A stretch of 64,000 nucleotides of DNA, from positions 76,839 through 140,838 of the forward strand of contig DJVT01000009.1 in NCBI GenBank assembly GCA_002441305.1. Reading direction: 5' to 3'. How positions within the stretch are numbered: position 1 is the stretch's first letter; each line of letters begins with the position of its first letter. Shown in pieces: positions 1-64,000 of the stretch. Both the position numbers and the translations under genes were made by a program. The stretch comes from Candidatus Omnitrophica bacterium UBA6249 (GTDB lineage: Bacteria; Omnitrophota; Gorgyraeia; Gygaellales; Profunditerraquicolaceae). The notes beneath the pieces are model-generated. The model worked only from the letters and a program-made list of their open reading frames with translations. It was not told where the DNA came from and did not search any database.

Positions 1-170
1 AAATAGTAGCAGAAGCAGGGGTTCCTATTCCCGTTTGGCGTCATGGTATTCCGGATGTTTTTACCGAAAGCGGGACACCGGAAGATTTGGAACTTAAATA
101 TAATCTAGATTCTGTTAGCATAGCCAAAAAAGTGCGGGAATGTTTATCTTTACTACCAAAAAGAGTCTAA
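1..170 (+). CDS. 3' end of a transketolase C-terminal-subunit-like (or DXS-like) protein, partial
   Basis: Frame 3 reads ...GIPDVFTESGTPEDLELKYNLDSVSIAKKVRE... to TAA at 168-170. The pattern resembles the C-terminus of the split transketolase subunit at 22156-23073. Confidence 0.4.
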   Translation, partial: IVAEAGVPIPVWRHGIPDVFTESGTPEDLELKYNLDSVSIAKKVRECLSLLPKRV

Positions 171-188
171 AAGTGTTGGAATAATTCA

Positions 189-998
189 ATGAAAATTAAT
201 AATAAAACAGAGATCTGTATTTCGATTGCTCAACATCCTAGTAATTTTGGTGTGACGGTACATAATACAGCCTATGAAAAAATGGGTTTAAATTTTATTT
301 ACAAACCCTTTAAAATAACAGATTTAAGAGGTGCTATCAGGGCTATTAGGGTATTAGGCATTCGTGGCTGTAGCGTAACTATGCCATTTAAGGAAAAAGT
401 TATTAAATATTTAGATAAGCTAGATGTAACTGCATCAGGTGTGGGGGCAGTGAATACAATAGTTAATAATAAAGGGAAGTTGATCGGTTATAACACCGAT
501 GTCTATGGGGCCTTTAGAGTGCTACAAGAATTACGGATTCCTACTAGTAATAGGATTTTAGTGTTGGGGGGAGGTGGTGTAGCAAAGGCAATTTCTTACG
601 CATTGTACAAATTAAATTTCCACAATGTTTTTATGTCCAATCGGACCATAAGAAAAGTTAAGACTATTGCGGAAAAGTTCGGTTATGAAGTGTTGCCTTG
701 GGGTAGACGTAATGATCTTGCGGCGGATATGCTTATAAATGCCACTTCTATTGGGATGGTTTCCCAGGAAAATATGATGCCGGTGTCGAATTCTGCATTA
801 AGAAAATATCATATGGTCATGGATGTTGTTGTTACACCTATACACAGTAGACTGATTAATAAAGCTAAGATGCTAAGAAAAAAGGTTATACCGGGTTATA
901 AAATGAGCTTATATCAGGCTGCAGCCCAATTTGAGTTATATTCTAGGAAAAAGGCTCCTTTGGCAATAATGCAGAAAGCGATATTATCTATGCTTTAG
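189..998 (+). CDS. shikimate 5-dehydrogenase family protein
   Basis: 269 aa. SVTMPFK, GAVNT, GYNTD and VLGGGGVAKA (Rossmann) motifs are typical of the AroE family. Confidence 0.7.
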   Translation: MKINNKTEICISIAQHPSNFGVTVHNTAYEKMGLNFIYKPFKITDLRGAIRAIRVLGIRGCSVTMPFKEKVIKYLDKLDVTASGVGAVNTIVNNKGKLIGYNTDVYGAFRVLQELRIPTSNRILVLGGGGVAKAISYALYKLNFHNVFMSNRTIRKVKTIAEKFGYEVLPWGRRNDLAADMLINATSIGMVSQENMMPVSNSALRKYHMVMDVVVTPIHSRLINKAKMLRKKVIPGYKMSLYQAAAQFELYSRKKAPLAIMQKAILSML

Positions 999-1056
999 AA
1001 TGTCGCTATGTTTTTTTGAGGACTAACTTGTACATTATTCCATTAAACTCCAATAC

Positions 1057-2196
1057 ATGAATATGAAGGTTTCATATACAGAAAGAAAAAATAGTATTAT
1101 CACAGATAAAGGAAACATAGAACGTCTTTACGAATTCAATAATTTTCCTGTATTTATAGGATGTACTGATAAAGATTATAAAGATGATTTATATGCTGAT
1201 ATGATATGGGATATTTGTGTTGATAGCGGCATGATACAATTACATAATCTGTTGTCTGCGGATATTGTCTATTCATCCTATCATTCTGAAGCAGTTGGGG
1301 GAATATGGAAAGAACACCATAATGAATTTAGCAGATTTATTTATAATTTTCATCCAAAGGATGTTCTGGAAATAGGCGGGTCGAATGGCAATCTGGCAAT
1401 TAATTATCTGGAGATACAGAATAATATTAGATCGTGGACTATTATTGAGCCGAATCCCTCCATTAAAAGTAATAAGAAAATAAAGGTTTTAAAAGGATTC
1501 TTCGGCAAGGATACTGTTGTTAATGGTATAGACACAATTGTTATTTCCCATGTACTAGAGCATATTTATGACCCCAATTCTTTCCTGCAAAACATTAATA
1601 GACATATAGAGATAGGTCAGTATCTTATTTTGAGCATCCCTAATTTGCATGTCTATTTACAAAAGAAATTTTCAAATTCTATTAATTTTGAACATACCTA
1701 TTTTTTAACAGAGTATTTCTGTAATTTTTTGTTACTAAAACATGGTTTTGAAATAGAGAAAAAAAGTTATTTTAGGGACCATAGTATTTTTCTTGCAGCC
1801 AAGAAGACAAATATAGAGCAAACACCCGAAACTGTTAATCATTATATAGAAAATAAAAGAATGTATTTAGGAATGGTTAATTATTATACTGAAGAAACTA
1901 AAAGGCTTAATTCGTTGATAGACCAATTTCCCGGGAAAATTTTTTTGTTTGGGGCGCATATTTTTTCTCAATTTTTAATTTATTTAGGACTTAACAGCAG
2001 AAAAATCAGCAACATAATAGATAACTCAGAATTAAAAAATGGCAAGCGCCTTTACGGTACGGAGCTTTATGTAAGAAAACCAGATGTTATAAATATGCAT
2101 GATTCGGTAGCTGTAATTCTAAAAGCTGGACAATATCAGAAGGAAGTTAAAAATCAATTATCTCTTTTAAAAAAAGATGTAGTTATTTGGGAGTAG
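1057..2196 (+). CDS. class I SAM-dependent methyltransferase with C-methyltransferase-type C-terminal domain
   Basis: LEIGGSNGNLA is a SAM motif. The C-terminal segment FLFGAHIFSQFL...DNSELKNGKRLYGTELYV resembles the C-terminal domain of sugar C-methyltransferases. There is no N-terminal Zn ribbon. Confidence 0.55.
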   Translation: MNMKVSYTERKNSIITDKGNIERLYEFNNFPVFIGCTDKDYKDDLYADMIWDICVDSGMIQLHNLLSADIVYSSYHSEAVGGIWKEHHNEFSRFIYNFHPKDVLEIGGSNGNLAINYLEIQNNIRSWTIIEPNPSIKSNKKIKVLKGFFGKDTVVNGIDTIVISHVLEHIYDPNSFLQNINRHIEIGQYLILSIPNLHVYLQKKFSNSINFEHTYFLTEYFCNFLLLKHGFEIEKKSYFRDHSIFLAAKKTNIEQTPETVNHYIENKRMYLGMVNYYTEETKRLNSLIDQFPGKIFLFGAHIFSQFLIYLGLNSRKISNIIDNSELKNGKRLYGTELYVRKPDVINMHDSVAVILKAGQYQKEVKNQLSLLKKDVVIWE

Positions 2197-3506
2197 CCGT
2201 GACTATCTTTTTACACAATCCCCAAAAAATAAATTTTTGGGGCAAGACTGTTCAGGATTGGGTTACGGGTGGTAAGGTAGCTTCTAAATTAGGTTACTTT
2301 CGCGATATTATAAAAAAATATAAAATTTTCATATACTGTGATAATTATGGGTCATCGTTTCCTTTTAACAATTTTGTAAAATCACGCATGTTTTCTAGTT
2401 TGGTGAAATATGTAGAAATATACTTGTGGTTGATTATAAATAACCTTAATCCATTCAGAGTGAAAGTAGTTTTTAATAGACATAGGATCAGGCGATCTGA
2501 TATTCTATTGTCAATTACCCACACTTATTTAGATACTAGGGGAGAAGCTGCAAATGCTTTGCTGGAATTAGATTGTAAGAAACTTCTTTATTTATCTCAT
2601 TACATGTTCTTTCCCTCAGTTATTGCGGAGAATATTATTAGAGGAGATAAATCAATTAAGCTTTTTGCTGAAAATAACCTAAGCAAGAACAGCCTGTTTT
2701 TTAAGAAATATTTTCCTGCCTATAAAGAGGATGTTTATACGCTCCCATTTTTATATCAAGAAAGATTTAAAAAAAATGTTCCATTTTCAAGCAGGAATAA
2801 TAAATGTTTAGCTATAGGCAGTTATCAGACTATAGATATTTACGCAAGCGCTTTTCGGAATATGTATGAATATTTCAAAGTAGATACTTTTCATCCAATG
2901 AGAAAATCTATATACGTTAATAAAGATAAAATAAAAAGATATATAGACTGCTATATTTCATACATTAATGATGATGTTAGAAATGTTTTATCGATGGTAA
3001 AGAGCCCTTCTAAAAATGTATTTAGTAAGGCGTATATAAAAGTTCATAATTATTTTATTCGTAATGTTATGGGTAGCTACACGCGACGTGCTTACTATAA
3101 CTTTGATATTACAAGACTGTATAATCAATATAAGATGATTGTTGTTCCCGAAGAAGTTGTGGATTTACCAGGAATTAGCTTCGTAGAAAGTATGGCGTGC
3201 GGATGTGCTTATTTTGGAATTAAAAGTAATATGTACAAGGATATTGGTTTAATTGATGGAGTGCATTATATTGCGTATGATAATAATTTGGACAGTCTTT
3301 TAGATCTTATTAAATATTATCAAGAGCATAATGACAAGTTAGAGAGAATTGCTGAAAACGGATATGATTTTGTAACGAAGAACTTTTCCAAGAATACAGT
3401 CTCAGAACGGTTTGTAGCCGACCTAAAAAATTTCCAGAACGCACTTATTAAAAACGAGAATAAGGCTGATGAGATTGTATTTGAATCATCATTTTGGTAT
3501 AGATAA
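2187..3506 (+). CDS. glycosyltransferase-like protein (GT1-like C-terminal half)
   Basis: The C-terminal FVESMACGCAYFG...DGVHYIAYD...AENGYDFVTKNFS resembles the GT4/GT1 donor-binding region. The N-terminal half is unrecognised. Start codon is uncertain (TTG). Confidence 0.4.
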   Translation: MGVAVTIFLHNPQKINFWGKTVQDWVTGGKVASKLGYFRDIIKKYKIFIYCDNYGSSFPFNNFVKSRMFSSLVKYVEIYLWLIINNLNPFRVKVVFNRHRIRRSDILLSITHTYLDTRGEAANALLELDCKKLLYLSHYMFFPSVIAENIIRGDKSIKLFAENNLSKNSLFFKKYFPAYKEDVYTLPFLYQERFKKNVPFSSRNNKCLAIGSYQTIDIYASAFRNMYEYFKVDTFHPMRKSIYVNKDKIKRYIDCYISYINDDVRNVLSMVKSPSKNVFSKAYIKVHNYFIRNVMGSYTRRAYYNFDITRLYNQYKMIVVPEEVVDLPGISFVESMACGCAYFGIKSNMYKDIGLIDGVHYIAYDNNLDSLLDLIKYYQEHNDKLERIAENGYDFVTKNFSKNTVSERFVADLKNFQNALIKNENKADEIVFESSFWYR

Positions 3507-4888
3507 TGAGAAAAATAGTAAAGTTATTCTCGTCGATAGGTTTCGATAAGGTTGTATCAGCTAATGTATTCTGCCAAGTAGTTATTTTAGTAACAAGTCC
3601 GGTTACGCTTTATTTCATCGGTACTTCTTTTTCGAGAGAAGCGCAAGGATATTATTATACATTTGCCAGTGTTTTAGGCTTACAAAATTTTTTGGAGCTT
3701 GGTTTTTCTCAGTGTATAGTCAATTTTTCTAGTCATGAATTTGCTAATCTTGAGATTAGAAAAGACGGTGCGCTTAGTGGAGATGGTCGTTCCAAGTCTC
3801 GTTTGATATCTATTATACGTCTTTCTTTGAAATGGTATTCTGCCATAGCAGTGTTTATCATGTTTTTCGTTTGTTTAGGGGGGTATTTTTTCTTTCATTT
3901 TCAAAAAGATTATGGAATTGTTTGGGTAATACCGTGGGTTTGTCTTTGTTTTATTACCGCTGTCAGTATTATATTATTACCGATCGGATCGATCCTTGAA
4001 GGGTGCAATCAATATCTCTGGTTAGCAAACTCCAGAATGTGGACTAAATTGTTTGGTTCCATTGCCCTTTGGATTGCCCTTATTAATGGATTAGGACTTT
4101 ATTCAGCGAGTATTTCTTTAATTGTATCTACGACATTATTTATAATAGCATTTGTTAGGAAGTGGAAGGGTTTAATATTCCAAGTTCTCCATAGCAATAT
4201 AACTCATAGTATATCTTGGATAGACGAAATTTGGCCATTTCAATGGAAGGTAGCTGTAGGTTGGATATGTGGTTTTTTTATTTTTAGCTTGTTTAATCCT
4301 GTTTTATTTGCTTTCCAGGGAGCAATAGTGGCTGGGCAAATGGGGATGACGTGGGCTATAACTTCCAGCTTAAACGGCATGGCAAACATATGGACAAACA
4401 CCAAAGCTTCTAAATTCGGAATATATGTTGCAAAAAGAAATAACAAAGACTTAGATTCTCTTTGGTTGAAGTCTACTATTCAATCTGTTTTAATCTGTTT
4501 GATAGGTTCTGTCGTAGTAATTTTGATAATAATGTTTATCAAAAAACACTATCTTATCGGGGAACGATTTCTTGGAATTAGCGAAATCTTAATTTTATGT
4601 TTTGCTAGTGTTGTGAATCAAGTGATTTTTTCTGAGAATTTGTATCTGCGTGCACACCAAAGAGAGCCGTTGTTGTTAGTTTTTGTATTTAATGCTTTTT
4701 TTACGGGCTTAGCAGTTTATTTATTCGGAAGATACCTCAATGTATTTGCAGTCTGTGCATCTTACGCGTTTTTCTTAACTTTAAGCGCATTTTTTTCCAC
4801 GATTATTTTTATTAAGCATAGAAAAAAATGGTCGCAGTCATATTATAAATATTCCCTTTCTAGAAATTATGAATTGTCGTATATGTGA
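3506..4888 (+). CDS. polytopic membrane protein, possible polysaccharide flippase (Wzx/MOP-like)
   Basis: 460 aa with about 12 hydrophobic segments, sitting in a glycan locus. No diagnostic motif recognised. Confidence 0.3.
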   Translation: MRKIVKLFSSIGFDKVVSANVFCQVVILVTSPVTLYFIGTSFSREAQGYYYTFASVLGLQNFLELGFSQCIVNFSSHEFANLEIRKDGALSGDGRSKSRLISIIRLSLKWYSAIAVFIMFFVCLGGYFFFHFQKDYGIVWVIPWVCLCFITAVSIILLPIGSILEGCNQYLWLANSRMWTKLFGSIALWIALINGLGLYSASISLIVSTTLFIIAFVRKWKGLIFQVLHSNITHSISWIDEIWPFQWKVAVGWICGFFIFSLFNPVLFAFQGAIVAGQMGMTWAITSSLNGMANIWTNTKASKFGIYVAKRNNKDLDSLWLKSTIQSVLICLIGSVVVILIIMFIKKHYLIGERFLGISEILILCFASVVNQVIFSENLYLRAHQREPLLLVFVFNAFFTGLAVYLFGRYLNVFAVCASYAFFLTLSAFFSTIIFIKHRKKWSQSYYKYSLSRNYELSYM

Positions 4889-6071
4889 TTCTCAAAATCT
4901 GGAACTCGCCGTTGATTTAGGTAAACACCCATGGGCGAATAATTTTCTATCTAAAGAACAGCTGGGAAAGGAAATCTTCTATCCTCTGCGAGTAATGTAT
5001 TGCCGCGATTGCCATACCGCGCAGCTTGATTATACCGTTCCCAAAGAGACAATGTTCGGGGATCATACGTATCTTTCAGGAATTACGAGGTCACTTAGCG
5101 AGCATTTTAGGGCTGTCTCCGAAGATGCGGATAACCGTTTCTTTAAGGAAGCCGATGGGAAGAGTGTTCTTGATATAGGTTCTAATGATGGAACTCAACT
5201 TAAGCATTATAAAGCCCTTGGCTATTACGTTTTGGGGGTGGAGTCTTCTAAGACGGTTGCCAAGATTGCCAATGATTCCGGGATAGACACACTTAACAAA
5301 TTCTTTAATTTCGAATTGGCAAGATCCTTAGGGAGAAAATTTGACATCATTAACGCTTCCGGCGTGTTTTTCCATTTGGAGGAACTGCATTCAGTAACTG
5401 AAGGGATAAGGGAGGCTTTAAAAGAAGATGGTGTATTTATCGTGCAGTTCCTGTATATGAAAAAGATTGTGGAAAATCTCGCTTTTGACCAGATCTATCA
5501 TGAGCATTTGCTTTATTACAATTTGAATACGATTGAAATATTATTGAACAAGCACGGATTGGCGATGTTTGATGCCTATATTTCCCCTATACACGGCGGC
5601 TCGGTAGTCGGATTCGTGTCTCATCGAGGCAAGAGGGGTGTTTCCCAGAGGTTGCGTGCTTTAAGAGAGGATGAAGAGAAGGATGGTGTGAATAGTTTAA
5701 AGGCTTATTTGGATTTTTCTGAACGAATGAAAAAGAAGAAAGAAGATAATCTTGCCTTTTTTGAAACAGCTAAGAAACAAGGGAAGCGGATATTCGGATT
5801 CGGGGCTCCGGTCAAAGGGAATACATTGCTGAATTATTTTGAGATAGGCACCGATCATATTGAATGTTTGGTGGAGAAGAATGAACTGCGCCGCGGTTTA
5901 TATTCTCCCGGCATGCATATCCCTATTGTTATCGAACGGGAATTAAAGGAAATGCCGGATATTTATTATGTTTTAGCGTGGAATTTCAGGAATGAAATAT
6001 TGGCTAATAATAAGAAGTTAATTGACAGGGGGGTTGAGTTTTATTTTCCGGTTAACCCTAAGGAGAATTAG
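4869..6071 (+). CDS. NDP-hexose C-methyltransferase family protein (Zn-ribbon + SAM MTase + C-terminal domain)
   Basis: The N-terminal CRIC...CRDC zinc ribbon, the DIGSNDG SAM motif and the C-terminal FGFGAPVKGNTLLNYF...SPGMHIPIV give the architecture of TylCIII-type sugar C-methyltransferases. Confidence 0.7.
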   Translation: MNCRICDSQNLELAVDLGKHPWANNFLSKEQLGKEIFYPLRVMYCRDCHTAQLDYTVPKETMFGDHTYLSGITRSLSEHFRAVSEDADNRFFKEADGKSVLDIGSNDGTQLKHYKALGYYVLGVESSKTVAKIANDSGIDTLNKFFNFELARSLGRKFDIINASGVFFHLEELHSVTEGIREALKEDGVFIVQFLYMKKIVENLAFDQIYHEHLLYYNLNTIEILLNKHGLAMFDAYISPIHGGSVVGFVSHRGKRGVSQRLRALREDEEKDGVNSLKAYLDFSERMKKKKEDNLAFFETAKKQGKRIFGFGAPVKGNTLLNYFEIGTDHIECLVEKNELRRGLYSPGMHIPIVIERELKEMPDIYYVLAWNFRNEILANNKKLIDRGVEFYFPVNPKEN

Positions 6072-6074
6072 ATA

Positions 6075-6992
6075 ATGGATATATTGATTACAGGGGCGTC
6101 CGGTTTCCTTGGAACGGCATTATGTCGAAAACTTCGTGCGGATGGCCATTCTTTGACAGAGTTGAATTCCGGGAATTGCGACCTGACCAGAGACAATTCA
6201 TTGTCCGGGTTTAACAATAAAAAATATGACCAGATATATCATCTTGCGGCCTGGACGCAGGCGGGTGATTTTTGCCTCCATCATCCAGGCGAACAGTGGG
6301 TTATTAACCAGAAGATTAACACCAATGTTTTAAGCTGGTGGAAAGAGAGCCAGCCGCAGGCAAAGGTGATTTGCATGGGGACAAGCTGTGCTTATGACCC
6401 TGCGCTTCCCTTAAAAGAGGATAATTATTTAAAAGGTAAGCCCATAGATAGTTTATTCGCTTATGCGATGACCAAAAGAATGCTTTATGCGGGGTTGGTG
6501 GCGTTAAATAGGCAATTTGGGCTGAAATACCTTTGCCTTGTCCCATCTACTCTTTACGGGCCGGGTTATCATACTGACGGGCGTCAGATGCACTTTATAT
6601 TTGACCTTATCCGGAAGATACTGCGGGGAAGGGATAAGGGAGAGGAAGTGGTTCTTTGGGGGAGCGGGCATCAAAAAAGAGAGATAGTCTATATCGATGA
6701 TTTTATAGAGGTTATGTTGAGATTGAATAAGATATACGAAAATAAGCTTATCAATGTGGGAGCTGGAAGGGAATTTGCTATTCGCTATTTCGCTAAGACT
6801 ATCTGCGAAATGACCGGTTTCAGCTTTAATAAGATTAAGTTCGACAGGGAAAAATACACTGGCGCTAAATCCAAGTGTCTGAATATAGAAACTTTGAGGA
6901 AAAGGCTTCCAGATTTCAAAATGATTCCTTTAAAGGATGGCATCCAAAAAACAATCAGTTGGTTTGAGGCAAACGAGGGATTGATAAAATGA
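6075..6992 (+). CDS. NAD(P)-dependent sugar epimerase/reductase (GDP-L-fucose-synthase-like SDR)
   Basis: ITGASGFLG is a Rossmann motif and YAMTKRM is the YxxxK catalytic motif. 305 aa, with RBS aggagaa upstream. Confidence 0.65.
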   Translation: MDILITGASGFLGTALCRKLRADGHSLTELNSGNCDLTRDNSLSGFNNKKYDQIYHLAAWTQAGDFCLHHPGEQWVINQKINTNVLSWWKESQPQAKVICMGTSCAYDPALPLKEDNYLKGKPIDSLFAYAMTKRMLYAGLVALNRQFGLKYLCLVPSTLYGPGYHTDGRQMHFIFDLIRKILRGRDKGEEVVLWGSGHQKREIVYIDDFIEVMLRLNKIYENKLINVGAGREFAIRYFAKTICEMTGFSFNKIKFDREKYTGAKSKCLNIETLRKRLPDFKMIPLKDGIQKTISWFEANEGLIK

Positions 6993-7542
6993 AAGACAAA
7001 CCTTTTTCAAGATTGAGCAAGTTATTGTCCAGTATTAAAACTACTACTTCCGGAAGAAAAGAAATTAATTTCCAAGACGCGGTAGAAAGCATATCAAAAT
7101 TAATTTTAAAAACCAAGAAATCAGGCGGGAAGATAATGATAATCGGTAACGGTGGAAGTGCTTCTATAGCGAGCCATATCGCTCTGATTTATTGAAAAAT
7201 TATGAAATTCCAGCAATGGCTTTCAATGATTCCAGTTTGCTTACTTGTTTAAGCAATGATTTAGGGTATGAGTATGTGTTTTCTGTTCCTATAGGGAAAT
7301 TAGCAAAAAAGAAGGATGTTGTATTTGCCATAAGTAGCTCTGGTAAGTCTAAAAATATATTAAACGCAGTCAGCAAGGCGAAAGAAAAAGGATGCATTTT
7401 AATTTCTTTATCGGGTTTTTCACAGTCAAATCCGCTAAGGGACATGGGAAAGAATAATTTTTATGTGCCAAGTTTTTCTTATGGAGATGTAGAAATTGCC
7501 CATCTTGCGATTTGCCATGCGATAGCAGATTCAATGATTTAA
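6989..7542 (+). pseudogene. SIS-domain phosphoheptose isomerase (GmhA-like), interrupted by a frameshift
   Basis: ORF 6989-7195 ends ...IIGNGGSASIASHIALIY*. A second frame continues DLLKNYEIPAMAFNDSSLLTCLSNDLGYEYVF...ISSSGKSKN...ISLSG. The two frames join as HIAL-DLLKNY if one base is restored near 7184-7186. Confidence 0.6.
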
Positions 7543-7615
7543 TATTATTTTAAAGCACGGTAGATACCATCTCGTTTTGTTTCAAGAAAGAATTTTAGAT
7601 CTATACTTATGAAAT

Positions 7616-8278
7616 ATGTTTAAGTTGATTCTTGCGTTATTGTTGAAATCACGGGGAAAGGTTAGTTTTTTAGCTTCAGTGTCTAAAAATGCAAGAATCT
7701 TAGATGTAGGCTGTGGTAATAATTCTCCATTCAAGACTAAAATTCAACGGCCGGATATTTTTTATGTTGGTTTAGATGTGGGCAACTATAATCAGAAGAT
7801 AAACCCTATTATATACGCTGATGAGTATATGGTGGTTTGCCCGGAAGATTTTGTTCCAAAGATTAATTCTTTTAAAGAATCTTTTGATGCAGTTATCAGC
7901 TCCCATAATTTGGAACACTGCGGGGATCAAAAAGATGTTTTGTCCGCAATGTTAAAATCATTGAAGAGTAAAGGTAGGATATTCCTTTCTTTCCCTTGCG
8001 AAGGAAGCATAAATTTTCCTTCTAGAAGGGGTGCCTTAAATTTCTATGATGACCCGACTCACAAAAATGTTCCTGATTTTGATAATACATTAGAGCAAAT
8101 CCGCCTTGGTGGTTTTAATATTGATTTTGCCGCAAGAAGATACCGGCCATTTACATTGGCCGCTGCCGGTTTTATTTTAAATCCTTGTTCCGCTATGCTT
8201 AGATGCAATATTCCTTTTGGTTTAACTTGGGCATATTATGGTTTTGAAAGTATAATCTGGGCTTCCAAGATACACTAA
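7616..8278 (+). CDS. class I SAM-dependent methyltransferase
   Basis: ILDVGCGNN is the SAM motif, and VISSHNLEHC...KGRIFLSFP follows it. Confidence 0.6.
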   Translation: MFKLILALLLKSRGKVSFLASVSKNARILDVGCGNNSPFKTKIQRPDIFYVGLDVGNYNQKINPIIYADEYMVVCPEDFVPKINSFKESFDAVISSHNLEHCGDQKDVLSAMLKSLKSKGRIFLSFPCEGSINFPSRRGALNFYDDPTHKNVPDFDNTLEQIRLGGFNIDFAARRYRPFTLAAAGFILNPCSAMLRCNIPFGLTWAYYGFESIIWASKIH

Positions 8279-8284
8279 TTTATT

Positions 8285-9340
8285 GTGATGAAAAAAATAT
8301 TATTATTAGAACTTTGGGGGATAGGTGACGTTGTCCTTGCCAGCGGAGTGTTAAAACAGCTAAAAAGAAGCCTCCCAAAGGCAGAAATCGTACTCTTGGC
8401 CAAGGAGCATTCTAAGGAGGTGTTATTTTATAATAGTGGTATTGACAGAATTATAGCCTATGATTTTCCCTGGACTAAATTTAGCGGTAAATATTTGTTA
8501 TGGAGATGGGATTGGATTAGTTTGTTTATGTTGATTAGGCGGCTGCGATCTGAGAAGTTTGACTTGATTCTTGATGCAAGGGGGGATGTTAGAAACAATT
8601 TCCTTTCATTTTTAATTGGAGCAAAACGGAGAATCGGTTACGATTGGACTGGCGGTGGGTGTTTTCTAACAGATGTCGTAAGATCTGATCGGGAGAAGAT
8701 GCACCGGGTAGATGCATGGGGAAATTTATTAAAATATATCGGGATAGAAAATTGTAATATTAATCCTGCTATTGCAGTTTCTGAAGAATATGAGAGGTGG
8801 GCAGAGAAATTTTTGCAAGATAGGAGAGTTGATAGAAATAAAATTATAGCAGGCATACATCCTGGAGCCAGAATAAAAACGCGATGTTGGCCTCTTGATA
8901 GGTTTTCTGTAGTAGCAGATTACTTGAGGAAGAAAGATTGTGAAGTATTTATTTTTATTGAACCTGGAGGGTACGGGGAAGATATTCGTGTTCCTGATGG
9001 CTGCCATAAGGTTAAACTTAATCTTCATGAACTTATTGCACTTACTAAAAGATTAGATTTTTTAATCTGTAACGATAGCGGGATCATGCATATATCTACT
9101 GCCGTAGGGACACCGGTCGTAGCTATCTTTGGCCCTATGAAACCTGAATGGTTTGGCCCATATGGGGGAGACAATCTGGTTATTATTAAAGAAGATATTT
9201 CGTGCCGGCCTTGTTTTGATTATTGCAAATATGATGAGGCTCGTTGCTTAACCGCTATCCATAAGGACGAGGTAATTGATAAAGTGGAAGGGGTGATTAA
9301 TAAGCTTGCTGTGTTAAAAAATAATCATGCTAAATTATAG
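8285..9340 (+). CDS. glycosyltransferase family 9 (heptosyltransferase-like)
   Basis: The N-terminal LWGIGDVVLASGVLKQLK and the C-terminal ICNDSGIMHISTAVGTPVVAIFGP are typical of GT9. Confidence 0.75.
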   Translation: MMKKILLLELWGIGDVVLASGVLKQLKRSLPKAEIVLLAKEHSKEVLFYNSGIDRIIAYDFPWTKFSGKYLLWRWDWISLFMLIRRLRSEKFDLILDARGDVRNNFLSFLIGAKRRIGYDWTGGGCFLTDVVRSDREKMHRVDAWGNLLKYIGIENCNINPAIAVSEEYERWAEKFLQDRRVDRNKIIAGIHPGARIKTRCWPLDRFSVVADYLRKKDCEVFIFIEPGGYGEDIRVPDGCHKVKLNLHELIALTKRLDFLICNDSGIMHISTAVGTPVVAIFGPMKPEWFGPYGGDNLVIIKEDISCRPCFDYCKYDEARCLTAIHKDEVIDKVEGVINKLAVLKNNHAKL

Positions 9341-10724
9341 TTTTTTTAATAAATATATTTCTTTTATTAAGATATTATTTTTTGTTTTTTTGTTGGGTGT
9401 TCTATCTTTTGGAAGAGCCTTTTCTATAGTTAATCTAAAAATAGAATCCACCCCTCTTTTTGTTACAGAAATATTCTTATTATGTTCAGCGCCTTTAATA
9501 GCAGCCAAAATTAAAAAGATAATTAAGATTGCTCCTTTGTTTTCTGGTTTAATGTTTGCCTATGTTATATTAGGACTATTGCATCTTATTTATAGTTTTC
9601 CTGCCGCTGGATTTTTTGCTCTTCGGGATTTTACTTTTTTATGTGCCTATTCATTATTTTTGCCAGTAGTAGTGGTTTGTATTGATAATTTGAAGGCTTT
9701 AAAGGCCTCCGTTTATATTATTGTTTTTGCCAACATCATTGCAATCGGAATAGGAAGTTTGTTGATTTTTGGAGGCCCTAAAGTAGAAGCCTATGGTTTT
9801 GTTTCTAATGCCAAGAGTTTTCAGATCGGTATGGTTTATGGAATAAGTTCTATTTTTTTGCTAACTTTGTATAATTTCTTTGATAGGAAATTTCTTAGGT
9901 TATTAATCCTATGTTTGGTTTCTTTAAATTTATATATGATTGTAATTTTAAGTGTGAGGAGTCTGTGGTTAGCTGTAATTTTATCAGCCATTTTCTTAAT
10001 GTTCTTAAATGGTTTTAAATCTACGATTAGGGTTTATTTAAAGCTTTTAATTTCTTTTTTGATGATTGGTTCTTTGTTGTTCTGTTTTTGTATGCTAACT
10101 TCCAAAACACGTTATTTAGATAATTTTATTAATAAAGGGAAGAGCCTATTTTATGTTCTTGATATTGTTTCGGGAAATTCTTCTAACTTAAATAGGGGCT
10201 CTTTATCAGAAACAGGGCAGGTAGGATACGATAATATTGTTTGGAGGGAGAAAATTTGGAAGCAAACTCTAAATTTTGCAGGCGATTCATTTTTATTTGG
10301 CAAGGGTTTTGGAAATTACCCGGAATATGATATATGGGGGGTAGGTAAACGTCCTTGTAATCCCTTTACAGACAGTAAGATTACTCCAACCCATAACTAT
10401 CTACTCACAGTTTTTTATAAAACAGGCATTGTTGGGCTTACCCTATTTTTTTCTATTAATCTTTTTGTTTTTTATTATGCACTAAAGCATCTAAAAACTT
10501 GTAAAAATGTTTTTGTAGCGATTATTGTAAAGAGTTCGTTAAGTGTATTGTTGCTGTGGTATGTTATGGCTCTATTTTTTGATGTGATAGACTCCCCGCC
10601 TACGAGCATTCTTTTATGGATTTTTATTGGGTTAATATTCGCGGCAGTTAAGGTAGATCATCCTGAAACAAGCTTAGGACATAAAAGTTCCCAACCGAAA
10701 GTGCATATAAAAAATGAGGATTAG
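9327..10724 (+). CDS. O-antigen ligase/polymerase-like (Wzy_C-type) membrane protein
   Basis: Polytopic, 465 aa. It has a large loop with GFGNYPEY and THNYLLTVFYKTGIVGL, resembling the Wzy_C signature. Confidence 0.5.
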   Translation: MLNYSFFNKYISFIKILFFVFLLGVLSFGRAFSIVNLKIESTPLFVTEIFLLCSAPLIAAKIKKIIKIAPLFSGLMFAYVILGLLHLIYSFPAAGFFALRDFTFLCAYSLFLPVVVVCIDNLKALKASVYIIVFANIIAIGIGSLLIFGGPKVEAYGFVSNAKSFQIGMVYGISSIFLLTLYNFFDRKFLRLLILCLVSLNLYMIVILSVRSLWLAVILSAIFLMFLNGFKSTIRVYLKLLISFLMIGSLLFCFCMLTSKTRYLDNFINKGKSLFYVLDIVSGNSSNLNRGSLSETGQVGYDNIVWREKIWKQTLNFAGDSFLFGKGFGNYPEYDIWGVGKRPCNPFTDSKITPTHNYLLTVFYKTGIVGLTLFFSINLFVFYYALKHLKTCKNVFVAIIVKSSLSVLLLWYVMALFFDVIDSPPTSILLWIFIGLIFAAVKVDHPETSLGHKSSQPKVHIKNED

Positions 10725-12201
10725 AAAATATCTGCCTATTTTTTGCTTCTTATTATTTGTCTTTTTATTGATAGGTGTTACTATTTTTTATGCTCCTTCC
10801 TGGGGGTTAATGGATGATGCACATATGCTTCTTACCGTTAATGCCATATGGTCCAATAGCAACTTTGCAAGTGAGGCTTTAAGGAATATTTTTGATTTTA
10901 GTTGGTATTTTAGACCTTTGACGGCAGGTTATTTCCTGTTGGTTTATCATTTTCTTAAGGGTTACCCCTTATTGCTGTATATTTTAATAATAATTGTTAA
11001 TATGACCGCTATGTTGTTTTGGGGGGTTCTATTTAATTATATTTTTAGAAACGAAAGGGATAATTCGGGAATCTTTATAAATGTTTTTATCTTTCCCCTC
11101 TTCTTTTTTATATTCACTCCATTCTGGAATATGTTTCAATATATATCGTTAGCGGAGAAGTTCATATTTTTCTTTAGCCCTATTGCTATTTATTCTATGA
11201 AACGATACCTTGATACAGAAAAGATAAAGTTTTTCTTGTTTTCATTCTTCTCCCTTTTATTTTTGATATGTAGTAAGCCTTCAGGGGTTTATCTTGTACT
11301 TTGTTTTCTGGTTTATTCTGTGCTTGCGATGATAGTAAACAGGGATAAAAGGGGAGTTAATTTCTTGATTTTTATTGTAAACATTCTTCTGCTATTAGCC
11401 TATTATTTCTTTACTCTTAAATACCAGTCATATGGGTATGCTTCTAAATATAATTTGAATTTATTGTCACTGGCGCATAATTTTCTTAATGCCTCTTTTA
11501 TAATTAAATTACTATTTGTTATCGCAGTTCTAATCGTGTTTAATCAAATTTGGGTTAAGAAAAGGATTTCTTTTTCCGCGGTTATCCCCTTGGGGTTCTT
11601 ATGTTATATAGCTATATTGTTACCGTGGGGAAGCGAAGCGCTCGTTGCTTATCATATCAGCCCGACGACTCCGTATATTATGGGGATGTTTTTCCCACTT
11701 TATTCTTATTTCAATGAGAAATCGCGACAGGTTAGTCCTATAGTAAACTGTTTATTGCTGTTTCTTGTTTTCTCTGCATTTTTTTACGTTATAAGTCCGC
11801 GGATATCAAAAATGGCAGATATCAAGAAAACCGTAAATTTTTTAAAATCCTCTTCCAAAAGTTATCCAGAACCAGAGTTTTTCCTCCCGCCTCCTTTTAT
11901 GGAGTCGGCGCATTCTTTAACTATTTTGAGCGGGATGAAGGTGAATTATATAGACAGCGGAATCCTGTCTTTTTCTTTATTAGGGAATGGGAATAATTTT
12001 CTTATATTAAATGATCAGGCTCCATCTGTGGTTCTGTCAGATATTGGTCTTGGGGATATAATATATCAAAACAATTCTTGGAGGATATATAGGATTAATA
12101 GGGGGGAGGCACCGCAAGAAAAATTTACTACGGAGTTTAGGAGGAATTTTGTAGATGATTTAAAGGATTTGTTAAAAAAACCGCTGTTGATAAAGAATTA
12201 A
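10714..12201 (+). CDS. polytopic membrane protein, unknown function (possible GT-C-type glycosyltransferase)
   Basis: 495 aa with many TM segments and a soluble C-terminal part of about 130 aa. No motif recognised. Confidence 0.3.
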   Translation: MRIRKYLPIFCFLLFVFLLIGVTIFYAPSWGLMDDAHMLLTVNAIWSNSNFASEALRNIFDFSWYFRPLTAGYFLLVYHFLKGYPLLLYILIIIVNMTAMLFWGVLFNYIFRNERDNSGIFINVFIFPLFFFIFTPFWNMFQYISLAEKFIFFFSPIAIYSMKRYLDTEKIKFFLFSFFSLLFLICSKPSGVYLVLCFLVYSVLAMIVNRDKRGVNFLIFIVNILLLLAYYFFTLKYQSYGYASKYNLNLLSLAHNFLNASFIIKLLFVIAVLIVFNQIWVKKRISFSAVIPLGFLCYIAILLPWGSEALVAYHISPTTPYIMGMFFPLYSYFNEKSRQVSPIVNCLLLFLVFSAFFYVISPRISKMADIKKTVNFLKSSSKSYPEPEFFLPPPFMESAHSLTILSGMKVNYIDSGILSFSLLGNGNNFLILNDQAPSVVLSDIGLGDIIYQNNSWRIYRINRGEAPQEKFTTEFRRNFVDDLKDLLKKPLLIKN

Positions 12202-12254
12202 TGTTCTAAGACTTAATTTTAGTACTATGTTTTATAGCTGAGGGTAGGGACTGT

Positions 12255-13043
12255 ATGAATTGTATTCTTAAGTTAAAAGAAAAGTTTATTGTTTTGGGCA
12301 TAAAGATAGATTTAGTACAGATTTTAGAGGTAGTCAGATGCATTTCAGAATGGATCATTAAAAAAGAGTATGGTAATTATATTGTGATCGCTAATGCTAA
12401 TGATGCGCTTTTTGCCAGGAAAAATCCTTTAGTCAGAGAAAGTATGAATCTTAGCTCCTTGACTGTGGCCGACGGGGTCTCTTTGGTTATATTGGCCAGG
12501 CTTAAGGGATATACCTTAAAAAGAAGAGTATATGGTCCGGATCTGATGGCGGAATTTCTGAAGTTTTCCGAAGGAAAAGGGTATTCCCATTTTTTCTATG
12601 GCGCTACGGAAAATACTTTGAAATTGTTGATAAGTAATTTACAGTCTCGATTCTCTTTTTTAAAAGTGGCCGGGAGCTATGCCCCGCCTTTTAAGCCTTT
12701 GAATAAGGAAGAAGATGAAGCTGTGGTCGATATGATTAATAAGGTAAATCCGGATGTAGTTTGGGTCGGGCTGGGATGTCCAAAACAGCAAGTGTGGATG
12801 TATGAACATAAGGATAAATTAAAGGTTCCTGTTATGATAGGGGTAGGGGCAGCTTTTGATTTCTTTGCAGGGACTAAACCACAGGCTCCTCGGTGGCTTA
12901 GAGATTACGGTTTTGAGTGGTTGTTTAGGTTAGTTACTGAACCCAGGCGTCTTTGGCGAAGGTATTTGGTAGATTATCCACTTTTTATTTATTTTATTAT
13001 ATTGGATTTAATTAAAAGACGGATAAAGCTCTGTAAAAAATAG
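12255..13043 (+). CDS. WecB/TagA/CpsF family glycosyltransferase (GT26)
   Basis: TVADGVSLV, YGPDLM, VGLGCPKQQVWM, GVGAAFDFFAG and EWLFRL..EPRRLWRRY are characteristic GT26 blocks. Confidence 0.8.
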   Translation: MNCILKLKEKFIVLGIKIDLVQILEVVRCISEWIIKKEYGNYIVIANANDALFARKNPLVRESMNLSSLTVADGVSLVILARLKGYTLKRRVYGPDLMAEFLKFSEGKGYSHFFYGATENTLKLLISNLQSRFSFLKVAGSYAPPFKPLNKEEDEAVVDMINKVNPDVVWVGLGCPKQQVWMYEHKDKLKVPVMIGVGAAFDFFAGTKPQAPRWLRDYGFEWLFRLVTEPRRLWRRYLVDYPLFIYFIILDLIKRRIKLCKK

Positions 13044-13060
13044 ACTGTCTATGGTATCAT
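13032..13060 (+). promoter_or_regulatory. possible promoter, leaderless geometry (initiating sugar transferase)
   Basis: TGTAAA, 17-nt spacer, TATCAT, then 8 nt to the ATG at 13069. Weak hexamers in AT-rich DNA. Confidence 0.3.
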
Positions 13061-13068
13061 AATTAATT

Positions 13069-14463
13069 ATGTTACATACCGGGAAGTTTGTACATTTTGC
13101 TTATCTTATTATGGATTTGTTTTTGATAAGCATTAGCTTTGTTATCTCCTTCTCTATAAATAAATCAGTTGTCCCGATAGGCCCTGAAGCAAATCAGTTA
13201 TACCTTTCTTTATTTGTCATCTGGGGGTTGTCTCTTATATATGTGCTGAATAAGTTTAATCTCTATAAGACTTCACGAAATATAGGCCTCATAAGCGAAT
13301 TCTTATTGGTCGGGAAAGCTGTCTGTTATGCTTCTATAGCGGCGGCACTTTTTATATTCATACTAAAAATACATGTATTCTCAAGGATAGTTTTCCTGGA
13401 ATCGGTAATTTTCCTGTTTTTATTTCTTAGTTCTTGGCGATTTACCAAGAGGTTATTCGTAAGGAGTCTGATTGCAAGAGGATATTTGAATTATAATGTT
13501 TTAGTGGTAGGTGCAGACAAGGAGACGGAATTATTATTTCAAGAGCTCGCGGATAACCCTTTTTTAGGAGTGAGGGTAGTAGGAATACTTGACGATAAGA
13601 AAGCCGGTGTTTTTTCCGGGTTTAAGGTATTGGGAGGGACAGATAGGCTTGAATATGCGGCAAAGAAATTATTTGTTGACGATATATTTATATCAAAACA
13701 TGCCTGTGGGGTGCATACGCAGGATTTGATTGATAGGTGTATAAAGCTGGATAAAACCGTGAGGCTTCTGGTGGATGATTTTGGTTTGTCGGCCAGGAAA
13801 CTAGAGTTAAGCTATTTAGGGCCCTTACCATTGGTTAGTTACTTTAGTAAGAGTTCCTTAGGGTTCTATAGTGGTTTTAAGCGTATTATAGATATTTGCA
13901 TTTCGGGGATTTTGTTACTTTTATTGTTGCCAATTTTTATCATCATAGTAGCTCTGATTAAGACGATAAGCAGGGGGCCGGTATTCTATATATCTAAAAG
14001 AAGCGGCAAGAAGGGCAAAGTATTTAATTGCTATAAATTTTGCTCTATGGTTAGTAATGCAGATATCTTAAAATCATCTTTAAAACATAAATCAGAGGTT
14101 GATGGGCCGATCTTTAAGATAAAAGACGACCCGCGTATTACTTTGATTGGAAGGTTTCTTAGGAAGTATAGCTTGGATGAGCTGCCGCAATTATTGAATG
14201 TTTTAAAAGGAGATATGAGCCTTGTGGGTCCAAGGCCTTTCCCGGTTGAGGAAAGCGACAGGATAGAGTATAGGCATATCCCTCGGTTAAATATCAGGCC
14301 CGGGATTACCGGGCTTGCTCAGATAAAAGGCAGATCTGATTTGAAGTTTAATAACTGGATGCGTTGGGATATCTGGTATGCTAATAATTTGTCTTTTGGT
14401 CTGGATATGAAGATACTTCTTTGGACTATTCCTGCCGTAATAAGAGCCAGGGGGGCATATTAA
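13069..14463 (+). CDS. polyprenyl-phosphate glycosyl-1-phosphate transferase (initiating sugar transferase, WbaP/EpsL-like)
   Basis: The C-terminal domain reads KRIIDICISG...RGPVFY...KFCSM...DELPQLLNVLKGDMSLVGPRP. The N-terminal part has TM segments plus a Rossmann-like domain. Confidence 0.85.
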   Translation: MLHTGKFVHFAYLIMDLFLISISFVISFSINKSVVPIGPEANQLYLSLFVIWGLSLIYVLNKFNLYKTSRNIGLISEFLLVGKAVCYASIAAALFIFILKIHVFSRIVFLESVIFLFLFLSSWRFTKRLFVRSLIARGYLNYNVLVVGADKETELLFQELADNPFLGVRVVGILDDKKAGVFSGFKVLGGTDRLEYAAKKLFVDDIFISKHACGVHTQDLIDRCIKLDKTVRLLVDDFGLSARKLELSYLGPLPLVSYFSKSSLGFYSGFKRIIDICISGILLLLLLPIFIIIVALIKTISRGPVFYISKRSGKKGKVFNCYKFCSMVSNADILKSSLKHKSEVDGPIFKIKDDPRITLIGRFLRKYSLDELPQLLNVLKGDMSLVGPRPFPVEESDRIEYRHIPRLNIRPGITGLAQIKGRSDLKFNNWMRWDIWYANNLSFGLDMKILLWTIPAVIRARGAY

Positions 14464-14464
14464 G

Positions 14465-15712
14465 TTGAGAGATAAGATATATAATTTCTTTAAGTATTCC
14501 GGTGAATTTGCCTTATATGGGTTGTTGTTTTTTCTCCCTATATCTAACGCTTTAATTGAAACATTTTTCGGTATTGCTTTATTTTCTTTTATCGTAAGAA
14601 AGACCATTAAACCTGACTTTAGTAGTTTTAAATTCTGGCCGAATTTTATCCTTTTCCTCTTTTTTATTTTCATCGGTTTATCTTTGTTGAATAGCGGAGA
14701 ATATTTTCAGAAGAGCCTTTGGGCTTGGTTTGCCAAATGGGGTCAATATCTCGGGATTTGTTTTATAGTCCAGGACACTATTTGGGATAAAAAGATTTTA
14801 AAACGTATTGCGATAGTCTTTTTAGCAAGTGCGGCTTTAGTCGTAGCCTCAGGATTTACTCAACATCTTTTTGGCATCGAGTTCTTGCGGGGAAGGGGGG
14901 TAATGCATATTGGAGATAAATTTCGCGCAATCACCTCTTCTTTTAGTCACTATAATTCTCTTGGTGTGTATATGGTTGTTGTAATCCCTTTGCTTGTGTC
15001 TTTATTCATTTATGCTTTGAAAAAGAAAAACAGTATCGCTTATTTATTGGGTTTATTTTTATTTTTCTCATTTACTGCCGATATTCTTACTTTTTCACGT
15101 GGAAGTTGGGCAGGGCTAACTTTTTTCTTTATATTTCTATTGTTATTATCCAGGGACTGGGCTGATCGCCGGATCGTCATTTTTATAGTTGCATCTTTCG
15201 GTATTTATTTTGTTTCGATTTCCTATTTTGCCCAGTATATTTCTTCTCAGTCCGTACACAGCATCACTGCTTTTCTTCCGACAGAGAGGCTCTTTTTTAC
15301 TTTTCAGCCTGGGGGAGATTCCGATAGATTCAAATATTGGCATGTCGCCTTCAAGATGATCCAGGAGAATCCCTATTTTGGTAAAGGGGTTGGGACTTTC
15401 ATGGATTATTTTTCCAAGTATCTTCCTGGTGTTAAAGTGTCTTATGCACATAATTGCTACTTGCAGATATTCGCAGAGACAGGAGTTTTTAGTTTAGCAA
15501 GTTTCCTATTTTATATAATCACTATTTTATTTTTAGGAGTAAAAAGTTTTTTAGCTAAAAATGATTATATTATTTTGGGTATTTTAGGAGGATGCTTTGC
15601 ATATTTAGTGCACGCTTTTTTTGATACTTCGCTTTATTCTTTGCCGCTTGCGTTCTTATTCTGGATGTGGGTGGGGTGCTTGGCTGCATTAATTAGATTG
15701 AATAGGGGTTAG
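14465..15712 (+). CDS. O-antigen ligase/polymerase-like membrane protein
   Basis: Polytopic. TFSRGSWAGL and AHNCYLQIFAETGVFSL are Wzy_C-like. TTG start. Confidence 0.55.
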   Translation: MRDKIYNFFKYSGEFALYGLLFFLPISNALIETFFGIALFSFIVRKTIKPDFSSFKFWPNFILFLFFIFIGLSLLNSGEYFQKSLWAWFAKWGQYLGICFIVQDTIWDKKILKRIAIVFLASAALVVASGFTQHLFGIEFLRGRGVMHIGDKFRAITSSFSHYNSLGVYMVVVIPLLVSLFIYALKKKNSIAYLLGLFLFFSFTADILTFSRGSWAGLTFFFIFLLLLSRDWADRRIVIFIVASFGIYFVSISYFAQYISSQSVHSITAFLPTERLFFTFQPGGDSDRFKYWHVAFKMIQENPYFGKGVGTFMDYFSKYLPGVKVSYAHNCYLQIFAETGVFSLASFLFYIITILFLGVKSFLAKNDYIILGILGGCFAYLVHAFFDTSLYSLPLAFLFWMWVGCLAALIRLNRG

Positions 15713-15720
15713 GAGGTAAG

Positions 15721-16494
15721 ATGAAAGTAGTTATTTTAGCCGGTGGGAAGGGTACGAGAATCAGTGAAGAGACTGAGGTCTTGCCGAAACCGATGGTAGA
15801 AATTGGAGGTAAACCCATTCTTTGGCATATTATGAAGATTTATTCTGCCTATGGATTTAATGAATTTATAATTTGTTTGGGGTATAAGGGCTATCTTGTA
15901 AAGGAATACTTTTCTCATTATTTTATGCATATGAGTGATATTACCATTGATTTATCGAAAAATAATACAAAAATACATACTACTGCTTCTGAGCCGTGGA
16001 AGATAACTCTTGTAGATACAGGTATGGATACTATGACTGGTGGCAGACTAAAGAGGGTGCAGAAATATATAGATAACGGACCTTTTATGTTGACTTATGG
16101 TGATGGTCTATCGGATGTTAATATTAAGGAACTAATTGATTTTCATAAAATGAGTAAGAATTTGGCTACTTTAACTGCTATACAGAATACAGGGAGATTC
16201 GGAGTGCTCGATTTAGATTCCAAGTCAAAGGTTTCTTCTTTTCTTGAGAAACCAAAGGATGAGGGGGCCTGGATTAGCGGCGGTTTCTTTGTACTTGAAC
16301 CGGAGGTTTTCGATTTTATTAATAAAGGCGATTTGGAGGTTTGGGAGAGAGGCCCCTTGGAGAGTTTAGCAGAAGAGGATAAGTTGGGGGCATATAAGCA
16401 TGCAGGCTTCTGGAGCTGTATGGATACTTTGAGAGATAAGCTTGAACTTGAACGTATTTGGCAATCAGGTAAGGCTCCTTGGAAAGTTTGGTGA
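15721..16494 (+). CDS. rfbF: glucose-1-phosphate cytidylyltransferase
   Basis: MKVVILAGGKGTRISEET..PKPMVEIGGKPILWHIMKIYS..GFNEFIICLGYKGY is characteristic. 257 aa, with a strong RBS aggaggt. Confidence 0.9.
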   Translation: MKVVILAGGKGTRISEETEVLPKPMVEIGGKPILWHIMKIYSAYGFNEFIICLGYKGYLVKEYFSHYFMHMSDITIDLSKNNTKIHTTASEPWKITLVDTGMDTMTGGRLKRVQKYIDNGPFMLTYGDGLSDVNIKELIDFHKMSKNLATLTAIQNTGRFGVLDLDSKSKVSSFLEKPKDEGAWISGGFFVLEPEVFDFINKGDLEVWERGPLESLAEEDKLGAYKHAGFWSCMDTLRDKLELERIWQSGKAPWKVW

Positions 16495-16500
16495 TAGTCT

Positions 16501-17484
16501 ATGACTGTGCATGGTAGATTTTGGGACAGAAAAAATGTCCTTGTGACAGGGTTTGAAGGGTTTCTGGGATCCAATTTGACACGGATTCTGGTTTCTTATG
16601 GGGCGCTGGTAACCGGTTTAGACATAAAAGTCAACCGCAAGCAGACAATTTTATCCTCCGATGACTATCAAAAAATAAGAGTTATTAAAGGCAGTGTCGT
16701 AAATTATAGGTTACTGAATAAGGTTATAAAGAAAAACAATATTCAGATAGTCTTTCATCTTGCCGCAGAAGCCTTGGTGGGGAGAGGTTATTCTTCTCCT
16801 CTTAAGGCGTTTAAAAGTAACATATGCGGAACTTGGAATATCCTTGAAGAGTGTCGTTTGACGGGTAATTTGGAAGCTATAGTGGTTGCTTCTAGCGATA
16901 AGGCTTATGGTTCACATGACAAATTGCCCTATAGAGAAAACTATGCTTTAAAGGGAAACCATCCTTATGATGTTTCTAAGAGTTGTGCCGACCTCCTAGT
17001 GAATACTTATTTTAATACGTATGGTTTACCTGTTGCAGTGACTCGCTGCGGGAATATCTATGGCCCCGGGGATTTTAATTTTAGCAGGCTTATACCTGAT
17101 GCGATGAGATGTATGGTAAAAGGAGATATTTTGCAAATACGCAGCAATGGCAAGTTTGTCCGTGACTATGTTTATGTAGAAGATATCGTGAATGGATATA
17201 TTAAAATTGCAGAGTTATTTAAAAAACGTAATTTAGCAGGCGAGTCTTTTAATTTCAGCAATGAGCACCCGTTAACAGTTATGGAAATGATTAAGGTTAT
17301 GTCAAATCTTTCCGCAAAGGGATTAAAATACAAAGTATTGAATTCTGCCAAGTATGAAATTAGAAAACAGTATCTCTCATCGTTGAAAGCCAGGAAAATA
17401 TTAGGGTGGAAGCCAGGGTATGGGGTTAAAGAAGGGCTTAAAAGGACCTATACCTGGTATAGCAAATATTTTATTAAAGAATAG
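16501..17484 (+). CDS. rfbG: CDP-glucose 4,6-dehydratase
   Basis: FWDRKNVLVTGFEGFLGSNL is the N-terminal block and YDVSK is the catalytic motif. It lies directly downstream of rfbF. Confidence 0.8.
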   Translation: MTVHGRFWDRKNVLVTGFEGFLGSNLTRILVSYGALVTGLDIKVNRKQTILSSDDYQKIRVIKGSVVNYRLLNKVIKKNNIQIVFHLAAEALVGRGYSSPLKAFKSNICGTWNILEECRLTGNLEAIVVASSDKAYGSHDKLPYRENYALKGNHPYDVSKSCADLLVNTYFNTYGLPVAVTRCGNIYGPGDFNFSRLIPDAMRCMVKGDILQIRSNGKFVRDYVYVEDIVNGYIKIAELFKKRNLAGESFNFSNEHPLTVMEMIKVMSNLSAKGLKYKVLNSAKYEIRKQYLSSLKARKILGWKPGYGVKEGLKRTYTWYSKYFIKE

Positions 17485-17486
17485 AG

Positions 17487-18227
17487 ATGAAAATTTATTT
17501 TTTAGGTACGAATGGTTGGTATGATACTAAATTAGGCAATACCCTTTGTGTTTTAGTTGAATCTAGCAAAGCTTATGTAATTTTTGATGCGGGGAATGGG
17601 CTGTATAAAATAGATAAATATATCAGGGACAGCCGCCCGATTTATTTATTCTTAAGTCATTTTCATTTGGATCATATTATTGGGTTGCATGTTCTTAATA
17701 AGTTTAATTTTTCTCAGGGGGTTAATGTCTTTGGGCCTAAAGGTGTTAAAGAGATGTTTAAGCTTATAATTAATACGCCATATTCAATGCCGGTTTCTCG
17801 GCTTAAGACAAAAATTAAGATAGCTGAAATCAATAAGAATTCAAGATTTCCGTTTGAAATAAGCTTTAAGAATCTTTTGCATACTACTAAATGCTATGGT
17901 TATTGTTTAAAAGTTGATGGAAAAACAGTAACATTTTGTACTGACACCGGTCCTTGTAGTAGTATTAACGATCTATCTAAGGGGGCTGACCTTTTAATAG
18001 CAGAGTCTTCTTTGCCTCCCGGTAAAACCGATAAGAGTTGGCCGCATCTTAACCCGCAGCAGGCTGCCAGGATAGCCAGGGATGAAAAGGTTAAGAAACT
18101 GGCGTTGGTTCATTTCGATGCTGAGGCGTATAAAAATAATGTAGATAAAGATATCGCTGAGAGAGAGGCAAAAAAAATCTTTAAGGATACTGTATCAATA
18201 AAAGATAACACTTGTTTAAGGATATAG
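17487..18227 (+). CDS. MBL-fold metallo-hydrolase (RNase Z-like)
   Basis: HFHLDHIIGL is the HxHxDH motif, and the C-terminal ALVHFD is also present. Confidence 0.7.
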   Translation: MKIYFLGTNGWYDTKLGNTLCVLVESSKAYVIFDAGNGLYKIDKYIRDSRPIYLFLSHFHLDHIIGLHVLNKFNFSQGVNVFGPKGVKEMFKLIINTPYSMPVSRLKTKIKIAEINKNSRFPFEISFKNLLHTTKCYGYCLKVDGKTVTFCTDTGPCSSINDLSKGADLLIAESSLPPGKTDKSWPHLNPQQAARIARDEKVKKLALVHFDAEAYKNNVDKDIAEREAKKIFKDTVSIKDNTCLRI

Positions 18228-18237
18228 GGGTAGAATT

Positions 18238-19578
18238 TTGAGCAAAATAAAATATGCAATTAAAATTAAGAAAGATATTTTAAAGAAAGTTAAGGAATAT
18301 TATAACTGTATTCATAATAACCCCGCAGAATTCTTCCCGGGTAAGACCCATATTCATTACTCGGGAAGAGTTTTTAATGAAAAAGAGTTACAATATTTAG
18401 TTGATGCTGCATTAGAATTTTGGCTTACCTTTGGAAAGTATTCAGAGGAATTCGAAAAACGTTTTTCCCGGTATTTGGGTGTTCGTTGGGCACTATTGGT
18501 TAATTCCGGATCTTCCGCTAATTTACTAGCTTTTATGGCGTTAACATCTCCTTTGTTAAGACAGCGTCAGATTAAACGGGGTGATGAGGTAATTACAGTT
18601 GCAGCAGGATTTCCTACTACTGTCTCCCCTATTATCCAATATGGCGCAAAGCCGGTTTTTATCGATGTAGATCTGGAAACATTTAACGTTGATGTGAGAA
18701 AATTGGAGAAAGCTCGTTCTTTAAAAACAAAGGCTGTCGTTTTAGCGCATACTTTGGGTAATCCTTTTGATATCAGTGCAGTGAAAAAGTTTTGTATTAA
18801 ACATAAACTTTGGTTAATTGAGGATAATTGTGATGCCTTAGGTTCAAAATACGATGGAAAATTAACAGGAGTTTTTGGTGACATCGGCACAAGTAGTTTT
18901 TATCCACCTCATCATATGACTATGGGGGAAGGCGGGGCAGTTTATACAAATAATGCAGTTTTGCATAAAATACTATTGTCTTTGCGGGATTGGGGCAGGG
19001 ATTGTTGGTGCGGGAGCGGTAAAGATAATACTTGCGGGAAACGTTTTTCCAAACAATTTGGTTCATTGCCTTTTGGTTATGATCATAAATATGTGTATAG
19101 TAATTTTGGCTATAATTTGAGAGCTACAGATTTGCAGGCAGCTATTGGTTGCGCGCAACTTGATAAATTAGACAAATTCGTTAATAGACGCAAACGAAAT
19201 TTTAGGCATATTTATAGCAGGTTATCTTTTTTCGATAAAGTTTTTATTTTACCTAAGAAAACGAATGGCAGTGATCCTTCTTGGTTTGGTTTTTTACTTA
19301 CCTTAAAAGACGGAGTACCCTTTTCAAGAAATGATTTGGTGAAATTTCTGGAATCCAAAAGAATCCAAACCCGTAATTTGTTTGCTGGTAATTTAACCCG
19401 ACATCCCTGTTTCGATTCGCTTGTTAAGGGGAAAGATTATCGTATTGTAGGAAATTTAAAGAATACCGATAAGCTTATGAAGGACAGCTTTTGGTTTGGA
19501 GTCTATCCAGGGTTGAGTTTTGGGCAGATTGAGTATATTGTTGACAACATAAGGAGATTTTTAGTTGAGAGAGTTTGA
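18238..19578 (+). CDS. rfbH: CDP-6-deoxy-4-hexulose 3-dehydrase (E1; RfbH/DdhC/AscC type, PMP and [2Fe-2S] dependent)
   Basis: DegT-fold protein. PPHHMTMGEGG carries His where aminotransferases have the Schiff-base Lys. The Cys pattern is C-X57-C-X1-C-X7-C (NC...DCWCGSGKDNTC). Confidence 0.85.
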   Translation: MSKIKYAIKIKKDILKKVKEYYNCIHNNPAEFFPGKTHIHYSGRVFNEKELQYLVDAALEFWLTFGKYSEEFEKRFSRYLGVRWALLVNSGSSANLLAFMALTSPLLRQRQIKRGDEVITVAAGFPTTVSPIIQYGAKPVFIDVDLETFNVDVRKLEKARSLKTKAVVLAHTLGNPFDISAVKKFCIKHKLWLIEDNCDALGSKYDGKLTGVFGDIGTSSFYPPHHMTMGEGGAVYTNNAVLHKILLSLRDWGRDCWCGSGKDNTCGKRFSKQFGSLPFGYDHKYVYSNFGYNLRATDLQAAIGCAQLDKLDKFVNRRKRNFRHIYSRLSFFDKVFILPKKTNGSDPSWFGFLLTLKDGVPFSRNDLVKFLESKRIQTRNLFAGNLTRHPCFDSLVKGKDYRIVGNLKNTDKLMKDSFWFGVYPGLSFGQIEYIVDNIRRFLVERV

Positions 19579-21343
19579 TGTAAGAGATATTTTTCTTAAG
19601 AGTATTGAAAGTGAATTTGAATTCTTAAAGCAAGAAGCGTCTTTTTCTGGTGCTGTTGCCAAAAGCATAATCTTGCCTAAATCCCTTGGAGTTTTGCTGC
19701 CGATTAACTATGCCCATTCTCAGGATGATTACCTGATTTCTTTACTGGCAAGGTGGCGTGAGGAGAATTATTTTGCTTATCCTACAAGATTTGAAGTAAC
19801 ATTTGATGGTACTAGAAAATGGTTAAATGAACAGGTTTTAGATAATCCTTCCAGGCTATTATTCTTAGTTGTTGATCAACAGGGAAAATGGATTGGGCAT
19901 GTTGGCTTAGCTAACTGTCTGAATGACGATAGATTCATTATGTTGGATAATATTGTAAGAGGGGATAGGGAGCATTCTCCAGGAATTATGAGCGAAGCAG
20001 TTTTAGAATTAACGGAATGGGTCAGAAGGGCATTTATGCCGGGAAAGATTTATTTAAAAGTCCTTGATACTAATAGCCATGCAATTAATTTCTATGAGAG
20101 ATTGGGATTTGTAGAAAATCATCGTATTCCGCTTAAACGCCAGGAAAGAAAAGATGGTTATTCTTATATAGAGAGTACCAGTTCTGCGATAGATTGTTAT
20201 TTTATTGAGATGGTTTTTCCAGAGAATGCTGGATACATCCCGAAAGAAACTATTTTGACAGCAGGTCCGTTTATTTCTTCTCGCGAAGCATCGTATGCAA
20301 ATGATGCAGTACATTTTGGGTGGAATAAGCAATGGAATAAATATCTTTCATCTTTTGAAGAAAAATTTGCGGATTATGTTGGAGTAAAACATGCTATAGC
20401 TACATCTTCGGGGACAGGCGCTTTGCATATAGCTTTGTTGTCCTTGGGGATTGGGCCGGGAGACGAAGTTATTGTTCCAGATTTAACCTGGGTTGCTACA
20501 GGGCAGGTGGTTAATTATGTAGGAGCCATCCCAATTTTTGCTGACGTTCAGAGAGAATCTTGGTGTTTGGACCCGCTTTCTTTTAAAAAAATGATTAGTA
20601 AGCGTACAAAAGCGGTTATTCCTGTTCATTTATATGGGCATCCAGCTAAAATGGACGAAATTATGGAGATTGCCAGGGATAATAAATTATTTGTTATTGA
20701 AGATGCCGCGCCTTCTATTGGTGCGGAATTTGAAGGCAAGCGAACTGGGAGTTTTGGAGATTTTGCAATGTTTAGCTTCCAGGGTGCCAAACTTGTAGTA
20801 ACTGGAGAAGGCGGCATATTGTTGACTGATAATGATAAACTTTATGAACGTGCTCATAAAATATGGGATCAGGGTCGACGTCCGGGAACTTTTTGGATTG
20901 ATGAGGTTGGCTGGAAGTACAAAATGTCAAATATTCAGGCAGCTTTAGGATTGGGTCAACTTGACCATGTTGATCAGTTGGTTATTGCAAAAAGAAAAAT
21001 ATTTGAATGGTACCAAGAATTCCTGGAAGGCTGTGATAAGATTACTTTATTCAAGGAAGCGGCTTGGGCAAAAAGTATATACTGGATGACTAGTATTCTG
21101 CTTAATCCAGGGGTTAAGCTTACTCGTGACGATTTCATTAATGAATTAAAGAAGAAAAAAATTGATACGAGGCCGGTTTTTCCTGCTATTAGCCAGTATG
21201 TATTTTGGCCTAAGAAACAAAAACCGCAGAAAAACGCTTTTGATATTGGAAATTGTGGAATTAATTTACCCAGTGGGGTTTGTTTAAGACGTGAAGAAGT
21301 TAAATATGTGTCTGAAGTTATTAAGAATATTTTGTCAAAGTAA
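19565..21343 (+). CDS. fusion protein: N-terminal GNAT N-acetyltransferase + C-terminal DegT/DnrJ/EryC1-type sugar aminotransferase
   Basis: The N-terminal ~220 aa hold a GNAT core (WIGHVGL...GIMSEAV..HAINFYERLGF). The C-terminal ~365 aa read ATSSGTGALHIAL...FSFQGAKLVVTGEGG, with the Lys present. TTG start overlaps the end of rfbH. Confidence 0.7.
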   Translation: MREFDVRDIFLKSIESEFEFLKQEASFSGAVAKSIILPKSLGVLLPINYAHSQDDYLISLLARWREENYFAYPTRFEVTFDGTRKWLNEQVLDNPSRLLFLVVDQQGKWIGHVGLANCLNDDRFIMLDNIVRGDREHSPGIMSEAVLELTEWVRRAFMPGKIYLKVLDTNSHAINFYERLGFVENHRIPLKRQERKDGYSYIESTSSAIDCYFIEMVFPENAGYIPKETILTAGPFISSREASYANDAVHFGWNKQWNKYLSSFEEKFADYVGVKHAIATSSGTGALHIALLSLGIGPGDEVIVPDLTWVATGQVVNYVGAIPIFADVQRESWCLDPLSFKKMISKRTKAVIPVHLYGHPAKMDEIMEIARDNKLFVIEDAAPSIGAEFEGKRTGSFGDFAMFSFQGAKLVVTGEGGILLTDNDKLYERAHKIWDQGRRPGTFWIDEVGWKYKMSNIQAALGLGQLDHVDQLVIAKRKIFEWYQEFLEGCDKITLFKEAAWAKSIYWMTSILLNPGVKLTRDDFINELKKKKIDTRPVFPAISQYVFWPKKQKPQKNAFDIGNCGINLPSGVCLRREEVKYVSEVIKNILSK

Positions 21344-22159
21344 ATGATTAAATTTAATAATTTAGTAAAATATGCTCAATCTGTTCGAATCAAGGCTCTA
21401 AATTGCGTATATAAAAGCAAGGCCAGCCATATAGGCAGCGGTTTTTCATGTGTGGAATTATTGGTTTATTTATATTCCAGATGGCTTAATGTTTCTCCTA
21501 GTTTAGCAAGGGATCCGAATAGGGATAGGTTTATTTTGAGCAAAGGGCATGCGGCTGCAGTTTATTATGCCATGCTTGCCGAATTTAGCTTTTTTCCAAA
21601 TGAGTGGTTAGATAGATATTGTGAGATTGGCTCTCTTTTGGGCGGACATGTCCAACACAATGTTCCGGGCGTAGAAATTAGCACTGGTTCATTGGGGCAT
21701 GGCTTGCCGATTGCTGTAGGAATGGCTATAGCGGCAAAACGTGCCCAAAAGAAATATCGTATTGCTGTATTGTTATCTGACGGGGAAATGGAATGCGGTT
21801 CTAATTGGGAAGCTTTAAATATGGCAAGTGCTCAGAAATTAGATAATTTAACAGTTATAGTTGATCGTAATGGCTTACAGGCTATGGGATTTACCGAAGA
21901 CATTCTCCCTATGGATAATCTGGAGCAACGAGTAGCTGCTTTTGGCTGTGCGTATAAGTTAATCGATGGGCATAATTTTCAAGACATAGAGTCGGTTTTT
22001 AAACGTACCCCTTTTACTATGGGGAAGCCTTCTGTTATTATAGCAAAAACAATTAAAGGACGGGGAGTAAGTTTTATGGAAAACAAATTGGAATGGCATT
22101 ATCGCTCCCCGGATACTGTTCAGTATGAAGCAGCTATGAAAGAATTAAAGAATATATGA
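21344..22159 (+). CDS. transketolase, N-terminal (PP-binding) subunit
   Basis: SHIGSGFSCVELL, DRFILSKGHAA, TGSLGHGLPIAVGMA and LSDGEMECGSNWEAL..LDNLTVIVDRNG are the ThDP-binding blocks. Confidence 0.85.
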   Translation: MIKFNNLVKYAQSVRIKALNCVYKSKASHIGSGFSCVELLVYLYSRWLNVSPSLARDPNRDRFILSKGHAAAVYYAMLAEFSFFPNEWLDRYCEIGSLLGGHVQHNVPGVEISTGSLGHGLPIAVGMAIAAKRAQKKYRIAVLLSDGEMECGSNWEALNMASAQKLDNLTVIVDRNGLQAMGFTEDILPMDNLEQRVAAFGCAYKLIDGHNFQDIESVFKRTPFTMGKPSVIIAKTIKGRGVSFMENKLEWHYRSPDTVQYEAAMKELKNI

Positions 22160-23073
22160 GGACGGCATTTTTAAAGCGGTTGGTTAATTTAGCGCGTCGA
22201 GATAAACGTATTTGTTTAGTCGTAGGCGATCTTGGTTTTTCCGTTGTTGAGCCATTCATGAATGAGTTTCCCGACAGATTCTTGAACGCCGGGGTTGCAG
22301 AACAATCAATGACTAGTATTGCAACCGGATGGAGCCTTGCAGAAAATAAAACTGTTTTTACTTATAGCCTGGCGAATTTCCCAACTTTACGTTGTCTCGA
22401 ACAGATCCGGAACGATTGTTGTGGGCATAACGCAAATGTGAAGATTATCTCATTGGGGAGTGGAATTACTTATGGGCAGTCGGGCTATTCTCATTTTGCA
22501 GTCGAAGATCTGGCTGTGATGGGGGCGATGCCGAACATGACCATTTTTACTCCCGGAGATCCTTATGAGGCCGAAAAGATAGCAGATTTAGCGTTACAAA
22601 CTCCCGGGCCGGCCTATATCCGCTTAGCGAAGAACGGCGAACGGCGTTTAAGCGATAAAAAATACTCTTTTGGCATTGGAGAGCTCATAGAATACAAAAG
22701 CGGTAAAGATGTTTGTTTGATTGGGATAGGAAGCATTCTATCGGAATGTATGGAAGCTTCAAGATTGATAGAAGGGGATATCTCTCTTGCGGTTTTTGGT
22801 CTACCGGTTTTTAAGCCTGTAAATGAAAACTTAGCGGTAGAAGTTATTCGTAAATTCCCCTATATCGCTACGGTTGAAGAACATTCTTCTTATGGAGGGT
22901 TAGCCAGCGTTGTCGGGGAAATTATGTCCCGAAATAGATTGAATAGCAAGCTTCTGAAATTTGCCTTACCCGAAGGTTTTGATAAGATTGGCAGCCAGCC
23001 AGAATTACGCAGTTCTTGTGGTTTGACTGCAGGACAAATTGCTGAAACGATAAAAAGGGCTATAGATGCCTAA
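22156..23073 (+). CDS. transketolase, C-terminal (pyrimidine-binding) subunit
   Basis: GDLGFSV...FPDRFLNAGVAEQSM, HFAVEDLAVMGAMPNMTIFTPGD. The start overlaps the upstream subunit by 4 nt. Confidence 0.85.
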   Translation: MRTAFLKRLVNLARRDKRICLVVGDLGFSVVEPFMNEFPDRFLNAGVAEQSMTSIATGWSLAENKTVFTYSLANFPTLRCLEQIRNDCCGHNANVKIISLGSGITYGQSGYSHFAVEDLAVMGAMPNMTIFTPGDPYEAEKIADLALQTPGPAYIRLAKNGERRLSDKKYSFGIGELIEYKSGKDVCLIGIGSILSECMEASRLIEGDISLAVFGLPVFKPVNENLAVEVIRKFPYIATVEEHSSYGGLASVVGEIMSRNRLNSKLLKFALPEGFDKIGSQPELRSSCGLTAGQIAETIKRAIDA

Positions 23074-23890
23074 TAAGATCTGTTTAATAGTCGGGACTAA
23101 AAATGAAGCAAACGCTTTACATGCCTTTCTTGAAAAGCATGTTTGGGCTGATGAAATTCTTGTAACGGATTCTTTTAGTACAGATGATACTGCTGAAGTT
23201 TGCCGTGAATATAACAGAACTTATTTTCAGGCACACTTGTCAGGCAATGCGAATGCCCGGCATAATATTGCCATTAAACAATGTATAAGTGATTGGGTTC
23301 TTTTAATCGATCCTGATGAGCTTATTTCAGAAGAGCTAAAAAAAGAAATATTATTTGTTCTAAATAATCAAAAATGTGAATTTTCCGCATTTGAATTTCT
23401 CAGGGTTAATTATTTTATGAATAGGCCATTAAGGCATGGGGGGTGGAGCGGGTATTCATTAAAGATGTTCCGTAAGGGGTGTGTAGAATTTAAAGGTGAT
23501 TCTTATCATGAAAATCCGGTTGTAAATGGGAAAGTCGGTCGCCTTAGAGGAGAAGTTTTACATTATCCTAATCCAAATATACATTGGATAATGGAAAAGT
23601 TTAATTACATCAGTGAATTTGATTTGCAGGGGTACTCCAATCGTTACGGCGTTTTAAGCCCGGGAAGATTCAAGTGGCTATTATTGACAAGGCCTTTGAA
23701 AAATTTCTGGAAATGTTATTTTAAGAAGAAAGGTTATAAAGACGGATTGCATGGTTTTATCTACGCTATGCTTATTTGGGCGCAGGATGTAATCAGGATA
23801 TGTAAATACGGAGAGAAATTTATTATCAAGAACCCTAATCTAGTGCCTCAGGAGAAATTGCCTGATCCCTGGGAGTGTAGGAAAAAATGA
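23066..23890 (+). CDS. glycosyltransferase family 2
   Basis: ILVTDSFSTDDT and LLIDPDE are DxD-type blocks, with WaaE/KdtX-like overall features. Confidence 0.65.
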   Translation: MPNKICLIVGTKNEANALHAFLEKHVWADEILVTDSFSTDDTAEVCREYNRTYFQAHLSGNANARHNIAIKQCISDWVLLIDPDELISEELKKEILFVLNNQKCEFSAFEFLRVNYFMNRPLRHGGWSGYSLKMFRKGCVEFKGDSYHENPVVNGKVGRLRGEVLHYPNPNIHWIMEKFNYISEFDLQGYSNRYGVLSPGRFKWLLLTRPLKNFWKCYFKKKGYKDGLHGFIYAMLIWAQDVIRICKYGEKFIIKNPNLVPQEKLPDPWECRKK

Positions 23891-24603
23891 CTAAAGAACT
23901 GACAACTGGTAATATAAAAGAAGACTATAACCGTATTTATGAAACAAGCGGTATCAGGACGAATTCCGCGTATTACCGTTGGCTGATTAAATTGTTGAAT
24001 CCGCAAAAGGGTGGCAGCCTGCTGGATGTGTCATGCGGAGAAGGGATTTTCTTGAAGGAATTTGCCAGGAGGATTAAGGGCGCGCGGGTGTATGGGCTGG
24101 ATATCTCGGATAAGGCATTAATCAGGTCCAGGAATAATGTGGATTCAGCCGGTTTGGTTAACGCGGACGGGCAGTTTGTGCCTTTTAAGGATGAAGAATT
24201 CGATTATATTACCTGTTTGGGCAGCCTTGAGCATTATCTGGACCCGGAGAAGGGGATGCGGGAGCTATGCAGGGTGGGCAAAGAGGGTGCAATGTTTTGT
24301 ATAGTCCTGCCCAATTCCGTGAGCGTGGATTTCTTGTTGCATGTGGTAAAATATGGGGCAAAGCCTGTGGATGATTTTCAGATTATCGAACGAACTGCTA
24401 CCAGAGAGGAATGGTCGGCTTTGCTTGAGAAAAATGGGTTTAAGATTGTTAAGGTTTATGGTTCTAATCTTTGGCCGGAGTTGTTCCAGGAGGGTAGTTT
24501 TAAAGTAAAATCTTTAGGGAAGTACTTCAGGCGGAAATTGGTAAAAACCTTTTGTCCGGTGAACCTGGCAAGAGAATTTGTCTTTATCTGCAGGAAGAAA
24601 TAA
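23887..24603 (+). CDS. class I SAM-dependent methyltransferase
   Basis: LLDVSCGEGIF is the SAM motif, followed by ITCLGSLEHY. GC content rises from this gene onward. Confidence 0.7.
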   Translation: MTKELTTGNIKEDYNRIYETSGIRTNSAYYRWLIKLLNPQKGGSLLDVSCGEGIFLKEFARRIKGARVYGLDISDKALIRSRNNVDSAGLVNADGQFVPFKDEEFDYITCLGSLEHYLDPEKGMRELCRVGKEGAMFCIVLPNSVSVDFLLHVVKYGAKPVDDFQIIERTATREEWSALLEKNGFKIVKVYGSNLWPELFQEGSFKVKSLGKYFRRKLVKTFCPVNLAREFVFICRKK

Positions 24604-24615
24604 TCAGGGGAGATT

Positions 24616-26676
24616 ATGTTTCTTTTGTTTTTCGTCAACGCCCTGGTGATATTGAATTCTTTGATTCTTACCAGGTTATTCTTTTATTACCGGTCAGCTT
24701 CCGATTATTTGATTTCGGTATTCTTAATCTTTTATGCTCAAGTCATACTGATTTTGCAGGCCCTTGGTTTATTCGGGCGCCTGCAAGCGGCAAATATAGT
24801 AAGTATTTGTCTGTTTTTGAGCGCTGCCTGTTTGTTGCTTTGGCATTTTGCTCCGGCCGGGATGAAGACAAGGCAGGAGGCGAGCTTCTTTGATAAGCTG
24901 TCGGTGTTCTCAAGGTTTGAGCGTTTCCTTATCTCTCTGCTTATAGGCTTCTTCCTGGTTAAATTCTTTATCGTTCTTTTTAACGCTACTCTGGGCTGGG
25001 ATAACTTGAACTATCATTTTACCTTCCCGGTGGAATGGCTTAAGAGCGGTAAACTTGTGTGCCCGATAAGTATCTTCGGCGACCCGAGCGTATCTTATTA
25101 CCCTCTTAATGGAAGTTTGTTTTATTTTTGGTTTATCTTTCCTTTGAAGAATGTTTTTCTTGCCAACGTAGGCCAATACCCGTTTTTTGTTTTTGCTTTC
25201 CTTGCGGTTTATTCCCTTGCCAGGAAGCTTGATCTTTCCCCGCGTTATGCATTTATTGCTGCATGTCTTTTCTGCCTCATCCCGAATTATTTCAAACAGC
25301 TTAAGATCGCCTATATCGATATTATGGATGCGGCTCTGTTTATGTTTACTCTCAATTTCCTTTTTGAGGCCAGGAAAAGCCTGTCTTTGAAATCCTTGTT
25401 TCTTGCGGCATTGTCCTGCGGACTGTTGTTTGGAACCAAGACAACCGTTATTCCTCTTGTGCTGTTGTTATTGTTGGGAATGGGGTTGGTTTGTTTCTTG
25501 AGCCTGCGGCAGAGGATTTGGCCGGCTCTGGCAATTTGTGCCGGCGCATTGTTTGTGTTTGGCGGGTATGCGTATATTCATAATTTTATAACTACCGGGA
25601 ATCCCTTGTATCCTTTGAACTTTGAGGTATTTGGTTTTACTGTTTTTAAAGGGGTGATTGATAGCTCGGTATATAAGACCGGCATATTTCCCGGTGATTT
25701 CGGTTTGAGAAAACTGCTTTTTTCTGAGGGGTTAGGGGTGCAGACTGTTTTGTTTGTTTTCCCGGTTGTTTTACTGAGCCCTGTGTTGTCATTTTGGAAG
25801 ATAGGGAAAAAGGGGGCAGTTGATTATTTTAAGAGATATTTGTTTATTTTGCCTGTTTTGATCTATTTGGTATTCCGGTTTGTATACCCCATGGCTAATG
25901 TGAGGTATGTTTATTGTCTCTTTGCGGTGAGTTTAATTATTGCTTTTTATGTACTTGAAAGGTTTCCGAAGATACGCTGGTTTGTGTTGGCCGTATCCTG
26001 CATATGCGCTTTAGCTTCTTTGGCAGAGATTGCCAAGAGGCGCGAGTTAGTCCTTGCGCTTTTTGTTGTTTTGGCAGTTTATTTTACGCTTCCGCTTGCG
26101 GCCGGTTTCTTTAAAAGGATTACGCGCCTCAAGGTAATTGTACTGTTTGCCGTAACGGTGTTGTTCTTGGTGTTTGCGCAGAATGTCTTTGTCAAGAACG
26201 AATACTCAAGCTATGTGAACATGACGCGTTATTCCGGTTTTTGGCCGGATGCTGCCGAGGCCTGGAAGTGGGTGAATGAGAATACTAAGGGTGAGAATAT
26301 TGCCTACACTGGTAGGCCGACACCGTTTCCTCTGTACGGCGAGGGGTTTAAGAACAATGTTTTGTATATATCGGTAAACGGTGTTGAGCCGGCAATGCTG
26401 CAGTATTTCCCCAAATCTAATTATACTTGGGGGTATAAAGACGGAATTTGGATAACTGATTTTGAATCGGAGAATAATTACCGCGGCAGGGCGGATTACG
26501 ATACATGGATGAAGAACCTGCGTAATTCGGATATCGGTATGCTCTTTGTCTATTCGGGGTTAAGCGAGCAAGGGGTAGTTTATCCTCTGGAGGACCAGTG
26601 GGCGCTTGTCCATCCTGATAAGTTCAAGCCGGTTTTTTCAAACAACACGATACGTATTTACAGGGTGGTAAAGTGA
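24616..26676 (+). CDS. large polytopic membrane protein, GT-C (ArnT/PMT-like) glycosyltransferase candidate
   Basis: 686 aa with more than 12 TM segments and a soluble C-terminal domain of about 170 aa. It is followed by two Dpm1-like GT2 genes. Confidence 0.4.
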   Translation: MFLLFFVNALVILNSLILTRLFFYYRSASDYLISVFLIFYAQVILILQALGLFGRLQAANIVSICLFLSAACLLLWHFAPAGMKTRQEASFFDKLSVFSRFERFLISLLIGFFLVKFFIVLFNATLGWDNLNYHFTFPVEWLKSGKLVCPISIFGDPSVSYYPLNGSLFYFWFIFPLKNVFLANVGQYPFFVFAFLAVYSLARKLDLSPRYAFIAACLFCLIPNYFKQLKIAYIDIMDAALFMFTLNFLFEARKSLSLKSLFLAALSCGLLFGTKTTVIPLVLLLLLGMGLVCFLSLRQRIWPALAICAGALFVFGGYAYIHNFITTGNPLYPLNFEVFGFTVFKGVIDSSVYKTGIFPGDFGLRKLLFSEGLGVQTVLFVFPVVLLSPVLSFWKIGKKGAVDYFKRYLFILPVLIYLVFRFVYPMANVRYVYCLFAVSLIIAFYVLERFPKIRWFVLAVSCICALASLAEIAKRRELVLALFVVLAVYFTLPLAAGFFKRITRLKVIVLFAVTVLFLVFAQNVFVKNEYSSYVNMTRYSGFWPDAAEAWKWVNENTKGENIAYTGRPTPFPLYGEGFKNNVLYISVNGVEPAMLQYFPKSNYTWGYKDGIWITDFESENNYRGRADYDTWMKNLRNSDIGMLFVYSGLSEQGVVYPLEDQWALVHPDKFKPVFSNNTIRIYRVVK

Positions 26677-27407
26677 AGCTTTCTATAGTAATTCCCGCGC
26701 ATAATGAAGAAGAGAATATCTCTCAGGTAATCGAGCAGGTCGAGGAGAAGATTAAGTTTCTTTTTGATTTGATTGTGGTAAACGATCATTCCTCGGATAG
26801 GACAGCGGAAATCGTCTCCGGGCTTACCAAAAGATATGGCAACCTGATTATGATAGAAAACAGGTTAAAGTCCGGGTTTGCCAATGCGATAAAAACCGGC
26901 CTGCTCAGCGCGCGCACCGAAGTGGCCGTGCCGGTTATGGGGGATTTGTGCGATGATTTGGACAGTGTGCCGTTGATGTTCAAGAAGATTGTTGAAGAGG
27001 GGTTTGATGTTGTTTGCGGGTCGCGTTACATAAAAGGGGGTGCGCGTCTAGGAGGATCCAGAGTGAAAGGATTCTTTTCATATTTTGTGGGCAGGACTAT
27101 GGCTATGTTTACGGGTATCCCCACGCATGATGTTGCCAATGCCTTTAAGATGTACCGCAGGGAGATTATGGATAGCGTAAATATCGAATCTACGGGTTTT
27201 GAGGTATCCATGGAGATTGCGCTTAAGGCGTATTTTAAAGGTTTTAAGGTTACGGAGATACCCACGGTTTGGAAGGAGAGGGAGAGGGGGAAATCTACTT
27301 TTAAAATGCTGAACCTGACGCCGAATTATTTCAGGTGGTATTGGTGGGCGGCGAGGAAAGGGTTGGGAAGATTGTTTTGTTCCTTCCGGGCTCGCAATGA
27401 TAAATAG
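26673..27407 (+). CDS. GT2 polyprenol-phosphate glycosyltransferase (Dpm1-like)
   Basis: LSIVIPAHNEEENI, VVNDHSSDRT, PVMGDLCDD and GSRY are the recognised blocks. GTG start overlaps the upstream stop. Confidence 0.75.
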   Translation: MKLSIVIPAHNEEENISQVIEQVEEKIKFLFDLIVVNDHSSDRTAEIVSGLTKRYGNLIMIENRLKSGFANAIKTGLLSARTEVAVPVMGDLCDDLDSVPLMFKKIVEEGFDVVCGSRYIKGGARLGGSRVKGFFSYFVGRTMAMFTGIPTHDVANAFKMYRREIMDSVNIESTGFEVSMEIALKAYFKGFKVTEIPTVWKERERGKSTFKMLNLTPNYFRWYWWAARKGLGRLFCSFRARNDK

Positions 27408-27416
27408 GAGAAAGAG

Positions 27417-28088
27417 ATGGCACTTTCTATAATTATACCGGTTTATAATGAAGTAAGGGCAATAAGGCAGGTGATCGAGAAGGTAAATGCCGTGCCCCTG
27501 GAAAAGGAGATTATTGTTATCGATGACGGCTCTACGGATGGGACGGATAAGGTGCTCAGGGAGATGTGCCTTGATAACCTGAAGATTATCTATCACGGTT
27601 CCAACCGCGGCAAGGGCGCTGCGGTGCTTACCGGGCTGATGCAGGCTTTGGGGGATTACGTGATTGTGCAGGACGCCGACTTCGAATATGATCCGATGGA
27701 CTATCTTAAGCTTATGGAGGCGATGAAGAACGGTGCCGGGGATATGGTGCTCGGGGCGCGTTTTACAAAAGGTTACCACGGGATGGTTATCCCCCGGGCG
27801 GGAAACAGGTTTTTGACCGGGTTGCTCAATGTTTTATTCGGGGTAAGATTGAACGATTGTTTTACGTGTTATAAGCTCACGCGCAGGTCCGATATTCTTG
27901 CCCTTTCGCTGGGCTCGGGGAGTTTTGATATAGAAGTGGAGATACTCGCCAAGGCAATCAAGAAGCGGATGCGCATAGCGGAAGTCCCTATATCCTATAA
28001 TCCGCGCACCTACCATGACGGCAAGAAGATCCGGGTTAAAGACGGGTTGTGGGCGGCTTTGCGCATAGTAAAATTCAGGTTTAAATAG
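27417..28088 (+). CDS. GT2 glycosyltransferase (Dpm1-like)
   Basis: LSIIIPVYNE, IVIDDGSTDGT, IVQDADFEYDP and GARF are the recognised blocks. Confidence 0.75.
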   Translation: MALSIIIPVYNEVRAIRQVIEKVNAVPLEKEIIVIDDGSTDGTDKVLREMCLDNLKIIYHGSNRGKGAAVLTGLMQALGDYVIVQDADFEYDPMDYLKLMEAMKNGAGDMVLGARFTKGYHGMVIPRAGNRFLTGLLNVLFGVRLNDCFTCYKLTRRSDILALSLGSGSFDIEVEILAKAIKKRMRIAEVPISYNPRTYHDGKKIRVKDGLWAALRIVKFRFK

Positions 28089-28099
28089 AGAGGGGAAAT

Positions 28100-29335
28100 A
28101 TGATAAAAGTATTCGATTCTGTTCTTTATTGGTCGATAGTCCTTTTGCCGTTTACGGTGGCGATATCCACCGGGTTGTCCAATACCTGCCTTGGGGTTAT
28201 CGCCGCTTTTTATTTCCTGAAGAAGATATTTTTACGCAAGAGGCCGTTCGTGAATACCGCCCTGACGCTTCCTTTTTTGCTTTTTCTGGCCGTGTCGATT
28301 ATTTCGATGAAGAATTCCATTTGCCTGGATAACAGTTTGCACGGAGTGGTAAAATTGTTGAAATACGGGTTGATTTTTATGATCTGCGCGGAGGAGATCC
28401 AGGGGCTCGGTCATCTGAAGAGAATAATCTTTTCCATGGCCTGCGGCGCTTTGCTTACTACAATAGACGGGTTTTGGCAGTTAAAATTCGGATGGGATTT
28501 TGTAAGAGGAGAGGCGGTGCAGTCATGCCTGATAAATCTGCCCAGGCCCACCGGGCCGTTCCCCAACCCGAACGTGATGGGGATATATCTCAGCCTGATT
28601 GCCCCGTTGGTTATCGGGCTTAGTCTGTATTATTACAAGGGGAAGAAACTGGTTTTTTGGTGGGTAGTTTCCCTGGCCGCCGCCGCGGGGGTTTATATAA
28701 CTTTTTCACGGGGGAGCGGGCTGGGCCTATTTTTCGGAGTGCTTTTCTTAGGGGCTGCGCGCAGGCATAAGGCGGTGATCGCCGTTTTACTTGCGGCCCT
28801 TTTGTTGTTCCCGTTGGTTATGCCCAAGAACATAAAGAAGTGGGAGAAGATGTCGGGGTATAACCCCATGGTTTTTCTTCTGAACCAGGATAGGATAAGC
28901 ATGTATATGAACACCTTTAATATGATCGGCAGGCATCCTCTTATCGGGGTGGGGGTGAATACCTATTCAAAGAATTACGGAAGATATAAACTGCAGGAGT
29001 GGGAGGATTATGCGCATACGGAGGAGGCGGCGTACGCGCAGAGTAATTTCTTCCAGATGGCCGGGGAGACAGGGCTTATTGGACTGGGGGCTTTTGTCTG
29101 GTTGCTGTGGGCGTTGTTTGCCTCCCTGGCGCGCTGTTATAGAAAGATGAGGCAGGAGTATGCGGGGATTGTCGCTTTATCGCTCATCGGTTGTTTTATC
29201 GCTTTTTTAGTTAACGGACTTACGGAGTCGAGCCTGTATTATTCCCGGGTAGCGGTGATGTTCTGGTTTTTCGCAGGGATTGCTATGTTTATTGCCAGGC
29301 TCAAGCCTGGGGCAGGCAGCGGGGAGAGAAGATGA
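28100..29335 (+). CDS. O-antigen ligase family (Wzy_C) membrane protein
   Basis: Polytopic. TFSRGSGLGL and HPLIGVGVNTY...AQSNFFQMAGETGLIGL give the signature. Confidence 0.65.
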   Translation: MIKVFDSVLYWSIVLLPFTVAISTGLSNTCLGVIAAFYFLKKIFLRKRPFVNTALTLPFLLFLAVSIISMKNSICLDNSLHGVVKLLKYGLIFMICAEEIQGLGHLKRIIFSMACGALLTTIDGFWQLKFGWDFVRGEAVQSCLINLPRPTGPFPNPNVMGIYLSLIAPLVIGLSLYYYKGKKLVFWWVVSLAAAAGVYITFSRGSGLGLFFGVLFLGAARRHKAVIAVLLAALLLFPLVMPKNIKKWEKMSGYNPMVFLLNQDRISMYMNTFNMIGRHPLIGVGVNTYSKNYGRYKLQEWEDYAHTEEAAYAQSNFFQMAGETGLIGLGAFVWLLWALFASLARCYRKMRQEYAGIVALSLIGCFIAFLVNGLTESSLYYSRVAVMFWFFAGIAMFIARLKPGAGSGERR

Positions 29336-30270
29336 GGCGCAGCCTTAAGCCGGAGGAATTCAAGAGGATTTTGATTGTGCGTACGGATCGTTTTGGTGAA
29401 TTCCTGTTGAATATCCCGGCGATAGAGTCGGTGAGAAAGATTTGCGATAAAGCAAAAGTTACTTTAGCGGTAGCTTCTCCGGTTAAAGAATTGGCTGAGA
29501 GCTTTGCATGCGCAGATGAGATTGTGGCTTGGGATAAGGGTTTTCTCAAGGGGATGCGCAAGAGAAGATTCGATGCCTGCCTTGTGTTAAACCCTGCCAA
29601 GGAGGCGCACTGGGCGGCTTTTTGGGCCGGGATCCCGGTGCGCGCCGGTTATGACAGGAAGTGGGGATTTTTGCTTACGCATAAAATCAAGGATGAGAAA
29701 CACCTGGGGCTGAAGCATGAAGTGGAGTATAATTTGGAGTTGGCGGGGTTGCTTTTGCCTGAGCGGGCCAAGATCGGTTCATCTGCCTGCGGCAGTATTG
29801 CAACTATGGAAACAAAGGGGTTTGCAATGGCAAAAGGGGCGATCGCCATACATCCTTTTACCAGTGATCCTGTGAAGCAGTGGCCCCTGGAGAGGTTTAT
29901 GGAGTTGGCGGGGAGGATTTCCCGCGAGCTGGGGGTCAAGGTTGTGTTTGTGGGCAAGACGCAGGATGGCCGGGGGATAGAGAGGAATAATGATAATCTG
30001 GAGGCGTTGGATTTAGTTAATAAAACGAGCCTGGTTGAACTTGCCTGTGTGCTTAAACAGTGCAGGCTGCTTGTTACAGGCGACAGCGGGCCGATGCACC
30101 TTGCTGCAGCGGCGGGAGTGCCGGTGGTGGCGCTGTTCAGGAATGACCTGCCGGGAAAGACCGCCAGGAGGTGGGGGCCGGTGGGAAGCGGGCATATGGT
30201 TATAGAAAAGCCGCGTTTGGAAGATATAAGCGTCGAGGAAGTCCTTCTCTATTGTAGACAGTTTATGTAA
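29332..30270 (+). CDS. glycosyltransferase family 9 (heptosyltransferase-like)
   Basis: ILIVRTDRFGEFLLNIPAI and LVTGDSGPMHLAAAAGVPVVALF are GT9 blocks. The last 5 codons and the stop lie inside an inverted copy of the box 2 repeat. Confidence 0.75.
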   Translation: MRRSLKPEEFKRILIVRTDRFGEFLLNIPAIESVRKICDKAKVTLAVASPVKELAESFACADEIVAWDKGFLKGMRKRRFDACLVLNPAKEAHWAAFWAGIPVRAGYDRKWGFLLTHKIKDEKHLGLKHEVEYNLELAGLLLPERAKIGSSACGSIATMETKGFAMAKGAIAIHPFTSDPVKQWPLERFMELAGRISRELGVKVVFVGKTQDGRGIERNNDNLEALDLVNKTSLVELACVLKQCRLLVTGDSGPMHLAAAAGVPVVALFRNDLPGKTARRWGPVGSGHMVIEKPRLEDISVEEVLLYCRQFM

Positions 30271-30372
30271 GTTCTTTATTTTGATAGGATTATGTAAGAA
30301 ATATGCATAAAGCAATAAAGAGTATTTCTTTTGTAACTATATTTATTACAGGCAGTTACATAAACTGTCTAC
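30254..30372. repeat. bipartite intergenic element, head-to-head inverted doublet A (upstream of manC)
   Basis: Reverse arm: gtagacagtttatgtaag (30254-30271), N18, ttatgtaagaaatat (30290-30304). Forward arm: gtatttcttttgtaa (30322-30336), N18, gttacataaactgtctac (30355-30372). The ATG lies 7 nt downstream. Confidence 0.85.
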
Positions 30373-30379
30373 AAAGATT

Positions 30380-31771
30380 ATGACGTATGCGGTGATATTG
30401 GCAGGAGGCGTGGGGAGCAGGTTCTGGCCTTTCTCGAGGGAGCTTGAGCCGAAGCAGTTCATGAGTATCGTCGGCGAAGAAAGCCTGCTCCAGGCGACTG
30501 CGCGCAGGTTAAAGGGCTTGATTGAGCCGGAGAATGTTTACGTAGTTACGAATAGTGTCTATTTTTATGAGGTCAGGGCGCAGTTGGGAGGTTTCGGGAT
30601 CCCGGAGAAGAATATAATCCTTGAGCCGCAGGGCAAGAATACCGCGCCTGCGATCGGCCTTTGCGCGAGGTTGATCGGGCGCAGAGACAAAGACGCTGTG
30701 CTTGTAGTCCTGCCGGCAGACCATTATATAAAGAATGATGTGAATTTCAGGAGCACGCTTAAGAAGGCTATTGCTTGCGCAAGGCAGGATTTCTTGGTGA
30801 CTGTGGGCATAAGGCCGTCTGCTCCTTCTACCGGATATGGATATATAAGGTCAGGAGAGAAGAAGAGCGGTTATATAGAAGCCAGGGAGTTTTTGGAAAA
30901 GCCGGATCTTGCCCGCGCGCGCAGGTATTTTAAAGACAAGCGTTTCTTCTGGAACAGCGGGATATTTATCTGGAAGGCATCGGTATTTATGGATGAGGTG
31001 AAGAAATACCTGCCGGGGCTGTATTCTAAGCTGCGCATTGTTGAGTCGGTTAGGGATATTCCCCGCATCTGGCCCGGGATAAAGCCGATTTCCGTTGACT
31101 ACGGGATAATGGAGCATTCGAAAAAGGTTGCGCTTATCCCCGCCTTTTTTTATTGGACGGATTTGGGAAGCTGGGATGCTTTGGCGGAAGTGTCCCCTAA
31201 AGATAGAGAGGGGAATATCTCAGGAGAGGACACTTTGAACCTGAACAGCCGGGGGGTGTGTGTTTTTTCCCGGGGAAACAGGCTGGTGTCTACCATAGGC
31301 GTAAATGATCTGATAATCGCGGATACGCCCGATGCTCTTTTGGTCTGCGACAGAAACCGCACGCAGGATGTTAAACATCTGGTGGACAAACTTAAGACTT
31401 TGCGGCGCAAGGAGCACCAGGTGCATTTGACTGAGCGCAGGCCGTGGGGCTCGTTCACTGTTTTGCAGAAAGGGCCAGGGTTTAAGATAAAGCTTATAGA
31501 GCTGGCCCCTAAAAAAAGGATCAGCCTGCAGAGGCATAAACTGCGTGCCGAGCATTGGGTGGTTATTTCAGGCACGGCCAAGGTAACCGGTTCGGGAAAA
31601 AGTTACACGGTACGCAGTAACGAGAGTGTCTATATTCCCAAGGGCAGAAAACACCGCCTGGAGAATCCTGCGTCTGCGCCGCTTAAGATCGTTGAGGTGC
31701 AGACCGGGGGTTATCTTGAAGAGGATGATATAGAAAGATTCGACGATGATTTTAAGAGGATGCAAGAGTAG
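30380..31771 (+). CDS. manC: mannose-1-phosphate guanylyltransferase / mannose-6-phosphate isomerase (type II PMI)
   Basis: The N-terminal ILAGGVGSRFWPFSR is an NTP-transferase block. The C-terminal cupin reads RPWGSF...QRHKLRAEHWVVISG...HRLENP. Confidence 0.9.
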   Translation: MTYAVILAGGVGSRFWPFSRELEPKQFMSIVGEESLLQATARRLKGLIEPENVYVVTNSVYFYEVRAQLGGFGIPEKNIILEPQGKNTAPAIGLCARLIGRRDKDAVLVVLPADHYIKNDVNFRSTLKKAIACARQDFLVTVGIRPSAPSTGYGYIRSGEKKSGYIEAREFLEKPDLARARRYFKDKRFFWNSGIFIWKASVFMDEVKKYLPGLYSKLRIVESVRDIPRIWPGIKPISVDYGIMEHSKKVALIPAFFYWTDLGSWDALAEVSPKDREGNISGEDTLNLNSRGVCVFSRGNRLVSTIGVNDLIIADTPDALLVCDRNRTQDVKHLVDKLKTLRRKEHQVHLTERRPWGSFTVLQKGPGFKIKLIELAPKKRISLQRHKLRAEHWVVISGTAKVTGSGKSYTVRSNESVYIPKGRKHRLENPASAPLKIVEVQTGGYLEEDDIERFDDDFKRMQE

Positions 31772-31888
31772 ACAGTTTATGTAATTGCATGCGCTACAAT
31801 ATGTTGCAAAAGAAATATTTAATTTTGAGGTGGGTTCGTATTTGTTTCATAAGCCCAGTTATGAGATGAGGTTATGTAAACTGTCTAC
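31768..31888. repeat. bipartite intergenic element, inverted doublet B (upstream of GT9 gene)
   Basis: Reverse arm: gtagacagtttatgtaat (31768-31785), N18, ttgcaaaagaaatat (31804-31818). Forward arm: gtatttgtttcataa (31838-31852), N18, gttatgtaaactgtctac (31871-31888). Confidence 0.85.
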
Positions 31889-31921
31889 AAAACTTTTTGG
31901 TGTTTGGGGAGAGTCTAACTG

Positions 31922-32995
31922 ATGAAAAGGGTATTAATCATTAGCCCTTTCGGTATCGGCGATGTTCTTTTTACTATGCCGGTTATCCGATCAATCAAGG
32001 AAGCCTGGCCGGAGAGCTTTATCGGTTACTGGTGTAATACCCGGGTTAGTCCGCTTTTGGAAGGGAATCGGAGTATTGACCGGGTGTTTGGGCTTGCGCG
32101 CGGAGACATTAAAAAACTCTTCCGGGAGTCTTTTTTTAAAGGTATGCAAGCGGCGATTAAACTGGTCTGGGAGATAAAGAAAGAGCGTTTCGATATTTGC
32201 CTTGATTTTTCCCTGGAGTATCGTTATAGTCTATTTGCCAAATTTGCCGGAATAGGCAGGCGCGTCGGATTTAATTATAAGGGCAGGGGAAGATTCCTTA
32301 CCGATAAGATAGATGTAGACGGATATTCCGGCAAACATGCGGTGGAATGCGCTAAGGAACTGCTTAAGTTTTTAGAGATTCCGCCTTGCGCGGGAGGGTT
32401 TAGGCTGGATGTCTCTGCCGAGGTTGAGTCGAAGGCTGGGGCGATGCTTCGCGCGGCGGGTATCAATCCGGGTGATTTATTGATCGGGATCGCCCCGGGG
32501 GCAGGAGGGAGCTGGGGCAAGGATGCTGCATATAAACATTGGCCCGCGGTGAAGTTTGCTGAGGTGGCCGGCAGATTGATGGAGAAGCTGAAAGCGAAGG
32601 TTGTTATCCTCGGTGATGAGCAGGAGCGTAAGATCGCCGAGGTTATATTGCATACAATGCGTAGTAAACCGGTGGATTTTACGGGAAGGGTAAAGCTGGA
32701 GGTTCTGCCGGGTATAATCAAAAGATGTTCTTTGTTTATAAGCAATGATGGAGGCCCGTTGCATATGGCTGTGGCGCTTGGCGTAAAGACAGTTTCGGTT
32801 TTTGGCCCGGTGAGCGAGATTGTGTATGGGCCGTATCCTTCGGGGGACCCGAACCATGAGGTGGTAAAACATGATATGCCTTGCCGCCCGTGTTATAATA
32901 GATTCAGGCTGCCGGCTTGCGACAGGGACAAGGAATGTCTTAAGGCTATTGGCGCTGACGAAGTATTTGCGGCGGCGGAGAGGATACTTAGGTAA
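31922..32995 (+). CDS. glycosyltransferase family 9 (heptosyltransferase-like)
   Basis: ISPFGIGDVLFTMPVIRSIK and ISNDGGPLHMAVALGVKTVSVFGP are GT9 blocks. Confidence 0.8.
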   Translation: MKRVLIISPFGIGDVLFTMPVIRSIKEAWPESFIGYWCNTRVSPLLEGNRSIDRVFGLARGDIKKLFRESFFKGMQAAIKLVWEIKKERFDICLDFSLEYRYSLFAKFAGIGRRVGFNYKGRGRFLTDKIDVDGYSGKHAVECAKELLKFLEIPPCAGGFRLDVSAEVESKAGAMLRAAGINPGDLLIGIAPGAGGSWGKDAAYKHWPAVKFAEVAGRLMEKLKAKVVILGDEQERKIAEVILHTMRSKPVDFTGRVKLEVLPGIIKRCSLFISNDGGPLHMAVALGVKTVSVFGPVSEIVYGPYPSGDPNHEVVKHDMPCRPCYNRFRLPACDRDKECLKAIGADEVFAAAERILR

Positions 32996-33045
32996 TATTT
33001 CTTTTGTAATCTTAAGGAGGGCAGGCAGTTGCGTAAACTGTCTAC
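32995..33045 (+). repeat. bipartite intergenic element, single copy D (upstream of degT-like gene)
   Basis: atatttcttttgtaa (32995-33009), N18, gttgcgtaaactgtctac (33028-33045). The ATG lies 7 nt downstream. Confidence 0.85.
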
Positions 33046-33052
33046 AGAGAGG

Positions 33053-34165
33053 ATGAGAGTAGCGGCATTGGATTTGAAGAGGCAGATCAAGCCTATACGC
33101 CGGCAGATAGACGCGGCTATAAAAAAGGCTGTCGATAATACTAGTTTTATACTGGGCGCAGGGGTATCTGAGTTTGAGCGGAATGTTAAGGAGTATTCCG
33201 GGGCCAGGTATGCCGTCGGTGTCTCCAATGGCACGGATGCTATTTCTCTTGCCTTGCTTGCGCTCGGCATAAAACACGGGGACGAGGTGGTTTGCCCTGC
33301 GTTTACTTATTTTGCTACGGCAGGGGCGGTGGCGGCTGTCGGCGCAACGCCGGTATTTGCGGATATAGACAAGGATACTTATAATATTTCCTTGCAGAGC
33401 CTTAAGGATATTCTTTCCAGGAGAAAGAATATCAAGGCGGTCATACCCGTGCATCTTTACGGACAATGCGCGGATATGGGCCAGGTGCTGTCTCTGGCGC
33501 GCAAGTACGGTATTAAGGTAATAGAAGATGCGGCCCAGGCTTTCGGCGCCGAGTATATGGGCAGGAAGGCCGGAACCATAGGGGACTGCGGGGCGGTAAG
33601 TTTTTATCCGGGGAAGAATATCGGGGCATTCGGGGATGCCGGTATGGTGCTTACTAACAATAAAGCAGTTGCGGAAAGACTTTTTATCTTGCGCAACCAG
33701 GGGAACAAGGATAAGTATTACCATTCCCTCCTGGGGCGTAACAACCGTCTGGATGCCATACAAGCGGTTGTGCTTGATGTAAAGCTTAAATATCTCGATG
33801 ACTGGAATAAGGGGCGGGGGGAGGTTGCCTGTTACTATGACCGGTATTTTTCTTCCTGCGCGGTGCAGATTCCTTTCAGGGCCGCCTATAGTACGCATAT
33901 TTACCACCAGTACACTTTAAGGGGAAAGGGTTCGGGAAGGAAAATCGTCGAGCGCCTGCATGAGAGAGGTATCGACGCGCGCGTGTTTTATCCTGTTCCT
34001 TTGCATTTGCAGGAGTGTTTCAAGTGCCTGGGGTATAAGGCGGGGGATTTTCCCGAGGCGGAGGCGGCGGCAAGACATGTGTTCAGTATCCCCGTTTTTC
34101 CGGAGTTAAAGCGGGATGAGAGGGAGTATGTGGCTTCACAGGTGAAGGACGTTTTGGAATCATAG
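33053..34165 (+). CDS. DegT/DnrJ/EryC1/StrS family sugar aminotransferase
   Basis: Recognised blocks: LDLKRQ, VSNGTDAISLAL, EDAAQAFGA. I moved the start from the track's TTG at 33029, which lies inside the repeat box, to the in-frame ATG at 33053. That ATG has a GAGAGG RBS. Confidence 0.85.
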   Translation: MRVAALDLKRQIKPIRRQIDAAIKKAVDNTSFILGAGVSEFERNVKEYSGARYAVGVSNGTDAISLALLALGIKHGDEVVCPAFTYFATAGAVAAVGATPVFADIDKDTYNISLQSLKDILSRRKNIKAVIPVHLYGQCADMGQVLSLARKYGIKVIEDAAQAFGAEYMGRKAGTIGDCGAVSFYPGKNIGAFGDAGMVLTNNKAVAERLFILRNQGNKDKYYHSLLGRNNRLDAIQAVVLDVKLKYLDDWNKGRGEVACYYDRYFSSCAVQIPFRAAYSTHIYHQYTLRGKGSGRKIVERLHERGIDARVFYPVPLHLQECFKCLGYKAGDFPEAEAAARHVFSIPVFPELKRDEREYVASQVKDVLES

Positions 34166-34178
34166 GAAAGGGGCTTGC

Positions 34179-34943
34179 ATGGATAAGATAAACTTAACGG
34201 TAGTAGTGTTGACCAAGAACAGCTCGAAGATAATAGAGGACTGCCTGAAGAGCGTCCATGGCTGGGTGTCGGAGATAGTGGTGGTGGATGATATGAGCTC
34301 CGACGGGACGCTGGATATCGTCAGGAAATATACAGATAAGGTGCATACCAGAAAATGGGACAGGGAGGGCGCGCACAGGAATTTCGCTTATTCCCTGGCA
34401 AAGTGCGATTATATATTGAGCCTTGATTCGGATGAACGGGTGACCCCGGAGTTGAGGGATGAGATTATAAATTTGTTCAAGGAGGGTCCGAAGTTCGCCG
34501 GGTATAATATCCCGCACAGGAATTTTATCGGGGATTACTGGATAAAATACGGGGGATGGTATCCGAATGCCAAATTGAAGATGTATGCCAGGAAGGAATT
34601 CCACTATGAAGAAGAGGCGGAGTATCACCCCCGGGCGTTCTTGAACGGGCAGAGTTATACTCTAAAGTCGGATATAATCCATTATGCCTACAGGGATTTC
34701 CAGAATCTTTTCTCAAAATTAAACCACCAGACGGATTTTGAAGCGAAAAAATGGCTGCGCGACCAGAGGAAGATGAGCTTCGGAAGGTGCATGTTCAAGG
34801 CAGTGACCAGGTTTATCAAGTTTTATTTCGTCAAGAAGGGCAGGAAAGACGGTTATATCGGTTTTATGATGGCGCTTGCCTCCAGCGCCTACCAGTTGAT
34901 GACGTACGCCAAATACTGGGAAGCGAAGAATAAAAATAAATGA
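34179..34943 (+). CDS. glycosyltransferase family 2
   Basis: LTVVVLTKN, VVVDDMSSDGT and LSLDSDE are the recognised blocks. Confidence 0.7.
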   Translation: MDKINLTVVVLTKNSSKIIEDCLKSVHGWVSEIVVVDDMSSDGTLDIVRKYTDKVHTRKWDREGAHRNFAYSLAKCDYILSLDSDERVTPELRDEIINLFKEGPKFAGYNIPHRNFIGDYWIKYGGWYPNAKLKMYARKEFHYEEEAEYHPRAFLNGQSYTLKSDIIHYAYRDFQNLFSKLNHQTDFEAKKWLRDQRKMSFGRCMFKAVTRFIKFYFVKKGRKDGYIGFMMALASSAYQLMTYAKYWEAKNKNK

Positions 34944-35494
34944 AGGCTGTTTTTCTGGACAGGGATGGGGTGATAAATAAGTATCCCGGGGACAGGATGT
35001 ATGTTACCTCCCTTAAAAAGTTTAAGTTTCTCCCCCGGGCGAAAAAGGCCGTTGCCCTGTTGACCGGGAAAGGTTACAGGATCTTTATCGCTTCTAACCA
35101 GGCCGGGGTAGGCAGGGGTATTTACGCGCAGAGCACCCTGGATAAGATTACTTTGCGTATGACCGAAGCCCTCGAAAAGGAGGGCGGCAGGATTACGCGG
35201 GCTTATTACTGTACCCACCGTAAGGATGCCGGATGCGCCTGCCGTAAGCCCAAGCCCGGCTTGCTCAAGAAGGCTGCCAGAGAGTACGGGTTAGATCTTG
35301 AGAAGGCGTTTTTTGTGGGGGATACTATCCGCGATGTGCTTACCGCAAAAGCGGCAGGGTGTAAATCCATTCTCGTCCTCACCGGCAAGGAAAAACTGAA
35401 AAACCGGCAACGTTGGGAGGCGGAGCCGGATTTCGTATTCAAGGATCTTTTGTCCGCGGCGGAATTCTTGTGTAAACCAATAAGGAACAGGTAG
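34940..35494 (+). CDS. gmhB: D-glycero-D-manno-heptose 1,7-bisphosphate phosphatase (HAD-IIIA)
   Basis: FLDRDGVIN, SNQAGVGRG, the Zn motif CTHRKDAGCACRKPKPG, and GDTIRD. Confidence 0.8.
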   Translation: MKAVFLDRDGVINKYPGDRMYVTSLKKFKFLPRAKKAVALLTGKGYRIFIASNQAGVGRGIYAQSTLDKITLRMTEALEKEGGRITRAYYCTHRKDAGCACRKPKPGLLKKAAREYGLDLEKAFFVGDTIRDVLTAKAAGCKSILVLTGKEKLKNRQRWEAEPDFVFKDLLSAAEFLCKPIRNR

Positions 35495-35511
35495 TTACAT
35501 AAACTGTCTAC
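35461..35511 (+). repeat. bipartite intergenic element, single copy E (upstream of MGDG-synthase-like gene)
   Basis: ggaattcttgtgtaa (35461-35475, inside the end of gmhB), N18, gttacataaactgtctac (35494-35511). The ATG lies 6 nt downstream. Confidence 0.8.
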
Positions 35512-35517
35512 ATAAAT

Positions 35518-36609
35518 ATGAGGGTGCTGGTTACGTATGCTTCGGCGGGAGCCGGGCACCGCAGGGTAGCCGAGGCTATATACGCGTATTTGAAAGAGAG
35601 CCGCGGGGAGGTCGATGCCGTATTGTCCGACATCCTGCCTTTTACCGGCAAGCTTTTCCGTTTTTCCTACAGCGCGGGCTATCCTTTTTTAATCAATCAT
35701 GCCCCCTGGCTGTGGGGGTTCTTTTTTTGGCTTACCGGTCCGAGCATTTTCCGCAGGCCTGTCCGCGCATTGGCCAGGATGGCGAATTATTTAGGGTGCA
35801 TGCGGTTTGCCGCTTACCTGCGCAGGGAAAGATTCGATTTTATCATCTCCACACATTTTTTGAACTCCGAGATCGCCGCGGGATTGAAGTCTAAAGGCAG
35901 GATATCTTCCAGGCTGATTACGGTGATTACCGATTTCGGCGTGCATCCTTTTTGGGTTTCCCCGGGGATCGATATTTACGCAGTTGCCTCAGAGGCGACA
36001 AGGGAGAAGCTTAAGGAGATGGGGGTTGCGGATAAACAGGCGATGGTTTCCGGTATCCCCTGCGGCGCGCCTTTTCTGAAAAAAGCAGACCGGGGCAGCC
36101 TGTGTTCGAAGCTTGGTATAGAACAGGGTAAATTTACGGTTTTGCTTATGACCGGTTCTTTCGGTTTCGGCCCGCTTGGGGAGATTGCTGAAGCTGTCAG
36201 CGAGGCAGCGCAGGTTCTGGTTGTCTGCGCAAGGAATAACAGGCTGCTGGAAAGAATGTCGAAGAAAAAGCCGGTGAATATAAAGGCGTTCGGTTTTGTC
36301 GGCAACATAGAGGAGCTTATGGGCGCAAGCGATATTATAATTACCAAGCCAGGAGGATCGAGCATTGCCGAGCTTCTTGCCATGGGGTTGTTTCCTGTTT
36401 TTATATCCGCCATACCCGGGCAGGAGCAGGAAAACGTAAAGGTGCTCTCTTCATGCGGCGTCGGCTATTCATGCGATAATGTCAGGAAGGTAAAGGATTT
36501 TGTTTCCAGGCTCAGGGACAACCCCGCAGAGCTTGAAAGATTGAGAGGTAATGTCTTGAAAATATCCAGGCCCTTTGCCTGCCGGGAGATATGCGATGCT
36601 ATACGCTAA
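35518..36609 (+). CDS. MGDG-synthase-like / processive diacylglycerol glycosyltransferase (GT28)
   Basis: The N-terminal ASAGAGHRRVAEAI and the C-terminal ITKPGGSSIAELLA are typical of the MGDG synthase/UgtP family. Confidence 0.7.
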   Translation: MRVLVTYASAGAGHRRVAEAIYAYLKESRGEVDAVLSDILPFTGKLFRFSYSAGYPFLINHAPWLWGFFFWLTGPSIFRRPVRALARMANYLGCMRFAAYLRRERFDFIISTHFLNSEIAAGLKSKGRISSRLITVITDFGVHPFWVSPGIDIYAVASEATREKLKEMGVADKQAMVSGIPCGAPFLKKADRGSLCSKLGIEQGKFTVLLMTGSFGFGPLGEIAEAVSEAAQVLVVCARNNRLLERMSKKKPVNIKAFGFVGNIEELMGASDIIITKPGGSSIAELLAMGLFPVFISAIPGQEQENVKVLSSCGVGYSCDNVRKVKDFVSRLRDNPAELERLRGNVLKISRPFACREICDAIR

Positions 36610-38455
36610 GGTTGTCCTAGGCCTGCCTGTAGACGGGCCGTTCGATTATCTTGTGCCGGCCGGCCTGGAGGGCAAGATGCGTATCGGCGCCAGGGTATGG
36701 GTGAATTTCCGCAACAAGAAAGAGGTCGCTTATGTCACCGGCCTTACCGCCAGGACGAAGATTAAAAATATAAAAGAGATTTCTTCTTTGATCGACATTA
36801 TCCCCGCCATCGATGATGGGATGATGTCTTTGTGTTCCGGCCTTGCGGAGTATTACTGCTGTTCTTTGGGTGAGGCGATCGAGACCGCGCTTCCTGAGGG
36901 GCTGAGGAAAGGGAAGGAGGTTTTGTCCCCGGTCGCTTCGGCTTCCGGCGGCAGCCTCGCAATGACAAAAACGAATGATCCGGCAGTGGCGGGGGGGATG
37001 CCGGTTTTTGTCCGGGGCCAGGACAGGATGCCTGTTTATTTGAAGTATATAAAGGAAGCTTTGGCCTCCGGGCGTTCGGCGATAATCCTGTTCAGCGATA
37101 TACGCGAGGCCGAAGAGGCCAGGGGGAGGATTGCCAGGGATTCGGGGGCGGAGGTGTTTTCGGTCTTCCGCAAACAGCCGGGGGAGCTTGAGATCTGGCA
37201 GTCGATCAGGGGCTTGTCCAGTTGCGTTGTCGTGGGCACCCGTTCCGGCATCTTTGCCCCGGTAAATAACCTGGGCCTTGTAATAATCGACCGTGAACAG
37301 GACCAGGTTTATAAACAGGAGCAGGCGCCCCATTACCACGCCAGGCAGGCGGCTTTGATGCGCAGCAGGATATGCGGGGCAAAACTTGTTTTAGGCGGGA
37401 CAGTCCCCTCTTTGGAAAGTTTTTTTCTCTTCCGCGAGGGCAAGCTTCAAGTCGAGGACTTGCCTTCGCAAAGCCTTTATCCTGCGGTGCAGGTTATCGA
37501 CAACAGGAGGCTGGCTTACGCGGACAGGAAATCCAAGCCCGTGATTTCGAAGTTCCTGTCGGATGCAATCTTTAAGGTCCTTTCGGATAAAGGGAAGGTG
37601 CTGGTATTTATCGAGCGCAAGGGGTTTGCCACGAGCGCGTTCTGTCATAATTGCGGGGCGCCTTTAAAATGCCCGCGATGCAGTATAAACCTGGTTTTTC
37701 ATTTCGACGAAGACAAGTTAAGGTGCCACCATTGCAATTTCAAGATGGATGTGCCGAAGATCTGCCCGAGCTGCAACTCCGGATATATTAAATATTCCGG
37801 ACTCGGCACGGAAAAACTGGAAAGCGAGCTTGCCAGGATGTTCCCTCAGGCGCGCATAGGGATAATAGGGGAAGGGGATGCCGAACTTGGCAGCGCGGAT
37901 ATTTTTGTTTCTACCAGCGTGGTGCTCAAACACCGTAATTTGAAGTTTGACCTGACGGGGGTAATCTCTATAGATAATTCCCTGAACCGGGTTGATTTCC
38001 GCGCGGCAGAGAAGGCATTTTCCCTGCTCACCGAACTGGCGGGCCGGAGCGCTAGGATGGTCATACAGAGCGCCAACGCCGGGCATTATTGTTTTAGGGC
38101 GCTGGTAAAGAATGACCAGGGGTTATTCCTGCAGGAGGAGCTGCGTCAGCGTAAACAGTTGAATTTTCCCCCGTATAAGCATATGATATTGCTTAAGCTC
38201 AGGTCGGCAAGCCTGAGCAAGGTAAAAGATGCCTCGGCGGGCCTTTTCGAGAAGCTGGGCAGCATTAAAAGCGCGAGCGTAAAATTGCTTTCGCTCAATC
38301 CGTCTCAGCCGGCCAAGTTAAGGGGGAACTTTTATTACCAGATACTGATGCGCGCCTCGCGGGCGGAGAAGGCGGCGCGTTTTTTAAGGCCGTATCTGAA
38401 GGACGGCAGTTTTTCGGGCGTAATCGTGACAGTGGATGTGGATCCGGTGATATGA
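36596..38455 (+). CDS. priA: primosomal protein N' (PriA) with degenerate helicase motifs
   Basis: The N-terminal VLGLPVDGPFDYLVP..G.RVWVNF and the Cys4 x2 zinc region (CHNCGAPLKCPRC...CHHCNF...CPSCNS) are PriA-like. However motif I reads GQDRM and motif II reads DREQ. The ATG at 36596 is preferred over the TTG at 36575. Confidence 0.8.
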   Translation: MLYAKVVLGLPVDGPFDYLVPAGLEGKMRIGARVWVNFRNKKEVAYVTGLTARTKIKNIKEISSLIDIIPAIDDGMMSLCSGLAEYYCCSLGEAIETALPEGLRKGKEVLSPVASASGGSLAMTKTNDPAVAGGMPVFVRGQDRMPVYLKYIKEALASGRSAIILFSDIREAEEARGRIARDSGAEVFSVFRKQPGELEIWQSIRGLSSCVVVGTRSGIFAPVNNLGLVIIDREQDQVYKQEQAPHYHARQAALMRSRICGAKLVLGGTVPSLESFFLFREGKLQVEDLPSQSLYPAVQVIDNRRLAYADRKSKPVISKFLSDAIFKVLSDKGKVLVFIERKGFATSAFCHNCGAPLKCPRCSINLVFHFDEDKLRCHHCNFKMDVPKICPSCNSGYIKYSGLGTEKLESELARMFPQARIGIIGEGDAELGSADIFVSTSVVLKHRNLKFDLTGVISIDNSLNRVDFRAAEKAFSLLTELAGRSARMVIQSANAGHYCFRALVKNDQGLFLQEELRQRKQLNFPPYKHMILLKLRSASLSKVKDASAGLFEKLGSIKSASVKLLSLNPSQPAKLRGNFYYQILMRASRAEKAARFLRPYLKDGSFSGVIVTVDVDPVI

Positions 38456-39423
38456 AGATAATATTTTTTGGAAGCGCACATTTTGCAGTTCCTTCCCTTA
38501 AGGCCTTGATCAAAAGCGGCCATGAGGTATCCTGCGTGGTTACCCAGCCGGATAAGAAAAAAGGCAGGCATATGCATTTATCCGGCACGGACGTAAAGAC
38601 TACCGCGGAGAAAGCGGGCCTTGAGATTTTTCAGCCGGGGGATATCAAAAGTAAGGAGAGCGTGGAATTCCTCAGGGGCTTTAAGGCGGATATTTTTGTT
38701 ATCGTGGCTTACGGCCAAATCCTTTCCCAGGAGGTGCTGGATATACCTAAAATCATGCCGCTTAATATACATGCTTCGCTGCTGCCGCGTTACCGCGGGG
38801 CCGCCCCGATAAATTGGGCGATCATCAATGCGGATAAGAAGACAGGGGTAAGCATCATGTATGTGAGCCTGAAGATGGATTCCGGGCCGGTAATCATGCA
38901 GAAGGAGATCGGCATAGATAAGCAGGATACGGCGGTAAGCCTGGAGGAGAAGCTGCGCCTTTTAGGGGCGGAGCTGCTTATGGATGCGCTCAAGGCGATA
39001 GAGGAAAGGGACTACAGGCTTATCGAGCAGGATGAAGAGAAGGTGATTATTGCCCCTAAGCTCAAGAAAGAGGACGGGTTGATCGACTGGAGCGCGCATG
39101 CTCCGGATATCCATAACCAGGTCAGGGGCGTACTGCCGTGGCCGGGGGCCTTTACCGTTTACCGCGGCAAGATGCTTAAAATTTTTAATACGGAGACAAT
39201 AGCGGCGTTCCCCGGCCATAAGCCTGTCCCGGGAGAGATTGTCAGGGCGGATAAGCATGAGATAGTGGTTGCCTGCGGAAGAGGTTTTTTGAGCATACGG
39301 GAACTGCAGATTGAAGCGGGCAGGCGTATGTGCGCGCATTCTTTTGTCGTAGGCCACAGGCTTAAGGCCGGTGAGGTCTTGGGGAGTTCTCATATTCGTC
39401 ATTCCCGCAATGACACAAAATAG
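38452..39423 (+). CDS. fmt: methionyl-tRNA formyltransferase
   Basis: MKIIFFGSAHFAVPSL and HASLLPRYRGAAPINWAI are characteristic. ATGA overlap with priA. Confidence 0.9.
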   Translation: MKIIFFGSAHFAVPSLKALIKSGHEVSCVVTQPDKKKGRHMHLSGTDVKTTAEKAGLEIFQPGDIKSKESVEFLRGFKADIFVIVAYGQILSQEVLDIPKIMPLNIHASLLPRYRGAAPINWAIINADKKTGVSIMYVSLKMDSGPVIMQKEIGIDKQDTAVSLEEKLRLLGAELLMDALKAIEERDYRLIEQDEEKVIIAPKLKKEDGLIDWSAHAPDIHNQVRGVLPWPGAFTVYRGKMLKIFNTETIAAFPGHKPVPGEIVRADKHEIVVACGRGFLSIRELQIEAGRRMCAHSFVVGHRLKAGEVLGSSHIRHSRNDTK

Positions 39424-39451
39424 TTGCAAGTTAGGGCAGTTCTGTTATAAT
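39424..39451 (+). promoter_or_regulatory. sigma70-type promoter, leaderless geometry (galT-like operon)
   Basis: TTGCAA (39424-39429), 16-nt spacer, TATAAT (39446-39451), then 8 nt to the ATG at 39460. No RBS. Confidence 0.7.
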
Positions 39452-39459
39452 TAAAATCT

Positions 39460-40482
39460 ATGCCAGAGTTAAGGAAAGATCCGATTATAGGTAGATGGGT
39501 AATTATTGCCACTGAGCGCGCGCGCAGGCCCGACCAGTTTTCCGGCCATAAGGAGCACGACGAACAGGGGGAGTGCCCTTTTTGCGAAGGGAGAGAATCC
39601 AATACGCCCCCTGAGATTTATGCCATTCGCCCGCGTAACCCCGCCCGCAATCAGCCGGGATGGGATTTGCGGGTAGTCCCGAGCAAATTTCCTTTTTTAA
39701 AGATAGAGGGTGACCTTGACCGCCGCGGAAACGGCATCTATGACGTGATGAACGGCCTCGGAGCCCATGAGGTAGTGATCGAGACCAACCAGCATATCGC
39801 CAATATGGCGGATTTGAGCGAGGAGCAGATTACCAGGGTGCTCAATTGTTACTCCGACAGGATAACCGACCTGGAAAAGGATCTCAGGCTTAAATATGTG
39901 CTGGTGTTTAAGAATTACGGTAAAGGCTCCGGAGGGGGAGCGATAAGGCATTCCCGCTCGCAGTTGATCGCCACTCCCGTCAACCCCAAGCGGGTAAAAG
40001 AGGAGCTCGCCGGGGCAAGGCGTTATTATGAATACCATGAGCGTTGTGTTTTCTGCGACTTGATCAAACAGGAGCTTGAGCAGAAGGAGCGCGTGATCGC
40101 CGAGTTCGACGGCTTTGTGGCGGTTGCGCCGTTTGCGGCGAGATTTCCCTTCGAGACCTGGATTTTGCCGAAGAACCACTGCTGCGATTATACTTGTATG
40201 GACCCGGATTCGAGGAGGCATCTTGCCCGGGTGCTCAAGAGCGTGCTTCTTAAGCTGAAGGTGGGGTTGAACGATCCGGATTACAATTACGTTATCCATA
40301 CCGCACCGTTCCGCAGGCAGAAGACCGGCTACTGGAAGACAATCGACCACGATTACCATTGGCATATCGAGATTATGCCGCGCCTGACAAGGGTGGCGGG
40401 TTTTGAATGGGGGACGGGTTTCTATATCTGTCCGCTTCCTCCTGAGGAGACAGCGAAGTTTTTAAGAGAGGTGGAGATTTAA
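39460..40482 (+). CDS. GalT-family (HIT superfamily, galactose-1-P uridylyltransferase/ADP-glucose phosphorylase-like) protein, atypical active site
   Basis: CPFCEG, GAHEVVIE and YHWHIEIMP are conserved, but the HPHxQ motif is replaced by HSRSQ. Confidence 0.75.
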   Translation: MPELRKDPIIGRWVIIATERARRPDQFSGHKEHDEQGECPFCEGRESNTPPEIYAIRPRNPARNQPGWDLRVVPSKFPFLKIEGDLDRRGNGIYDVMNGLGAHEVVIETNQHIANMADLSEEQITRVLNCYSDRITDLEKDLRLKYVLVFKNYGKGSGGGAIRHSRSQLIATPVNPKRVKEELAGARRYYEYHERCVFCDLIKQELEQKERVIAEFDGFVAVAPFAARFPFETWILPKNHCCDYTCMDPDSRRHLARVLKSVLLKLKVGLNDPDYNYVIHTAPFRRQKTGYWKTIDHDYHWHIEIMPRLTRVAGFEWGTGFYICPLPPEETAKFLREVEI

Positions 40483-40483
40483 G

Positions 40484-41485
40484 ATGCCAGAGCTGAGGAG
40501 AGATCCGGTTGTGGGCAGATGGGTGATTGTGGATACAGACCATCCTAACAAGCCGGAGGATTTCGAATACGAGCGTTATGTGCCGGCAGGCGGGCTGTGC
40601 CCGTTTTGTTACGGCAACGAGTTTATGACTCCTCCGGAGATAAGCTGTTTCCGCGATCCTTCCACTGCGCCGAACAGCCCCGGCTGGCAGGTGCGCGTGG
40701 TGGCGAACAAGTTTCCCGCATTGCAGATAGAAGGTGATCTTGACCGCAGGGGCATAGGCATCTACGACATGTCAAACGGCGTGGGCGCACATGAAGTGCT
40801 CATCGAGACCCCTTACCATAATAAGGATATTCCCGAGCTCCTGCCGCATGAGATAGAAAGTTACCTGAGGATGTGCTGTGTGCGCGCCGCAGACCTGAAG
40901 AGGGACAGCCGTTTTAAATACATTATGATCTTCCGTAATTACGGGTCGGCCGCCGGAGCATCGCTGGAGCATCCGCATACCCAGCTTATCGCGCTGCCCA
41001 TGGTCCCGAAGAATGCGCTGGAGGAGATACACGGAGCGCAGAATTACTATAACTACCGGGAGCGCTGTATTTACTGCGACATAATCCGCCAGGAGCTGCA
41101 GGATAAGGTCAGGCTGATTACGGAGAACAAGAGCTTCATTTCTTTTTGCCCGTTTGTCTCAAGGTTCCCGTTCGAGATTATGATTATGCCCAGGCAGCAC
41201 AGCGGGTATTTTTGCCATATGAACGACGGCCAGCTTTCCGACCTGGCGGCGATATTGAGAGAAACGCTGGCGAAATTAAAAAAAGTATTTGAAAATTTGT
41301 CATATAATTATATAATTCATTCTGCGCCTATTAACGGTGATTCTGACGTAGAATATTATCATTGGCATCTTGAAATCATGCCTAAGCTGACGCAAGTAGC
41401 AGGTTTTGAATGGGGGACTGGTTTCTACCTTGATCAAACCTCGCCTGAATTAGCCGCGCAGTATTTAAAAGCCGTAAAAGAATAA
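40484..41485 (+). CDS. galT: GalT-family nucleotidyltransferase (canonical HPHTQ active site)
   Basis: CPFCYG, GAHEVLIE, EHPHTQLIALP and YHWHLEIMP are all present. The start is 1 nt after the stop of its paralogue. Confidence 0.8.
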   Translation: MPELRRDPVVGRWVIVDTDHPNKPEDFEYERYVPAGGLCPFCYGNEFMTPPEISCFRDPSTAPNSPGWQVRVVANKFPALQIEGDLDRRGIGIYDMSNGVGAHEVLIETPYHNKDIPELLPHEIESYLRMCCVRAADLKRDSRFKYIMIFRNYGSAAGASLEHPHTQLIALPMVPKNALEEIHGAQNYYNYRERCIYCDIIRQELQDKVRLITENKSFISFCPFVSRFPFEIMIMPRQHSGYFCHMNDGQLSDLAAILRETLAKLKKVFENLSYNYIIHSAPINGDSDVEYYHWHLEIMPKLTQVAGFEWGTGFYLDQTSPELAAQYLKAVKE

Positions 41486-41552
41486 TCCCCTACAAAGCAG
41501 TAGGTAAGATATCGTGATAATTTATCAATAATATCAAGTAAGGAGGAGAGAA

Positions 41553-42605
41553 ATGGCTGTTAAGGTTGGTATAAATGGTTTTGGAAGGATAGGCCGCTTG
41601 GTGGCCCGGGCGATTATGGAAAAGAATTCCAAGGATATCGAGCTGGTGGCAATCAATGATTTGACCGACGCCAAGAGCAACGCTTATCTTTTTAAATACG
41701 ATTCCGTGCACGGGCGTTTCGACGGAGAGGTCAAGGCGACGAGCGAGGATGTGATCTCGGTCAACGGCAAGGATATCAAGGTTTTGAGCAAGAGGGACCC
41801 CGCCGAACTCCCCTGGAAGGACCTGGGCGTTGAGATAGTCGTGGAATCGACCGGTTTGTTCACAATCAAGAAAGACGGCATCAATAAAAAAGGCAAGCAG
41901 GTAAAAGGCGCGGAGAACCATATAACCAAGGGCGGCGCCAAGAAAGTTATCATTTCCGCCCCTGCCCAGGATGAGGATATAACTATTGTTATGGGCGTGA
42001 ACGAGTCGAAATACGACCCGAAGAACCATAATGTGATCTCCAACGCTTCCTGCACTACCAACTGCCTTGCTCCTATTTCGAAGGTAATGAATGATAAATG
42101 GGGCATTGTCAAAGGGCTGATGACTACGATACATTCTTATACCAATGACCAGAAGGTGCAGGATATGGCGCATTCGGATTTGCGCCGCGCCCGCGCCGCA
42201 GCGGTTTCCATGATCCCTACTTCTACGGGGGCAGCCAAGGCAATATCCCTGGTTATCCCGGAGTTAAAAGGGAAGCTGGACGGGTTTGCCATACGCGTGC
42301 CCACGCCGAATGTCTCGGTAGTCGATCTGACCGTTACTCTTGGCAAAAAGGCGAGCGTAGAAGAGTTGAACGCCGCTTTCAAGGAGGCTTCCGAAGGGGC
42401 AATGAAGGGTATTCTCGGGTATACCGAGGACCCGGTGGTATCGGTTGATTTCAACCATTGCAAGTTAAGCTCCATACTCGATGCAAAAAGCACCAAGGTT
42501 ATCCAGGATGATTTTGTCAAAGTGCTCTCCTGGTATGACAATGAATGGGGTTATTCCAACCGCGTAGTTGACCTGTGTGAGTATATCGTAAATAAAGGGT
42601 TATAA
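41553..42605 (+). CDS. gap: glyceraldehyde-3-phosphate dehydrogenase (type I)
   Basis: INGFGRIGR and [12 protein letters not shown] are diagnostic. RBS aaggagga. Confidence 0.95.
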
Positions 42606-42625
42606 GAGCGGGAGGAAACAAGAAA

Positions 42626-43813
42626 ATGGCAAAACTGACCTTGAAGGATGTCGATTTAAACGGTAAGACGGTGCTGGTGCGCGCGGATTTCAATGTCCCG
42701 CAGGACGCCAGTTTGAATATTACGGATGATACCCGTATCAGGGCGACTATCCCGACCTTGAAGTATATCCTTGAGCATGGCGCAAAGAAGCTTGTGCTGA
42801 TGAGCCATTTGGGCAGGCCGGACGGAAAGGCCGTGCCTAAATACAGCCTTAAGCAGGTGGCGATCCGCCTGAAGGAGCTTCTGGGTACGGATGTCCTTTT
42901 CCTCGGCGATTGCGTGGGGGAGGGTATCAAGCCGGATATCGATAAATCGAACGAGAAGGTGGTTTTGCTGGAGAACCTGCGTTACCATTCCGAAGAGGAG
43001 GGTAATGATGCGGATTTTGCCAAACAGCTGTCCTCTCTGGCGGATGTTTTTGTCAATGACGCTTTCGGTACCGCCCACCGGGCGCACGCTTCTACCGAAG
43101 GAGTAACGCATTATCTAAAGTCATGCGCCGGGCTGCTCCTGGAGAAGGAGATAAAATACCTGGGTGATTCTCTTAAGAATCCCGAGAAGCCTTTCGTGGT
43201 GATCCTGGGAGGGGCAAAGGTATCGGATAAGATAGGGGTTATCGAAAACCTCCTGCCTAAGTGCGAAGCGATAATCGTGGGCGGGGGCATGGCCTATACT
43301 TTTCTCAAGGCGCAGGGAAAACAAATCGGCAATTCCAAACTGGAGAAGGACAAACTGGACCTGGCTAAATCCATATTGGATAAAGCCAAGGAATTAAACA
43401 AAGAGATCCTGCTTCCTGTGGATAATGTAGTGGTCGACAATATAGACACTGCGGCAAAGAGCGAGGTCTGCGGGGAAGACGTCCCTGAAGGTAAGATTGC
43501 AGTGGATATCGGGCCGAAGACGGTCAAGCTGTTTGAGGACAAGCTAAAGACGGCGAAGACAATCGTTTGGAACGGGCCGATGGGTATATTCGAGATGGAT
43601 GCCTTCAGTAACGGCACTCGGGAATTGGCCGGTTATATCGCCGCCCTGCCAGGCTGCATTTCGATTATCGGAGGAGGAGATACCGCTGCGGCGGTGGCTA
43701 AGTTTAAACTGGAAGACAGGATGACGCATATATCAACCGGCGGAGGCGCGAGCCTGGAGTTCCTGGAAGGCAAGGAACTGCCGGGAATTAAGGCGCTTAC
43801 AGATAAGGAATAA
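42626..43813 (+). CDS. pgk: phosphoglycerate kinase
   Basis: [15 protein letters not shown] and [13 protein letters not shown] are diagnostic. Confidence 0.95.
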
Positions 43814-43814
43814 G

Positions 43815-44582
43815 ATGAGAAAAACGATTATCGCGGGAAACTGGAAGATGTACAAGACAATTAAAGAGGGGCAGGTTTTGGTTGCCGCTTTGAAAAGAGA
43901 ATTGTATAAGATAGAGAATACGGATATTGTGGTATGCCCGCCTTTTACCGCGTTGGCTTACCTGGCCGACGACTTGAAGGAGAGCAATATTTCCGTAGGG
44001 GCCCAGGATATCTATTGGCAGGAGGAGGGGGCTTTTACCGGAGAGGTTTCCCCGGCGATGCTCAAGGATGCGGGGTGCCAGTATGTGATTATCGGGCATT
44101 CCGAGCGCAGGCAGTATTTCGGGGAGACTAACGAGACGGTGAACAAGAAGATCAAGGCTACTCTCAAGGCCGGGCTTTTTCCGATCATGTGCGTAGGAGA
44201 AAACCTGCAGGAGAGAGAGGCCGGCAAGGCATTCGAGGTGATCGAGGACCATGTCGCCAACGGGCTGTCTGAAATAAGCGCAGAGGAAGTATTGAAGATG
44301 GTAGTTGCTTATGAGCCGGTTTGGGCGATAGGAACAGGCAAGACCGCCACTCCCGAACAGGCCCAGGAGGTTCACGCCTTCATCCGCGGGCTGCTCAAGA
44401 AAAAATATGGGCAGGAGGTTGCCGGGAACATCAGGATCCAGTACGGCGGAAGCGTCAAGCCGGAGAATATCACGGAGCTGATGAATAAATCGGATGTGGA
44501 CGGCGCCTTGGTCGGCGGGGCAAGTTTGAAAGCGGATTCTTTCAGCGCCATAGTTTCCAGGGCAAGCGAGGTTACGAAATGA
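43815..44582 (+). CDS. tpiA: triose-phosphate isomerase
   Basis: [14 protein letters not shown] and [11 protein letters not shown] are diagnostic. Confidence 0.95.
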
Positions 44583-44959
44583 TGACTTTTATAATCATAA
44601 TTCATGTGATTGCCTGCGCGGTATTAATTACTTTGGTTTTGATACAGCGCGGCAGAGGCGGTGGGCTGGTTGAGAGTTTCGCGGGGGTGGAGTCGATGTT
44701 CGGGACAAAGACGAGCAGCTTCCTTACGCGTACCACCACGATTATGTCGATAGTTTTCTTTTTTACTTGTTTGAGCCTTGCGGTGCTTTCCGTCAAGCAG
44801 AGTAAGTCATTGATGCGCGCGGTGAAGACTGAAACAAAACAGCAGTCCGTCAAACAGGAGCCTTCCAAGGCAGATGCCGTTAAAACGGAGACGGTAAAAT
44901 CGGAACCGGCAAAAGCAGATGCGGGACAAGCCCCTGTTGCACAAGAGAAGAGTAAGTAA
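44579..44959 (+). CDS. secG: preprotein translocase subunit SecG with Lys/Glu/Thr-rich C-terminal extension
   Basis: LIQRGRGGGL...FG...FLTR is the SecG core, in the gap-pgk-tpiA-secG order. The C-terminal ~45 aa contain two VKTET...EP(S/A)KADA repeats. Confidence 0.8.
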   Translation: MMTFIIIIHVIACAVLITLVLIQRGRGGGLVESFAGVESMFGTKTSSFLTRTTTIMSIVFFFTCLSLAVLSVKQSKSLMRAVKTETKQQSVKQEPSKADAVKTETVKSEPAKADAGQAPVAQEKSK

Positions 44960-44982
44960 CAATAAACAATCTTACATAATTT

Positions 44983-45013
44983 AAGGCTACCAGATTACCT
45001 GGTAGCCTTTCTT
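44983..45013 (+). terminator. rho-independent terminator after secG
   Basis: An 11-bp stem, AAGGCTACCAG (44983-44993) pairing with CTGGTAGCCTT (44999-45009), with a 5-nt loop, followed by TTTCTT. Confidence 0.65.
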
Positions 45014-45015
45014 AT

Positions 45016-45137
45016 GTAGACAGTTTATATAACTGTCTGATTTTATTTAAGTTACAAAACAAATACGCGAGGTTGAAAAAAAGGGAGTATTTCTTTTGTA
45101 AACTTATATATCGCAATTAATTGCGTAAACTGTCTAT
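45016..45137. repeat. bipartite intergenic element, inverted doublet C (upstream of transporter gene)
   Basis: Reverse arm: gtagacagtttatataac (45016-45033), N18, ttacaaaacaaatac (45052-45066). Forward arm: gtatttcttttgtaa (45087-45101), N18, attgcgtaaactgtctat (45120-45137). The ATG at 45136 overlaps the box end. Confidence 0.85.
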
Positions 45138-46287
45138 GAAACCAAAATTGTTGTGGGTATTTGTTTTAAGCGGGGCGGTATATTTTACGCAGGGGATAGA
45201 AAGCCTGCCCAGCCAGGGGTTATTTTACTATTTAAAGGAAACCCTTGGGTTCGGAGCGGAAAAGATAATGTTTTTGACCAGCCTGATCAGTTTTGCCTGG
45301 TTGGTCAAGCCTTTGATCGGTTATCTCATAGACCACTTTTTAAGCAAGCGCTCCTGGATATTTATTTCTTTGGCGCTGGATATTGTCTTTGCTGTGTTTC
45401 TTGGGATGATGCACCTGCCTCTTTTTCTCTTGGTGGCCTTATTGGTGATAAACTCCGGGAATGCCGCATTCCGCGATGTAGCGGTTGACGGGGTTATGTG
45501 CGTGGAGGGCAAGAAGTATCAGGCTACCGGCAGGATCCAAAGTATCCAGTGGATATCTATTCTGCTCGCCGGATTAATTTCAGGGGTGGGGGGAGGCTAC
45601 ATCGCCGAGTGGTGGGATTACCGGGCGGGATTCCTTTTTTTGATACCGGTGTATATCCTGGTAGGTCTTTCGGCTTTCTTTTACCGGGAGGAAAAAAGAG
45701 GGGAGGGCGGATTCTCTGCCCCAGGGCTTTTGAACGATTTAAAGAAGCTTTTTGCCGACCGGAGGCTGATCCTTATCGGCTTGTTCATTTTCCTGTATAA
45801 ATATTCTCCTTCTTTCGGTACGCCGCTTACTTTTATCCAGCGTGATATTTTCAAATGGGATAAGGTATGGATCGGCACGCTTTGGTCGATAAGTACGCTA
45901 TTCGGAGTGGCCGGGGCCCTGTTGTATTACCGTTTCAGCCAGAGAATAAACATCAAAAAGTGGCTGTATTATTCTGTATTCCTGGGAGCCTTGACGACAT
46001 TGAGTTATCTTCATTACACCCAGTTTACGGCGGTGTTTTACAATGTCGTCTACAGCGTGCTGGGGATGTTTATTTTCCTGATGATCATGGATTTCATGGC
46101 CAGGCATTCGGTAAAGGGGCTGGAGGCGACATCTTTTGCCCTGCTCTGCAGCATCAATAACCTGGCGGACATATTGAGCAATTTGTCCGGGGCTTATCTT
46201 TTGCCCTGGGTGGGCCTAAAGTGGCTGATTATCCTTTCCGCGCTCACCAGTTTTTTATGCCTTCCCTTGATTCGCAGGATTGAATAA
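45136..46287 (+). CDS. MFS-type transporter, folate-biopterin (BT1)-like
   Basis: 12-TM protein. I moved the start from the TTG at 45121, inside repeat box 2, to the in-frame ATG at 45136. Family assignment is tentative. Confidence 0.55.
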   Translation: MKPKLLWVFVLSGAVYFTQGIESLPSQGLFYYLKETLGFGAEKIMFLTSLISFAWLVKPLIGYLIDHFLSKRSWIFISLALDIVFAVFLGMMHLPLFLLVALLVINSGNAAFRDVAVDGVMCVEGKKYQATGRIQSIQWISILLAGLISGVGGGYIAEWWDYRAGFLFLIPVYILVGLSAFFYREEKRGEGGFSAPGLLNDLKKLFADRRLILIGLFIFLYKYSPSFGTPLTFIQRDIFKWDKVWIGTLWSISTLFGVAGALLYYRFSQRINIKKWLYYSVFLGALTTLSYLHYTQFTAVFYNVVYSVLGMFIFLMIMDFMARHSVKGLEATSFALLCSINNLADILSNLSGAYLLPWVGLKWLIILSALTSFLCLPLIRRIE

Positions 46288-46326
46288 TGAAGCATCATGC
46301 CGGATGAGAGAAAGCAATTATAATTG

Positions 46327-46354
46327 TTGCATTTGAGGCGCTATTTTATATAAT
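46327..46354 (+). promoter_or_regulatory. sigma70-type promoter, leaderless geometry (marC-glgC operon)
   Basis: TTGCAT (46327-46332), 16-nt spacer, TATAAT (46349-46354), then 6 nt to the ATG at 46361. Confidence 0.7.
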
Positions 46355-46360
46355 ATATTC

Positions 46361-46960
46361 ATGATGGAAGTTCTTAGACCTTATATACTTAGCTTTATCC
46401 CGCTTTTTGTCGCGGTTGACTCCATAGGGAACATCCCGATTTTTATCTCTATGGTAGAAGGGCACTCAAAGCCGCAGAGGCGGAAGATCATTTTTGACGC
46501 TATTGCTACCGCCATGGTCGTGGCGGTAATTTTTATGCTTATAGGCAAATGGATTTTTTCTCTTTTGGGGATAACTATATATGATTTCCAGATAGCAGGA
46601 GGCATATTGTTGTTTGTTATCTCCGTGCGCCTGCTGCTCCCGGGGGCGCAAAAGAACGCGCTCACCGGTTCGCGCGACAAAGATATGGGGGTGTTCCCCC
46701 TGGGGACTCCCCTGATTACCGGCCCGGCGGTGCTTGCTACCACCTTGATGATGATGAACAGTTTCGGTTTTTTCGTGACCCTGGTTTCTTTGGTGTTGAA
46801 TATGTTCCTGGTCTGGGTTACCCTGGTTAAGACCGATACGATCATGAGAGTGATCGGCCATAGCGGGGTTAGGGCGTTTTCCAAGATAATGTACATATTA
46901 CTGGCGGCGATTTCTGTAATGATGATCAGGATAGGAATAACGGGAGTATTGCTAAAATGA
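46361..46960 (+). CDS. MarC family (UPF0056) integral membrane protein
   Basis: 199 aa with 6 TM segments. FIPLFVAVDSIGNIPIF and PLGTPLITGPAVLAT are MarC-like blocks. Confidence 0.75.
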   Translation: MMEVLRPYILSFIPLFVAVDSIGNIPIFISMVEGHSKPQRRKIIFDAIATAMVVAVIFMLIGKWIFSLLGITIYDFQIAGGILLFVISVRLLLPGAQKNALTGSRDKDMGVFPLGTPLITGPAVLATTLMMMNSFGFFVTLVSLVLNMFLVWVTLVKTDTIMRVIGHSGVRAFSKIMYILLAAISVMMIRIGITGVLLK

Positions 46961-48183
46961 TGCGTAAAGTTCTTACTTTTATCATGGCCGGAGGAAAAGG
47001 CGAGCGCCTTCTTCCCCTGACCAAAGACCGCACCAAACCGGCGGTTCCTTTCGGGGGGATTTACCGGATTATAGATTTTACTTTAAGCAATTGTATCAAC
47101 TCCGGGCTGCGCAAGATATACATACTCACGCAGTATAAATCCGCTTCCCTGCAGAGACATATCCGCCTGGGGTGGAATTTTCTTCCTTCAGAGCTCGGGC
47201 AATTTATCGAGCTGCTTCCGGCTCAGCAGAGGATAGGAGACTCATGGTATCTGGGCACGGCGGACGCAATTTTCCAGAATCTCTATACCCTGGAGATGGA
47301 CAAGCCGGATGAGGTGCTTATTCTTGCCGGGGATCATATCTATAAGATGAATTACTATTCTATGATAGACCTTCACCGCGAGAAGAATGCCGATCTTACG
47401 GTAGGGGTGGTGGAGGTAGAAAAAAGCAAATCCAAGCACCTGGGGGTGGTTGAAGTCGATGCAGAAGGGAGAGTTACCGGCTTTTACGAAAAGCCCTCTG
47501 ACCCCAAGACTATTCCCGGGAAACCGAACAGCATATACGGTTCGATGGGCATATACGTATTTAACCACCCGGTATTGATGCGGGAGCTTCTCGATGACTC
47601 CAGGGACCCGAAATCATCGCATGACTTCGGCAAGAATATAATCCCCCAGATGATCAAGAAGGGGATGAAGGTCGTGGCGTATAATTTCAGGAACAAGGAG
47701 AATGATGAAGAGGAGTACTGGCGGGATATCGGTACGATCGACGCTTATTACGAGGCAAACATGGAGTTGATACAGGTCAATCCCGTATTCAACCTTTATG
47801 ACCAGGAGTGGCCGGTGAGAACCTTCCAGGAGCAGTATCCCCCGGTAAAAACCGTGCATTCGGGCGACCGTGAGGCAGGCAGGGTGGGGTTGATGCTGGA
47901 TTCCATAGTTTCCGAAGGCTGCGTAGTCTCCGGAGGCAGGGTTCAGCGTTCGATACTTTCTCCCAATGTCAGGATAAACAGTTTCTCCGAGGTGTATGAT
48001 TCTATCCTTATGGAAGGGGTCAATGTAGGCAGGTACGCCAAAATCAAACGGGCGATCATAGACAAGGACGTGAGTATCCCGCAGGGGATGATTATAGGTT
48101 TTAACCTGGAAGAGGACAAGAAAAGGTTTTTCGTGAGCAACTCGGGCATTGTAGTGGTGGCAAAGCGTACAGAAATTAAATAG
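46957..48183 (+). CDS. glgC: glucose-1-phosphate adenylyltransferase
   Basis: MAGGKGERLLPLTKDRTKPAVPFGGIYRIIDFTLSNCINSG is diagnostic. ATGA overlap with the marC-like gene. Confidence 0.9.
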   Translation: MMRKVLTFIMAGGKGERLLPLTKDRTKPAVPFGGIYRIIDFTLSNCINSGLRKIYILTQYKSASLQRHIRLGWNFLPSELGQFIELLPAQQRIGDSWYLGTADAIFQNLYTLEMDKPDEVLILAGDHIYKMNYYSMIDLHREKNADLTVGVVEVEKSKSKHLGVVEVDAEGRVTGFYEKPSDPKTIPGKPNSIYGSMGIYVFNHPVLMRELLDDSRDPKSSHDFGKNIIPQMIKKGMKVVAYNFRNKENDEEEYWRDIGTIDAYYEANMELIQVNPVFNLYDQEWPVRTFQEQYPPVKTVHSGDREAGRVGLMLDSIVSEGCVVSGGRVQRSILSPNVRINSFSEVYDSILMEGVNVGRYAKIKRAIIDKDVSIPQGMIIGFNLEEDKKRFFVSNSGIVVVAKRTEIK

Positions 48184-48206
48184 CGCAGGGCCTTGCGATA
48201 AGCGAT

Positions 48207-48656
48207 ATGATCAGAAAAGCAAAGATAAAAGATATAAAAAAGATACAGGAAATGATCGCCTTTTTTGCAAAGAGCGACGAGATGCTTCCGCGTTCCCTTA
48301 ATGAGCTTTATGACAACATACGGGATTTTTGGGTTTATGAGGAGAGAGGGAGGCTGTTTGCCTGCGCCGCGCTGCATGTGTCCTGGGACGACCTGGTGGA
48401 AATCAAATCCCTGGCAGTCGTCAAGGGCAGGCAAAAGAAGGGGATAGGCAGGGATCTGGTTACCGCATGCCTTGCGGAAGCCAGGGTAATGGGGGCAAAG
48501 AAGGCCTTTGTGCTCACCTACAAGCCGGGATTCTTTAAGAAATTAGGTTTCAAGAAAATCAACCATTCCAGTTTGCCGCATAAAATATGGGCGGAATGCA
48601 TAAATTGCTGCAAATTTCCCAACTGCCAGGAAACCGCCCTGTTAAAATCCTTGTAA
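48207..48656 (+). CDS. GNAT family N-acetyltransferase (N-acetylglutamate-synthase-like)
   Basis: EIKSLAVVKGRQKKGIGRDLV is the acetyl-CoA-binding Q/RxxGxG motif. 149 aa. Confidence 0.7.
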   Translation: MIRKAKIKDIKKIQEMIAFFAKSDEMLPRSLNELYDNIRDFWVYEERGRLFACAALHVSWDDLVEIKSLAVVKGRQKKGIGRDLVTACLAEARVMGAKKAFVLTYKPGFFKKLGFKKINHSSLPHKIWAECINCCKFPNCQETALLKSL

Positions 48657-48749
48657 AATCCGGATAATGTGGTAAAATCTTTAAACTTGGCTGTTTTAAA
48701 GGCGTAAAGCGTATTTTTCATGGTTAATCGCCATAAGATAGGAGGAGAA

Positions 48750-49901
48750 ATGGATTATTTGTTGACAGATGAGCAAAAGATGATAAAAGACCTGGCTTAT
48801 AAAATAGCGGAGGAGAAGATCAGGCCGTCCGCAGCCAAATATGATATCAGTGAAGAATACCCCTGGGATGTGCTTAAGGTTATGGCCGAGTCCGATATGT
48901 TCGGCTTGTTTATCCCCGAAGAATACGGCGGGTTAGGGACGAACGTGATGAATCTATGCCTGGCTACGGAACAGTTTTCACGGGCCTGCGGAGGTATCGC
49001 GGTATGCTATGCGGCAAGCGCCTTGGGGACATTTCCTATAGTCCTTTTCGGCAACGAAGAGCAGAAAAAGAAATACCTGCCTGACCTGGCGAAAGGCAAA
49101 AAGGTCGCGGCATTCGCGGTTACCGAGCCTGAGGCCGGTTCCGACGCTTCCGCGATCAAGACTACCGCCAAGAAGGAAGGCGATTATTACGTCTTAAACG
49201 GGTTAAAACATTTTATTACTAACGGAGGGGACGCCGAGACTTACGTGGTTATCGCCATGACCAATAAAGATAAGGGCGCGCGCGGGGCTTCCGCTTTTAT
49301 CGTGGAAAAAGGCACTCCGGGATTTACCTTCGGTAAGAAAGAGGATAAGTTTGGTATCCGCGCATCCAGTACGCGCGAGTTGATTTTTACGGACTGCAAG
49401 GTTCCGGCGAAGAACCTTTTGGCTAAAGAGGGTATGGGTTTTATCGTAACCATGAGGACGTTCGATATGTCGCGTCCGGGGGTTGCTGCTCAGGCACTGG
49501 GGATCGCCCAGGGCGCTTTGGAGCTGGCTGTCAAGTACACGCGCGAAAGGATACAGTTCGGTAAGCCGATATCGAGTTTCCAGGGTATCCAGTGGATGAT
49601 CGCGGACATGGCCACGAAAGTAGAGGCGGCGCGCGGCCTGGTTTATTCTACTGCCAGGATGGTGGATGCCGGATGCAAGGATGTCTCCAAGGAGTCCGCT
49701 ATGGCCAAAATGTACGCTTCCGATGTGGCGATGGAGGTTACGGTTGATGCCCTGCAGTTATTCGGCGGGTATGGTTATATGAAGGATTATCCGATCGAGA
49801 AGTATGTGCGCGATGCCAAGATTACCCAGATCTATGAAGGGACAAACCAGATACAGCGCGGGATTATTGCCTTGCAGATAATCAAGGGGCTGGCTAAGTA
49901 A
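48750..49901 (+). CDS. acyl-CoA dehydrogenase (butyryl-CoA dehydrogenase-like)
   Basis: [12 protein letters not shown] and [11 protein letters not shown] are diagnostic. The ATG at 48750 follows the RBS aggagga; the track start at 48720 is rejected. Confidence 0.9.
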
Positions 49902-49915
49902 AGGTAATTAACTAT

Positions 49916-49945
49916 AAGTAAGTTCAAGTAAGTCTGAGTAAGTAA
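49916..49945 (+). repeat. three tandem decamers in the acyl-CoA dehydrogenase/etfB intergenic region
   Basis: aagtaagttc, aagtaagtct, gagtaagtaa. The related aagtaaaggt overlaps the upstream stop codon. Confidence 0.6.
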
Positions 49946-49962
49946 GATAAAAGGGTGGCTAA

Positions 49963-50745
49963 ATGAATATTATCGTCTGTATAAAACAGGTTCCTGAAAC
50001 AACCGAGGTAAGGATAAACCCCGAGACAAATACTCTTATGCGTGAAGGGGTAAAATCGATCATCAACCCTTTTGATATGTACGCTGTCGAGGAAGCGATA
50101 AGGCTGAAGGAGAAGCTCGGCGGCAAGGTCGCCATTGTTACCATGGGCCCTCCTCAGGCGGAGGCGGCTTTACGCGAGGCGATCTCCATGGGCGCCGATG
50201 AGGGGTACCTGGTTTGCGGCAGGGAATTCGCCGGAAGCGATACCTGGGCGACGAGCTATACTCTGGCCGGGGCGATCAGGAAGATCGGCGGTTTCGACCT
50301 GATTATCTGCGGCAAGCAGGCATCAGACGGCGATACGGCGCAGGTAGGGCCGGGAATATCCACTCATTTGAATATCCCGCAGGTAACTTACGTAAAAAAG
50401 ATAGAAGAGGCGGGGGATAAATCTTTAAAGGTGGAGAGGATGCTCGAAGAAGGTTACGAGGTAATCGAGACTCCGCTTCCTGCGCTTTTGACCGTAGTCA
50501 AGGAGATCAATGAGCCGAGGATACCTTCGCTCAGGGGGATGATGAAGGCAAAGTCAGCCAAGATCACTACGCTTACCCAAAAAGAACTCCAGCTCGATTC
50601 TCAGCAGATCGGTTTGTGCGGTTCGCCGACGCAGGTGGTGAAGATATTCGCCCCTACGCCGAGGGCCGGAGGGCAGATGCTTTCGGGAGAGGCCCCGGAT
50701 GTGGCAAAACAACTGGTTGACTTAATTAAAGACGAGGTTAATTAA
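49963..50745 (+). CDS. etfB: electron transfer flavoprotein subunit beta
   Basis: MNIIVCIKQVPET and DLIICGKQASDGDTAQVG are diagnostic. Confidence 0.9.
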   Translation: MNIIVCIKQVPETTEVRINPETNTLMREGVKSIINPFDMYAVEEAIRLKEKLGGKVAIVTMGPPQAEAALREAISMGADEGYLVCGREFAGSDTWATSYTLAGAIRKIGGFDLIICGKQASDGDTAQVGPGISTHLNIPQVTYVKKIEEAGDKSLKVERMLEEGYEVIETPLPALLTVVKEINEPRIPSLRGMMKAKSAKITTLTQKELQLDSQQIGLCGSPTQVVKIFAPTPRAGGQMLSGEAPDVAKQLVDLIKDEVN

Positions 50746-50746
50746 A

Positions 50747-51949
50747 ATGGCGATTTCGATTATTATTGAGAAGTGTACGGGTTGCAGCCTTTGCGTTAAG
50801 GCGTGCCCTTTTGATGCCATACGCGTAATGGACAAAAAGGCGCAGATAGATTTGAATAAATGTACTCTTTGCGGGGCCTGTAAAGACGCCTGTAAATTCA
50901 AAGCCGTATTATTAGAAAAGACACCGGCAAAATGCGACTTGCCCGATATAGCAGGTTATAAGGGGATATGGGTTTTTATCGAGCAGAAAAACGGGAAAGT
51001 GCAGTCGGTGTCTTATGAACTTTTGGGTAAGGCGCATGAGCTGTCCAAGAAACTGGGTTGCCAGGTGAGCGGTGTTTTGATCGGCAATAAACTGGAGGAC
51101 CAGCTGGACGAGCTGATTTTCTGCGGCGCGGACAATATTTACTTGGTTGAAGACCCGGAGCTGGCCAATTTCCAGGATGAGCCTTATACGAACATTCTGG
51201 TTGAGTTGATAAAAAAACACAAGCCGGAGATTTTTCTGTGCGGTGCGACCAATATCGGCAGGTCATTGATTTCGCGCGTTGCCATAAATATTAAAGCCGG
51301 CTTGACCGCGGACTGCACCGGTTTGGATATCGACCCGGAGAAGAAGATCCTGCTGCAGACCCGTCCGGCATTCGGCGGCAACATCATGGCGACAATCATT
51401 TCGCCTAATTACCGCCCGCAGATGGCGACGGTAAGACATAAGGTATTTGCCCCTATGGCCGCAGACAAGAAGCGCAAGGGTAAAATTATAAAGGAAAGTT
51501 TCGACAGCTCGCTGTATGCTTCGCGTACCAGGCTGCTGGATATAGTCGAGGAGATAGAATCCACGATCAATTTGTCCGAGGCCGATATTATCGTATCCGG
51601 AGGCCGTGGTTTGGGCGGAGCGGAGAACTTTAAGGTGGTTGAAGAATTGGCGCATGTCCTGGGTGCGGCGGTAGGTTCGAGCCGCGCGGCAGTGGACAGT
51701 GGATGGATCCCTTATTCCCATCAGGTAGGGCAGACCGGAAGGACGGTTGCCCCGAAGATTTATATAGCCTGTGGGATAAGCGGGCAAATCCAGCATTTGG
51801 TGGGGATGCAGTCATCGAAGATTATCGTAGCTATCAATAAGGATCCGGAGGCGCCTATATTCAAGGTGGCTACTTATGGCATCGTGGGGGATTTGTTCCA
51901 GGTCGTCCCTGCCTTGACTCAGGCCTTCAAGTCTGCACTGCGCAAATAA
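50747..51949 (+). CDS. etfA: electron transfer flavoprotein subunit alpha with N-terminal 2x[4Fe-4S] ferredoxin domain
   Basis: The N-terminus has CTGCSLCVKACP and CTLCGACKDAC. The EtfA core reads VSGGRGLG...YIACGISGQIQHLVGM. Confidence 0.9.
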   Translation: MAISIIIEKCTGCSLCVKACPFDAIRVMDKKAQIDLNKCTLCGACKDACKFKAVLLEKTPAKCDLPDIAGYKGIWVFIEQKNGKVQSVSYELLGKAHELSKKLGCQVSGVLIGNKLEDQLDELIFCGADNIYLVEDPELANFQDEPYTNILVELIKKHKPEIFLCGATNIGRSLISRVAINIKAGLTADCTGLDIDPEKKILLQTRPAFGGNIMATIISPNYRPQMATVRHKVFAPMAADKKRKGKIIKESFDSSLYASRTRLLDIVEEIESTINLSEADIIVSGGRGLGGAENFKVVEELAHVLGAAVGSSRAAVDSGWIPYSHQVGQTGRTVAPKIYIACGISGQIQHLVGMQSSKIIVAINKDPEAPIFKVATYGIVGDLFQVVPALTQAFKSALRK

Positions 51950-51960
51950 TTATTTGTATA

Positions 51961-52007
51961 TAATAAGAGCAGGTATATCTTGTAAAAGATGGCCTGCTCT
52001 TATTTTT
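51961..52007 (+). terminator. rho-independent terminator after etfA
   Basis: Stem AATAAGAGCAGG (51961-51972) pairs with CCTGCTCTTATT (51992-52003). There is an inner ATCTT/AAGAT stem, and a T-run extends to 52007. Confidence 0.75.
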
Positions 52008-52013
52008 TCTTGG

Positions 52014-52064
52014 AGTATTTCTTTTATAACATCTTGCTATATATAGTGTTACATAAACTGTCTA
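52014..52064 (+). repeat. bipartite intergenic element, single copy F (no gene directly downstream)
   Basis: gtatttcttttataa (52014-52028), N18, gttacataaactgtctac (52047-52064). It starts 7 nt after the etfA terminator. Confidence 0.85.
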
Positions 52065-52141
52065 CTATGTAGAGATATGAATAGGTTTGTATTATTTTAG
52101 GTTACAATGTATCTTTATGTAAAAGAATGTAAACATTTTCC

Positions 52142-52170
52142 TTGACATAAAACGGGTGTTTATTTATAAT
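52142..52170 (+). promoter_or_regulatory. consensus sigma70 promoter, leaderless geometry (HTH-smc)
   Basis: TTGACA (52142-52147), 17-nt spacer, TATAAT (52165-52170), then 6 nt to the ATG at 52177. Confidence 0.75.
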
Positions 52171-52176
52171 ACGCGT

Positions 52177-52359
52177 ATGGTAAACAGCAATCTGATGACG
52201 ATAGAAGACCTGGCGGATTACCTTAAGGTAACGCGCAGGACTATTTATGATTGGCTCAAGCATAATAAAATACCCGCACTTAAGCTTGTCGGGCAATGGC
52301 GTTTTAAGAAAGATAAGATTGATGACTGGCTGGAGCACCAGCAGTCACAACCACATTAA
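52177..52359 (+). CDS. small helix-turn-helix DNA-binding protein (excisionase/MerR-like HTH_17 type)
   Basis: MTIEDLADYLKVTRRTIYDWLKHNKIPALKLVGQWRFKKDKIDDWL. The ATG at 52177 lies 6 nt after a consensus -10. The track's GTG at 52156 falls inside the promoter. Confidence 0.7.
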   Translation: MVNSNLMTIEDLADYLKVTRRTIYDWLKHNKIPALKLVGQWRFKKDKIDDWLEHQQSQPH

Positions 52360-52370
52360 GGGGGATAAAT

Positions 52371-55300
52371 ATGTATTTCAAAAGACTGGAACTTTTGGGT
52401 TTCAAGTCATTTTGCGATAAGACCGTGCTTAATTTCGAGCCGGGGATTACCGCGGTGGTCGGGCCTAACGGATGCGGGAAGTCAAATATTTTTGATTCTA
52501 TCCGCTGGGTACTGGGCGAACAGTCTGCGAAATCCCTGCGCGGCTCGGAGATGCTTGATGTTATCTTCAACGGAGCCGACAATAAGGAGGCTTTGAGTAT
52601 GGCGGAGGTCAGCCTGACTTTCGACAACTCCAGCAGGTTTTTCAACCTGGACCAGCCTGAAGTAATGATTACGCGCAGGCTTTTCAGGAGCGGGGAAAGC
52701 GAATACCTGCTGAATAAGGCGACGGTAAGGCTCAAGGATATTATGGATTTGCTTTTGGGCACGGGCGTAGGGGCGGAGAGTTATTCGATTATCGCCCAGG
52801 GGAAGATCGATTTGGTCCTAAGCAGCCGGCCGGAAGACAGGAGGATGGTTTTCGACGAGGCAAGCGGAATAAGCAAGTATAAGGCTCAGAAAAGGGAGAC
52901 TACCCGCAAGCTGGAAGAGACGGAGCAGAATCTCCTGCGCGTAAACGATATCGTAGCCGAGGTAAAGAGGCAGATAGGCTCGCTTGAACGCCAGGCCAAT
53001 AAGGCGCGCAGGTACAAAGAGGTGTTCGAAGATTTGAAGTTAAAGGAGACCAGCCAGGCTATACTGGATAAAGCGGGCCTCTTAAAGCAGAAGGAAGATA
53101 CTTTGCTGCTGGCCGACGAATTAAGGAAGCAGGAGTCGGCGCTCGTGGAGAAGGTGGGCGAGCTTGAGTCAAGGATAGCTAACAGGCAGTCGGAGCTCAA
53201 GGCGCTGGAGGAGAGCCTGATGTCCAGCCGGAGCCAGATACTTAATTTAGAGAACAGCCTGGTGCGCAATAACGAGCACATCGCCTTCAACCAGCAGCGC
53301 ATTGCCGAGATAGAAGAAAATAAGTCTGTCCTGGAGTCTCAGATAGAGCAGTCGCGGAATAAGCTCATCCAGGATGAGGAGAAGCTGAAGAATGTGCGTC
53401 TTGAGTACGACAACCTCAAGCAGAATATAGACCAGAGGCGTTCTGTCCTTGCGCAGAAAGAAGAGGAGATCGAGAGGTTGAGTTCTGCGATCAAGAAATC
53501 CCTGGAAACTATATCCGATAACAAGAAGCTGATTATCGACCTGGAGACAAGGATATCCTCGACTCATAACGAAGTAAATGATTTCAATTCCAAGCACCAG
53601 GTATTCCTGGCGCGCAAGAAGAGGCTTGAGATAGAGAAGGCCAAGGTGTATGAGGAGAAGGCTATAGCCGAAGATGCCCTGAACAAGGTTACCCAGGAAT
53701 TGGCGAGCACGCGTGAATTGGTGGATAGTTTCAGGCAGAAGATCCTCGGCGTAAAGAGCAACCTTGAGCAGGAGAGCGATAATCTTAACAGCGTGAACCA
53801 GCAGATTACCGCATGCGAGAATGAAAAACTCACTCTGGTTTCGCATAAAGAGTTCCTGGAGAAGCTGAAGAGCAAATATGACAATATCGGAGAATCGCTC
53901 AATGCCGTGATCTACCTGGACAAGACGCCGAAAGAGAGCCTGACCGGGCTGGTAGTCAAGGTGCAGGGGCAGGATGTTTTAAGCGATGAGGATAAGGCCC
54001 GCCTGGGGGGAAATACGCTCAAGATAAGCGGCGAGGCAAAACCCATAGAGCTGGATACCGTGAACATCAGCGAGAAGATAGCCAGGCTTGAAGAGGAGCT
54101 GGGGGAGTTGAGGAGCAGGAAAGTGCTGCGCGAGAGCTGCATATCAGAACTTACCAAGATGTCTTCGAACCTGGAGCAGGAGCTGCGCAGCCATGAGATA
54201 ACCCTGGCGAACAAGGAGTCCAGTTATGAGACTATGTCTGAGCAGTTCAACAAGATAAAGGAAGAAGAGGATATAATCGTGATGGAGCTGGGGGATGTTG
54301 CGCGGGAAATATCCGCAATCGAACAGAACCTGTGCGACGCCCAGGCGAGGCTTTCTGCGCTGAACGAGGAGGAGAGGCAGAGGCAGGATTCAATTGTCCA
54401 GGAAGAGGATAATATTTCTTCCAACAGTAAGGCGCGTGAAGAGGTGCTTGTTTTGCTTACTCAGACAAAGACGGAGATAGAGGCATTGAACAGGCGTTTT
54501 ACGTCCGATGCGGCGACTTTGAAGCTGCTCGATGATACATATGCGCAGGATAAGGCCAATCTCGACAGTGTAGAGAGGCAGATCAGCGAGTCCGGTGAAC
54601 GGCGCAGGATATTCGAGCTTGAAATTGAGGATTGCCGGAATAAGATCTCCCAGGCGGAGTCCGGGATAAAAGAACTTAAGGATTCTCTTTCCGGAGTGGA
54701 GGCCCAGTATAACGAAGTCTCCAGCGGGACCGTGGGCACAGTAAAACAGATAGAGGCCAGCCGCAAAGAATTGGAGCAGGCGAGGAACGGGCTGCATGAG
54801 CTGGAGATGAAGGATAAGGACCTGGACTACCGTTATTCGAGCATCAAAGAGAGAATGTTGTCGGCTTACAAGGTAGATTTGGAATCGCTCGGCGGCCCGG
54901 CAGAGGGGGTCGACCAGGGGGCCCTCTCGATGGAAATCTCCGAGCTGAAGAGAAAACTCGATTCTTACGGTACGGTAAACCTTGTGGCGATAGAGGAGTA
55001 TGACGAGCTTAAGCAAAGATATGATTTTCTCGTGCAGCAGCAGACCGACCTTTTGACGGCCAAGGATTCCCTGCACCAGGCTATACTGAAGATAAACCGC
55101 ACGACCAAGCAGATGTTCGTGGAGACTTTCGAAAAGGTAAAAGTGGAGTTCAAGAATTATTTCCGCCTGCTCTTTAACGGGGGCGACGCGCAGTTATTCC
55201 TTACGGATGAATCCGACCCCCTTGAGTCGGGTATAGAGATTATCTGCCGCCCTCCGGGAAAGAAGCTGCAGAATGTTCTTTTACTTTCCGGCGGGGAGAA

Positions 55301-55604
55301 AAGCATGTCCGCGATCGCCCTGATTTTCGCTATTTTCAAGGTCAAGCCTTCGCCTTTCTGCATACTGGATGAGATCGATGCGGCTTTGGACGAGGCAAAC
55401 GTAGACAGGTTCTCCAGGGCCTTGCAGGAGTTCTCAAAGACTTCGCAGTTTATCGTGATCACTCATAATAAAAAGACTATTGCCAATGCGAATGTGATGT
55501 ACGGGATCACTATGCAGCAGTCGGGTGTTTCGAAGATAGTCTCGGTGAAGCTCTCCCAGAATAAAGAAAAGGAGAACCAGAGGGAGGAGCCGGTTACGGT
55601 TTAA
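52371..55604 (+). CDS. smc: chromosome segregation protein SMC
   Basis: GPNGCGKSNI is the Walker A. Long coiled coils follow, and the C-terminus has LSGGEKSMSAIAL...ILDEIDAALD. Confidence 0.9.
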   Translation: MYFKRLELLGFKSFCDKTVLNFEPGITAVVGPNGCGKSNIFDSIRWVLGEQSAKSLRGSEMLDVIFNGADNKEALSMAEVSLTFDNSSRFFNLDQPEVMITRRLFRSGESEYLLNKATVRLKDIMDLLLGTGVGAESYSIIAQGKIDLVLSSRPEDRRMVFDEASGISKYKAQKRETTRKLEETEQNLLRVNDIVAEVKRQIGSLERQANKARRYKEVFEDLKLKETSQAILDKAGLLKQKEDTLLLADELRKQESALVEKVGELESRIANRQSELKALEESLMSSRSQILNLENSLVRNNEHIAFNQQRIAEIEENKSVLESQIEQSRNKLIQDEEKLKNVRLEYDNLKQNIDQRRSVLAQKEEEIERLSSAIKKSLETISDNKKLIIDLETRISSTHNEVNDFNSKHQVFLARKKRLEIEKAKVYEEKAIAEDALNKVTQELASTRELVDSFRQKILGVKSNLEQESDNLNSVNQQITACENEKLTLVSHKEFLEKLKSKYDNIGESLNAVIYLDKTPKESLTGLVVKVQGQDVLSDEDKARLGGNTLKISGEAKPIELDTVNISEKIARLEEELGELRSRKVLRESCISELTKMSSNLEQELRSHEITLANKESSYETMSEQFNKIKEEEDIIVMELGDVAREISAIEQNLCDAQARLSALNEEERQRQDSIVQEEDNISSNSKAREEVLVLLTQTKTEIEALNRRFTSDAATLKLLDDTYAQDKANLDSVERQISESGERRRIFELEIEDCRNKISQAESGIKELKDSLSGVEAQYNEVSSGTVGTVKQIEASRKELEQARNGLHELEMKDKDLDYRYSSIKERMLSAYKVDLESLGGPAEGVDQGALSMEISELKRKLDSYGTVNLVAIEEYDELKQRYDFLVQQQTDLLTAKDSLHQAILKINRTTKQMFVETFEKVKVEFKNYFRLLFNGGDAQLFLTDESDPLESGIEIICRPPGKKLQNVLLLSGGEKSMSAIALIFAIFKVKPSPFCILDEIDAALDEANVDRFSRALQEFSKTSQFIVITHNKKTIANANVMYGITMQQSGVSKIVSVKLSQNKEKENQREEPVTV

Positions 55605-56770
55605 GAACTGCAGCAGGTGTTGTTTTTACCCTGGTTCTTGGCCTTATACAGGGATTTGTCCGAGGAGGTAATCAGTTCGTCGGGAGTGAGGCCGTTATCG
55701 GGGAAAGTGGCTATTCCCAGGCTCACGGTAAGTTGTTTACCTGGAAAGGTTTCTTCGTTAAAGAAAGGGTATCTTTGGATATCCATCCTCAGCCTTTCGG
55801 CTATCATATAGGCTTCTTTCTGTTCTGTCTGCGGGAGGATAACGGTAAATTCCTCTCCTCCGTAACGGCAGACATAATCCATCTTCCGTGATTGGTTGCG
55901 CAGCAGCCTGGCAAGGTCCCGGAGTATCTTGTCTCCTTCCTGGTGGCCCATAGTATCGTTGTAAATCTTGAAGTTGTCGATATCCAAAGCAATCAGGCTT
56001 AATTTTTCCTTTGCGGCCTTGGCCTTTTCCATTTCCACCTGGAGGAGGTACTGGAAGTATCCGTGGTTCCAGAGGCTCGTAAGATAGTCGGAGTGGGCCC
56101 GTTCAACGGTCAGTTCGAACAGGCGGGAGTTTTCGATAGCCAGGCCTGCCTGGTTAGCAAGCATGGTGAGCATGCGGATATCGTCTTTTGTGATAGGTTC
56201 GTTGGTGATAAAGTTGTCCGCCACGATTATCCCGTTGACGCGGTCCTTGGCTTTAAGCGGGATGAGCAGGAGCTCATTGCCGCCGAATATCTTCAATACC
56301 GGAGAGTTCTTGTATTTCTGCATGGATTGTTTGTCCAGGTGAAGCGGCATCCCTTCCAGCACGGCGAGGGAGAGAGGGTTCTCTTCTTTGTCATACATGG
56401 ATACCTTCAGGTTCTTCACCTGGCGGTTGAAACCGGAATCCAGGACAAAGCTTGAATTCTTGAAGGCGTCGATCAGGTCTTCCAGGTCCATCTTTTCCTG
56501 TTCTATCTTCGTCCAGGCTATATTGGCTTCTTCGCCGTTTTCCGGGCCGATTCCCATCCTGCCTTCGATAATTTTATCCTTTTCGTTGACTAAAAAAAGC
56601 ATGGCGCGGTTGAAACCCAGGCCGGTATGAGCGGTTACGCCGGTAAGAATGATATAGAGGATTTCGTCCAGCTTGAGGGTGGTGCGCATTGCATTGGAGA
56701 TCTCGTAGAGTATGCCCAGCTCGTTTTTGGTGCGTTCAAGTTCGGTTTTAAGCTTGTTCAATTCGTCCAT
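55601..56770 (-). CDS. GAF domain-containing diguanylate cyclase (GGDEF)
   Basis: RYGGEEFTVILP is the GGEEF motif, preceded by a GAF-like region and an N-terminal coiled coil. The start at ATG 56770 (MDELNKL) follows from the promoter geometry. Alternative starts are 56788 (ATG) and 56806 (TTG). Confidence 0.8.
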   Translation of the reverse strand: MDELNKLKTELERTKNELGILYEISNAMRTTLKLDEILYIILTGVTAHTGLGFNRAMLFLVNEKDKIIEGRMGIGPENGEEANIAWTKIEQEKMDLEDLIDAFKNSSFVLDSGFNRQVKNLKVSMYDKEENPLSLAVLEGMPLHLDKQSMQKYKNSPVLKIFGGNELLLIPLKAKDRVNGIIVADNFITNEPITKDDIRMLTMLANQAGLAIENSRLFELTVERAHSDYLTSLWNHGYFQYLLQVEMEKAKAAKEKLSLIALDIDNFKIYNDTMGHQEGDKILRDLARLLRNQSRKMDYVCRYGGEEFTVILPQTEQKEAYMIAERLRMDIQRYPFFNEETFPGKQLTVSLGIATFPDNGLTPDELITSSDKSLYKAKNQGKNNTCCSS

Positions 56771-56778
56771 AATGGTTA

Positions 56779-56806
56779 AGTGTAACATATCTGCGACCAA
56801 TGTCAA
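56779..56806 (-). promoter_or_regulatory. sigma70-type promoter, leaderless geometry (GGDEF gene)
   Basis: On the minus strand: TTGACA (56806-56801), 16-nt spacer, TACACT (56784-56779), then 8 nt to the ATG at 56770. Confidence 0.5.
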
Positions 56807-56833
56807 GGAAGCGGGCGCGGGTTCGTTAAATGA

Positions 56834-56861
56834 TTGACATTTCCCTTCAATCTTATATAAT
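56834..56861 (+). promoter_or_regulatory. sigma70-type promoter (secreted Cys-rich protein gene)
   Basis: TTGACA (56834-56839), 16-nt spacer, TATAAT (56856-56861). The leader carries the AAGGAGGA RBS ahead of the ATG at 56884. Confidence 0.7.
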
Positions 56862-56883
56862 TAAATCAAAATAAGGAGGAGTT

Positions 56884-57378
56884 ATGTTGAAATCCCTAAA
56901 GGCCTTTTTAGCTTTTGTTTTCTTATTCGCCGCCTCGACGGTGGCTGCATTAGCCGAGGACATAACCATCACTACCTATTATCCTTCTCCTTACGGTTCA
57001 TATAACGAACTGCAATTATACCCGCATTCTTCCCCCACAGTCAGCTGCAACTCCTCCAAAAGGGGGACGATGTATTATGATTCCGACGACAATAATATGT
57101 ACGTCTGCAACGGAACGAGCTGGCTGGTTTTAAGCAAGGGATCGGCTTTTACTTACTATTGTTTCTCCAGTTCTTCTTACGGAAGCCCGGTTTGCACGAA
57201 TTACGGAGGCAGCCGGGGCTATTGTCCTTCCGGATACACGCAGCAGGGGTCGTTAGGCGCATGGGGGCGTTGTTATGACAGCTCCGGTAATTATGCTTAT
57301 ATGCGCCCTCCCGGAGGCAGCTGCGGGGGCAGTTATTCCGGCAGTACGGTGGGGAACGCCTACGTCTGTTCCCAGTAA
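56884..57378 (+). CDS. secreted Cys/Gly/Ser/Tyr-rich protein, unknown function
   Basis: The signal peptide is MLKSLKAFLAFVFLFAASTVAALA. The mature protein has 8 Cys, a TTYYPSPYGSY motif and a GTMYYDSDDNNMYVCNGTSW motif. The gene has a strong RBS (aaggagga) and its own promoter. Confidence 0.6.
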   Translation: MLKSLKAFLAFVFLFAASTVAALAEDITITTYYPSPYGSYNELQLYPHSSPTVSCNSSKRGTMYYDSDDNNMYVCNGTSWLVLSKGSAFTYYCFSSSSYGSPVCTNYGGSRGYCPSGYTQQGSLGAWGRCYDSSGNYAYMRPPGGSCGGSYSGSTVGNAYVCSQ

Positions 57379-57506
57379 TTTTCCGGGGATGCCATCCTTT
57401 TTGCATTATTTCCAGAAATCACAAATTTCCGCAATCCATGTTAGATGAGCCTCTTTTTTGCGTCAGTTATGGCAGAAAGGAGGGGTTTTGGCCGGCAGGA
57501 ATGTGG

Positions 57507-57535
57507 TTGACACCCAGTCGGTGGCGGGTTATAAT
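57507..57535 (+). promoter_or_regulatory. consensus sigma70 promoter (recA)
   Basis: TTGACA (57507-57512), 17-nt spacer, TATAAT (57530-57535). A leader of about 27 nt carries the GGAGGGA RBS ahead of the ATG at 57569. Confidence 0.75.
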
Positions 57536-57568
57536 AATCACTTAAATTTATACAGCGGAGGGACTAAG

Positions 57569-58597
57569 ATGGCGGTCGATAAAAGAAAAGAAAAAGAAGA
57601 AGTGAGGGATTTATCCGACAGGCATAAGGCGCTGGAGCTGGCTTTGGCGCAGATAGAAAAACAGTTCGGCAAGGGTTCGATTATGAAGCTCGGAGCCCAC
57701 ACCAAGGTTAACGTCGAGACCATATCTACAGGAGCGCTTACCCTGGATACCGCCCTGGGTGTGGGAGGCTTGCCGCGCGGCAGGGTGGTGGAGATATTCG
57801 GCCCTGAGGCATCAGGAAAAACTACTTTGACTTTGACGGCGATAAGGGAGATACAGAAAAAGGGCGGAGTTGCCGCGTTTATAGACGCTGAACATGCCTT
57901 TGACCCGATCTACGCCAAGCTTATCGGGGTAAATCTTGACGATCTCCTGATTTCACAGCCGGATACGGGCGAGCAGGCGCTGGAGATAGCCGAGACTCTG
58001 GTACGTTCCAATGCGGTTGACCTGGTAGTGGTCGATTCGGTAGCGGCGCTTACTCCCCGCGCTGAGATCGAAGGAGATATGGGGGATTCGCATATGGGGC
58101 TGCAGGCGCGCCTTATGTCGCAGGCCCTGCGCAAGTTAACCGGTTCGATCAGCAAATCTCGCACTACGGTAATTTTTATCAACCAGCTGAGGGAAAAAAT
58201 CGGAGTAATGTTCGGCTCCCCGGAGACGACTCCCGGGGGGAGGGCGCTCAAGTTTTATTCATCGGTCAGGCTGGATGTGCGAAGGATCGCTTATTTGAAA
58301 GAGGGGGATAGGATAGTTGGTAACCATGTAAGGGTCAGGGTGGTCAAGAACAAGGTGGCTCCCCCGTTCCGCGAGGCAGAGTTCGATATTATGCATAATG
58401 AAGGGATTGCCAAGACCGGGTCGGTTATCGATGCAGGCGTGAATCTGGGCGTACTTGCCAAATCCGGCACCTGGATTTCCTTTGAAGACAAAAAGCTGGG
58501 GCAGGGCCGGGATGCGGCGATAAAGTTCCTGAAAGAGACCCCCAAGGTGCAGGAAGATATTGAAAAAGAAGTTCGTAAGAAGATCAGCCTCGAATAG
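57569..58597 (+). CDS. recA: recombinase RecA
   Basis: [12 protein letters not shown] is the Walker A, and [22 protein letters not shown] follows. The ATG at 57569 has RBS ggaggga. The track's upstream extension covers the promoter. Confidence 0.95.
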
Positions 58598-58722
58598 GCC
58601 GCAAGGCCATGGTTTGCTTTCAATTCAGCAAAGCCATAGGCCGCAAGGCCATGGTTTGCTTTCAAGTTGGCAAAGCCATAGGCCGCAAGGCCATGGTTTG
58701 CTTTCAATTCAGCAAAGCCATG
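58597..58722 (+). repeat. 3 x 42-bp perfect-register tandem repeat between recA and recX
   Basis: Units are 58597-58638, 58639-58680 and 58681-58722, with consensus ggccgcaaggccatggtttgctttcaattcagcaaagccata. Unit 2 differs at 3 positions. Each unit contains the hairpin GGCC-GCAA-GGCC. Confidence 0.9.
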
Positions 58723-59213
58723 ATAAAGCCGTAATTCAATCCCGCCGAGACGCAGCTGTAAGCGGCAGTCTGGAAAAGGCAAAAGAATACGCTTTTTTCC
58801 TGCTCAAGTTCCGCCTGCGCAGTGAACATGAGCTGATATCCAGGTTGAGGCAAAAGGGTTTTTCCGAAGAAGCCTGCCGGGAGACGGTAAACTTTCTAAG
58901 AGACAGGCGTTTTATCGATGATCGCGTTTTTGCCAAGGGCTGGGTTGCCAGCAGGCTCAAGCGGCCTTTTGGTTTAAAGAGGATAAAAGGCGAATTGCTT
59001 CAAAAGGGGCTGGCCAAGGAAGTTATAGAAGAGGTTTTTGCCCAGGCCGGGAAAGGGTATGATGAACTTTCCGTTGTAAAAGACCTGGCCGGGCGGAGAT
59101 TCTGCAGGTTGAAAGGCATAGATCCTCTTAAAGCAAGACAAAGGGTGTATGGTTATTTGCTGCGGCGCGGATTTTCTCCCGATTCGATAAAGGCGGCGGT
59201 AAAAGGATTTTGA
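58698..59213 (+). CDS. recX: recombination regulator RecX (start uncertain)
   Basis: AFFLLKFRLRSEHELISRLRQKGFSEEACRETVNFLRDRRFIDDRVFA is RecX-like. There is no in-frame ATG. TTG candidates are 58560, 58614, 58656 and 58698. I chose the last because it gives a typical length of about 171 aa. Confidence 0.65.
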   Translation: MLSIQQSHDKAVIQSRRDAAVSGSLEKAKEYAFFLLKFRLRSEHELISRLRQKGFSEEACRETVNFLRDRRFIDDRVFAKGWVASRLKRPFGLKRIKGELLQKGLAKEVIEEVFAQAGKGYDELSVVKDLAGRRFCRLKGIDPLKARQRVYGYLLRRGFSPDSIKAAVKGF

Positions 59214-59243
59214 TGAGTGAGGGGATAGGTGTATTTTACAGGA

Positions 59244-59294
59244 ATGTTTGTTTTGTAACGTTAGAGAGGATAACAAGTTACATAAACTGTCTAC
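59244..59294 (+). repeat. bipartite intergenic element, single copy G (upstream of alaS)
   Basis: atgtttgttttgtaa (59244-59258), N18, gttacataaactgtctac (59277-59294). The ATG lies 1 nt downstream. Confidence 0.85.
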
Positions 59295-59295
59295 G

Positions 59296-61932
59296 ATGAA
59301 GGCGGAAGAGTTAAGAGAAAAGTTCCTGGATTTTTTCAAGGGCAAGGGGCATAAGGCTGTGGAAAGCGATTCGCTTGTGCCCAAGGAAGACCCCACGGTT
59401 TTGTTTACCCCGGCCGGGATGAACCAGTTCAAGAAAGAGTTTATGGGGTTTGATTCTGGGTTCAGGCGGGCGGCTACCTGCCAGCGCTGCCTGCGTACGG
59501 ATGACCTGGAAAAGGTCGGCAAGACGAGCAGCCACCTTACTTTTTTCGAGATGCTGGGGAATTTTTCTTTCGGGGATTATTTCAAGCAGGAGGCGATCGC
59601 CTGGGCATGGGAATTTTTGACAAAAGAGTTGAAGATCAGCCCGGACAGGCTGTGGGTTTCGGTTTACAAGAATGACGATGAAGCATACTCTATCTGGAAA
59701 AATGAGGTAGGTATTCCGGAAGGAAGAATCGTCAGGCTCGGGGATAAGGACAATTTCTGGCCGGCGGAGGCGAAAGAGAAGGGCCCTAACGGACCTTGTG
59801 GTCCATGCTCGGAGATCTTCTATGATTTTGGCCCAGGGACCGGGTGCCTGAAGAGCACATGCGATCCTTCATGCAGCTGCGGAAGGTTCGTGGAGATATG
59901 GAACCTGGTTTTTACCCAGTTCAACCGTAAGGATGGCGGAGCGCTTGAACCGCTGCCGAATAAGAATATCGATACCGGGATGGGGCTTGAGAGGCTGACT
60001 GCGGTTATGCAGGGCAGGAGGAATAATTTCGAGACGGAGTTGTTCCAGCCGGTGATCGATGAGATACGCAGGCATATGACATGCGAGCCGGAAGAGGCGC
60101 AAAGACTCCTCTACGCATTGGCCGATCATATCCGGGCAGTGGTATTTTCCATATATGACGGGATTACTCCTTCCAACGAGGGCCGCGGTTACATTGTCAG
60201 GAAGATAATCCGCAAGAGCGTAATGCATTTAAGGAGCCTGGGAATAGAGAAACCTTTCCTGAACAGGCTGGTTGGAGAATTGGCGCAGATTATGCATTCT
60301 GCTTACCCGGACCTGAAAGACAGGCAGGAGGATATCGCGCAGGTCATCTTGAATGAAGAAACAAATTTTATCAATACGCTCAAGTTGAGCGGCGCGCTGA
60401 TAGATTCCGAGATAGAAAAAATAAAAGAAGATTTGAATAAAGACCCCAGGGTGGACGGCTTTATTATCGCCAGTGACGGTACCGGGGCTGCTTTAGGAAA
60501 TATTTGTTTTAAATTATATGACACTAATGGCATCCCCCCGGAAATAACAAGAAATGAGCTGAAATCGAGGCTTATCAGCGTAGGCAAAAGTTTCGAAGAG
60601 ACATTCCAGGACAGGCTTAATGAACAGAAGGTTCTTTCAAAATCATCCAGCAAGATGAAAGGGGATGTGTTTAGCGTCCCGAAGCACGCGGTTGAGGGGT
60701 TGAAAAAAACACAATTTCTCGGTTATGACCAATCTGCAGTGAAATCCAAGATTGTCAGGACTATCGAAGACGATGATCACCCTGACCGAGTAGGTATTAT
60801 TTTGGACAAGACGGTTTTTTATGCCGAATCAGGAGGCCAGGTTAGCGATACTGGTATTTTAGCAAGCGGCAGCAATATTTTTCCGGTTGTCGATGTTCAG
60901 AAAATAGATGATGTTTTTATTCATTGGATAAACAAGGCCCAGGATTTTCCTAAGACAGAAGATACTGTAGAAGCCAGGATCGATTCCTCGTATCGCATGA
61001 ATGTGGCGCGTAACCATACCGCCACGCATATACTGCAGGCGGCATTGCGCCAGGTATTGGGCGGGCATGTCCAGCAGCAGGGCTCTCTGGTCAACGCGGA
61101 AAAACTGCGTTTCGACTTTACTCACTTCAAGGGATTGTCTAAAGAGGAGCTCGCCGGAGTGGAGGAAGCGGCTAACGGGTATATATCCGGCAAGCAGGCT
61201 GTGAGGTGCGACCAGATGTCTTTAAAGGATGCCAAAAAGACGGGGGCGCTGGCTTTTTTCGAGGAGAAGTACGGAGAGACCGTGCGCGTTGTTTCTATTG
61301 ACGGGGTCTCGAAAGAATTTTGCGGGGGGACGCACCTGGGGAGCATAGACGAGATCGGGCTGATAAAAATCACCGGGGAAAGTTCCGTGGCCAGCGGAAT
61401 AAGGAGGATCGAAGCGGTAACCGGGGAGGCGGCAAAGAAATTCGTCGAAGAACAGAAAAAGAAGGCCGCCGAAGAATCCAGGAAAAAGGACAGGCTGAAG
61501 GTTTTAAAAGAAGAAGACAAGAAAAAGAGCGCCGAGATGAACAGGCGCCTGCTCGATTTGGCCCCTGCGCTGGCAGGCAAGGCCTTGGAGGCAGGAGGCA
61601 TCAATTTTGTTTCCGCTTTCGAAGTCGGGATGGATATGAGGGATTTGCGCAGCCTGGCGGATAAAGTAAGGGAAGGGTTAAAACACGGGGTTGTTGTTTT
61701 AGGCTCAGGGGAACAGGGAAAAGCGCATTTAGTTGTGGCATTAACGCCCGATCTTTTGGAGCGGGGGCTGGACGCTTCCGTCCTGATACGGCAGGCGGCT
61801 TCGGAGATCGGTGGTTCCGGAGGGGGCAGGCCGGATTTTGCCCAGGCAGGAGGCACGAAACCGGAAAACTTTGCGTTGGCATTTGAGAAATTAAGAGATA
61901 TAATTAAAGGCCTGCCTGCGGAAGGCAGATAA
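59296..61932 (+). CDS. alaS: alanine--tRNA ligase
   Basis: FTPAGMNQFK, WNLVFTQFNR, HTATHILQAAL and CGGTH are diagnostic. The ATG at 59296 lies 1 nt after repeat box 2. Confidence 0.95.
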   Translation: MKAEELREKFLDFFKGKGHKAVESDSLVPKEDPTVLFTPAGMNQFKKEFMGFDSGFRRAATCQRCLRTDDLEKVGKTSSHLTFFEMLGNFSFGDYFKQEAIAWAWEFLTKELKISPDRLWVSVYKNDDEAYSIWKNEVGIPEGRIVRLGDKDNFWPAEAKEKGPNGPCGPCSEIFYDFGPGTGCLKSTCDPSCSCGRFVEIWNLVFTQFNRKDGGALEPLPNKNIDTGMGLERLTAVMQGRRNNFETELFQPVIDEIRRHMTCEPEEAQRLLYALADHIRAVVFSIYDGITPSNEGRGYIVRKIIRKSVMHLRSLGIEKPFLNRLVGELAQIMHSAYPDLKDRQEDIAQVILNEETNFINTLKLSGALIDSEIEKIKEDLNKDPRVDGFIIASDGTGAALGNICFKLYDTNGIPPEITRNELKSRLISVGKSFEETFQDRLNEQKVLSKSSSKMKGDVFSVPKHAVEGLKKTQFLGYDQSAVKSKIVRTIEDDDHPDRVGIILDKTVFYAESGGQVSDTGILASGSNIFPVVDVQKIDDVFIHWINKAQDFPKTEDTVEARIDSSYRMNVARNHTATHILQAALRQVLGGHVQQQGSLVNAEKLRFDFTHFKGLSKEELAGVEEAANGYISGKQAVRCDQMSLKDAKKTGALAFFEEKYGETVRVVSIDGVSKEFCGGTHLGSIDEIGLIKITGESSVASGIRRIEAVTGEAAKKFVEEQKKKAAEESRKKDRLKVLKEEDKKKSAEMNRRLLDLAPALAGKALEAGGINFVSAFEVGMDMRDLRSLADKVREGLKHGVVVLGSGEQGKAHLVVALTPDLLERGLDASVLIRQAASEIGGSGGGRPDFAQAGGTKPENFALAFEKLRDIIKGLPAEGR

Positions 61933-61942
61933 GAGGGAAAAG

Positions 61943-63169
61943 ATGAGGATTATAAAGGCGACGAACAAACAACTCGAAAAGATCTATAGCCGCGATTCGA
62001 TAAGGCAGCCGCGCGTCGAGGAAAAGGTCAGGAAGATTATAGACGATGTCCGCCTTCTCGGAGACGAGGCGTTATTCAAGTATACCAAGAAATTCGATAA
62101 GGTAAAGCTGATGCCGAGGCAGTTAAAAGTTTCCCAGATCGAGATAAGCGGGGCATATGCGAATATAAGCCCTAATTTCGTCAGTTCCCTTAAGCTGGTG
62201 ATCGAGAATGTAAACCGTTTTTACCGCAAGCAGATGCGCAAGTCCTGGAGGATGAAGGGCGTGGAGGGCGCGGTGCTCGGTGAGAATTATACTCCCCTGG
62301 AAAGGGTGGGTATCTATATACCGGCAGGCACGGCTCCTTTGGTTTCTACCGTCTATATGACTGTGCTGCCGGCTAAACTGGCCGGGGTCAAGAAAACCGT
62401 CCTGGTCAGCCCGCCGGATAAGAACGGCTATATAAATCCGCACATCCTGGTTATGTGCGACTTACTGAAGGTGGATGAAATTTACCGGGTAGGTGGCGCA
62501 CAGGCGGTAGCGGCTCTGGCTTACGGAACAAAGACGATCGCCAGGGTGGATAAGATAGTCGGGCCGGGAAACGTCTATGTAAGCGAGGCTAAGCGCCAGG
62601 TATTCGGATTGGTTGATATAGATATGATTGCCGGGCCCACGGAGCTGGTGGTTATAGCCAACCGTTTCAGCGATCCTAAATTCATCGTCGCCGACCTGCG
62701 CGCGCAAGCGGAGCACGCCCGGGGGCTGGCGATATTAATTACCAACTCCAAGGGGTTGGCCAAGGAGGTCAGGTCCCAGTTGGACAAGGAGAACGGTTAT
62801 ATTATTCTGACCAAGAACCTCAAACAGGCCTGCGAGATTTCCAATCGTATTGCCCCGGAACATCTTGAGATACTGGTGCAGAATCCCAACTGTTTGCTGA
62901 AAGACATAAGGAACGCGGGGGCTGTGTTCCTGGGGCCTTACAGTCCCGCTGCGGTGGGGGATTACGTGGCGGGGCCGAGCCATGTCCTGCCGACTTCCGG
63001 CACGGCGAGATTCTTCTCGGGCCTGAGTGTTTTTGATTTTGTGAAGAGCTGTCATGTGATCGGTTACTCCAAGAAGTCCCTCGAGAAGATGCGCGAGCCG
63101 TTGGAAAAAATCGCGGGGATAGAAGGTTTGCAAAAACACGTGGATTCGGTGAAGGCGAGGTTCATTTAA
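61943..63169 (+). CDS. hisD: histidinol dehydrogenase
   Basis: IVGPGNVYVSEAKRQVFG.VDIDMIAGPTE, AEHA and HVLPTSGTARF are diagnostic. Confidence 0.9.
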   Translation: MRIIKATNKQLEKIYSRDSIRQPRVEEKVRKIIDDVRLLGDEALFKYTKKFDKVKLMPRQLKVSQIEISGAYANISPNFVSSLKLVIENVNRFYRKQMRKSWRMKGVEGAVLGENYTPLERVGIYIPAGTAPLVSTVYMTVLPAKLAGVKKTVLVSPPDKNGYINPHILVMCDLLKVDEIYRVGGAQAVAALAYGTKTIARVDKIVGPGNVYVSEAKRQVFGLVDIDMIAGPTELVVIANRFSDPKFIVADLRAQAEHARGLAILITNSKGLAKEVRSQLDKENGYIILTKNLKQACEISNRIAPEHLEILVQNPNCLLKDIRNAGAVFLGPYSPAAVGDYVAGPSHVLPTSGTARFFSGLSVFDFVKSCHVIGYSKKSLEKMREPLEKIAGIEGLQKHVDSVKARFI

Positions 63170-63181
63170 GGGGGCAGGCAA

Positions 63182-63817
63182 ATGGGGATATTGAAGAAGA
63201 TTTTCGGTTCGAAGGGGGCAGGCAAAAGGACGTCCTCAAGAAGCAGGAACACCAAAGAGACCCGCATCAGGCTGGGCTTGACTGTAGACGGTGAAGGCAG
63301 GTCGCAGATAAAAACCGGGATAGGGTTCCTGGACCATATGCTTGAACTTTTTTCCTTCTGGGGGCATTTTGACCTGGAGGTAAAAGCGGAAGGCGATTTG
63401 AAGGTGGACATACATCATACCAACGAGGATATCGGCATTGTCCTCGGCCAGGCCTTCAAGGAGGCCTTGGGCGACAAGAACGGGATAAAGAGGATCGGCT
63501 CGGCATCCGTGCCCATGGAGGCGGTAACTGCCAGCGTGGCTGTCGATATTTGCGGCCGGGGTTCGTTTAAGCTGGATATCCCGGGCGGATTGGCGCAGGA
63601 TGATGAAAATTACCGTATGGCTTACGCGGAGCATTTTTTTGAATCCTTCGCCCAACAGTTGGGGGCGAATGTAAATATCAGGATAGAAAATCCGAGCAGC
63701 GACCTGCATGCGACATTGGAGCCGGCGTTCAAGGCCCTGGGTATCGCTTTGGACCAGGCCACCCAGATTGACCCGCGCAGGAAAGGGATACCTTCCACTA
63801 AAGGCGTGATTGACTGA
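63182..63817 (+). CDS. hisB: imidazoleglycerol-phosphate dehydratase
   Basis: TKETRIRLGLTVDG, DIHHTNEDIGIVLG and HFFESF are diagnostic. Confidence 0.9.
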   Translation: MGILKKIFGSKGAGKRTSSRSRNTKETRIRLGLTVDGEGRSQIKTGIGFLDHMLELFSFWGHFDLEVKAEGDLKVDIHHTNEDIGIVLGQAFKEALGDKNGIKRIGSASVPMEAVTASVAVDICGRGSFKLDIPGGLAQDDENYRMAYAEHFFESFAQQLGANVNIRIENPSSDLHATLEPAFKALGIALDQATQIDPRRKGIPSTKGVID

Positions 63818-64000
63818 TGAAGATAGCGGTTATCGATTACGGGATGGGGAATATCCATAGTGTCTCCAAGGCCGTGGAGGTCTGCGGGGGCAGGGTAGTC
63901 GTGACCGGGAGCAGGGAGCAGATAGAATCCTGCAGCAAGATTATTCTCCCCGGGGTAGGGGCATTTGACGATGCGGTTTGCGAATTGGAGCGCCTGGGGC
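63817..64000 (+). CDS. hisH: imidazole glycerol phosphate synthase, glutamine amidotransferase subunit (5' part, runs off window)
   Basis: MKIAVIDYGMGNIHSVSKA...ILPGVGAFD. The ATG overlaps the hisB stop (TGATG). Confidence 0.85.
   Translation, partial: MKIAVIDYGMGNIHSVSKAVEVCGGRVVVTGSREQIESCSKIILPGVGAFDDAVCELERLG

Follow-up and report, generated by a model that had tools for sequence, protein, structure and literature searches.

The O-antigen (rfb/wb*) clusters of enterobacteria, which lie between galF and gnd and span 8-20 kb, encode Wzx/Wzy-dependent pathways and are replaced by recombination in their flanks, with flanking genes hitchhiking. The CDP-3,6-dideoxyhexose and yersiniose pathways of Salmonella and Yersinia use DdhA/B/C (equivalent to RfbF/G/H), plus the ThDP enzyme YerE. 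Within the phylum Omnitrophota, a hypervariable polysaccharide cassette of ~26 kb with the pattern of a SAR11 HVR has been described in the genus JAHKAP01; it encodes O-antigen ligase, heptosyltransferase and glycosyltransferases, and diverges sharply in a near-identical backbone (bioRxiv 10.64898/2026.05.20.726742, section 21). That cassette is on or beside an integrating episome, includes Wzc/Etk and AlgI/J, and keeps its gene order at 70-86% nucleotide identity (bioRxiv 10.64898/2026.05.20.726742).

Here we analyse a stretch of 64,000 nucleotides (the window) from Candidatus Omnitrophota, in which an AT-rich block is probably a hypervariable outer-glycan (O-antigen-like) locus that is exchanged modularly by flank recombination. 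Like the enterobacterial O-antigen clusters, the block has a GC content far under the genome average, occupies a fixed site between conserved flanks, contains nucleotide-sugar, glycosyltransferase and putative Wzx and Wzy genes, has the same RfbF/G/H dideoxyhexose genes, and appears to be replaced by flank recombination. However, it is found in a different phylum, is larger (~29-34 kb), directly abuts LPS-core (heptosyltransferase, ligase-like) genes, has two Wzy_C proteins and no detected Wzz, and seems to have its right recombination edge within a glycosyltransferase gene. With the JAHKAP01 cassette it shares the phylum and the presence of surface-polysaccharide genes, but in our case the gene content itself varies between relatives, the neighbouring DNA has no mobile element, and strain-level variation was not observed. 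Atypical composition and content varying between relatives are also properties of tRNA- and integrase-associated genomic islands, whereas this block has no integrase, tRNA or direct repeats, and its compositional edges are at overlapping gene junctions.

Gene content of the AT-rich block

A first-pass annotation had described the AT-rich part of the window as a nearly self-contained Wzy-type locus, and our Pfam and NCBIfam searches found the gene families it described. Computation of GC, GC3 and sequence signature places the window part of the block at 1-23,890; all features given here are on the plus strand. A SIS gene and a set of split-transketolase genes, immediately outside the left end of the window, precede a shikimate-dehydrogenase-like oxidoreductase (189-998; Pfam, and with 244.7 bits just short of the 252-bit NCBIfam cutoff). 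Next are a methyltransferase (1057-2196; Pfam Methyltransf_23) and a GT1-like glycosyltransferase that is soluble, with zero TM-like segments (2187-3506; Pfam). The following gene (3506-4888) encodes a putative Wzx-type O-unit flippase with nine TM-like segments, whose match to NCBIfam WZX_like (E=8e-15, 55 bits) is below the cutoff of 300; it has no Pfam match, and is just 33% identical to its positional counterpart in locus L062. A sub-block of higher GC3 (4869-6992; 0.43-0.47) then encodes a sugar C-methyltransferase and an SDR epimerase/reductase, according to Pfam and NCBIfam.

The frameshifted gene that had been reported in this region is a pseudogene of SIS type (GmhA-like sugar-phosphate isomerase; 6989-7542), which has lost one nucleotide near 7184. 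ORF repair, by putting one base back, gives a 184-aa ORF that is collinear with an intact 192-aa gene in L062. Three further loci (L004, L006 and L007) match the window at this position, and their gene calls are equally split. At least this one gene, for the isomerase, appears to have decayed after the island took its present form.

Downstream of the pseudogene are a methyltransferase (7616-8278; Pfam, 63% identity with L062), a GT9 (heptosyltransferase-family) glycosyltransferase (8285-9340; Pfam, with NCBIfam matches under their cutoffs), a first Wzy_C-domain membrane protein (9327-10724; Pfam, eight TM-like segments) and a polytopic membrane protein of 495 aa (10714-12201), also with eight TM-like segments. 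The latter has zero matches in Pfam, NCBIfam and PDB, and a 48% identical homolog at the same position in L062. They are followed by a WecG/TagA/CpsF-family glycosyltransferase (12255-13043; domain searches), an initiating polyprenyl-phosphate glycosylphosphotransferase (13069-14463; Pfam Bac_transf E=1e-63, and NCBIfam TIGR03025 at 374 bits, above the 296-bit cutoff), and a second Wzy_C-domain membrane protein (14465-15712; Pfam, nine TM-like segments). The Wzy_C domain, which these two proteins of the block share, is common to polymerases and ligases and leaves the two unseparated. No Wzz/PCP or Wza/Wzc domain was found with Pfam and NCBIfam in the window genes or in called genes up to 15.8 kb to the left.

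The remainder of the block is dominated by nucleotide-sugar genes. An RfbF glucose-1-phosphate cytidylyltransferase and a CDP-glucose 4,6-dehydratase-like SDR (15721-17484; NCBIfam) score 415 bits with TIGR02623 (above the 300-bit cutoff) and 219 bits with TIGR02622 (below the 278-bit cutoff), respectively. A metallo-beta-lactamase-fold protein (17487-18227; Pfam and NCBIfam) separates them from RfbH, the CDP-6-deoxy-D-xylo-4-hexulose-3-dehydrase (18238-19578; NF011936 of NCBIfam at 708 bits, above the 423-bit cutoff). Then come a GNAT acetyltransferase fused to a DegT/LegC-like aminotransferase (19565-21343; 75% identity with locus L055 and 66% with L058), the N-terminal and C-terminal subunits of a split transketolase (21344-23073; collinear in the same two loci), and a mosaic GT2 glycosyltransferase (23066-23890) with identity steps among relatives. 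The nucleotide-sugar and glycosyltransferase complement is thus present, in the form of RfbF and RfbH equivalogs, a 4,6-dehydratase, aminotransferases, methyltransferases, and GT1-like, GT9, WecG and GT2 enzymes.

This gene content would provide a Wzx/Wzy-dependent pathway consisting of an initiating phosphoglycosyltransferase, a flippase-like protein, two Wzy_C polymerase/ligase-like proteins and four or five glycosyltransferases; the product glycan, and the polymerase and ligase roles, are predicted from family membership only. The nucleotide-sugar modules would include CDP-3,6-dideoxyhexose synthesis (RfbF, 4,6-dehydratase and RfbH), which may be elaborated by the aminotransferase-acetyltransferase fusion and the split transketolase. 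As in the dideoxyhexose and yersiniose pathways, RfbF and RfbH are above the NCBIfam equivalog cutoffs and a ThDP-dependent enzyme comes after RfbH. However, the ThDP enzyme of the block is a split transketolase, and genes for the fusion protein and the metallo-beta-lactamase-fold protein intervene. The block has no identified RfbI/E3 reductase. At the position of the ThDP enzyme, the related locus L056 encodes a 601-aa TPP_enzyme-family protein similar to YerE.

Composition of the block and its right junction

In 1-kb windows, GC is 0.30-0.43 across 1-24 kb, versus 0.41-0.54 past 24 kb; the hand counts from which the contrast was first noticed (27% in two lines, 58% in a third) were recomputed exactly as 0.27, 0.27 and 0.58. 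The 21 genes that end by 23,890 have a per-gene GC3 of 0.341 (sd 0.053, maximum 0.47), and the 33 genes starting from 23,887 have one of 0.606 (sd 0.047, minimum 0.49), so the ranges do not overlap (Mann-Whitney U=0, p=8e-10). The change had been placed by eye near 23.9 kb, and the maximum-likelihood GC3 change point is indeed at 23,949 (2-lnL support interval 23,925-23,976; log-likelihood gain 712), less than 60 nt from the junction of GT2 and methyltransferase genes. GC1 and GC2 are also shifted, the FYMINK amino-acid share is 0.356 in the AT-rich part versus 0.28-0.30, and the tetranucleotide signature, a profile that the first-pass annotation had proposed as a check, likewise differs across the step. 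Of the two intermediate patches for which the block had been called a mosaic, that at 4.9-7.0 kb is clear (GC3 0.43-0.47, versus 0.27-0.31 in adjacent genes), whereas that at 21.3-23.1 kb is marginal (GC3 0.32-0.39), with its raised total GC arising from codon positions 1 and 2.

The left boundary lies outside the window, as had been supposed, and was placed in L004 and L064, both identical to the window over the shared stretch. The whole AT-rich block corresponds to window positions -4,840 to 23,890 (28,728 nt, or 28.7 kb; GC 0.360). To its left is a further 5-kb block of intermediate composition, and genes of native composition (NadE, epimerases) begin at -9.86 kb. Both compositional edges coincide with overlapping gene junctions.

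An abrupt compositional step in DNA of metagenomic source could also mean that assembly or binning had fused AT-rich DNA from a second organism to a contig of 50% GC near 23.9 kb. However, no such chimeric join was found, and this explanation is effectively refuted. Identity to the window is 100% in 16 loci assembled from seven Logan runs and two JGI metagenomes, and at least five loci (L012-L016; four Logan runs and one JGI metagenome) span the junction, matching the window exactly save for one 1-nt indel in L014. Since these exact-match contigs cross the junction, it is not a chimera. Moreover, a contig from SRR13427965 has native sequence at both ends, running from the left flank through the island into the right-hand side. 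The junction is also conserved in relatives: the stop/start overlap of the GT2 and methyltransferase genes is kept in L027, L032 and L051, and the two genes are adjacent without overlap in L037. The relationships shown by GT2 in its 3′ half are congruent with those of the backbone. Among the 16 exact-match loci there is no strain-level variation across the island, which is a weak test as these possibly represent one clonal enrichment; because every assembly is identical across the island, exchange can be called rapid only by comparison between species.

The composition could further suggest a classical genomic island, in which one low-GC donor had recently supplied all 29-34 kb in a single event. 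Its composition is strongly unameliorated (GC3 0.34 vs 0.61), and its genes are co-directional and tightly packed, with almost no intergenic DNA. In addition, a bipartite element of the host is missing from the block although it occurs on both native sides. All 10 half-elements are between 30,254 and 59,305, none was found in 1-30,253 of the window or in the 9.8 kb of atypical composition to its left, and three cores are in the left flank of native composition. The absence that had been reported is thus real, but as evidence it is confounded by the scarcity of intergenic DNA in the island. The sole mobile-element-type gene, encoding an ORF6N domain, is ~15 kb left of the window, at a distance of ~10 kb from the AT-rich block and ~5 kb from the atypical region as a whole. 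On the other hand, the search bore out the earlier failure to see an integrase, tRNA or direct repeats at the right boundary: integrase domains are absent from all window genes and left-flank called genes examined, no tRNA or tmRNA was found as an integration target, and no repeat of at least 12 nt is shared by the two block edges. The atypical region also comprises at least four compositional strata, which, like the comparison with relatives given below, argues against a single acquisition, and we consider one improbable.

Conserved flanks and variable modules in relatives

The first gene of backbone composition (GC3 0.52) encodes a methyltransferase (23887-24603; Pfam), which overlaps the GT2 stop codon by 4 nt and is 78-82% identical in the closest relatives. 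The conserved LPS-core-like block that follows (24616-36609), recognized by domain searches and by synteny across Omnitrophota, encodes, in order, a 686-aa membrane protein (unk686), GT2, GT2, Wzy_C, GT9, ManC, GT9, DegT, GT2, HAD and MGDG-synthase-like proteins. This third, conserved Wzy_C gene (28100-29335) is probably a likelier ligase than the two copies in the AT-rich block. The core-like block is syntenic in ~15 related Omnitrophota loci. The 15 matches to unk686 in genome_contigs are all uncultured MAGs, labelled Omnitrophota (12), Deltaproteobacteria (two) or 'bacterium' (one). The position of the locus is fixed, with this phylum-wide block on the right and native-composition epimerases and NadE on the left; among the relatives, the left flank is seen in a single one, L018, where the epim347 ortholog adjoins the low-GC region.

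Upstream of the core-like block, the relatives also have low GC, yet differ in gene content. The closest ones, with 69-70% identity in unk686, share the GT2-methyltransferase-unk686 junction, and in three of them (L027, L032 and L051) the DNA upstream of it is low in GC. Homologs of RfbH and GT2 are also present upstream of this junction in relatives. In L051 (unk686 70% identical; 475-kb contig) GC is 0.35 upstream versus 0.43 downstream, with a similar contrast in L027 and L018, and the upstream genes encode HAD, aldolase, C-methyltransferase, two radical-SAM proteins, epimerase and FkbM methyltransferase. Gene content varies between the window and each of L051, L027, L037 and L018. Synteny thus indicates that relatives retain the right-hand block and carry other genes in the low-GC region. 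The insertion of a cassette, as first proposed, therefore holds in the sense of an exchanged cassette, but not of a single lineage-specific insertion, since the relatives are already low in GC at the same site and the modules are mosaic.

The right edge of the exchanged region can be located by comparing L051 and L032, whose backbone proteins are 96-98% identical. These loci are unalignable upstream of mid-GT2 and 94-98% identical downstream; nucleotide identity is 68-77% up to the window equivalent of 23,495 and 94-98% from ~23,550. The GT2 proteins are 63% identical in residues 1-120 and 97% in residues 141-274, a gradient that results partly from intrinsic conservation of the C-terminal domain. 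The N-terminal ~120-140 aa would thus belong to the variable cassette and the C-terminal half to the conserved backbone, with a breakpoint near 23,450-23,550 (~23.5 kb), ~450 nt left of the compositional step. The boundary drawn at 23.9 kb is accordingly correct for composition, whereas the evolutionary edge appears to be inside GT2.

Within the block, different modules have different affinities, as judged from identity matrices, not formal trees. The window's RfbH shares 56-57% identity with those of the closest relatives and 59% with those of distant Omnitrophota, but 65-76% with more than 100 database proteins, with named matches in Omnitrophota, Victivallaceae, Desulfobacterales, Spirochaetota, Hydrogenimonas and Chlorobium. 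The C-methyltransferase of 4869-6992 has 71-75% identity with proteins of many phyla and 80% with L062. Positions 17.9-23.4 kb are collinear with L055 (GC3 0.27-0.31) at 74.5% nucleotide identity, and also with L058, an Omnitrophota MAG in which the module adjoins trp genes. Positions 3.5-12.2 kb are collinear with L062 (GC 0.337), with a step in amino-acid identity from 80% to 48-63%. Sub-modules find their best matches on different foreign contigs, and no near-identical donor was found, the top foreign matches having 76-80% amino-acid and ~75% nucleotide identity. The island thus appears to be mosaic, composed of three or four modules at the least, each with its own history; the different nearest relatives of its sub-blocks and the identity steps along alignments are contrary to acquisition from one donor.

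A vertically inherited native locus, kept at low GC by weak codon selection in genes of low expression or by selection for AT-richness and with no lateral exchange, would also explain why low GC recurs at the same site in relatives of different host GC, and L027 has an RfbF homolog with 80% identity, matching backbone identities. However, upstream content differs at 70%, and even at 96-98%, backbone protein identity, and the pattern of RfbH identities is scrambled when set against the backbone. Moreover, the left-flank epimerase and the C-methyltransferase are 71-77% identical across phyla, above the identities to sister lineages, the module at 17.9-23.4 kb has a different chromosomal setting in L058, and GC1, GC2 and amino-acid use are shifted as well. 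Strictly vertical descent is thus unlikely, while the conserved low GC is compatible with some locus-specific selection for AT-richness in addition.

Diversification of the locus

The earlier proposal of a horizontally acquired or exchanging serotype-like cassette beside native envelope genes is thus supported by assembly, synteny and incongruence. Under modular exchange, the low GC and signature of the block would reflect membership in a laterally exchanged pool of glycan modules of ~34-37% GC, resembling many Omnitrophota genomes, and not the 50% GC background of the host. Replacement of modules via recombination in the conserved flanks, with a right homology arm that would start at ~23.5 kb, within the 3′ half of GT2, probably drives diversification, and site-specific integration would play no part. 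The locus thus follows the familiar pattern of serotype loci, ordinary but well documented, here in the little-studied phylum Omnitrophota.

Extent and composition of the AT-rich block

The first-pass annotation had placed a change in GC content near 23.9 kb, and the computed profile has a large step there. GC per 1-kb window is 0.30-0.43 over 1-24 kb and 0.41-0.54, mostly 0.45-0.54, beyond, and the values counted by hand for three 60-nt lines proved exact on recount (0.27, 0.27 and 0.58). GC at third codon positions (GC3) is 0.341 ± 0.053 (maximum 0.47) for the 21 genes that end no later than 23,890; for the 33 genes that start at 23,887 or beyond it is 0.606 ± 0.047 (minimum 0.49), without overlap between the two groups (Mann-Whitney U=0, p=8e-10). 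A maximum-likelihood single step fitted to in-frame third positions lies at 23,949 (2-lnL support interval 23,925-23,976; log-likelihood gain 712), less than 60 nt from the 4-nt overlap of a GT2 glycosyltransferase gene (23066-23890, +) with a methyltransferase gene (23887-24603, +). When fitted to raw GC, the step falls at 25,960, which is a poorer estimate of the boundary than the GC3 step; the genes at 23.9-26.7 kb, including one for a 686-aa membrane protein, are intermediate in GC.

GC1 and GC2 are also lower in the AT-rich island. FYMINK residues amount to 0.356 in the island, 0.303 in native glycan genes and 0.284 in housekeeping genes, and GARP residues to 0.202, 0.263 and 0.244, respectively. 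For tetranucleotide signatures, computed with pseudocounts, the correlation between segments is r = 0.80-0.90 within the island and 0.86-0.93 within native DNA, but only 0.47-0.81 between the groups. Two intermediate patches had also been proposed. The one at 4.9-7.0 kb is clear (GC3 0.43-0.47 vs 0.27-0.31 in its neighbours), whereas that at 21.3-23.1 kb is marginal, with a GC3 of 0.32-0.39 and a raised total GC due to codon positions 1 and 2.

A chimeric join near 23.9 kb could in principle mimic such a step, but the junction is not an artefact. The exact proteins of the window occur on contigs of seven Logan runs (SRR5323233, five of the SRR13427962-71 series and SRR22315506) and in JGI metagenomes 3300001592 and 3300001594. 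All 16 loci fetched from these assemblies are 100% identical to the window, save a single 1-nt indel in L014, and five of them (L012-L016) cross the junction. One contig, SRR13427965_1098, extends from native DNA on the left across the whole island into native DNA on the right. We also checked the exact junction proteins in other samples for alternative contexts, and all contexts were identical. A further contig, SRR5323233_6 (135.5 kb), ends approximately at three tandem 42-nt units, 93-100% identical, at the recA/recX boundary (58594-58721), which suggests that this repeat breaks short-read assemblies. The longest recA ORF (57458-58597) begins with a TTG that lies 56 codons upstream of the Pfam RecA match, and the true start is probably downstream; just before it, a 164-aa ORF (56884-57378) has no family match and an unusual GC2 (0.55), and may be no real gene.

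The left boundary was reached by walking through loci identical to the window in their overlaps (L004, and L064 from the same contig as L012); negative coordinates denote positions left of the window start. The native left flank (-15.8 to -9.86 kb) has a GC3 of 0.56-0.64 and encodes epimerases, NadE, a 252-aa ORF and an ORF6N-domain protein (GC3 0.40). It is followed by an intermediate block (-9.84 to -4.83 kb; GC3 0.42-0.52) with genes for a DAO-family oxidoreductase, a GT1, a GHMP kinase, a nucleotidyltransferase and an epimerase, and then by the AT-rich block proper (-4.84 to 23.9 kb). As the left GC3 step lies at -4,860, on an overlapping epimerase/HAD gene junction, the AT-rich block measures 28,728 nt (GC 0.360), within an atypical region of ~33.7 kb. 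Both compositional edges thus coincide with overlapping gene junctions.

A bipartite element described in the first-pass annotation as missing from the island is indeed absent from 1-30,253, and also from the atypical 9.8 kb left of the window. This ~50-nt repeat family has the consensus TATTTCTTTTGTAAC, ~20 variable nt, then GTTACATAAACTGTCTAC, with an internal TGTAAC/GTTACA inverted repeat. Seven copies in + orientation (30323-30383, 31839-31899, 32996-33056, 35462-35522, 45088-45148, 52016-52076 and 59245-59305) and three in - orientation (30254-30303, 31768-31817 and 45016-45065) occupy 30,254-59,305, with 0.04 expected by chance. The - copies lie at or just after stop codons, the + copies end a few nt before start codons, and inverted pairs fill the intergenic spacer at three sites. 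Cores are found at three positions of the native left flank, -14,807, -13,687 and -13,373 (L064 965(+), 2085(-) and 2399(+)), so the element is present on both sides of the atypical region; a further core motif is found in the 69%-identity relative L027 (16660(-)). This distribution is compatible with a foreign origin of the region between. However, only three island intergenic spacers are ≥30 nt, and the absence is therefore confounded with operon-like packing. The element has no Rfam match, and judged on its sequence it was rejected as a sigma-70 promoter, its boxes being ~24 nt apart.

Gene content of the island

Pfam and NCBIfam searches bear out the gene content described for the island. 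Its initiating phosphoglycosyltransferase (13069-14463) exceeds the TIGR03025 cutoff, and two membrane proteins carry a Wzy_C domain (9327-10724 and 14465-15712). There are also a polytopic 495-aa protein without a family (10714-12201) and a Wzx-like protein (3506-4888), although this flippase match is weak and below cutoff. No Wzz, Wza/Wzc or ABC transporter was seen among the island genes with either library, and PDB sequence searches with the 495-aa and 686-aa membrane proteins gave no match at E≤1. Glycosyltransferases of the GT1-like, GT9, WecG/TagA and GT2 types are present, as are an SDR epimerase and three methyltransferases, one of them a sugar C-methyltransferase. RfbF (415 bits, cutoff 300) and RfbH (708 bits, cutoff 423) exceed their NCBIfam cutoffs, while an SDR protein resembling CDP-glucose 4,6-dehydratase falls below its own. 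Further sugar genes encode an MBL-fold protein, a GNAT-aminotransferase fusion and a split transketolase. The module of RfbFGH, aminotransferase/GNAT and split transketolase may produce a not-yet-described CDP-linked dideoxy sugar.

Two split-transketolase pairs are found in the island, at L004 7592-10810 (window -2220 to 998) and at window 21344-23073, and both share no more than 38-41% identity with homologs elsewhere. Before the left pair lie a SIS gene and genes for a 527-aa NTP_transf_3-like protein and a HAD protein, and after it a shikimate-dehydrogenase-like gene; to go by these sequence assignments, the neighbourhood may serve to make a branched or higher-carbon sugar of an unusual kind. 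At the right pair, the indel in L014 (3263-4079, window ~21344-22160; JGI 3300001592) splits the subunit TktN into 86- and 203-aa ORFs; since TktN is intact in all other assemblies, the indel is probably not a true variant but an error of sequencing or assembly.

The frameshifted gene that had been noticed in the island is a SIS gene for a GmhA-like sugar-phosphate isomerase (6989-7542) with one base missing near 7184. Restoring the base yields a 184-aa ORF collinear with an intact 192-aa homolog in L062, a locus on a foreign contig. L004, L006 and L007 match the window exactly across this gene, with the same split ORFs called, and an intact second SIS gene lies ~9 kb upstream.

Relatives, modules and the right edge

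Relatives of the 686-aa protein (24616-26676, +) were found on 15 GTDB contigs, all from uncultured MAGs (12 Candidatus Omnitrophota, 2 Deltaproteobacteria and 1 'bacterium'), and on 23 metagenome contigs, with identities of 34-70% (best 69-70%). The protein is polytopic, with ~10 TM-like segments, and is conserved at the head of an LPS-core-like block. It has no Pfam family, and its sole family signal is a faint NCBIfam match to LIC_10190 (22 bits). The protein could be a GT-C-like glycosyltransferase or a polymerase of an uncharacterised kind. Synteny to the right of the junction is kept in ~15 Omnitrophota loci, in the order 686-aa protein, GT2a, GT2b, Wzy_C-3, GT9, ManC, GT9, DegT, GT2, HAD, MGDG-synthase-like, PriA, Fmt and GalT, whereas the genes upstream of the 686-aa protein vary from locus to locus. 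GalT/HIT-like tandem paralogs (galactose-1-phosphate uridylyltransferase; 39460-40482 and 40484-41485) share a 73-nt stretch at 78% identity, and both are conserved in L028.

The four closest relatives, L027 (the contig of L033), L032, L037 and L051, all have the genes for GT2, methyltransferase and 686-aa protein at the junction, and in L027, L032 and L051 the DNA upstream of it is low in GC. Upstream and downstream GC are 0.35 vs 0.43 in L051, 0.38 vs 0.43 in L027 and 0.34 vs 0.40 in the more distant L018. GC3 rises along GT2 into the methyltransferase gene in L027 (0.29 to 0.43), L032 (0.24 to 0.37) and L051 (0.28 to 0.33), but not in L037 (0.43, 0.41, 0.43). Farther upstream the genes differ from those of the window; L051 has there genes for a HAD protein, an HpcH aldolase, a C-methyltransferase, two radical-SAM enzymes, an epimerase, an FkbM methyltransferase and an RfbH homolog. 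With low GC but other genes in the relatives, the low-GC state of the site predates the divergence of the window's lineage from theirs, and its gene content does not.

The window RfbH is 56-57% identical to those of the closest relatives and 59% to those of L017 and L020, which are distant Omnitrophota. Among the relatives, RfbH identities do not follow the backbone: L037 shares 72% with L017 and only 56% with L027, whereas the methyltransferases of L037 and L027 share 91%. A collection of 5.8 billion proteins has over 100 RfbH sequences with 65-76% identity to that of the window, all closer than the sister-lineage copies; the matches labelled with an organism belong to Omnitrophota, Victivallaceae, Desulfobacterales, Spirochaetota, Hydrogenimonas and Chlorobium. 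From RfbH through the GNAT/DegT protein, TktN and TktC into the 5′ part of GT2 (17.9-23.4 kb), the window is collinear with L055 (74.5% nt, 75-77% aa; L055 GC3 0.27-0.31), and the Omnitrophota MAG contig L058 has this module at 64-71% aa identity beside trp genes (GC3 0.35-0.49). The stretch at 3.5-12.2 kb is instead collinear with L062 (GC 0.337), which has two extra genes; identity steps from 33% in the flippase to 79-81% in the C-methyltransferase, epimerase and SIS genes, with 48-63% in the remainder. These different nearest relatives and identity steps indicate that the island is a mosaic of modules with separate histories.

Proteins with 71-77% identity to the C-methyltransferase and the left-flank epimerase occur in Verrucomicrobia, Nitrospirota, cyanobacteria, Bacillota and other groups. 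Homologs of the two often lie on contigs of equal length (41,522, 242,417, 58,387, 22,883 and 19,939 bp), probably one and the same contig in each case. The paired homologs, 73-77% identical, are P0127/P0271, P0205/P0274, P0200/P0319, P0174/P0289 and P0239/P0270, from Nitrospirota, Bacillota and other MAGs. Taken at the level of sequence, this points to a putative sugar-modification module, widely transferred and conserved across phyla.

The right edge of the variability does not coincide with the compositional step. Residues 1-120 of GT2 are 46-53% identical to the closest relatives, 65% to L055 and 56% to L058, whereas residues 141-274 are 76-84% identical to the closest relatives, tracking backbone relationships. 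Between L051 and L032, the 686-aa protein and GT2a are 96-98% identical, and GT2 is 63% identical over residues 1-120 and 97% over residues 141-274. The nucleotide identity of these two loci is 50-59% upstream of GT2, 68-77% across its 5′ half to the equivalent of window 23,495, and 94-98% from ~23,550 on, which places the right edge of hypervariability inside GT2 at ~23.5 kb, ~450 nt left of the compositional step. From ~23.5 kb the window GC3 ramps from 0.27 (N-part of GT2) through 0.39 (C-part), 0.52, 0.505 and 0.555 to 0.62, which would fit recombination tracts ending at varied points in the flank.

Mechanism and biological meaning

As the first-pass annotation had noted for the right boundary, neither an integrase nor a tRNA nor flanking repeats are present. 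tRNA and tmRNA scans of the window and left flank found none, no integrase was found at the locus, direct or inverted repeats between the two block edges do not exceed chance, and the window has no Rfam match at gathering thresholds. The only mobile-element-type gene seen near the locus is the ORF6N-domain (PF10543) gene (L064 405-917, window -15367 to -14855; GC3 0.40 within native DNA of 0.56-0.64), with a bipartite-element core just downstream.

Beside the observed gene content and synteny, we infer recombination, its donors and a product glycan, and the best-supported mechanism would be homologous recombination between conserved flanks that replaces modules, the mode of exchange of enterobacterial O-antigen loci. 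The junction GT2 may be a recurrently re-assorted chimera, in which exchange of the upstream sugar-synthesis module would bring along a new N-terminal domain, presumably the nucleotide-sugar-binding domain as in GT-A fold enzymes. The C-terminal half, which is conserved, may act as a fixed homology arm, so that donor specificity would change along with the cassette. On the left, the native epimerase gene at -14.7 to -13.7 kb is a candidate arm; its 74% ortholog in L018 directly adjoins the low-GC region of that locus. The cassettes may be drawn from a pool shared across the phylum, with a GC of ~35% whatever that of the host (43-50%); this pool might move on episomes and could vary the surface of ultra-small, possibly epibiotic cells. 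That the GT2 chimera, the pooled cassettes and the new CDP-sugar module all hold jointly we consider rather unlikely.

The interpretation as an exchanging, serotype-like cassette beside native envelope genes is thus supported, with its extent, right edge and mosaic origin amended. The pattern of the locus is that of O-antigen loci and hypervariable regions. A bioRxiv report (10.64898/2026.05.20.726742) describes a comparable cassette of ~26 kb in Omnitrophota.

The GT2 3′ half, the methyltransferase and the 686-aa membrane protein are conserved and could serve as anchors for recovering and typing glycan cassettes from metagenomes. The Omnitrophota comprise uncultured bacteria, most of which are ultra-small and some epibiotic or predatory; the cell surface probably has a central part in how they attach to hosts and escape phages. 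The locus is a mapped example of where surface-glycan variability lies in an Omnitrophota genome, and the map covers both compositional edges, the conserved core block, the shared modules and an intragenic recombination edge. No concept is changed; the paradigm of O-antigen loci and hypervariable regions is extended to another phylum.

Follow-up and report, generated by a model that had tools for sequence, protein, structure and literature searches.

Three gene junctions in a 64,000-nt stretch of a "Candidatus Omnitrophica" genome (UBA6249, contig DJVT01000009.1; the whole stretch is referred to as the window) are filled by palindromes in which a reverse-oriented copy of a short element faces a forward copy. 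A sequence-only reading of this DNA had proposed that these head-to-head doublets, designated A, B, and C, act either as promoters, the reverse ones firing antisense into the upstream genes, or as long RNA hairpins between operons. Here, we ask what the doublets are, how they came to lie at these junctions, and which of their parts is likely to matter to the genes next to them.

Architecture of the element

All three doublets lie where they had been placed. Their unit is a bipartite half-element (arm) of 52 bp, composed of box 1 (TATTTsTTTyrTAAC), a 17-nt spacer, and box 2 (GTTAyrTAAACTGTCTAC; alternative ending in the family consensus, GTTAyrTAAA(CT/AC)GTCT). Arm coordinates were set by a profile of the 52-nt half-element, and the spacer was counted in that register. 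The bipartite layout of the earlier description stands, but the spacer has 17 nt, invariant in a gapless alignment of 47 unique arms, rather than 18 nt, and the centers, short as described, measure 15 to 18 nt by the profile instead of 17 to 20 nt. The window contains 10 arms, six of them in the three doublets and four solitary (Table 1). Both boxes occur well above expectation: the box 2 core TAAACTGTCTA was found 14 times with at most one mismatch (0.82 expected; a count reached by 0 of 100 shuffles), and box 1 was found 11 times (1.38 expected).

Family-wide, doublets are ~108 to 136 bp long, with two 52-bp arms inverted around a short variable center. Inverted repeats are present in doublets A (71% complementarity over the 52-nt arms), B (88% over the outer 17 nt), and C (100% over the outer 11 nt and 93% over the inner 15 nt). 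Two conserved stems had been assigned to each of them, but in doublet B the inner one pairs poorly, as the forward box 1 reads GTATTTGTTTCATAAG. Reverse arms score only ~5 bits below forward arms in the profile and thus show no obvious decay.

Table 1. Arms of the repeat and the secG terminator in the window
Feature	Position	Strand	Remarks
Doublet A, reverse arm	30254..30305	-	box 2', 17-nt spacer, box 1'; encodes GT9 ..YCRQFM and TAA stop
Doublet A, variable center	30306..30320	.	
Doublet A, forward arm	30321..30372	+	47.3 bits; manC ATG at 30380, 7 nt past box 2, no Shine-Dalgarno sequence
Doublet B, reverse arm	31768..31819	-	TAG at 31769-31771 is the manC stop
Doublet B, forward arm	31837..31888	+	box 1 degenerate
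Solitary arm, DegT-type aminotransferase gene	32994..33045	+	ATG at 33053; arm begins at stop codon of upstream GT9 gene
Solitary arm, MGDG-synthase-like gene	35460..35511	+	ATG at 35518; box 1 within 3' end of HAD hydrolase gene
secG intrinsic terminator	44983..45009	+	11-bp stem and T-run
Doublet C, reverse arm	45016..45067	-	begins 6 nt past the secG intrinsic terminator stem
Doublet C, forward arm	45086..45137	+	MFS transporter ATG at 45136 overlaps box 2 end (..CTGTCTATG)
Solitary arm, past ETF-alpha hairpin and T-run	52014..52065	+	77 nt upstream of 12/12 sigma-70 consensus promoter (52142-52170)
Solitary arm, recX/alaS interval	59243..59294	+	alaS ATG at 59296, 1 nt past box 2

Doublets are lineage-specific insertions that spread as units

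The reported overlap with upstream genes is borne out by the open reading frames. The first GT9 frame (29332-30270) ends with ..L Y C R Q F M * inside the reverse box 2 of doublet A, and the manC frame (30380-31771) ends at the TAG of GTAGACAG in doublet B. Homology of the first GT9 to the protein of L105, a relative, ends at ..ISVEEV, immediately upstream of doublet A, and its native C-terminal tail has been lost. The second GT9 is shorter than that of L105 by ~15 N-terminal residues, while the manC stops of the window and L105 occupy the same codon position. In five syntenic relatives (ManC 70 to 78% identical), the GT9-manC and manC-GT9 neighbors are 1 nt apart or overlap. The secG-MFS junction of two relatives (MFS 78 to 81% identical) consists of a terminator followed by the ATG and nothing else; L188 has the same secG terminator, with the ATG directly after it and no doublet. 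Orthologous junctions in relatives, which the sequence-only reading had singled out for comparison, thus carry no doublet at the A, B, or C site. As these junctions are tight, overlapping, or terminator-only in the nearest relatives available, A, B, and C represent insertions specific to this lineage, and they cut back the ends of the genes. They are recent and polymorphic among relatives, and the overlap with gene ends exists because the doublets were inserted into such junctions.

The doublet propagates as one unit. Outside the boxes, nonorthologous doublets of one genome share 73 to 74% identity (median for all pairs, 52%), and the copies in L090 and L027 share 97 to 98%; two L027 copies stand before unrelated genes, PCMT and Fic. 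Subfamilies with common nonbox parts at unrelated loci therefore indicate that doublets spread as units. No target-site duplication was definable at the doublets, and a search for a transposase with matching ends found none.

When 185,579 species genomes were scanned for the box 2 16-mer, most matches were due to chance, and the remainder of the element was present only at 9 loci in 7 "Candidatus Omnitrophota" genomes; it was carried by 0 of 75 viral loci that were examined for the full element. The repeat family is restricted to Omnitrophota, an uncultured phylum. In several other species of the phylum, nearly all copies are doublets that occupy the gap separating two co-directional genes and leave margins of roughly 5 to 30 nt. 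The arrangement had been called unusual; its overlap with genes is real, if insertion-derived, but the doublet is the standard form in these species.

Solitary arms are retained and lie close to start codons

Orthologous copies of the solitary arms at the DegT and MGDG-synthase sites are present in L105 and L108, and those of the alaS-site arm in L110, L111, and L112 (AlaRS 69 to 74% identical); the ETF-alpha-site arm has a degenerate copy at the matching place in L110. At the DegT, MGDG-synthase, and alaS sites, the boxes and their spacing are conserved but not the spacer sequences, which are scrambled, and a start codon stands no more than ~10 nt downstream, without a Shine-Dalgarno sequence. 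In the L105/L110 genome, 3 of 3 orthologous copies have (A/G)CGTCTT where the window has CTGTCTAC, a concerted change that points to a common trans-acting factor. Solitary arms face the start of the downstream gene at ~9 independent sites and the opposite way at 2 to 5. Retention at orthologous sites shows that the forward arms are old, and the pattern suggests that they are functional.

Among ~30 gene-proximal arms, 18 place the start codon at -3 to +10 nt relative to where box 2 ends and have no Shine-Dalgarno sequence; in the others, the start is at least 15 nt off, and most of these have a Shine-Dalgarno sequence or a sigma-70 promoter of their own. The forward arm of doublet B is followed by a 33-nt leader with GGGGAGAG and the ATG of the second GT9 (31922). 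Box 2-to-start distances are dispersed over -3 to +10 nt, without the peak expected of strict leaderless starts. A leaderless-type layout does occur in the clade: ahead of GalT, the window and six relatives have TTGCAA-N17-TATAAT-N8-ATG. Nothing but doublet C separates the secG terminator from the MFS ATG, a start backed by homologues of 381 to 386 aa; with the terminator directly upstream, the start signal must lie within the doublet.

That forward halves are promoters, as had been proposed, gains indirect support from the conserved solitary arms before starts without a Shine-Dalgarno sequence and from the position of doublet C, but forward arms compared with the sigma-70 consensus gave no match. 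When box 2 was read as a sigma-70 -10 element, no register was convincing (G is frequent at A-11, and A or C at T-7). An ECF-like reading likewise lacks a conserved GGAAC at the proper distance. In three cases (window 52014-52065, L108 9916-9964, and L091 13136-13182), an ordinary sigma-70 promoter lies downstream of the forward arm, and the arm therefore cannot be the only promoter there. On balance, we lean toward the doublet being a Correia/MITE-like repeat in which the arm next to the gene provides that gene's expression signals, probably as a non-sigma-70 promoter with very short leaders.

Alternative explanations

It is unlikely, yet worth weighing, that the doublet is a selfish MITE/REPIN-like repeat without host function, the boxes being transposase sites (an outer and an inner one per terminal inverted repeat) and the downstream genes being expressed by read-through and translated without a Shine-Dalgarno sequence. 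The terminal inverted repeats, small size, insertion polymorphism, full-length homology within subfamilies, and near-equal conservation of reverse and forward arms would all suit such a repeat. Moreover, a clear Shine-Dalgarno sequence is missing from about half of the genes in relatives regardless of the element, and from the MFS gene also where relatives have no copy of the element, which weakens the inference that lack of such a sequence means that the element drives expression. However, neutral relics would decay and gain indels, whereas solitary arms have been kept at orthologous sites across 69 to 78% protein identity with boxes and 17-bp spacing intact and only spacers scrambled, box 2 has changed in concert within a genome, and solitary arms are biased toward facing a gene start. 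Insertion between the former Shine-Dalgarno sequence (GAGGG before manC in L105) and the manC ATG was also tolerated.

We give still less credence to the element being, rather than a promoter, an array of operators bound by a global regulator, nucleoid-associated protein, or roadblock factor; the palindrome would then reflect a symmetric oligomer, and the element would modulate or insulate transcription across the junction. A pair of conserved boxes kept at a fixed distance by a spacer of free sequence is a classic protein footprint, arms occur in both orientations and sometimes upstream of ordinary sigma-70 promoters, and the concerted box 2 change fits coevolution with a trans-acting factor. 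Such an array, however, leaves unexplained the frequent abutment of start codon and box 2 without a Shine-Dalgarno sequence, the pointing of solitary copies at downstream genes, and, unless a promoter is hidden in the doublet, transcription of MFS past the secG terminator; the genes downstream of arms are also functionally very diverse.

Transcripts of ERIC elements are processed as hairpins. Correia elements are processed likewise (PMC2649163), and the 119- to 122-nt doublets fold significantly better than shuffled controls on both strands (z, -3.5 to -7.1), in agreement with the earlier expectation of a folded read-through transcript. The upstream arm of subfamily-b doublets also contains an inward-reading TAGACA-N16-GATAAT, from which a transcript would begin with the box 1'/box 1 stem. 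Pairing between arms, however, is no higher at any variable column than under independence, the 17-nt spacers pair at chance level, and family-wide, no complementarity between box 1 and box 2 of the same arm is conserved. The solitary arms, the longest-conserved copies, have no significant structure (z, -1.1 to +0.3), an Rfam search gave no match, and there is no U-tract. The palindrome folds solely because the boxes recur in inverted order; with no covariation between arms and unfolded solitary arms, the hairpin is not supported as the feature under selection, and a role as an RNase III processing site, mRNA stabilizer, insulator, or terminator between cistrons is very improbable.

Comparison with known repeats

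MIRU repeats of mycobacteria lie in intergenic regions within operons, and their ends overlap upstream stop and downstream start codons. They are direct tandem repeats carrying small coupling ORFs, whereas the Omnitrophota repeats are inverted and have no conserved small ORF. ERIC/IRU, RUP, BOX, and MITE-like repeats are small noncoding palindromes in operons and at gene junctions, ERIC being conserved across genera, and "mobile promoters" are identical promoter-bearing segments upstream of unrelated genes. The likeness to ERIC/IRU, RUP, and BOX lies in small palindromic repeats at gene junctions; bacterial repeats of this kind have been reviewed (PMC2229807, PMC10969869). The Omnitrophota repeat differs in sequence family, host phylum, and its unusually rigid arm geometry, and no cognate IS element was identified for it.

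In REPINs, the inverted doublet is the replicating unit, singlets are left-overs, and the elements are extragenic with long vertical persistence (PMC3116915, PMC3337134). The inverted doublet as replicating unit, with singlets as left-overs, the extragenic location, and the long vertical descent are shared, and RAYT-like Y1_Tnp genes are present in related Omnitrophota genomes. Unlike a REP, which is a short hairpin, the half-element has no conserved internal complementarity; the Y1_Tnp genes of L111 and L112 are flanked by another repeat, GGGACGTCC.., and Omnitrophota singlets are orientation-biased and conserved rather than decayed.

We know of no similarity in sequence between the element and the CREE consensus, as judged by inspection. 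CREE/NEMIS share with it a palindromic, intergenic, high-copy form of ~100 to 150 bp with terminal inverted repeats, presence or absence that varies among related genomes, and transcripts that can fold into hairpins. Correia elements of Neisseria make promoters at one or both ends, and these outward promoters control adjacent genes (PMC2649163), an activity that the sequence suggests for the Omnitrophota element. The latter differs in host phylum, in its bipartite arms with a rigid 17-bp spacer, in the abutment of start codons on the outer box, and in solitary arms that have stayed at orthologous sites despite deep divergence; an IHF site and a TA duplication could not be demonstrated for it.

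Proposed role of the doublets

The doublets add an example to a class of bacterial mobile repeats already known and do not amount to a new mechanism. A doublet propagates as a unit, probably in a MITE- or Correia-like manner, and lands in the few bases separating co-directional genes, so that its outer boxes abut or replace the upstream stop codon and the downstream translation-start region. Each arm is a putative bipartite protein-recognition site with a rigid 17-bp spacer and not an RNA structure, and the gene-facing arm would supply the expression signals of the downstream gene. Most likely, this arm would be a promoter read by machinery other than that of the housekeeping sigma-70 consensus, through a predicted binding factor. 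Transcription would start in or just past box 2, and the mRNAs would be leaderless or carry very short leaders with no Shine-Dalgarno sequence. The reverse arm is probably the mirror-image end of the mobile unit, and a need for it after landing is unsupported; should the arm act as a promoter, antisense transcription from the reverse copy into the 3' end of the gene before it would also be expected. Selection would retain the gene-facing arm in the long term, even when it is solitary.

A rigid 52-nt half-element in doublets and solitary arms

The sequence-only reading had reported three head-to-head palindromic doublets, and these were borne out by reading of the window sequence, repeat finding, and folding. 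Each doublet consists of two inverted copies of one 52-nt half-element (an arm), in which box 1, (a/g)TATTTsTTTyrTAAC, is followed by a spacer and by box 2, GTTAyrTAAACTGTCTAC. All doublets possess terminal inverted repeats with an outer part of 17 to 18 bp (GTAGACAGTTTAyrTAAC / GTTAyrTAAACTGTCTAC). The window holds 14 matches to the box 2 core, where 0.82 would be expected, and 11 to box 1, against an expectation of 1.38. No gap was needed to align ten good window copies, nor to align the 47 unique copies pooled from every source, so the spacer has a constant length of 17 nt. Together with four solitary forward arms, all on the + strand that carries nearly all window genes, the window total is 10 arms per 64 kb. 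Open reading frames agreed with the earlier description of the gene ends: the GT9 gene upstream of doublet A terminates (..YCRQFM*) inside the reverse box 2, and the manC stop in doublet B is the TAG of GTAGACAG.

Four one-mismatch matches to the box 2 core have no recognizable box 1 at the right distance; the match at 13041 possibly represents a decayed copy and lies in the gap ahead of a gene at 13069. A mini-palindrome in L066 (L numbers denote loci from other genomes or metagenome contigs) lacks box 1 altogether and has only box 2' and box 2, set apart by a 17-nt spacer.

Coordinates of half-element copies and of neighboring or related features (window positions unless an L locus is named)
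Feature	Location	Strand	Junction or sequence
Doublet A	30254-30372		GT9/manC
Doublet B	31768-31888		manC/GT9
Doublet C	45016-45137		secG/MFS
Solitary forward arm	32994-33045	+	
Solitary forward arm	35460-35511	+	
Solitary forward arm	52014-52065	+	
Solitary forward arm	59243-59294	+	
Start-abutting arm, MFS			..CTGTCTATG
Start-abutting arm, alaS			..GTCTACGATG
Start-abutting arm, DegT	L108		..CGTCTTATG
Box 2 core match	6445-6455		
Box 2 core match	11744-11754		
Box 2 core match	13041-13051		
Box 2 core match	58888-58898		
Mini-palindrome	L066 3484-3532		
Divergent partner	L091 7535-7600		
Divergent partner	L091 12548-12610		
Divergent partner	L109 7377-7470		
Bracketed Fic gene	L027 2868-4035		
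Bracketed Bro-N gene	L109 7326-8364		
GalT promoter	39425-39462		
GalT promoter, relatives	L105 20280; L106 18805; L107 21088; L109 18784; L188 78; L189 4483		
Consensus promoter	52142-52170		
HTH_17-type gene	52177-52359		
Y1_Tnp gene	L111 3207-3797	-	
Y1_Tnp gene	L112 2461-3051	-	
Gap syntenic to Y1_Tnp	56806-56884		
Other hairpin family	L188 7195-7260		
Other hairpin family	L189 480-560		
Other hairpin family	L189 9915-9985		
Long palindrome	L107 16940-17050		
Long palindrome	L107 19940-20090		

Doublets as insertions into tight gene junctions

In other Omnitrophota genomes nearly every copy is a doublet. The doublets are small (108 to 136 bp) and noncoding, and several copies occur per 8 to 14 kb in L069, L027, L090, and L091. 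Almost all (21 of 22) lie between genes of the same strand, mostly occupying the entire gap, with one outer box over or a few bases from the upstream stop codon and the other a few bases from the downstream start. The genes served are very diverse, among them manC, GT9, MFS, PCMT, Fic, MazG, Lgt, and Rpe.

Relatives with ManC 70 to 78% identical conserve the gene order Wzy-GT9-manC-GT9-DegT-GT2-HAD-MGDG synthase-PriA-Fmt-GalT, and the GT9/manC and manC/GT9 pairs overlap or are 1 nt apart in all five of them; in L105 a GAGGG Shine-Dalgarno sequence lies ahead of manC. The first GT9 of the window keeps its homology up to a point just before the element, and its native tail is replaced; the second GT9 is missing ~15 N-terminal residues, which overlap manC in L105; and the stop codons of manC in the window and in L105 correspond in position. 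In two relatives with MFS 78 to 81% identical, the MFS gene starts directly after the secG terminator with no doublet, while in the window doublet C is found exactly between this terminator and the MFS ATG. The orthologous junctions in relatives, to which the sequence-only reading had pointed, were informative: doublets A, B, and C are missing from the same junctions in L105 to L109 and L188/L189, and solitary forward arms are present at some equivalent sites. A, B, and C are lineage-specific insertions. The arrangement had been called unusual; its overlap with gene ends stands, but follows from a mobile doublet having recently entered junctions that are tight in relatives.

The doublets also spread as units. 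Their non-box parts (both spacers and the centre) are ~52% identical in the median pair, 73 to 74% identical between different loci of one genome (two L069 doublets; L008 versus L019), and 97 to 98% identical for two copies in L090 and two in L027, where the copies precede the unrelated genes PCMT and Fic (BLASTP between them, E = 38). One subfamily has distinct arms, the arm with spacer TAACTGTGTTGTAAGAT always facing downstream and the arm with spacer TCATTTATTATCAAACA always facing upstream. A target-site duplication could not be defined. No direct repeat lies outside GTAGAC...GTCTAC; the TA inside the conserved ends (G-TA-GACAG...CTGTC-TA-C) may be either a duplication or the element's own part, and in doublet C AT flanks GTAGAC..CTGTCT. 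The window contains no transposase. An in-frame insertion in L103 was dismissed, the open frame across the doublet appearing accidental. Accessory-looking genes are bracketed in two cases, Fic between two 98%-identical doublets in L027 and a Bro-N gene between a reverse and a forward arm in L109, which hints that the repeats may double as recombination or landing sites for accessory genes.

Occurrence of the family in Omnitrophota

Scanning one genome per prokaryotic species, we found the box 2 16-mer at 83 loci, a count close to the chance expectation, while the rest of the element was present in only 9 of these loci, from 7 Omnitrophota genomes. In metagenomes, a search with the doublet pattern yielded 14 further true doublets, including near-identical copies of A, B, and C in a single sample, the one behind Ga0265297 (L099, L096, and L094). 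The closest homologues of the window ManC, AlaRS, and MFS are labelled Candidatus Omnitrophota/Omnitrophica; the loci of the doublet-rich genomes have no genes in common with the window. A phage origin was rejected, since the full element is in none of the 75 viral loci having the 16-mer. Rfam gave no match at the gathering threshold over the whole window and chance-level matches only at E up to 10 over 30000-36000, and our literature search found no paper with the motif or with such a repeat in Omnitrophota.

Three reverse arms are followed by a divergent partner, GTTAGAyT ... TkCGTCwATTG, and then by a good Shine-Dalgarno sequence; the partner looks like a second forward-arm type missed by our half-element profile. 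Because such arms are missed, the family is more diverse than counted. A different palindromic repeat of ~125 to 135 bp (TTGTCTTAGACAGTTTATGCAAATTAAT...) recurs in several metagenome contigs (L089, L092, L098, and L102) and has just the 11-mer TAGACAGTTTA in common with the half-element family.

Constraint on solitary forward arms

Forward arms are found at the window-equivalent places in L105 and L108, before the DegT-type and before the MGDG-synthase genes, and the recX/alaS forward arm is also present in L110, L111, and L112 (AlaRS 69 to 74% identical to that of the window). At these junctions the element is absent and the junctions are tight in L106, L107, and L109, and likewise in L188 and L189. 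Between orthologous solitary arms, box 1 (..TTGTTTTGTAA.) and box 2 are kept at fixed spacing and the spacer sequence is not conserved, the footprint of a predicted bipartite protein-binding site. Forward arms standing alone are old and under constraint. At independent sites, ~9 solitary arms face the downstream gene start and 2 to 5 face the other way; two L091 and one L109 "reverse singlets" are really doublets with the divergent partner arm.

Box 2 reads (A/G)CGTCTT in all three orthologous copies of the genome that contains both L105 and L110, versus CTGTCTAC in all ten window copies, so the copies of one genome change together. This concerted change points to a shared reader, with gene conversion less likely.

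Coupling to gene starts and the promoter reading

In 18 of ~30 gene-proximal arms, a start codon lies at -3 to +10 nt from the box 2 end without a Shine-Dalgarno sequence. The remaining arms are at least 15 nt from the start, most with a Shine-Dalgarno sequence or their own sigma-70 promoter, and the box 2-to-start distances are spread with no peak. An insertion that separates a Shine-Dalgarno sequence from its ATG, which is the situation at manC, would be expected to do damage if the element did not itself carry start signals. A clear Shine-Dalgarno sequence (AGGA, GGAG, or GAGG upstream) was seen in just ~50% of 155 called genes of the relatives, and the MFS gene has none even where the element is absent. 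TTGCAA-N17-TATAAT-N8-ATG precedes the first GalT-like gene in the window and six relatives, a spacing with the layout expected of leaderless mRNA. The AlaRS database call (894 aa) starts at TTG 59248 and runs through the half-element, while the N-terminus shared by homologues is at ATG 59296 (878 aa); family members probably make gene calls systematically too long.

That half-elements are promoters had been proposed earlier, and for the forward arms the idea gained indirect support. Coupling to gene starts, the leaderless layout, and doublet C as the sole DNA between terminator and start are together explained most economically by a promoter in the gene-proximal arm, with transcription expected to begin within box 2 or immediately past it. 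The arms could be read by an alternative sigma factor, an activator, or another DNA-binding protein. An ECF-type site is kept as a lead only: AAC-N17-GTT fits the two most conserved dinucleotides and GTCTA resembles an ECF -10 element, but GGAAC is not conserved at the right distance, and a typical ECF regulon would not cover genes this varied. A resemblance to a Pho-box or a LacI-type operator amounts to partial matches and was set aside. A sigma-70 promoter (TTGACA-N16-18-TATAAT, with A -11 and T -7) was rejected, as a consensus scan gave no site in any forward arm and every register of a -10 element in box 2, tried by hand, fails at -11 or -7. True consensus promoters exist nearby, one of them (52142-52170) with 12/12 matches, and three arms are upstream of ordinary promoters. 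The 12/12 promoter precedes a small HTH_17-type gene between the half-element and smc, of which a 51-aa homologue was called in L110.

The alternative put forward in the sequence-only reading was that the elements act as RNA, folding into a long interrupted hairpin. Doublets do fold better than shuffled controls (z = -3.5 to -7.1 on either strand), but a selected hairpin function was not supported. Across 20 doublets oriented by gene direction, the arms pair at every variable column at the frequency expected if independent (e.g., 0.80 versus 0.74, 0.60 versus 0.57, and 0.55 versus 0.45), the two 17-nt spacers of a doublet pair at chance level, and solitary arms, folded together with their flanks, gain nothing over shuffled sequences (z = -1.1 to +0.3). 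The good folding energies of doublets come from the boxes being present twice in inverted order. A transcribed doublet will form a hairpin, and RNA side-effects are possible. A within-arm hairpin, TGTAAC/GTTACA, is limited to some window copies, CATAAC with GTTACA being common across the family. As intrinsic terminators (a G+C-rich stem followed by a T-run), whole doublets were not flagged; the sole match is a 9-bp stem in the reverse arm of doublet C, specific to that copy.

Relation to known palindromic repeats

In behavior, the nearest known parallel is the Correia element of Neisseria: about as long and likewise palindromic, it varies in presence from genome to genome and is able to generate promoters at one end or at both (PMC2649163). 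As in REPINs, the doublet is the unit and the singlet a relic (PMC3116915, PMC3337134); unlike the half-element arm, a REP is itself the hairpin, and REPs go with a RAYT gene that has copies of them on its flanks, a pairing not found for the half-element at the loci with Y1_Tnp genes. Y1_Tnp genes in L111 and L112 were considered and rejected as such a link, being flanked by GGGACGTCC.. repeats and not by the half-element. Since the Correia element is closest in behavior and these REPIN traits are lacking, we file the element as a new family of MITE-like palindromic repeats with a predicted promoter. Integron attC sites (RYYYAAC ... GTTRRRY) do not fit by inspection, as a pyrimidine in GTTAyrT occupies a purine position, TTGTAAC misfits RYYYAAC, and the flanking genes are syntenic core genes rather than promoterless cassettes.

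The Y1_Tnp genes (PF01797, 196 aa) occupy the same syntenic place in both loci and, with inverted GGGACGTCCT..ACCC repeats, have the look of a RAYT with REPs; the corresponding window gap holds no gene, and the flanking repeat is not enriched in the window (5 versus 3.8 expected). In half-element-free relatives, a hairpin family, AAAGGGGACGGTTCTATTTTT ... AAAAATAGAACCGTCCCCTTT, is present in several junctions, including HAD/MGDG and secG/MFS, which bear arms in the window; which palindromic repeat occupies such a junction thus differs from lineage to lineage. L107 has two long near-perfect palindromes of unrelated sequence at junctions of the same conserved cluster.

Implications

We lean, by a narrow margin, toward a mobile promoter-bearing palindromic repeat as the overall model. 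Considerably more tentative, and on present evidence improbable, is the further proposal that a clade-specific factor, either an alternative sigma or another recruiter of polymerase, uses the half-element as its promoter, which would spread as a palindromic mobile doublet and divide tight operons into units that start independently and have leaderless transcripts or very short leaders. If true, this would be a self-propagating regulon with co-evolving cis-sites and trans-factor, as suggested by the change from CTGTCTAC to (A/G)CGTCTT at three orthologous sites, and antisense transcription from the reverse arms of doublets would run systematically into the 3' ends of the genes upstream.

Omnitrophota are uncultured, and to our knowledge nothing is known of how transcription starts in them. 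A rigid, scannable 52-bp motif, conserved between species and marking the starts of genes, would offer a handle for predicting transcription units and a way to correct gene starts, as for AlaRS, and to seek its reader factor. The family is also a clean natural example of a mobile palindromic repeat that enters overlapping junctions, trims gene ends, and replaces a Shine-Dalgarno-dependent start, with one arm afterwards domesticated. Two of its features stand out: the arm is bipartite and rigid, and solitary arms have been retained for long and have changed in concert. Should the promoter activity prove true, the spread of promoters by a mobile repeat would extend beyond the few model genera in which it is documented.

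Follow-up and report, generated by a model that had tools for sequence, protein, structure and literature searches.

An Omnitrophota PriA orthologue with degenerate ATPase and helicase motifs, a predicted pseudohelicase

Described PriA proteins without motor activity

The closest described counterpart of the protein reported here is the PriA of the Deinococcus-Thermus group, whose members carry a lysine to arginine change in Walker A. In vitro, the protein of D. radiodurans neither hydrolyzes ATP nor unwinds duplex DNA, and it has kept ssDNA and fork binding and the interaction with DnaB (PMC4504706). In E. coli, the K230R substitution by itself abolishes both the ATPase and the helicase activities of PriA (PMC4504706, PMC5778457), and K230 variants that have no ATPase, helicase or translocase activity still allow primosome assembly and PriA-PriB restart (PMC5778457, PMC13594977), acting with PriB and DnaT and being unable to support the PriA-PriC pathway. 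A preliminary description of the 64-kb window, that is, the whole stretch of DNA analyzed here, had cited Deinococcus as a precedent for a PriA variant lacking these activities, and this precedent is real (Lopper et al. 2015, PMC4504706). Our search found no literature on PriA in Omnitrophota, nor on PriA pseudohelicases other than that of D. radiodurans.

The Omnitrophota orthologue resembles the Deinococcus-Thermus PriAs in the Walker A lysine to arginine change, the degenerate Walker B and the conservation of both throughout a lineage, and by analogy ssDNA and fork binding together with helicase loading, without ATPase or unwinding activity, would be expected of it too. It differs in that it belongs to another phylum, is known from sequence alone and has canonical and intermediate orthologues at the same locus. 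Going by the published description of the Deinococcus protein, its degeneration is also wider, reaching motifs Q, Ia, III, V and VI and the SSB-tail pocket and including several deletions. With the E. coli K230R (priA300) and K230A/D variants it shares a change at the lysine position, which in priA300 is to arginine as well. However, those variants are single-site laboratory mutants of an otherwise intact helicase, whereas the Omnitrophota motor appears to have been wholly dismantled by natural evolution. Compared with canonical PriA (TIGR00595; 4NL4, 6DCR, 8FAK), the order of domains (3' DNA-binding domain, lobe 1, lobe 2 with the cysteine-rich region, C-terminal domain), the fold and the fmt neighborhood are alike, but the Omnitrophota protein lacks the ATPase motifs, the Q-motif helix and the winged-helix domain, as well as W83 and R698 of the SSB-Ct pocket.

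A PriA protein whose helicase motifs have degenerated

The gene occupies positions 36596 to 38455 of the forward strand, on which all features given below also lie, and encodes a 619-aa PriA orthologue supported by Pfam, NCBIfam and PDB matches. Its ATG at 36596 is preceded by a Shine-Dalgarno-like GGGAGA and overlaps by 14 nt the end of an MGDG-synthase-like glycosyltransferase gene (35518 to 36609), stop codon included; a TTG at 36575 in the same frame would offer another start, though public gene calls choose the ATG. At the other end, the TGA (38453 to 38455) overlaps the ATG at 38452 of fmt, the methionyl-tRNA formyltransferase gene (38452 to 39423). This ATGA junction and the conserved operon-like context bear out the earlier proposal that the gene is coupled to fmt and lies in a normal setting. 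Public assemblies contain a 619-aa protein with 100% identity to the product (P0001), and the identical form is present on six contigs of independent origin (JGI, Logan and NCBI).

The identity of the product as a PriA is clear. A Pfam search matched PriA_3primeBD (PF17764, E=1.4e-23), Zn_ribbon_PriA (PF18319, E=1.8e-9) and PriA_C (PF18074, E=1.3e-10), and found no DEAD, ResIII or Helicase_C domain. The product scored 362 bits against TIGR00595 (cutoff 230) and far under the cutoffs of the full-length NF0040xx/NF0114xx equivalog models, for example 414 against 813. Among known structures it matched the K. pneumoniae PriA 4NL4 (E=3e-68), so that the full-length alignment with PriA first noticed by eye, from the DNA-binding region through the Cys4 motifs to the C-terminal domain, is upheld by Pfam, TIGR00595 and 4NL4 alike. 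The product comprises a 3' DNA-binding domain, a pair of RecA-like lobes, a zinc region of the Cys4+Cys4 type and the PriA C-terminal domain. In a Foldseek search its AF2 model (pLDDT 94.5) matched E. coli PriA 8FAK_H with a TM score of 0.87 (E=1e-54), the next non-PriA match reaching 0.32. The fit to this fork- and PriB-bound structure is closer than that to apo PriA structures (TM 0.75). We considered whether the modeled pose represents a locked "CRR-UP" state and dropped this idea because the model of a canonical control, P0158, behaves alike (TM 0.88 versus 0.75), indicating that the pose is not specific to the pseudohelicase.

Judged by alignment, motifs Q, I, Ia, II, III, V and VI of the product are destroyed. 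The motif register was set by a HMMER alignment to 4NL4 and by MAFFT alignments with E. coli PriA, and both reproduced exactly the register originally assigned, together with the four replacements then reported. In motif I (Walker A; 37007 to 37039), GVTGSGKTEVY has become FVRG---QDRMPVY, with a 3-aa deletion and with G229, K230 and T231 replaced by D, R144 and M. Motif Ia (37085 to 37117) reads ILFSDIREAEE for the E. coli VMVPEIGLTPQ. In motif II (Walker B, DEEH; 37283 to 37303), VIDEEHD has become IIDREQD, so that the catalytic E321 is R and H323 is Q; the E321 position is occupied by Q in 92% of close relatives. Motif III (37391 to 37408) reads LGGTVP for LGSATP. Beyond what had been described, motif V is also degenerate (IFVSTSVVLKHRN, 37901 to 37939; STSVVLKHRN for GTQMLAKGHHF) and follows a 13-aa deletion, as is motif VI (38033 to 38056; ELAGRSAR for QVAGRAGR), whose arginine-finger positions R584 and R587 are L and K in the wider family. 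The helix of the Q motif is missing altogether, with E202 and Q203 of E. coli aligning to gaps. Thus, none of the signatures of an active SF2 helicase that were looked for in the product (Q motif, GK[TS], DExH and the arginine finger GRxGR) is present.

Where E. coli has K230, 99% of the close family have an arginine, as do 263 of the 320 proteins lacking Walker A that were collected, and R192, H246, F451 and D452 are newly fixed around the former ATP site. This could mean that the pocket is not empty and has acquired another ligand or function. Residues 106 to 135 (36911 to 37000) form a fast-evolving linker of low model confidence in place of the E. coli winged-helix domain and Q-motif helix, with a pLDDT of 56 to 60 and a dN/dS of 0.3 to 1.4. 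Loss of the winged-helix domain was considered as part of the degeneration and rejected; canonical Omnitrophota PriAs do not have this domain either, and its absence is therefore unconnected with the degeneration.

The elements that contact DNA and partners have fared differently. The 3' DNA-binding domain (residues 1 to 105; 36596 to 36910) keeps F16-D17-Y18 and K60 of the 3'-end pocket, the role of which is described in PMC5778457, and F16, D17, Y18 and K61 (E. coli numbering) are conserved in 119 to 120 of the 120 closest relatives. The conservation of two blocks next to the lost motifs, VVGTRSGIF and the aromatic-rich loop, had been pointed out before and holds. In motif Ib (GTRSGIF, 37235 to 37255) the equivalents of E. 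coli G302, R304, S305 and F308 are invariant or nearly so in alignments A1 (deep, 36 sequences) and A3, and in the aromatic-rich loop (YKQEQAPHYHAR, 37310 to 37345; residues defined in PMC5175346) those of K328, Q329 and Y335 are invariant and R334 is fixed as H. Motif IV (FIERKGF, 37607 to 37627) retains the ssDNA-pore arginine R427 of E. coli as R341, with R428 changed to K (for the role of both, see PMC13594977). The cysteine-rich region (37634 to 37792) is inserted in helicase lobe 2, as in PriA, and carries two Cys4 zinc sites (C350, 353, 359, 362, 377, 380, 390 and 393), all eight cysteines being invariant across 118 diverse relatives. It also carries H369, the equivalent of E. coli H455, which is kept in 120/120 relatives, and E492 is retained as well; E. 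coli PriA depends on H455, E492 and R427 both to reach the CRR-UP state and to dock PriB (PMC13594977). The C-terminal domain (38156 to 38452) ends in a conserved DVDP. The degenerate form no longer has W83 and R698 of the SSB-tail pocket, so that one known route of PriA recruitment, through the SSB tail, is probably missing.

Spread, selection and orthology within the phylum

The substitutions are a property of a lineage. All 120 of the closest homologues (59-72% identity) have them, and so do about 100 of the nearest 150 representatives of clusters at 50% identity, which answers in the affirmative the question raised at the outset of whether relatives have them in common. At 50% identity the degenerate form falls into about 100 clusters of proteins, and it was found in at least 224 species-representative genomes in a scan of a genome collection with alignment A2 (12 sequences). 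Among 80 listed genomes, the labels are Omnitrophota, except for entries auto-labeled "uncultured Planctomycetales" and one "bacterium". Selection on the gene is strongly purifying, dead helicase lobes included, with a dN/dS of 0.09-0.15 overall and of 0.03-0.19 for lobe 1. Members of the degenerate form have a mean pairwise identity of 0.72, versus 0.69 for canonical Omnitrophota PriAs; for lobe 1 the two values are 0.66 and 0.74.

Canonical PriAs with GxGKT, DEEH and GRAGR are common in MAGs labeled Omnitrophota. In three of four canonical Omnitrophota loci, PriA lies in a slot of the order MGDG synthase-(UDG)-priA-fmt; the fourth (L092) begins at priA, and the comparison there covers fmt and the galT side. 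The degenerate form sits in the same slot, the MGDG-synthase-like gene being upstream in 72/74 loci and fmt downstream in 70/76. Partly decayed priA genes share the slot too (L087, UDG-priA-(x)-fmt; L088, UDG-priA at a contig end). One intermediate protein (P0226) still has GKT but neither Walker B nor motif VI, and another (P0181) still has GRAGR but neither Walker A nor Walker B; among the intermediate forms, P0215 is the only one with an Omnitrophota label. The occurrence of canonical and partly decayed PriA in one slot within Omnitrophota indicates that the ATPase decayed in place within the phylum, and lends indirect support to a loss that was independent of that in Deinococcus-Thermus. 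In a point NJ tree the degenerate clade is sister to canonical Omnitrophota PriA with a bootstrap of 13/100, and the core degenerate clade excludes canonical sequences in 100/100 bootstraps. At this level of support the sister relationship was dropped as an argument, and the case for orthology is made from synteny and taxonomy instead.

These observations bear on how the gene is to be explained. Judging from E. coli PriA carrying K230R or K230A, and from the D. radiodurans protein, we infer that the product has lost its ATPase activity. The explanation that we favor, with a probability of about three in four, is that the PriA orthologue of this genome has turned into a pseudohelicase which has kept the fold and the elements for binding DNA and partners and has lost ATP binding and hydrolysis and hence translocation and unwinding. 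A neofunctionalized paralogue, for example a fork-binding regulator or competitor in a genome with a canonical PriA elsewhere, would fit the abundance of canonical PriAs in Omnitrophota-labeled MAGs as well as the new residues fixed in the old ATP site. We regard it as improbable, because canonical and degenerate forms share one syntenic slot in their respective genomes, as expected of orthologues, and because tblastn with canonical P0158 over the 64-kb window and over more than 80 loci of relatives (up to 22 kb) recovered the known gene and no second priA. A weak further point is that the canonical-form assemblies CP070780, JAQVUX and JABMQJ are absent from the 80 listed degenerate-form assemblies.

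An enzyme that remains active through a non-canonical nucleotide site, with Arg144 in place of the P-loop lysine, is less probable still. It could draw on the 99% conservation of that arginine, on the strong constraint on the helicase lobes and on the second, weaker nucleotide site proposed for E. coli PriA (PMC5778457). However, K230R alone kills the E. coli ATPase (PMC4504706, PMC5778457), and here the P-loop has also lost three residues, its glycine and its threonine, nothing is left of the Q-motif helix, R or Q stands in place of the Walker B glutamate, and motifs III, V and VI have disappeared; among the 320 proteins without Walker A, a single one keeps Walker B together with both motif VI arginines. 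That so many catalytic residues were lost together might suggest a decaying pseudogene or an artifact of a single assembly, the possibility to which we give practically no weight. It is refuted by the identical protein on six independent contigs, the full-length orthologues in at least 224 species genomes and the dN/dS of about 0.1; the intact 619-codon frame with its SD-ATG and its stop/start overlaps with both neighbors, and the confident AF2 model, speak against it as well. The preliminary view that the gene is not an obvious pseudogene is thus borne out by its selection, its intact frame and its 120 relatives with the same changes.

A possible ATP-independent role in replication restart

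The best reading of the predicted pseudohelicase, by analogy with E. coli priA300 and D. radiodurans PriA, is that it may act as an ATP-independent platform for fork recognition and helicase loading, and we infer that fork binding and a loading role have been retained. A protein that neither binds nor hydrolyzes ATP could not translocate or unwind the nascent lagging strand. Instead, the fork junction and the template of the lagging strand would be held by the two RecA-like lobes, now inert, together with motif Ib, the aromatic-rich loop and the arginine of motif IV. The zinc-bound cysteine-rich region would close over the single-stranded template and may give the replicative helicase or its loader, or the two of them, a surface on which to dock. 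Such a protein would restart only those forks at which lagging-strand ssDNA is already exposed, unless another helicase or a nuclease cleared that strand. RecA is encoded within the window, so D-loop substrates should be available. It is conceivable, though doubtful, that the motor was lost repeatedly and stepwise in Omnitrophota, the basal lineages differing in which motifs went first, and that the full form is a locked fork clamp with a re-fixed ATP pocket (R144, Q/R233, H246, F451/D452) that loads the helicase without ATP, SSB tail, PriB or DnaT.

The Omnitrophota PriA is predicted to be the second natural PriA without a motor after that of Deinococcus, and this independent case would be much larger, the motor having been dismantled across a deep subclade. 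Since canonical, intermediate and fully degenerate orthologues occupy the same slot, the lineage provides a natural separation-of-function series, which may separate the features of PriA needed for ATP-independent fork recognition and helicase loading from those needed for unwinding. This is relevant to replication restart in bacteria without PriB and DnaT and, should the stepwise loss toward a locked clamp prove true, the Omnitrophota series would define the minimal, ancestral restart activity of PriA.

Identity of the degenerate PriA and loss of its motor motifs

We show by several independent searches that the 619-aa product of the gene at 36596-38455 (+) is a PriA. Pfam assigns it the three PriA-specific domains PriA_3primeBD (1.4e-23), Zn_ribbon_PriA and PriA_C; DEAD, ResIII and Helicase_C domains are not detected in it. 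The NCBIfam model TIGR00595 (priA) matches with 362 bits (cutoff 230), and the protein falls far below cutoff for all full-length NCBIfam equivalog models. The nearest solved structures are K. pneumoniae and E. coli PriA (E ~1e-65 to 1e-68). Moreover, an AlphaFold2 model with 118 relatives as input is confident (pLDDT 94.5, pTM 0.92) and matches E. coli PriA (8FAK chain H) with a TM of 0.87, the next non-PriA matches reaching only 0.3. The better fit of this model to fork-bound 8FAK than to apo PriA was rejected as evidence for a locked state: the control model of a canonical (motif-intact) Omnitrophota PriA has the same preference, and the fit is therefore not specific to the degenerate protein.

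The preliminary description had held that the Walker A, Walker B and motif III signatures are degenerate and had predicted an ATPase/helicase-dead PriA; its motif register was reproduced by HMMER alignment to 4NL4 and by MAFFT alignments with E. coli PriA (NC_000913), which added further motifs. With E. coli residues and numbering given first, motif I GVTGSGKTEVY has become FVRG---QDRMPVY (a 3-aa deletion with G229D, K230R and T231M), motif Ia VMVPEIGLTPQ ILFSDIREAEE, motif II VIDEEHD IIDREQD, motif III LGSATP LGGTVP, motif V GTQMLAKGHHF STSVVLKHRN (with a 13-aa deletion just before it) and motif VI QVAGRAGR ELAGRSAR. The Q-motif helix (E202, Q203) is wholly absent. Canonical Omnitrophota PriAs share 170 invariant positions that also match E. 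coli; of these, 84 are kept in the degenerate family, and the 86 that are lost fall on the degenerate motifs. The E. coli-type winged-helix domain is also absent, but canonical Omnitrophota PriAs likewise lack it, which rules it out as part of the degeneration.

The residues that are kept, usually in 119-120 of 120 relatives, comprise the 3'-end pocket F16-D17-Y18 and K61 (PMC5778457), motif Ib GTRS, the Walker B Asp, E322, the aromatic-rich-loop residues K328, Q329 and Y335 (as defined in PMC5175346; R334 is fixed as H), motif IV R427, the eight zinc cysteines, H455 and E492. E. coli PriA has a rotated "CRR-UP" state, which surrounds lagging-strand ssDNA and leaves the site for PriB docking accessible; it is stabilised by H455 and E492, and the pore so formed contacts ssDNA through R427 and R428 (PMC13594977). 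D17 (36644-36646) is D in 119/120 of the degenerate family, giving an E. coli-like F-D-Y pocket; canonical Omnitrophota PriAs mostly have F-H-Y there (H in 89/118).

The pocket for the SSB C-terminal tail includes Trp82 and Arg697 in KpPriA (PMC5531588), equivalent to E. coli W83 and R698. Both are lost along with the motor: W83 is W in 116/118 canonical Omnitrophota PriAs and R, Q, K or G in the degenerate family, and R698 is R/K in 117/118 canonical proteins and V, A or P in the degenerate ones (in the window, G82 at 36836-36841 and A590 at 38363-38365). It seems from these alignments that the SSB-tail docking site was lost together with the motor. Since binding of the SSB tail stimulates unwinding by PriA, the two losses would represent the coherent loss of a whole functional module.

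Conservation and probable decay in place within Omnitrophota

The open reading frame is intact over 619 codons, with GGGAGA upstream of its ATG. At this start, chosen in public gene calls over an alternative in-frame TTG at 36575, it overlaps the stop (TAA 36607-36609) of the upstream glycosyltransferase gene, and at its other end the TGA (38453-38455) overlaps the fmt ATG at 38452, an ATGA junction (38452-38455). The motif changes are common to 120/120 closest database proteins (59-72% identity, ~600-635 aa), whose consensus is F-v-Q-G-q-D-R-m-P-v-Y in motif I and I-I-D-Q-E-x-D in motif II. A search space of 1.84 billion cluster representatives gave a similar picture: of the 150 nearest 50%-identity clusters (30-49% identity), about 100 are likewise without GKT, DExH and GRxGR. 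Walker A is missing in 320 of 501 collected PriA-like proteins, and these have Arg at the K230 position in 263 cases and Leu at the R584 position in 245. Relatives were found in 224 GTDB species-representative genomes.

The protein is under strong purifying selection: seven close pairs gave Nei-Gojobori dN/dS values of 0.09-0.15 for the whole protein, 0.03-0.19 for lobe 1 and 0.04-0.11 for lobe 2, and values are higher (0.3-1.4) only in linker residues 106-135, where pLDDT is low too. Mean pairwise identity is 0.72 in the degenerate family versus 0.69 in canonical Omnitrophota PriAs of similar spread, with the helicase lobes slightly less conserved (lobe 1, 0.66 vs 0.74; lobe 2, 0.75 vs 0.79). 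A pseudogene or an assembly artefact is ruled out by the shared changes, the 224 genomes, the dN/dS values and six independent contigs (JGI, Logan, ENA, NCBI; the longest 473 kb) that encode the identical protein (P0001); the earlier view that the gene is no obvious pseudogene thus holds. One relative (L077 3693-5867) is ~725 aa long with an insertion, and at four loci (L031, L032, L034, L061) the tblastn matches are split around the linker and the start of lobe 1, perhaps because the linker has diverged strongly there, or through a frameshift or a misassembly.

All named matches in a profile search were Omnitrophota. The 80 listed genomes are labelled Candidatus Omnitrophota/Omnitrophica except for one "bacterium" and several auto-labelled "uncultured Planctomycetales". 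Loci of the latter label (L011, L020, L022, L031, L032, L034, L050, L053, L054, L056-L058, L068) carry an Omnitrophota-type degenerate priA with a matching neighbourhood at 47-69% identity; these tags are probably automatic labels that should read Omnitrophota.

Canonical PriAs (~666-675 aa, with GxGKT, DEEH, GRAGR and Pfam DEAD/Helicase_C) are common in MAGs labelled Omnitrophota. Their gene order, HAD - epimerase - MGDG_synth - UDG - priA - fmt - ... - galT-like, was seen in the complete 1.43-Mb genome CP070780.1 and two other assemblies, a fourth starting at priA and showing the fmt/galT side only. The order in the window and its relatives is DegT - GT2 - HAD - MGDG_synth - priA - fmt - galT - galT - gap, with MGDG_synth directly upstream in 72/74 degenerate loci and fmt downstream in 70/76. 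Partly decayed PriAs also occur in UDG-priA contexts. P0181 and P0274 have GPRESGKERIY and IIDGEEE with GRAGR intact, and P0222 has GKPGSGKMTVC and IIYEEHD; one gene lies between priA and fmt at the P0274 locus (L087), and priA is at the contig end at that of P0222 (L088). The uracil-DNA glycosylase (UDG) gene lies between MGDG_synth and priA in genomes with a canonical or intermediate PriA (L082 9313-10017; L087 5247-5936; L088 5330-5998; L090 4342-4992; L091 2097-2786); it is absent there in the window and in genomes with a fully degenerate PriA.

A tblastn search with canonical PriA, covering the window and the collected loci of other genomes, revealed no second priA. In neighbour-joining trees the core degenerate clade excludes canonical sequences in 100/100 bootstraps, and a sister position of this clade to canonical Omnitrophota PriA has little support (13/100), so that the orthology claim rests on synteny and taxonomy. 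The simplest reading of these is that a single orthologue decayed in place within a large Omnitrophota subclade. Decay in place implies an origin independent of Deinococcus-Thermus, and the canonical and partly decayed orthologues in a like slot uphold the suggestion that this case is separate from that of Deinococcus.

Genomic surroundings

The first ~24 kb of the window have a G+C of 32-39%, versus 47-54% for the remainder. This stretch (1-24600) encodes a surface-glycan/O-antigen-type cluster with methyltransferases, a GT9 heptosyltransferase, two Wzy_C proteins, WecG, an initiating sugar transferase, two DegT aminotransferases, epimerases and a split transketolase, and has the appearance of a glycan island that is variable or was acquired horizontally. 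Directly downstream of fmt are two tandem paralogous GalT-like genes (39460-41485; GalP_UDP_transf / DUF4921 / DUF4931; 340 and 333 aa), a pair kept downstream of priA-fmt in most Omnitrophota loci and followed by gap-pgk-tpi-secG. Because GC skew is strongly positive (0.09-0.28) in all 2-kb bins of 1-64000 and nearly all genes are on the + strand, the sole clear exception being a GAF-GGDEF protein gene (55601-56806), the whole window seems to belong to a single leading-strand replichore whose genes are co-directional with it. SMC (52371-55604, 1077 aa) and RecA (57458-58597) are encoded 14-19 kb downstream of priA; the TTG start of RecA is probably called too far upstream, since ~56 residues precede the RecA domain.

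A proposed ATP-independent role

E. coli PriA K230R (priA300) is without ATPase, helicase and translocase activity (PMC5778457, PMC13594977). The D. radiodurans PriA has the identical K->R change; it is without ATPase and unwinding activity but still associates with ssDNA, with forks and with DnaB (PMC4504706). By analogy, we propose that the degenerate Omnitrophota PriA may be an ATP-independent fork/D-loop recognition factor and loading platform. Its 3'BD would recognise the 3' end of the leading strand; junction and template would be gripped by the inert lobes together with the aromatic-rich loop and motif IV; and the zinc region, closing over ssDNA, would bring in the replicative helicase or the loader of that helicase. 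Such a protein would be confined to forks on which lagging-strand ssDNA is exposed, unless other enzymes cleared that strand. With RecA encoded 19 kb downstream, recombination intermediates should be available as substrates.

PriA pseudohelicases are already known from Deinococcus-Thermus (PMC4504706); our literature search found none beyond that group and no paper linking Omnitrophota with PriA. Compared with the Deinococcus-Thermus protein, the Omnitrophota case is independent, larger and more thoroughly dismantled, and differs in that canonical and intermediate orthologues occupy a like slot in related genomes. As PriAs without helicase activity are known to function in both E. coli and Deinococcus, we regard the finding in Omnitrophota as useful rather than startling.
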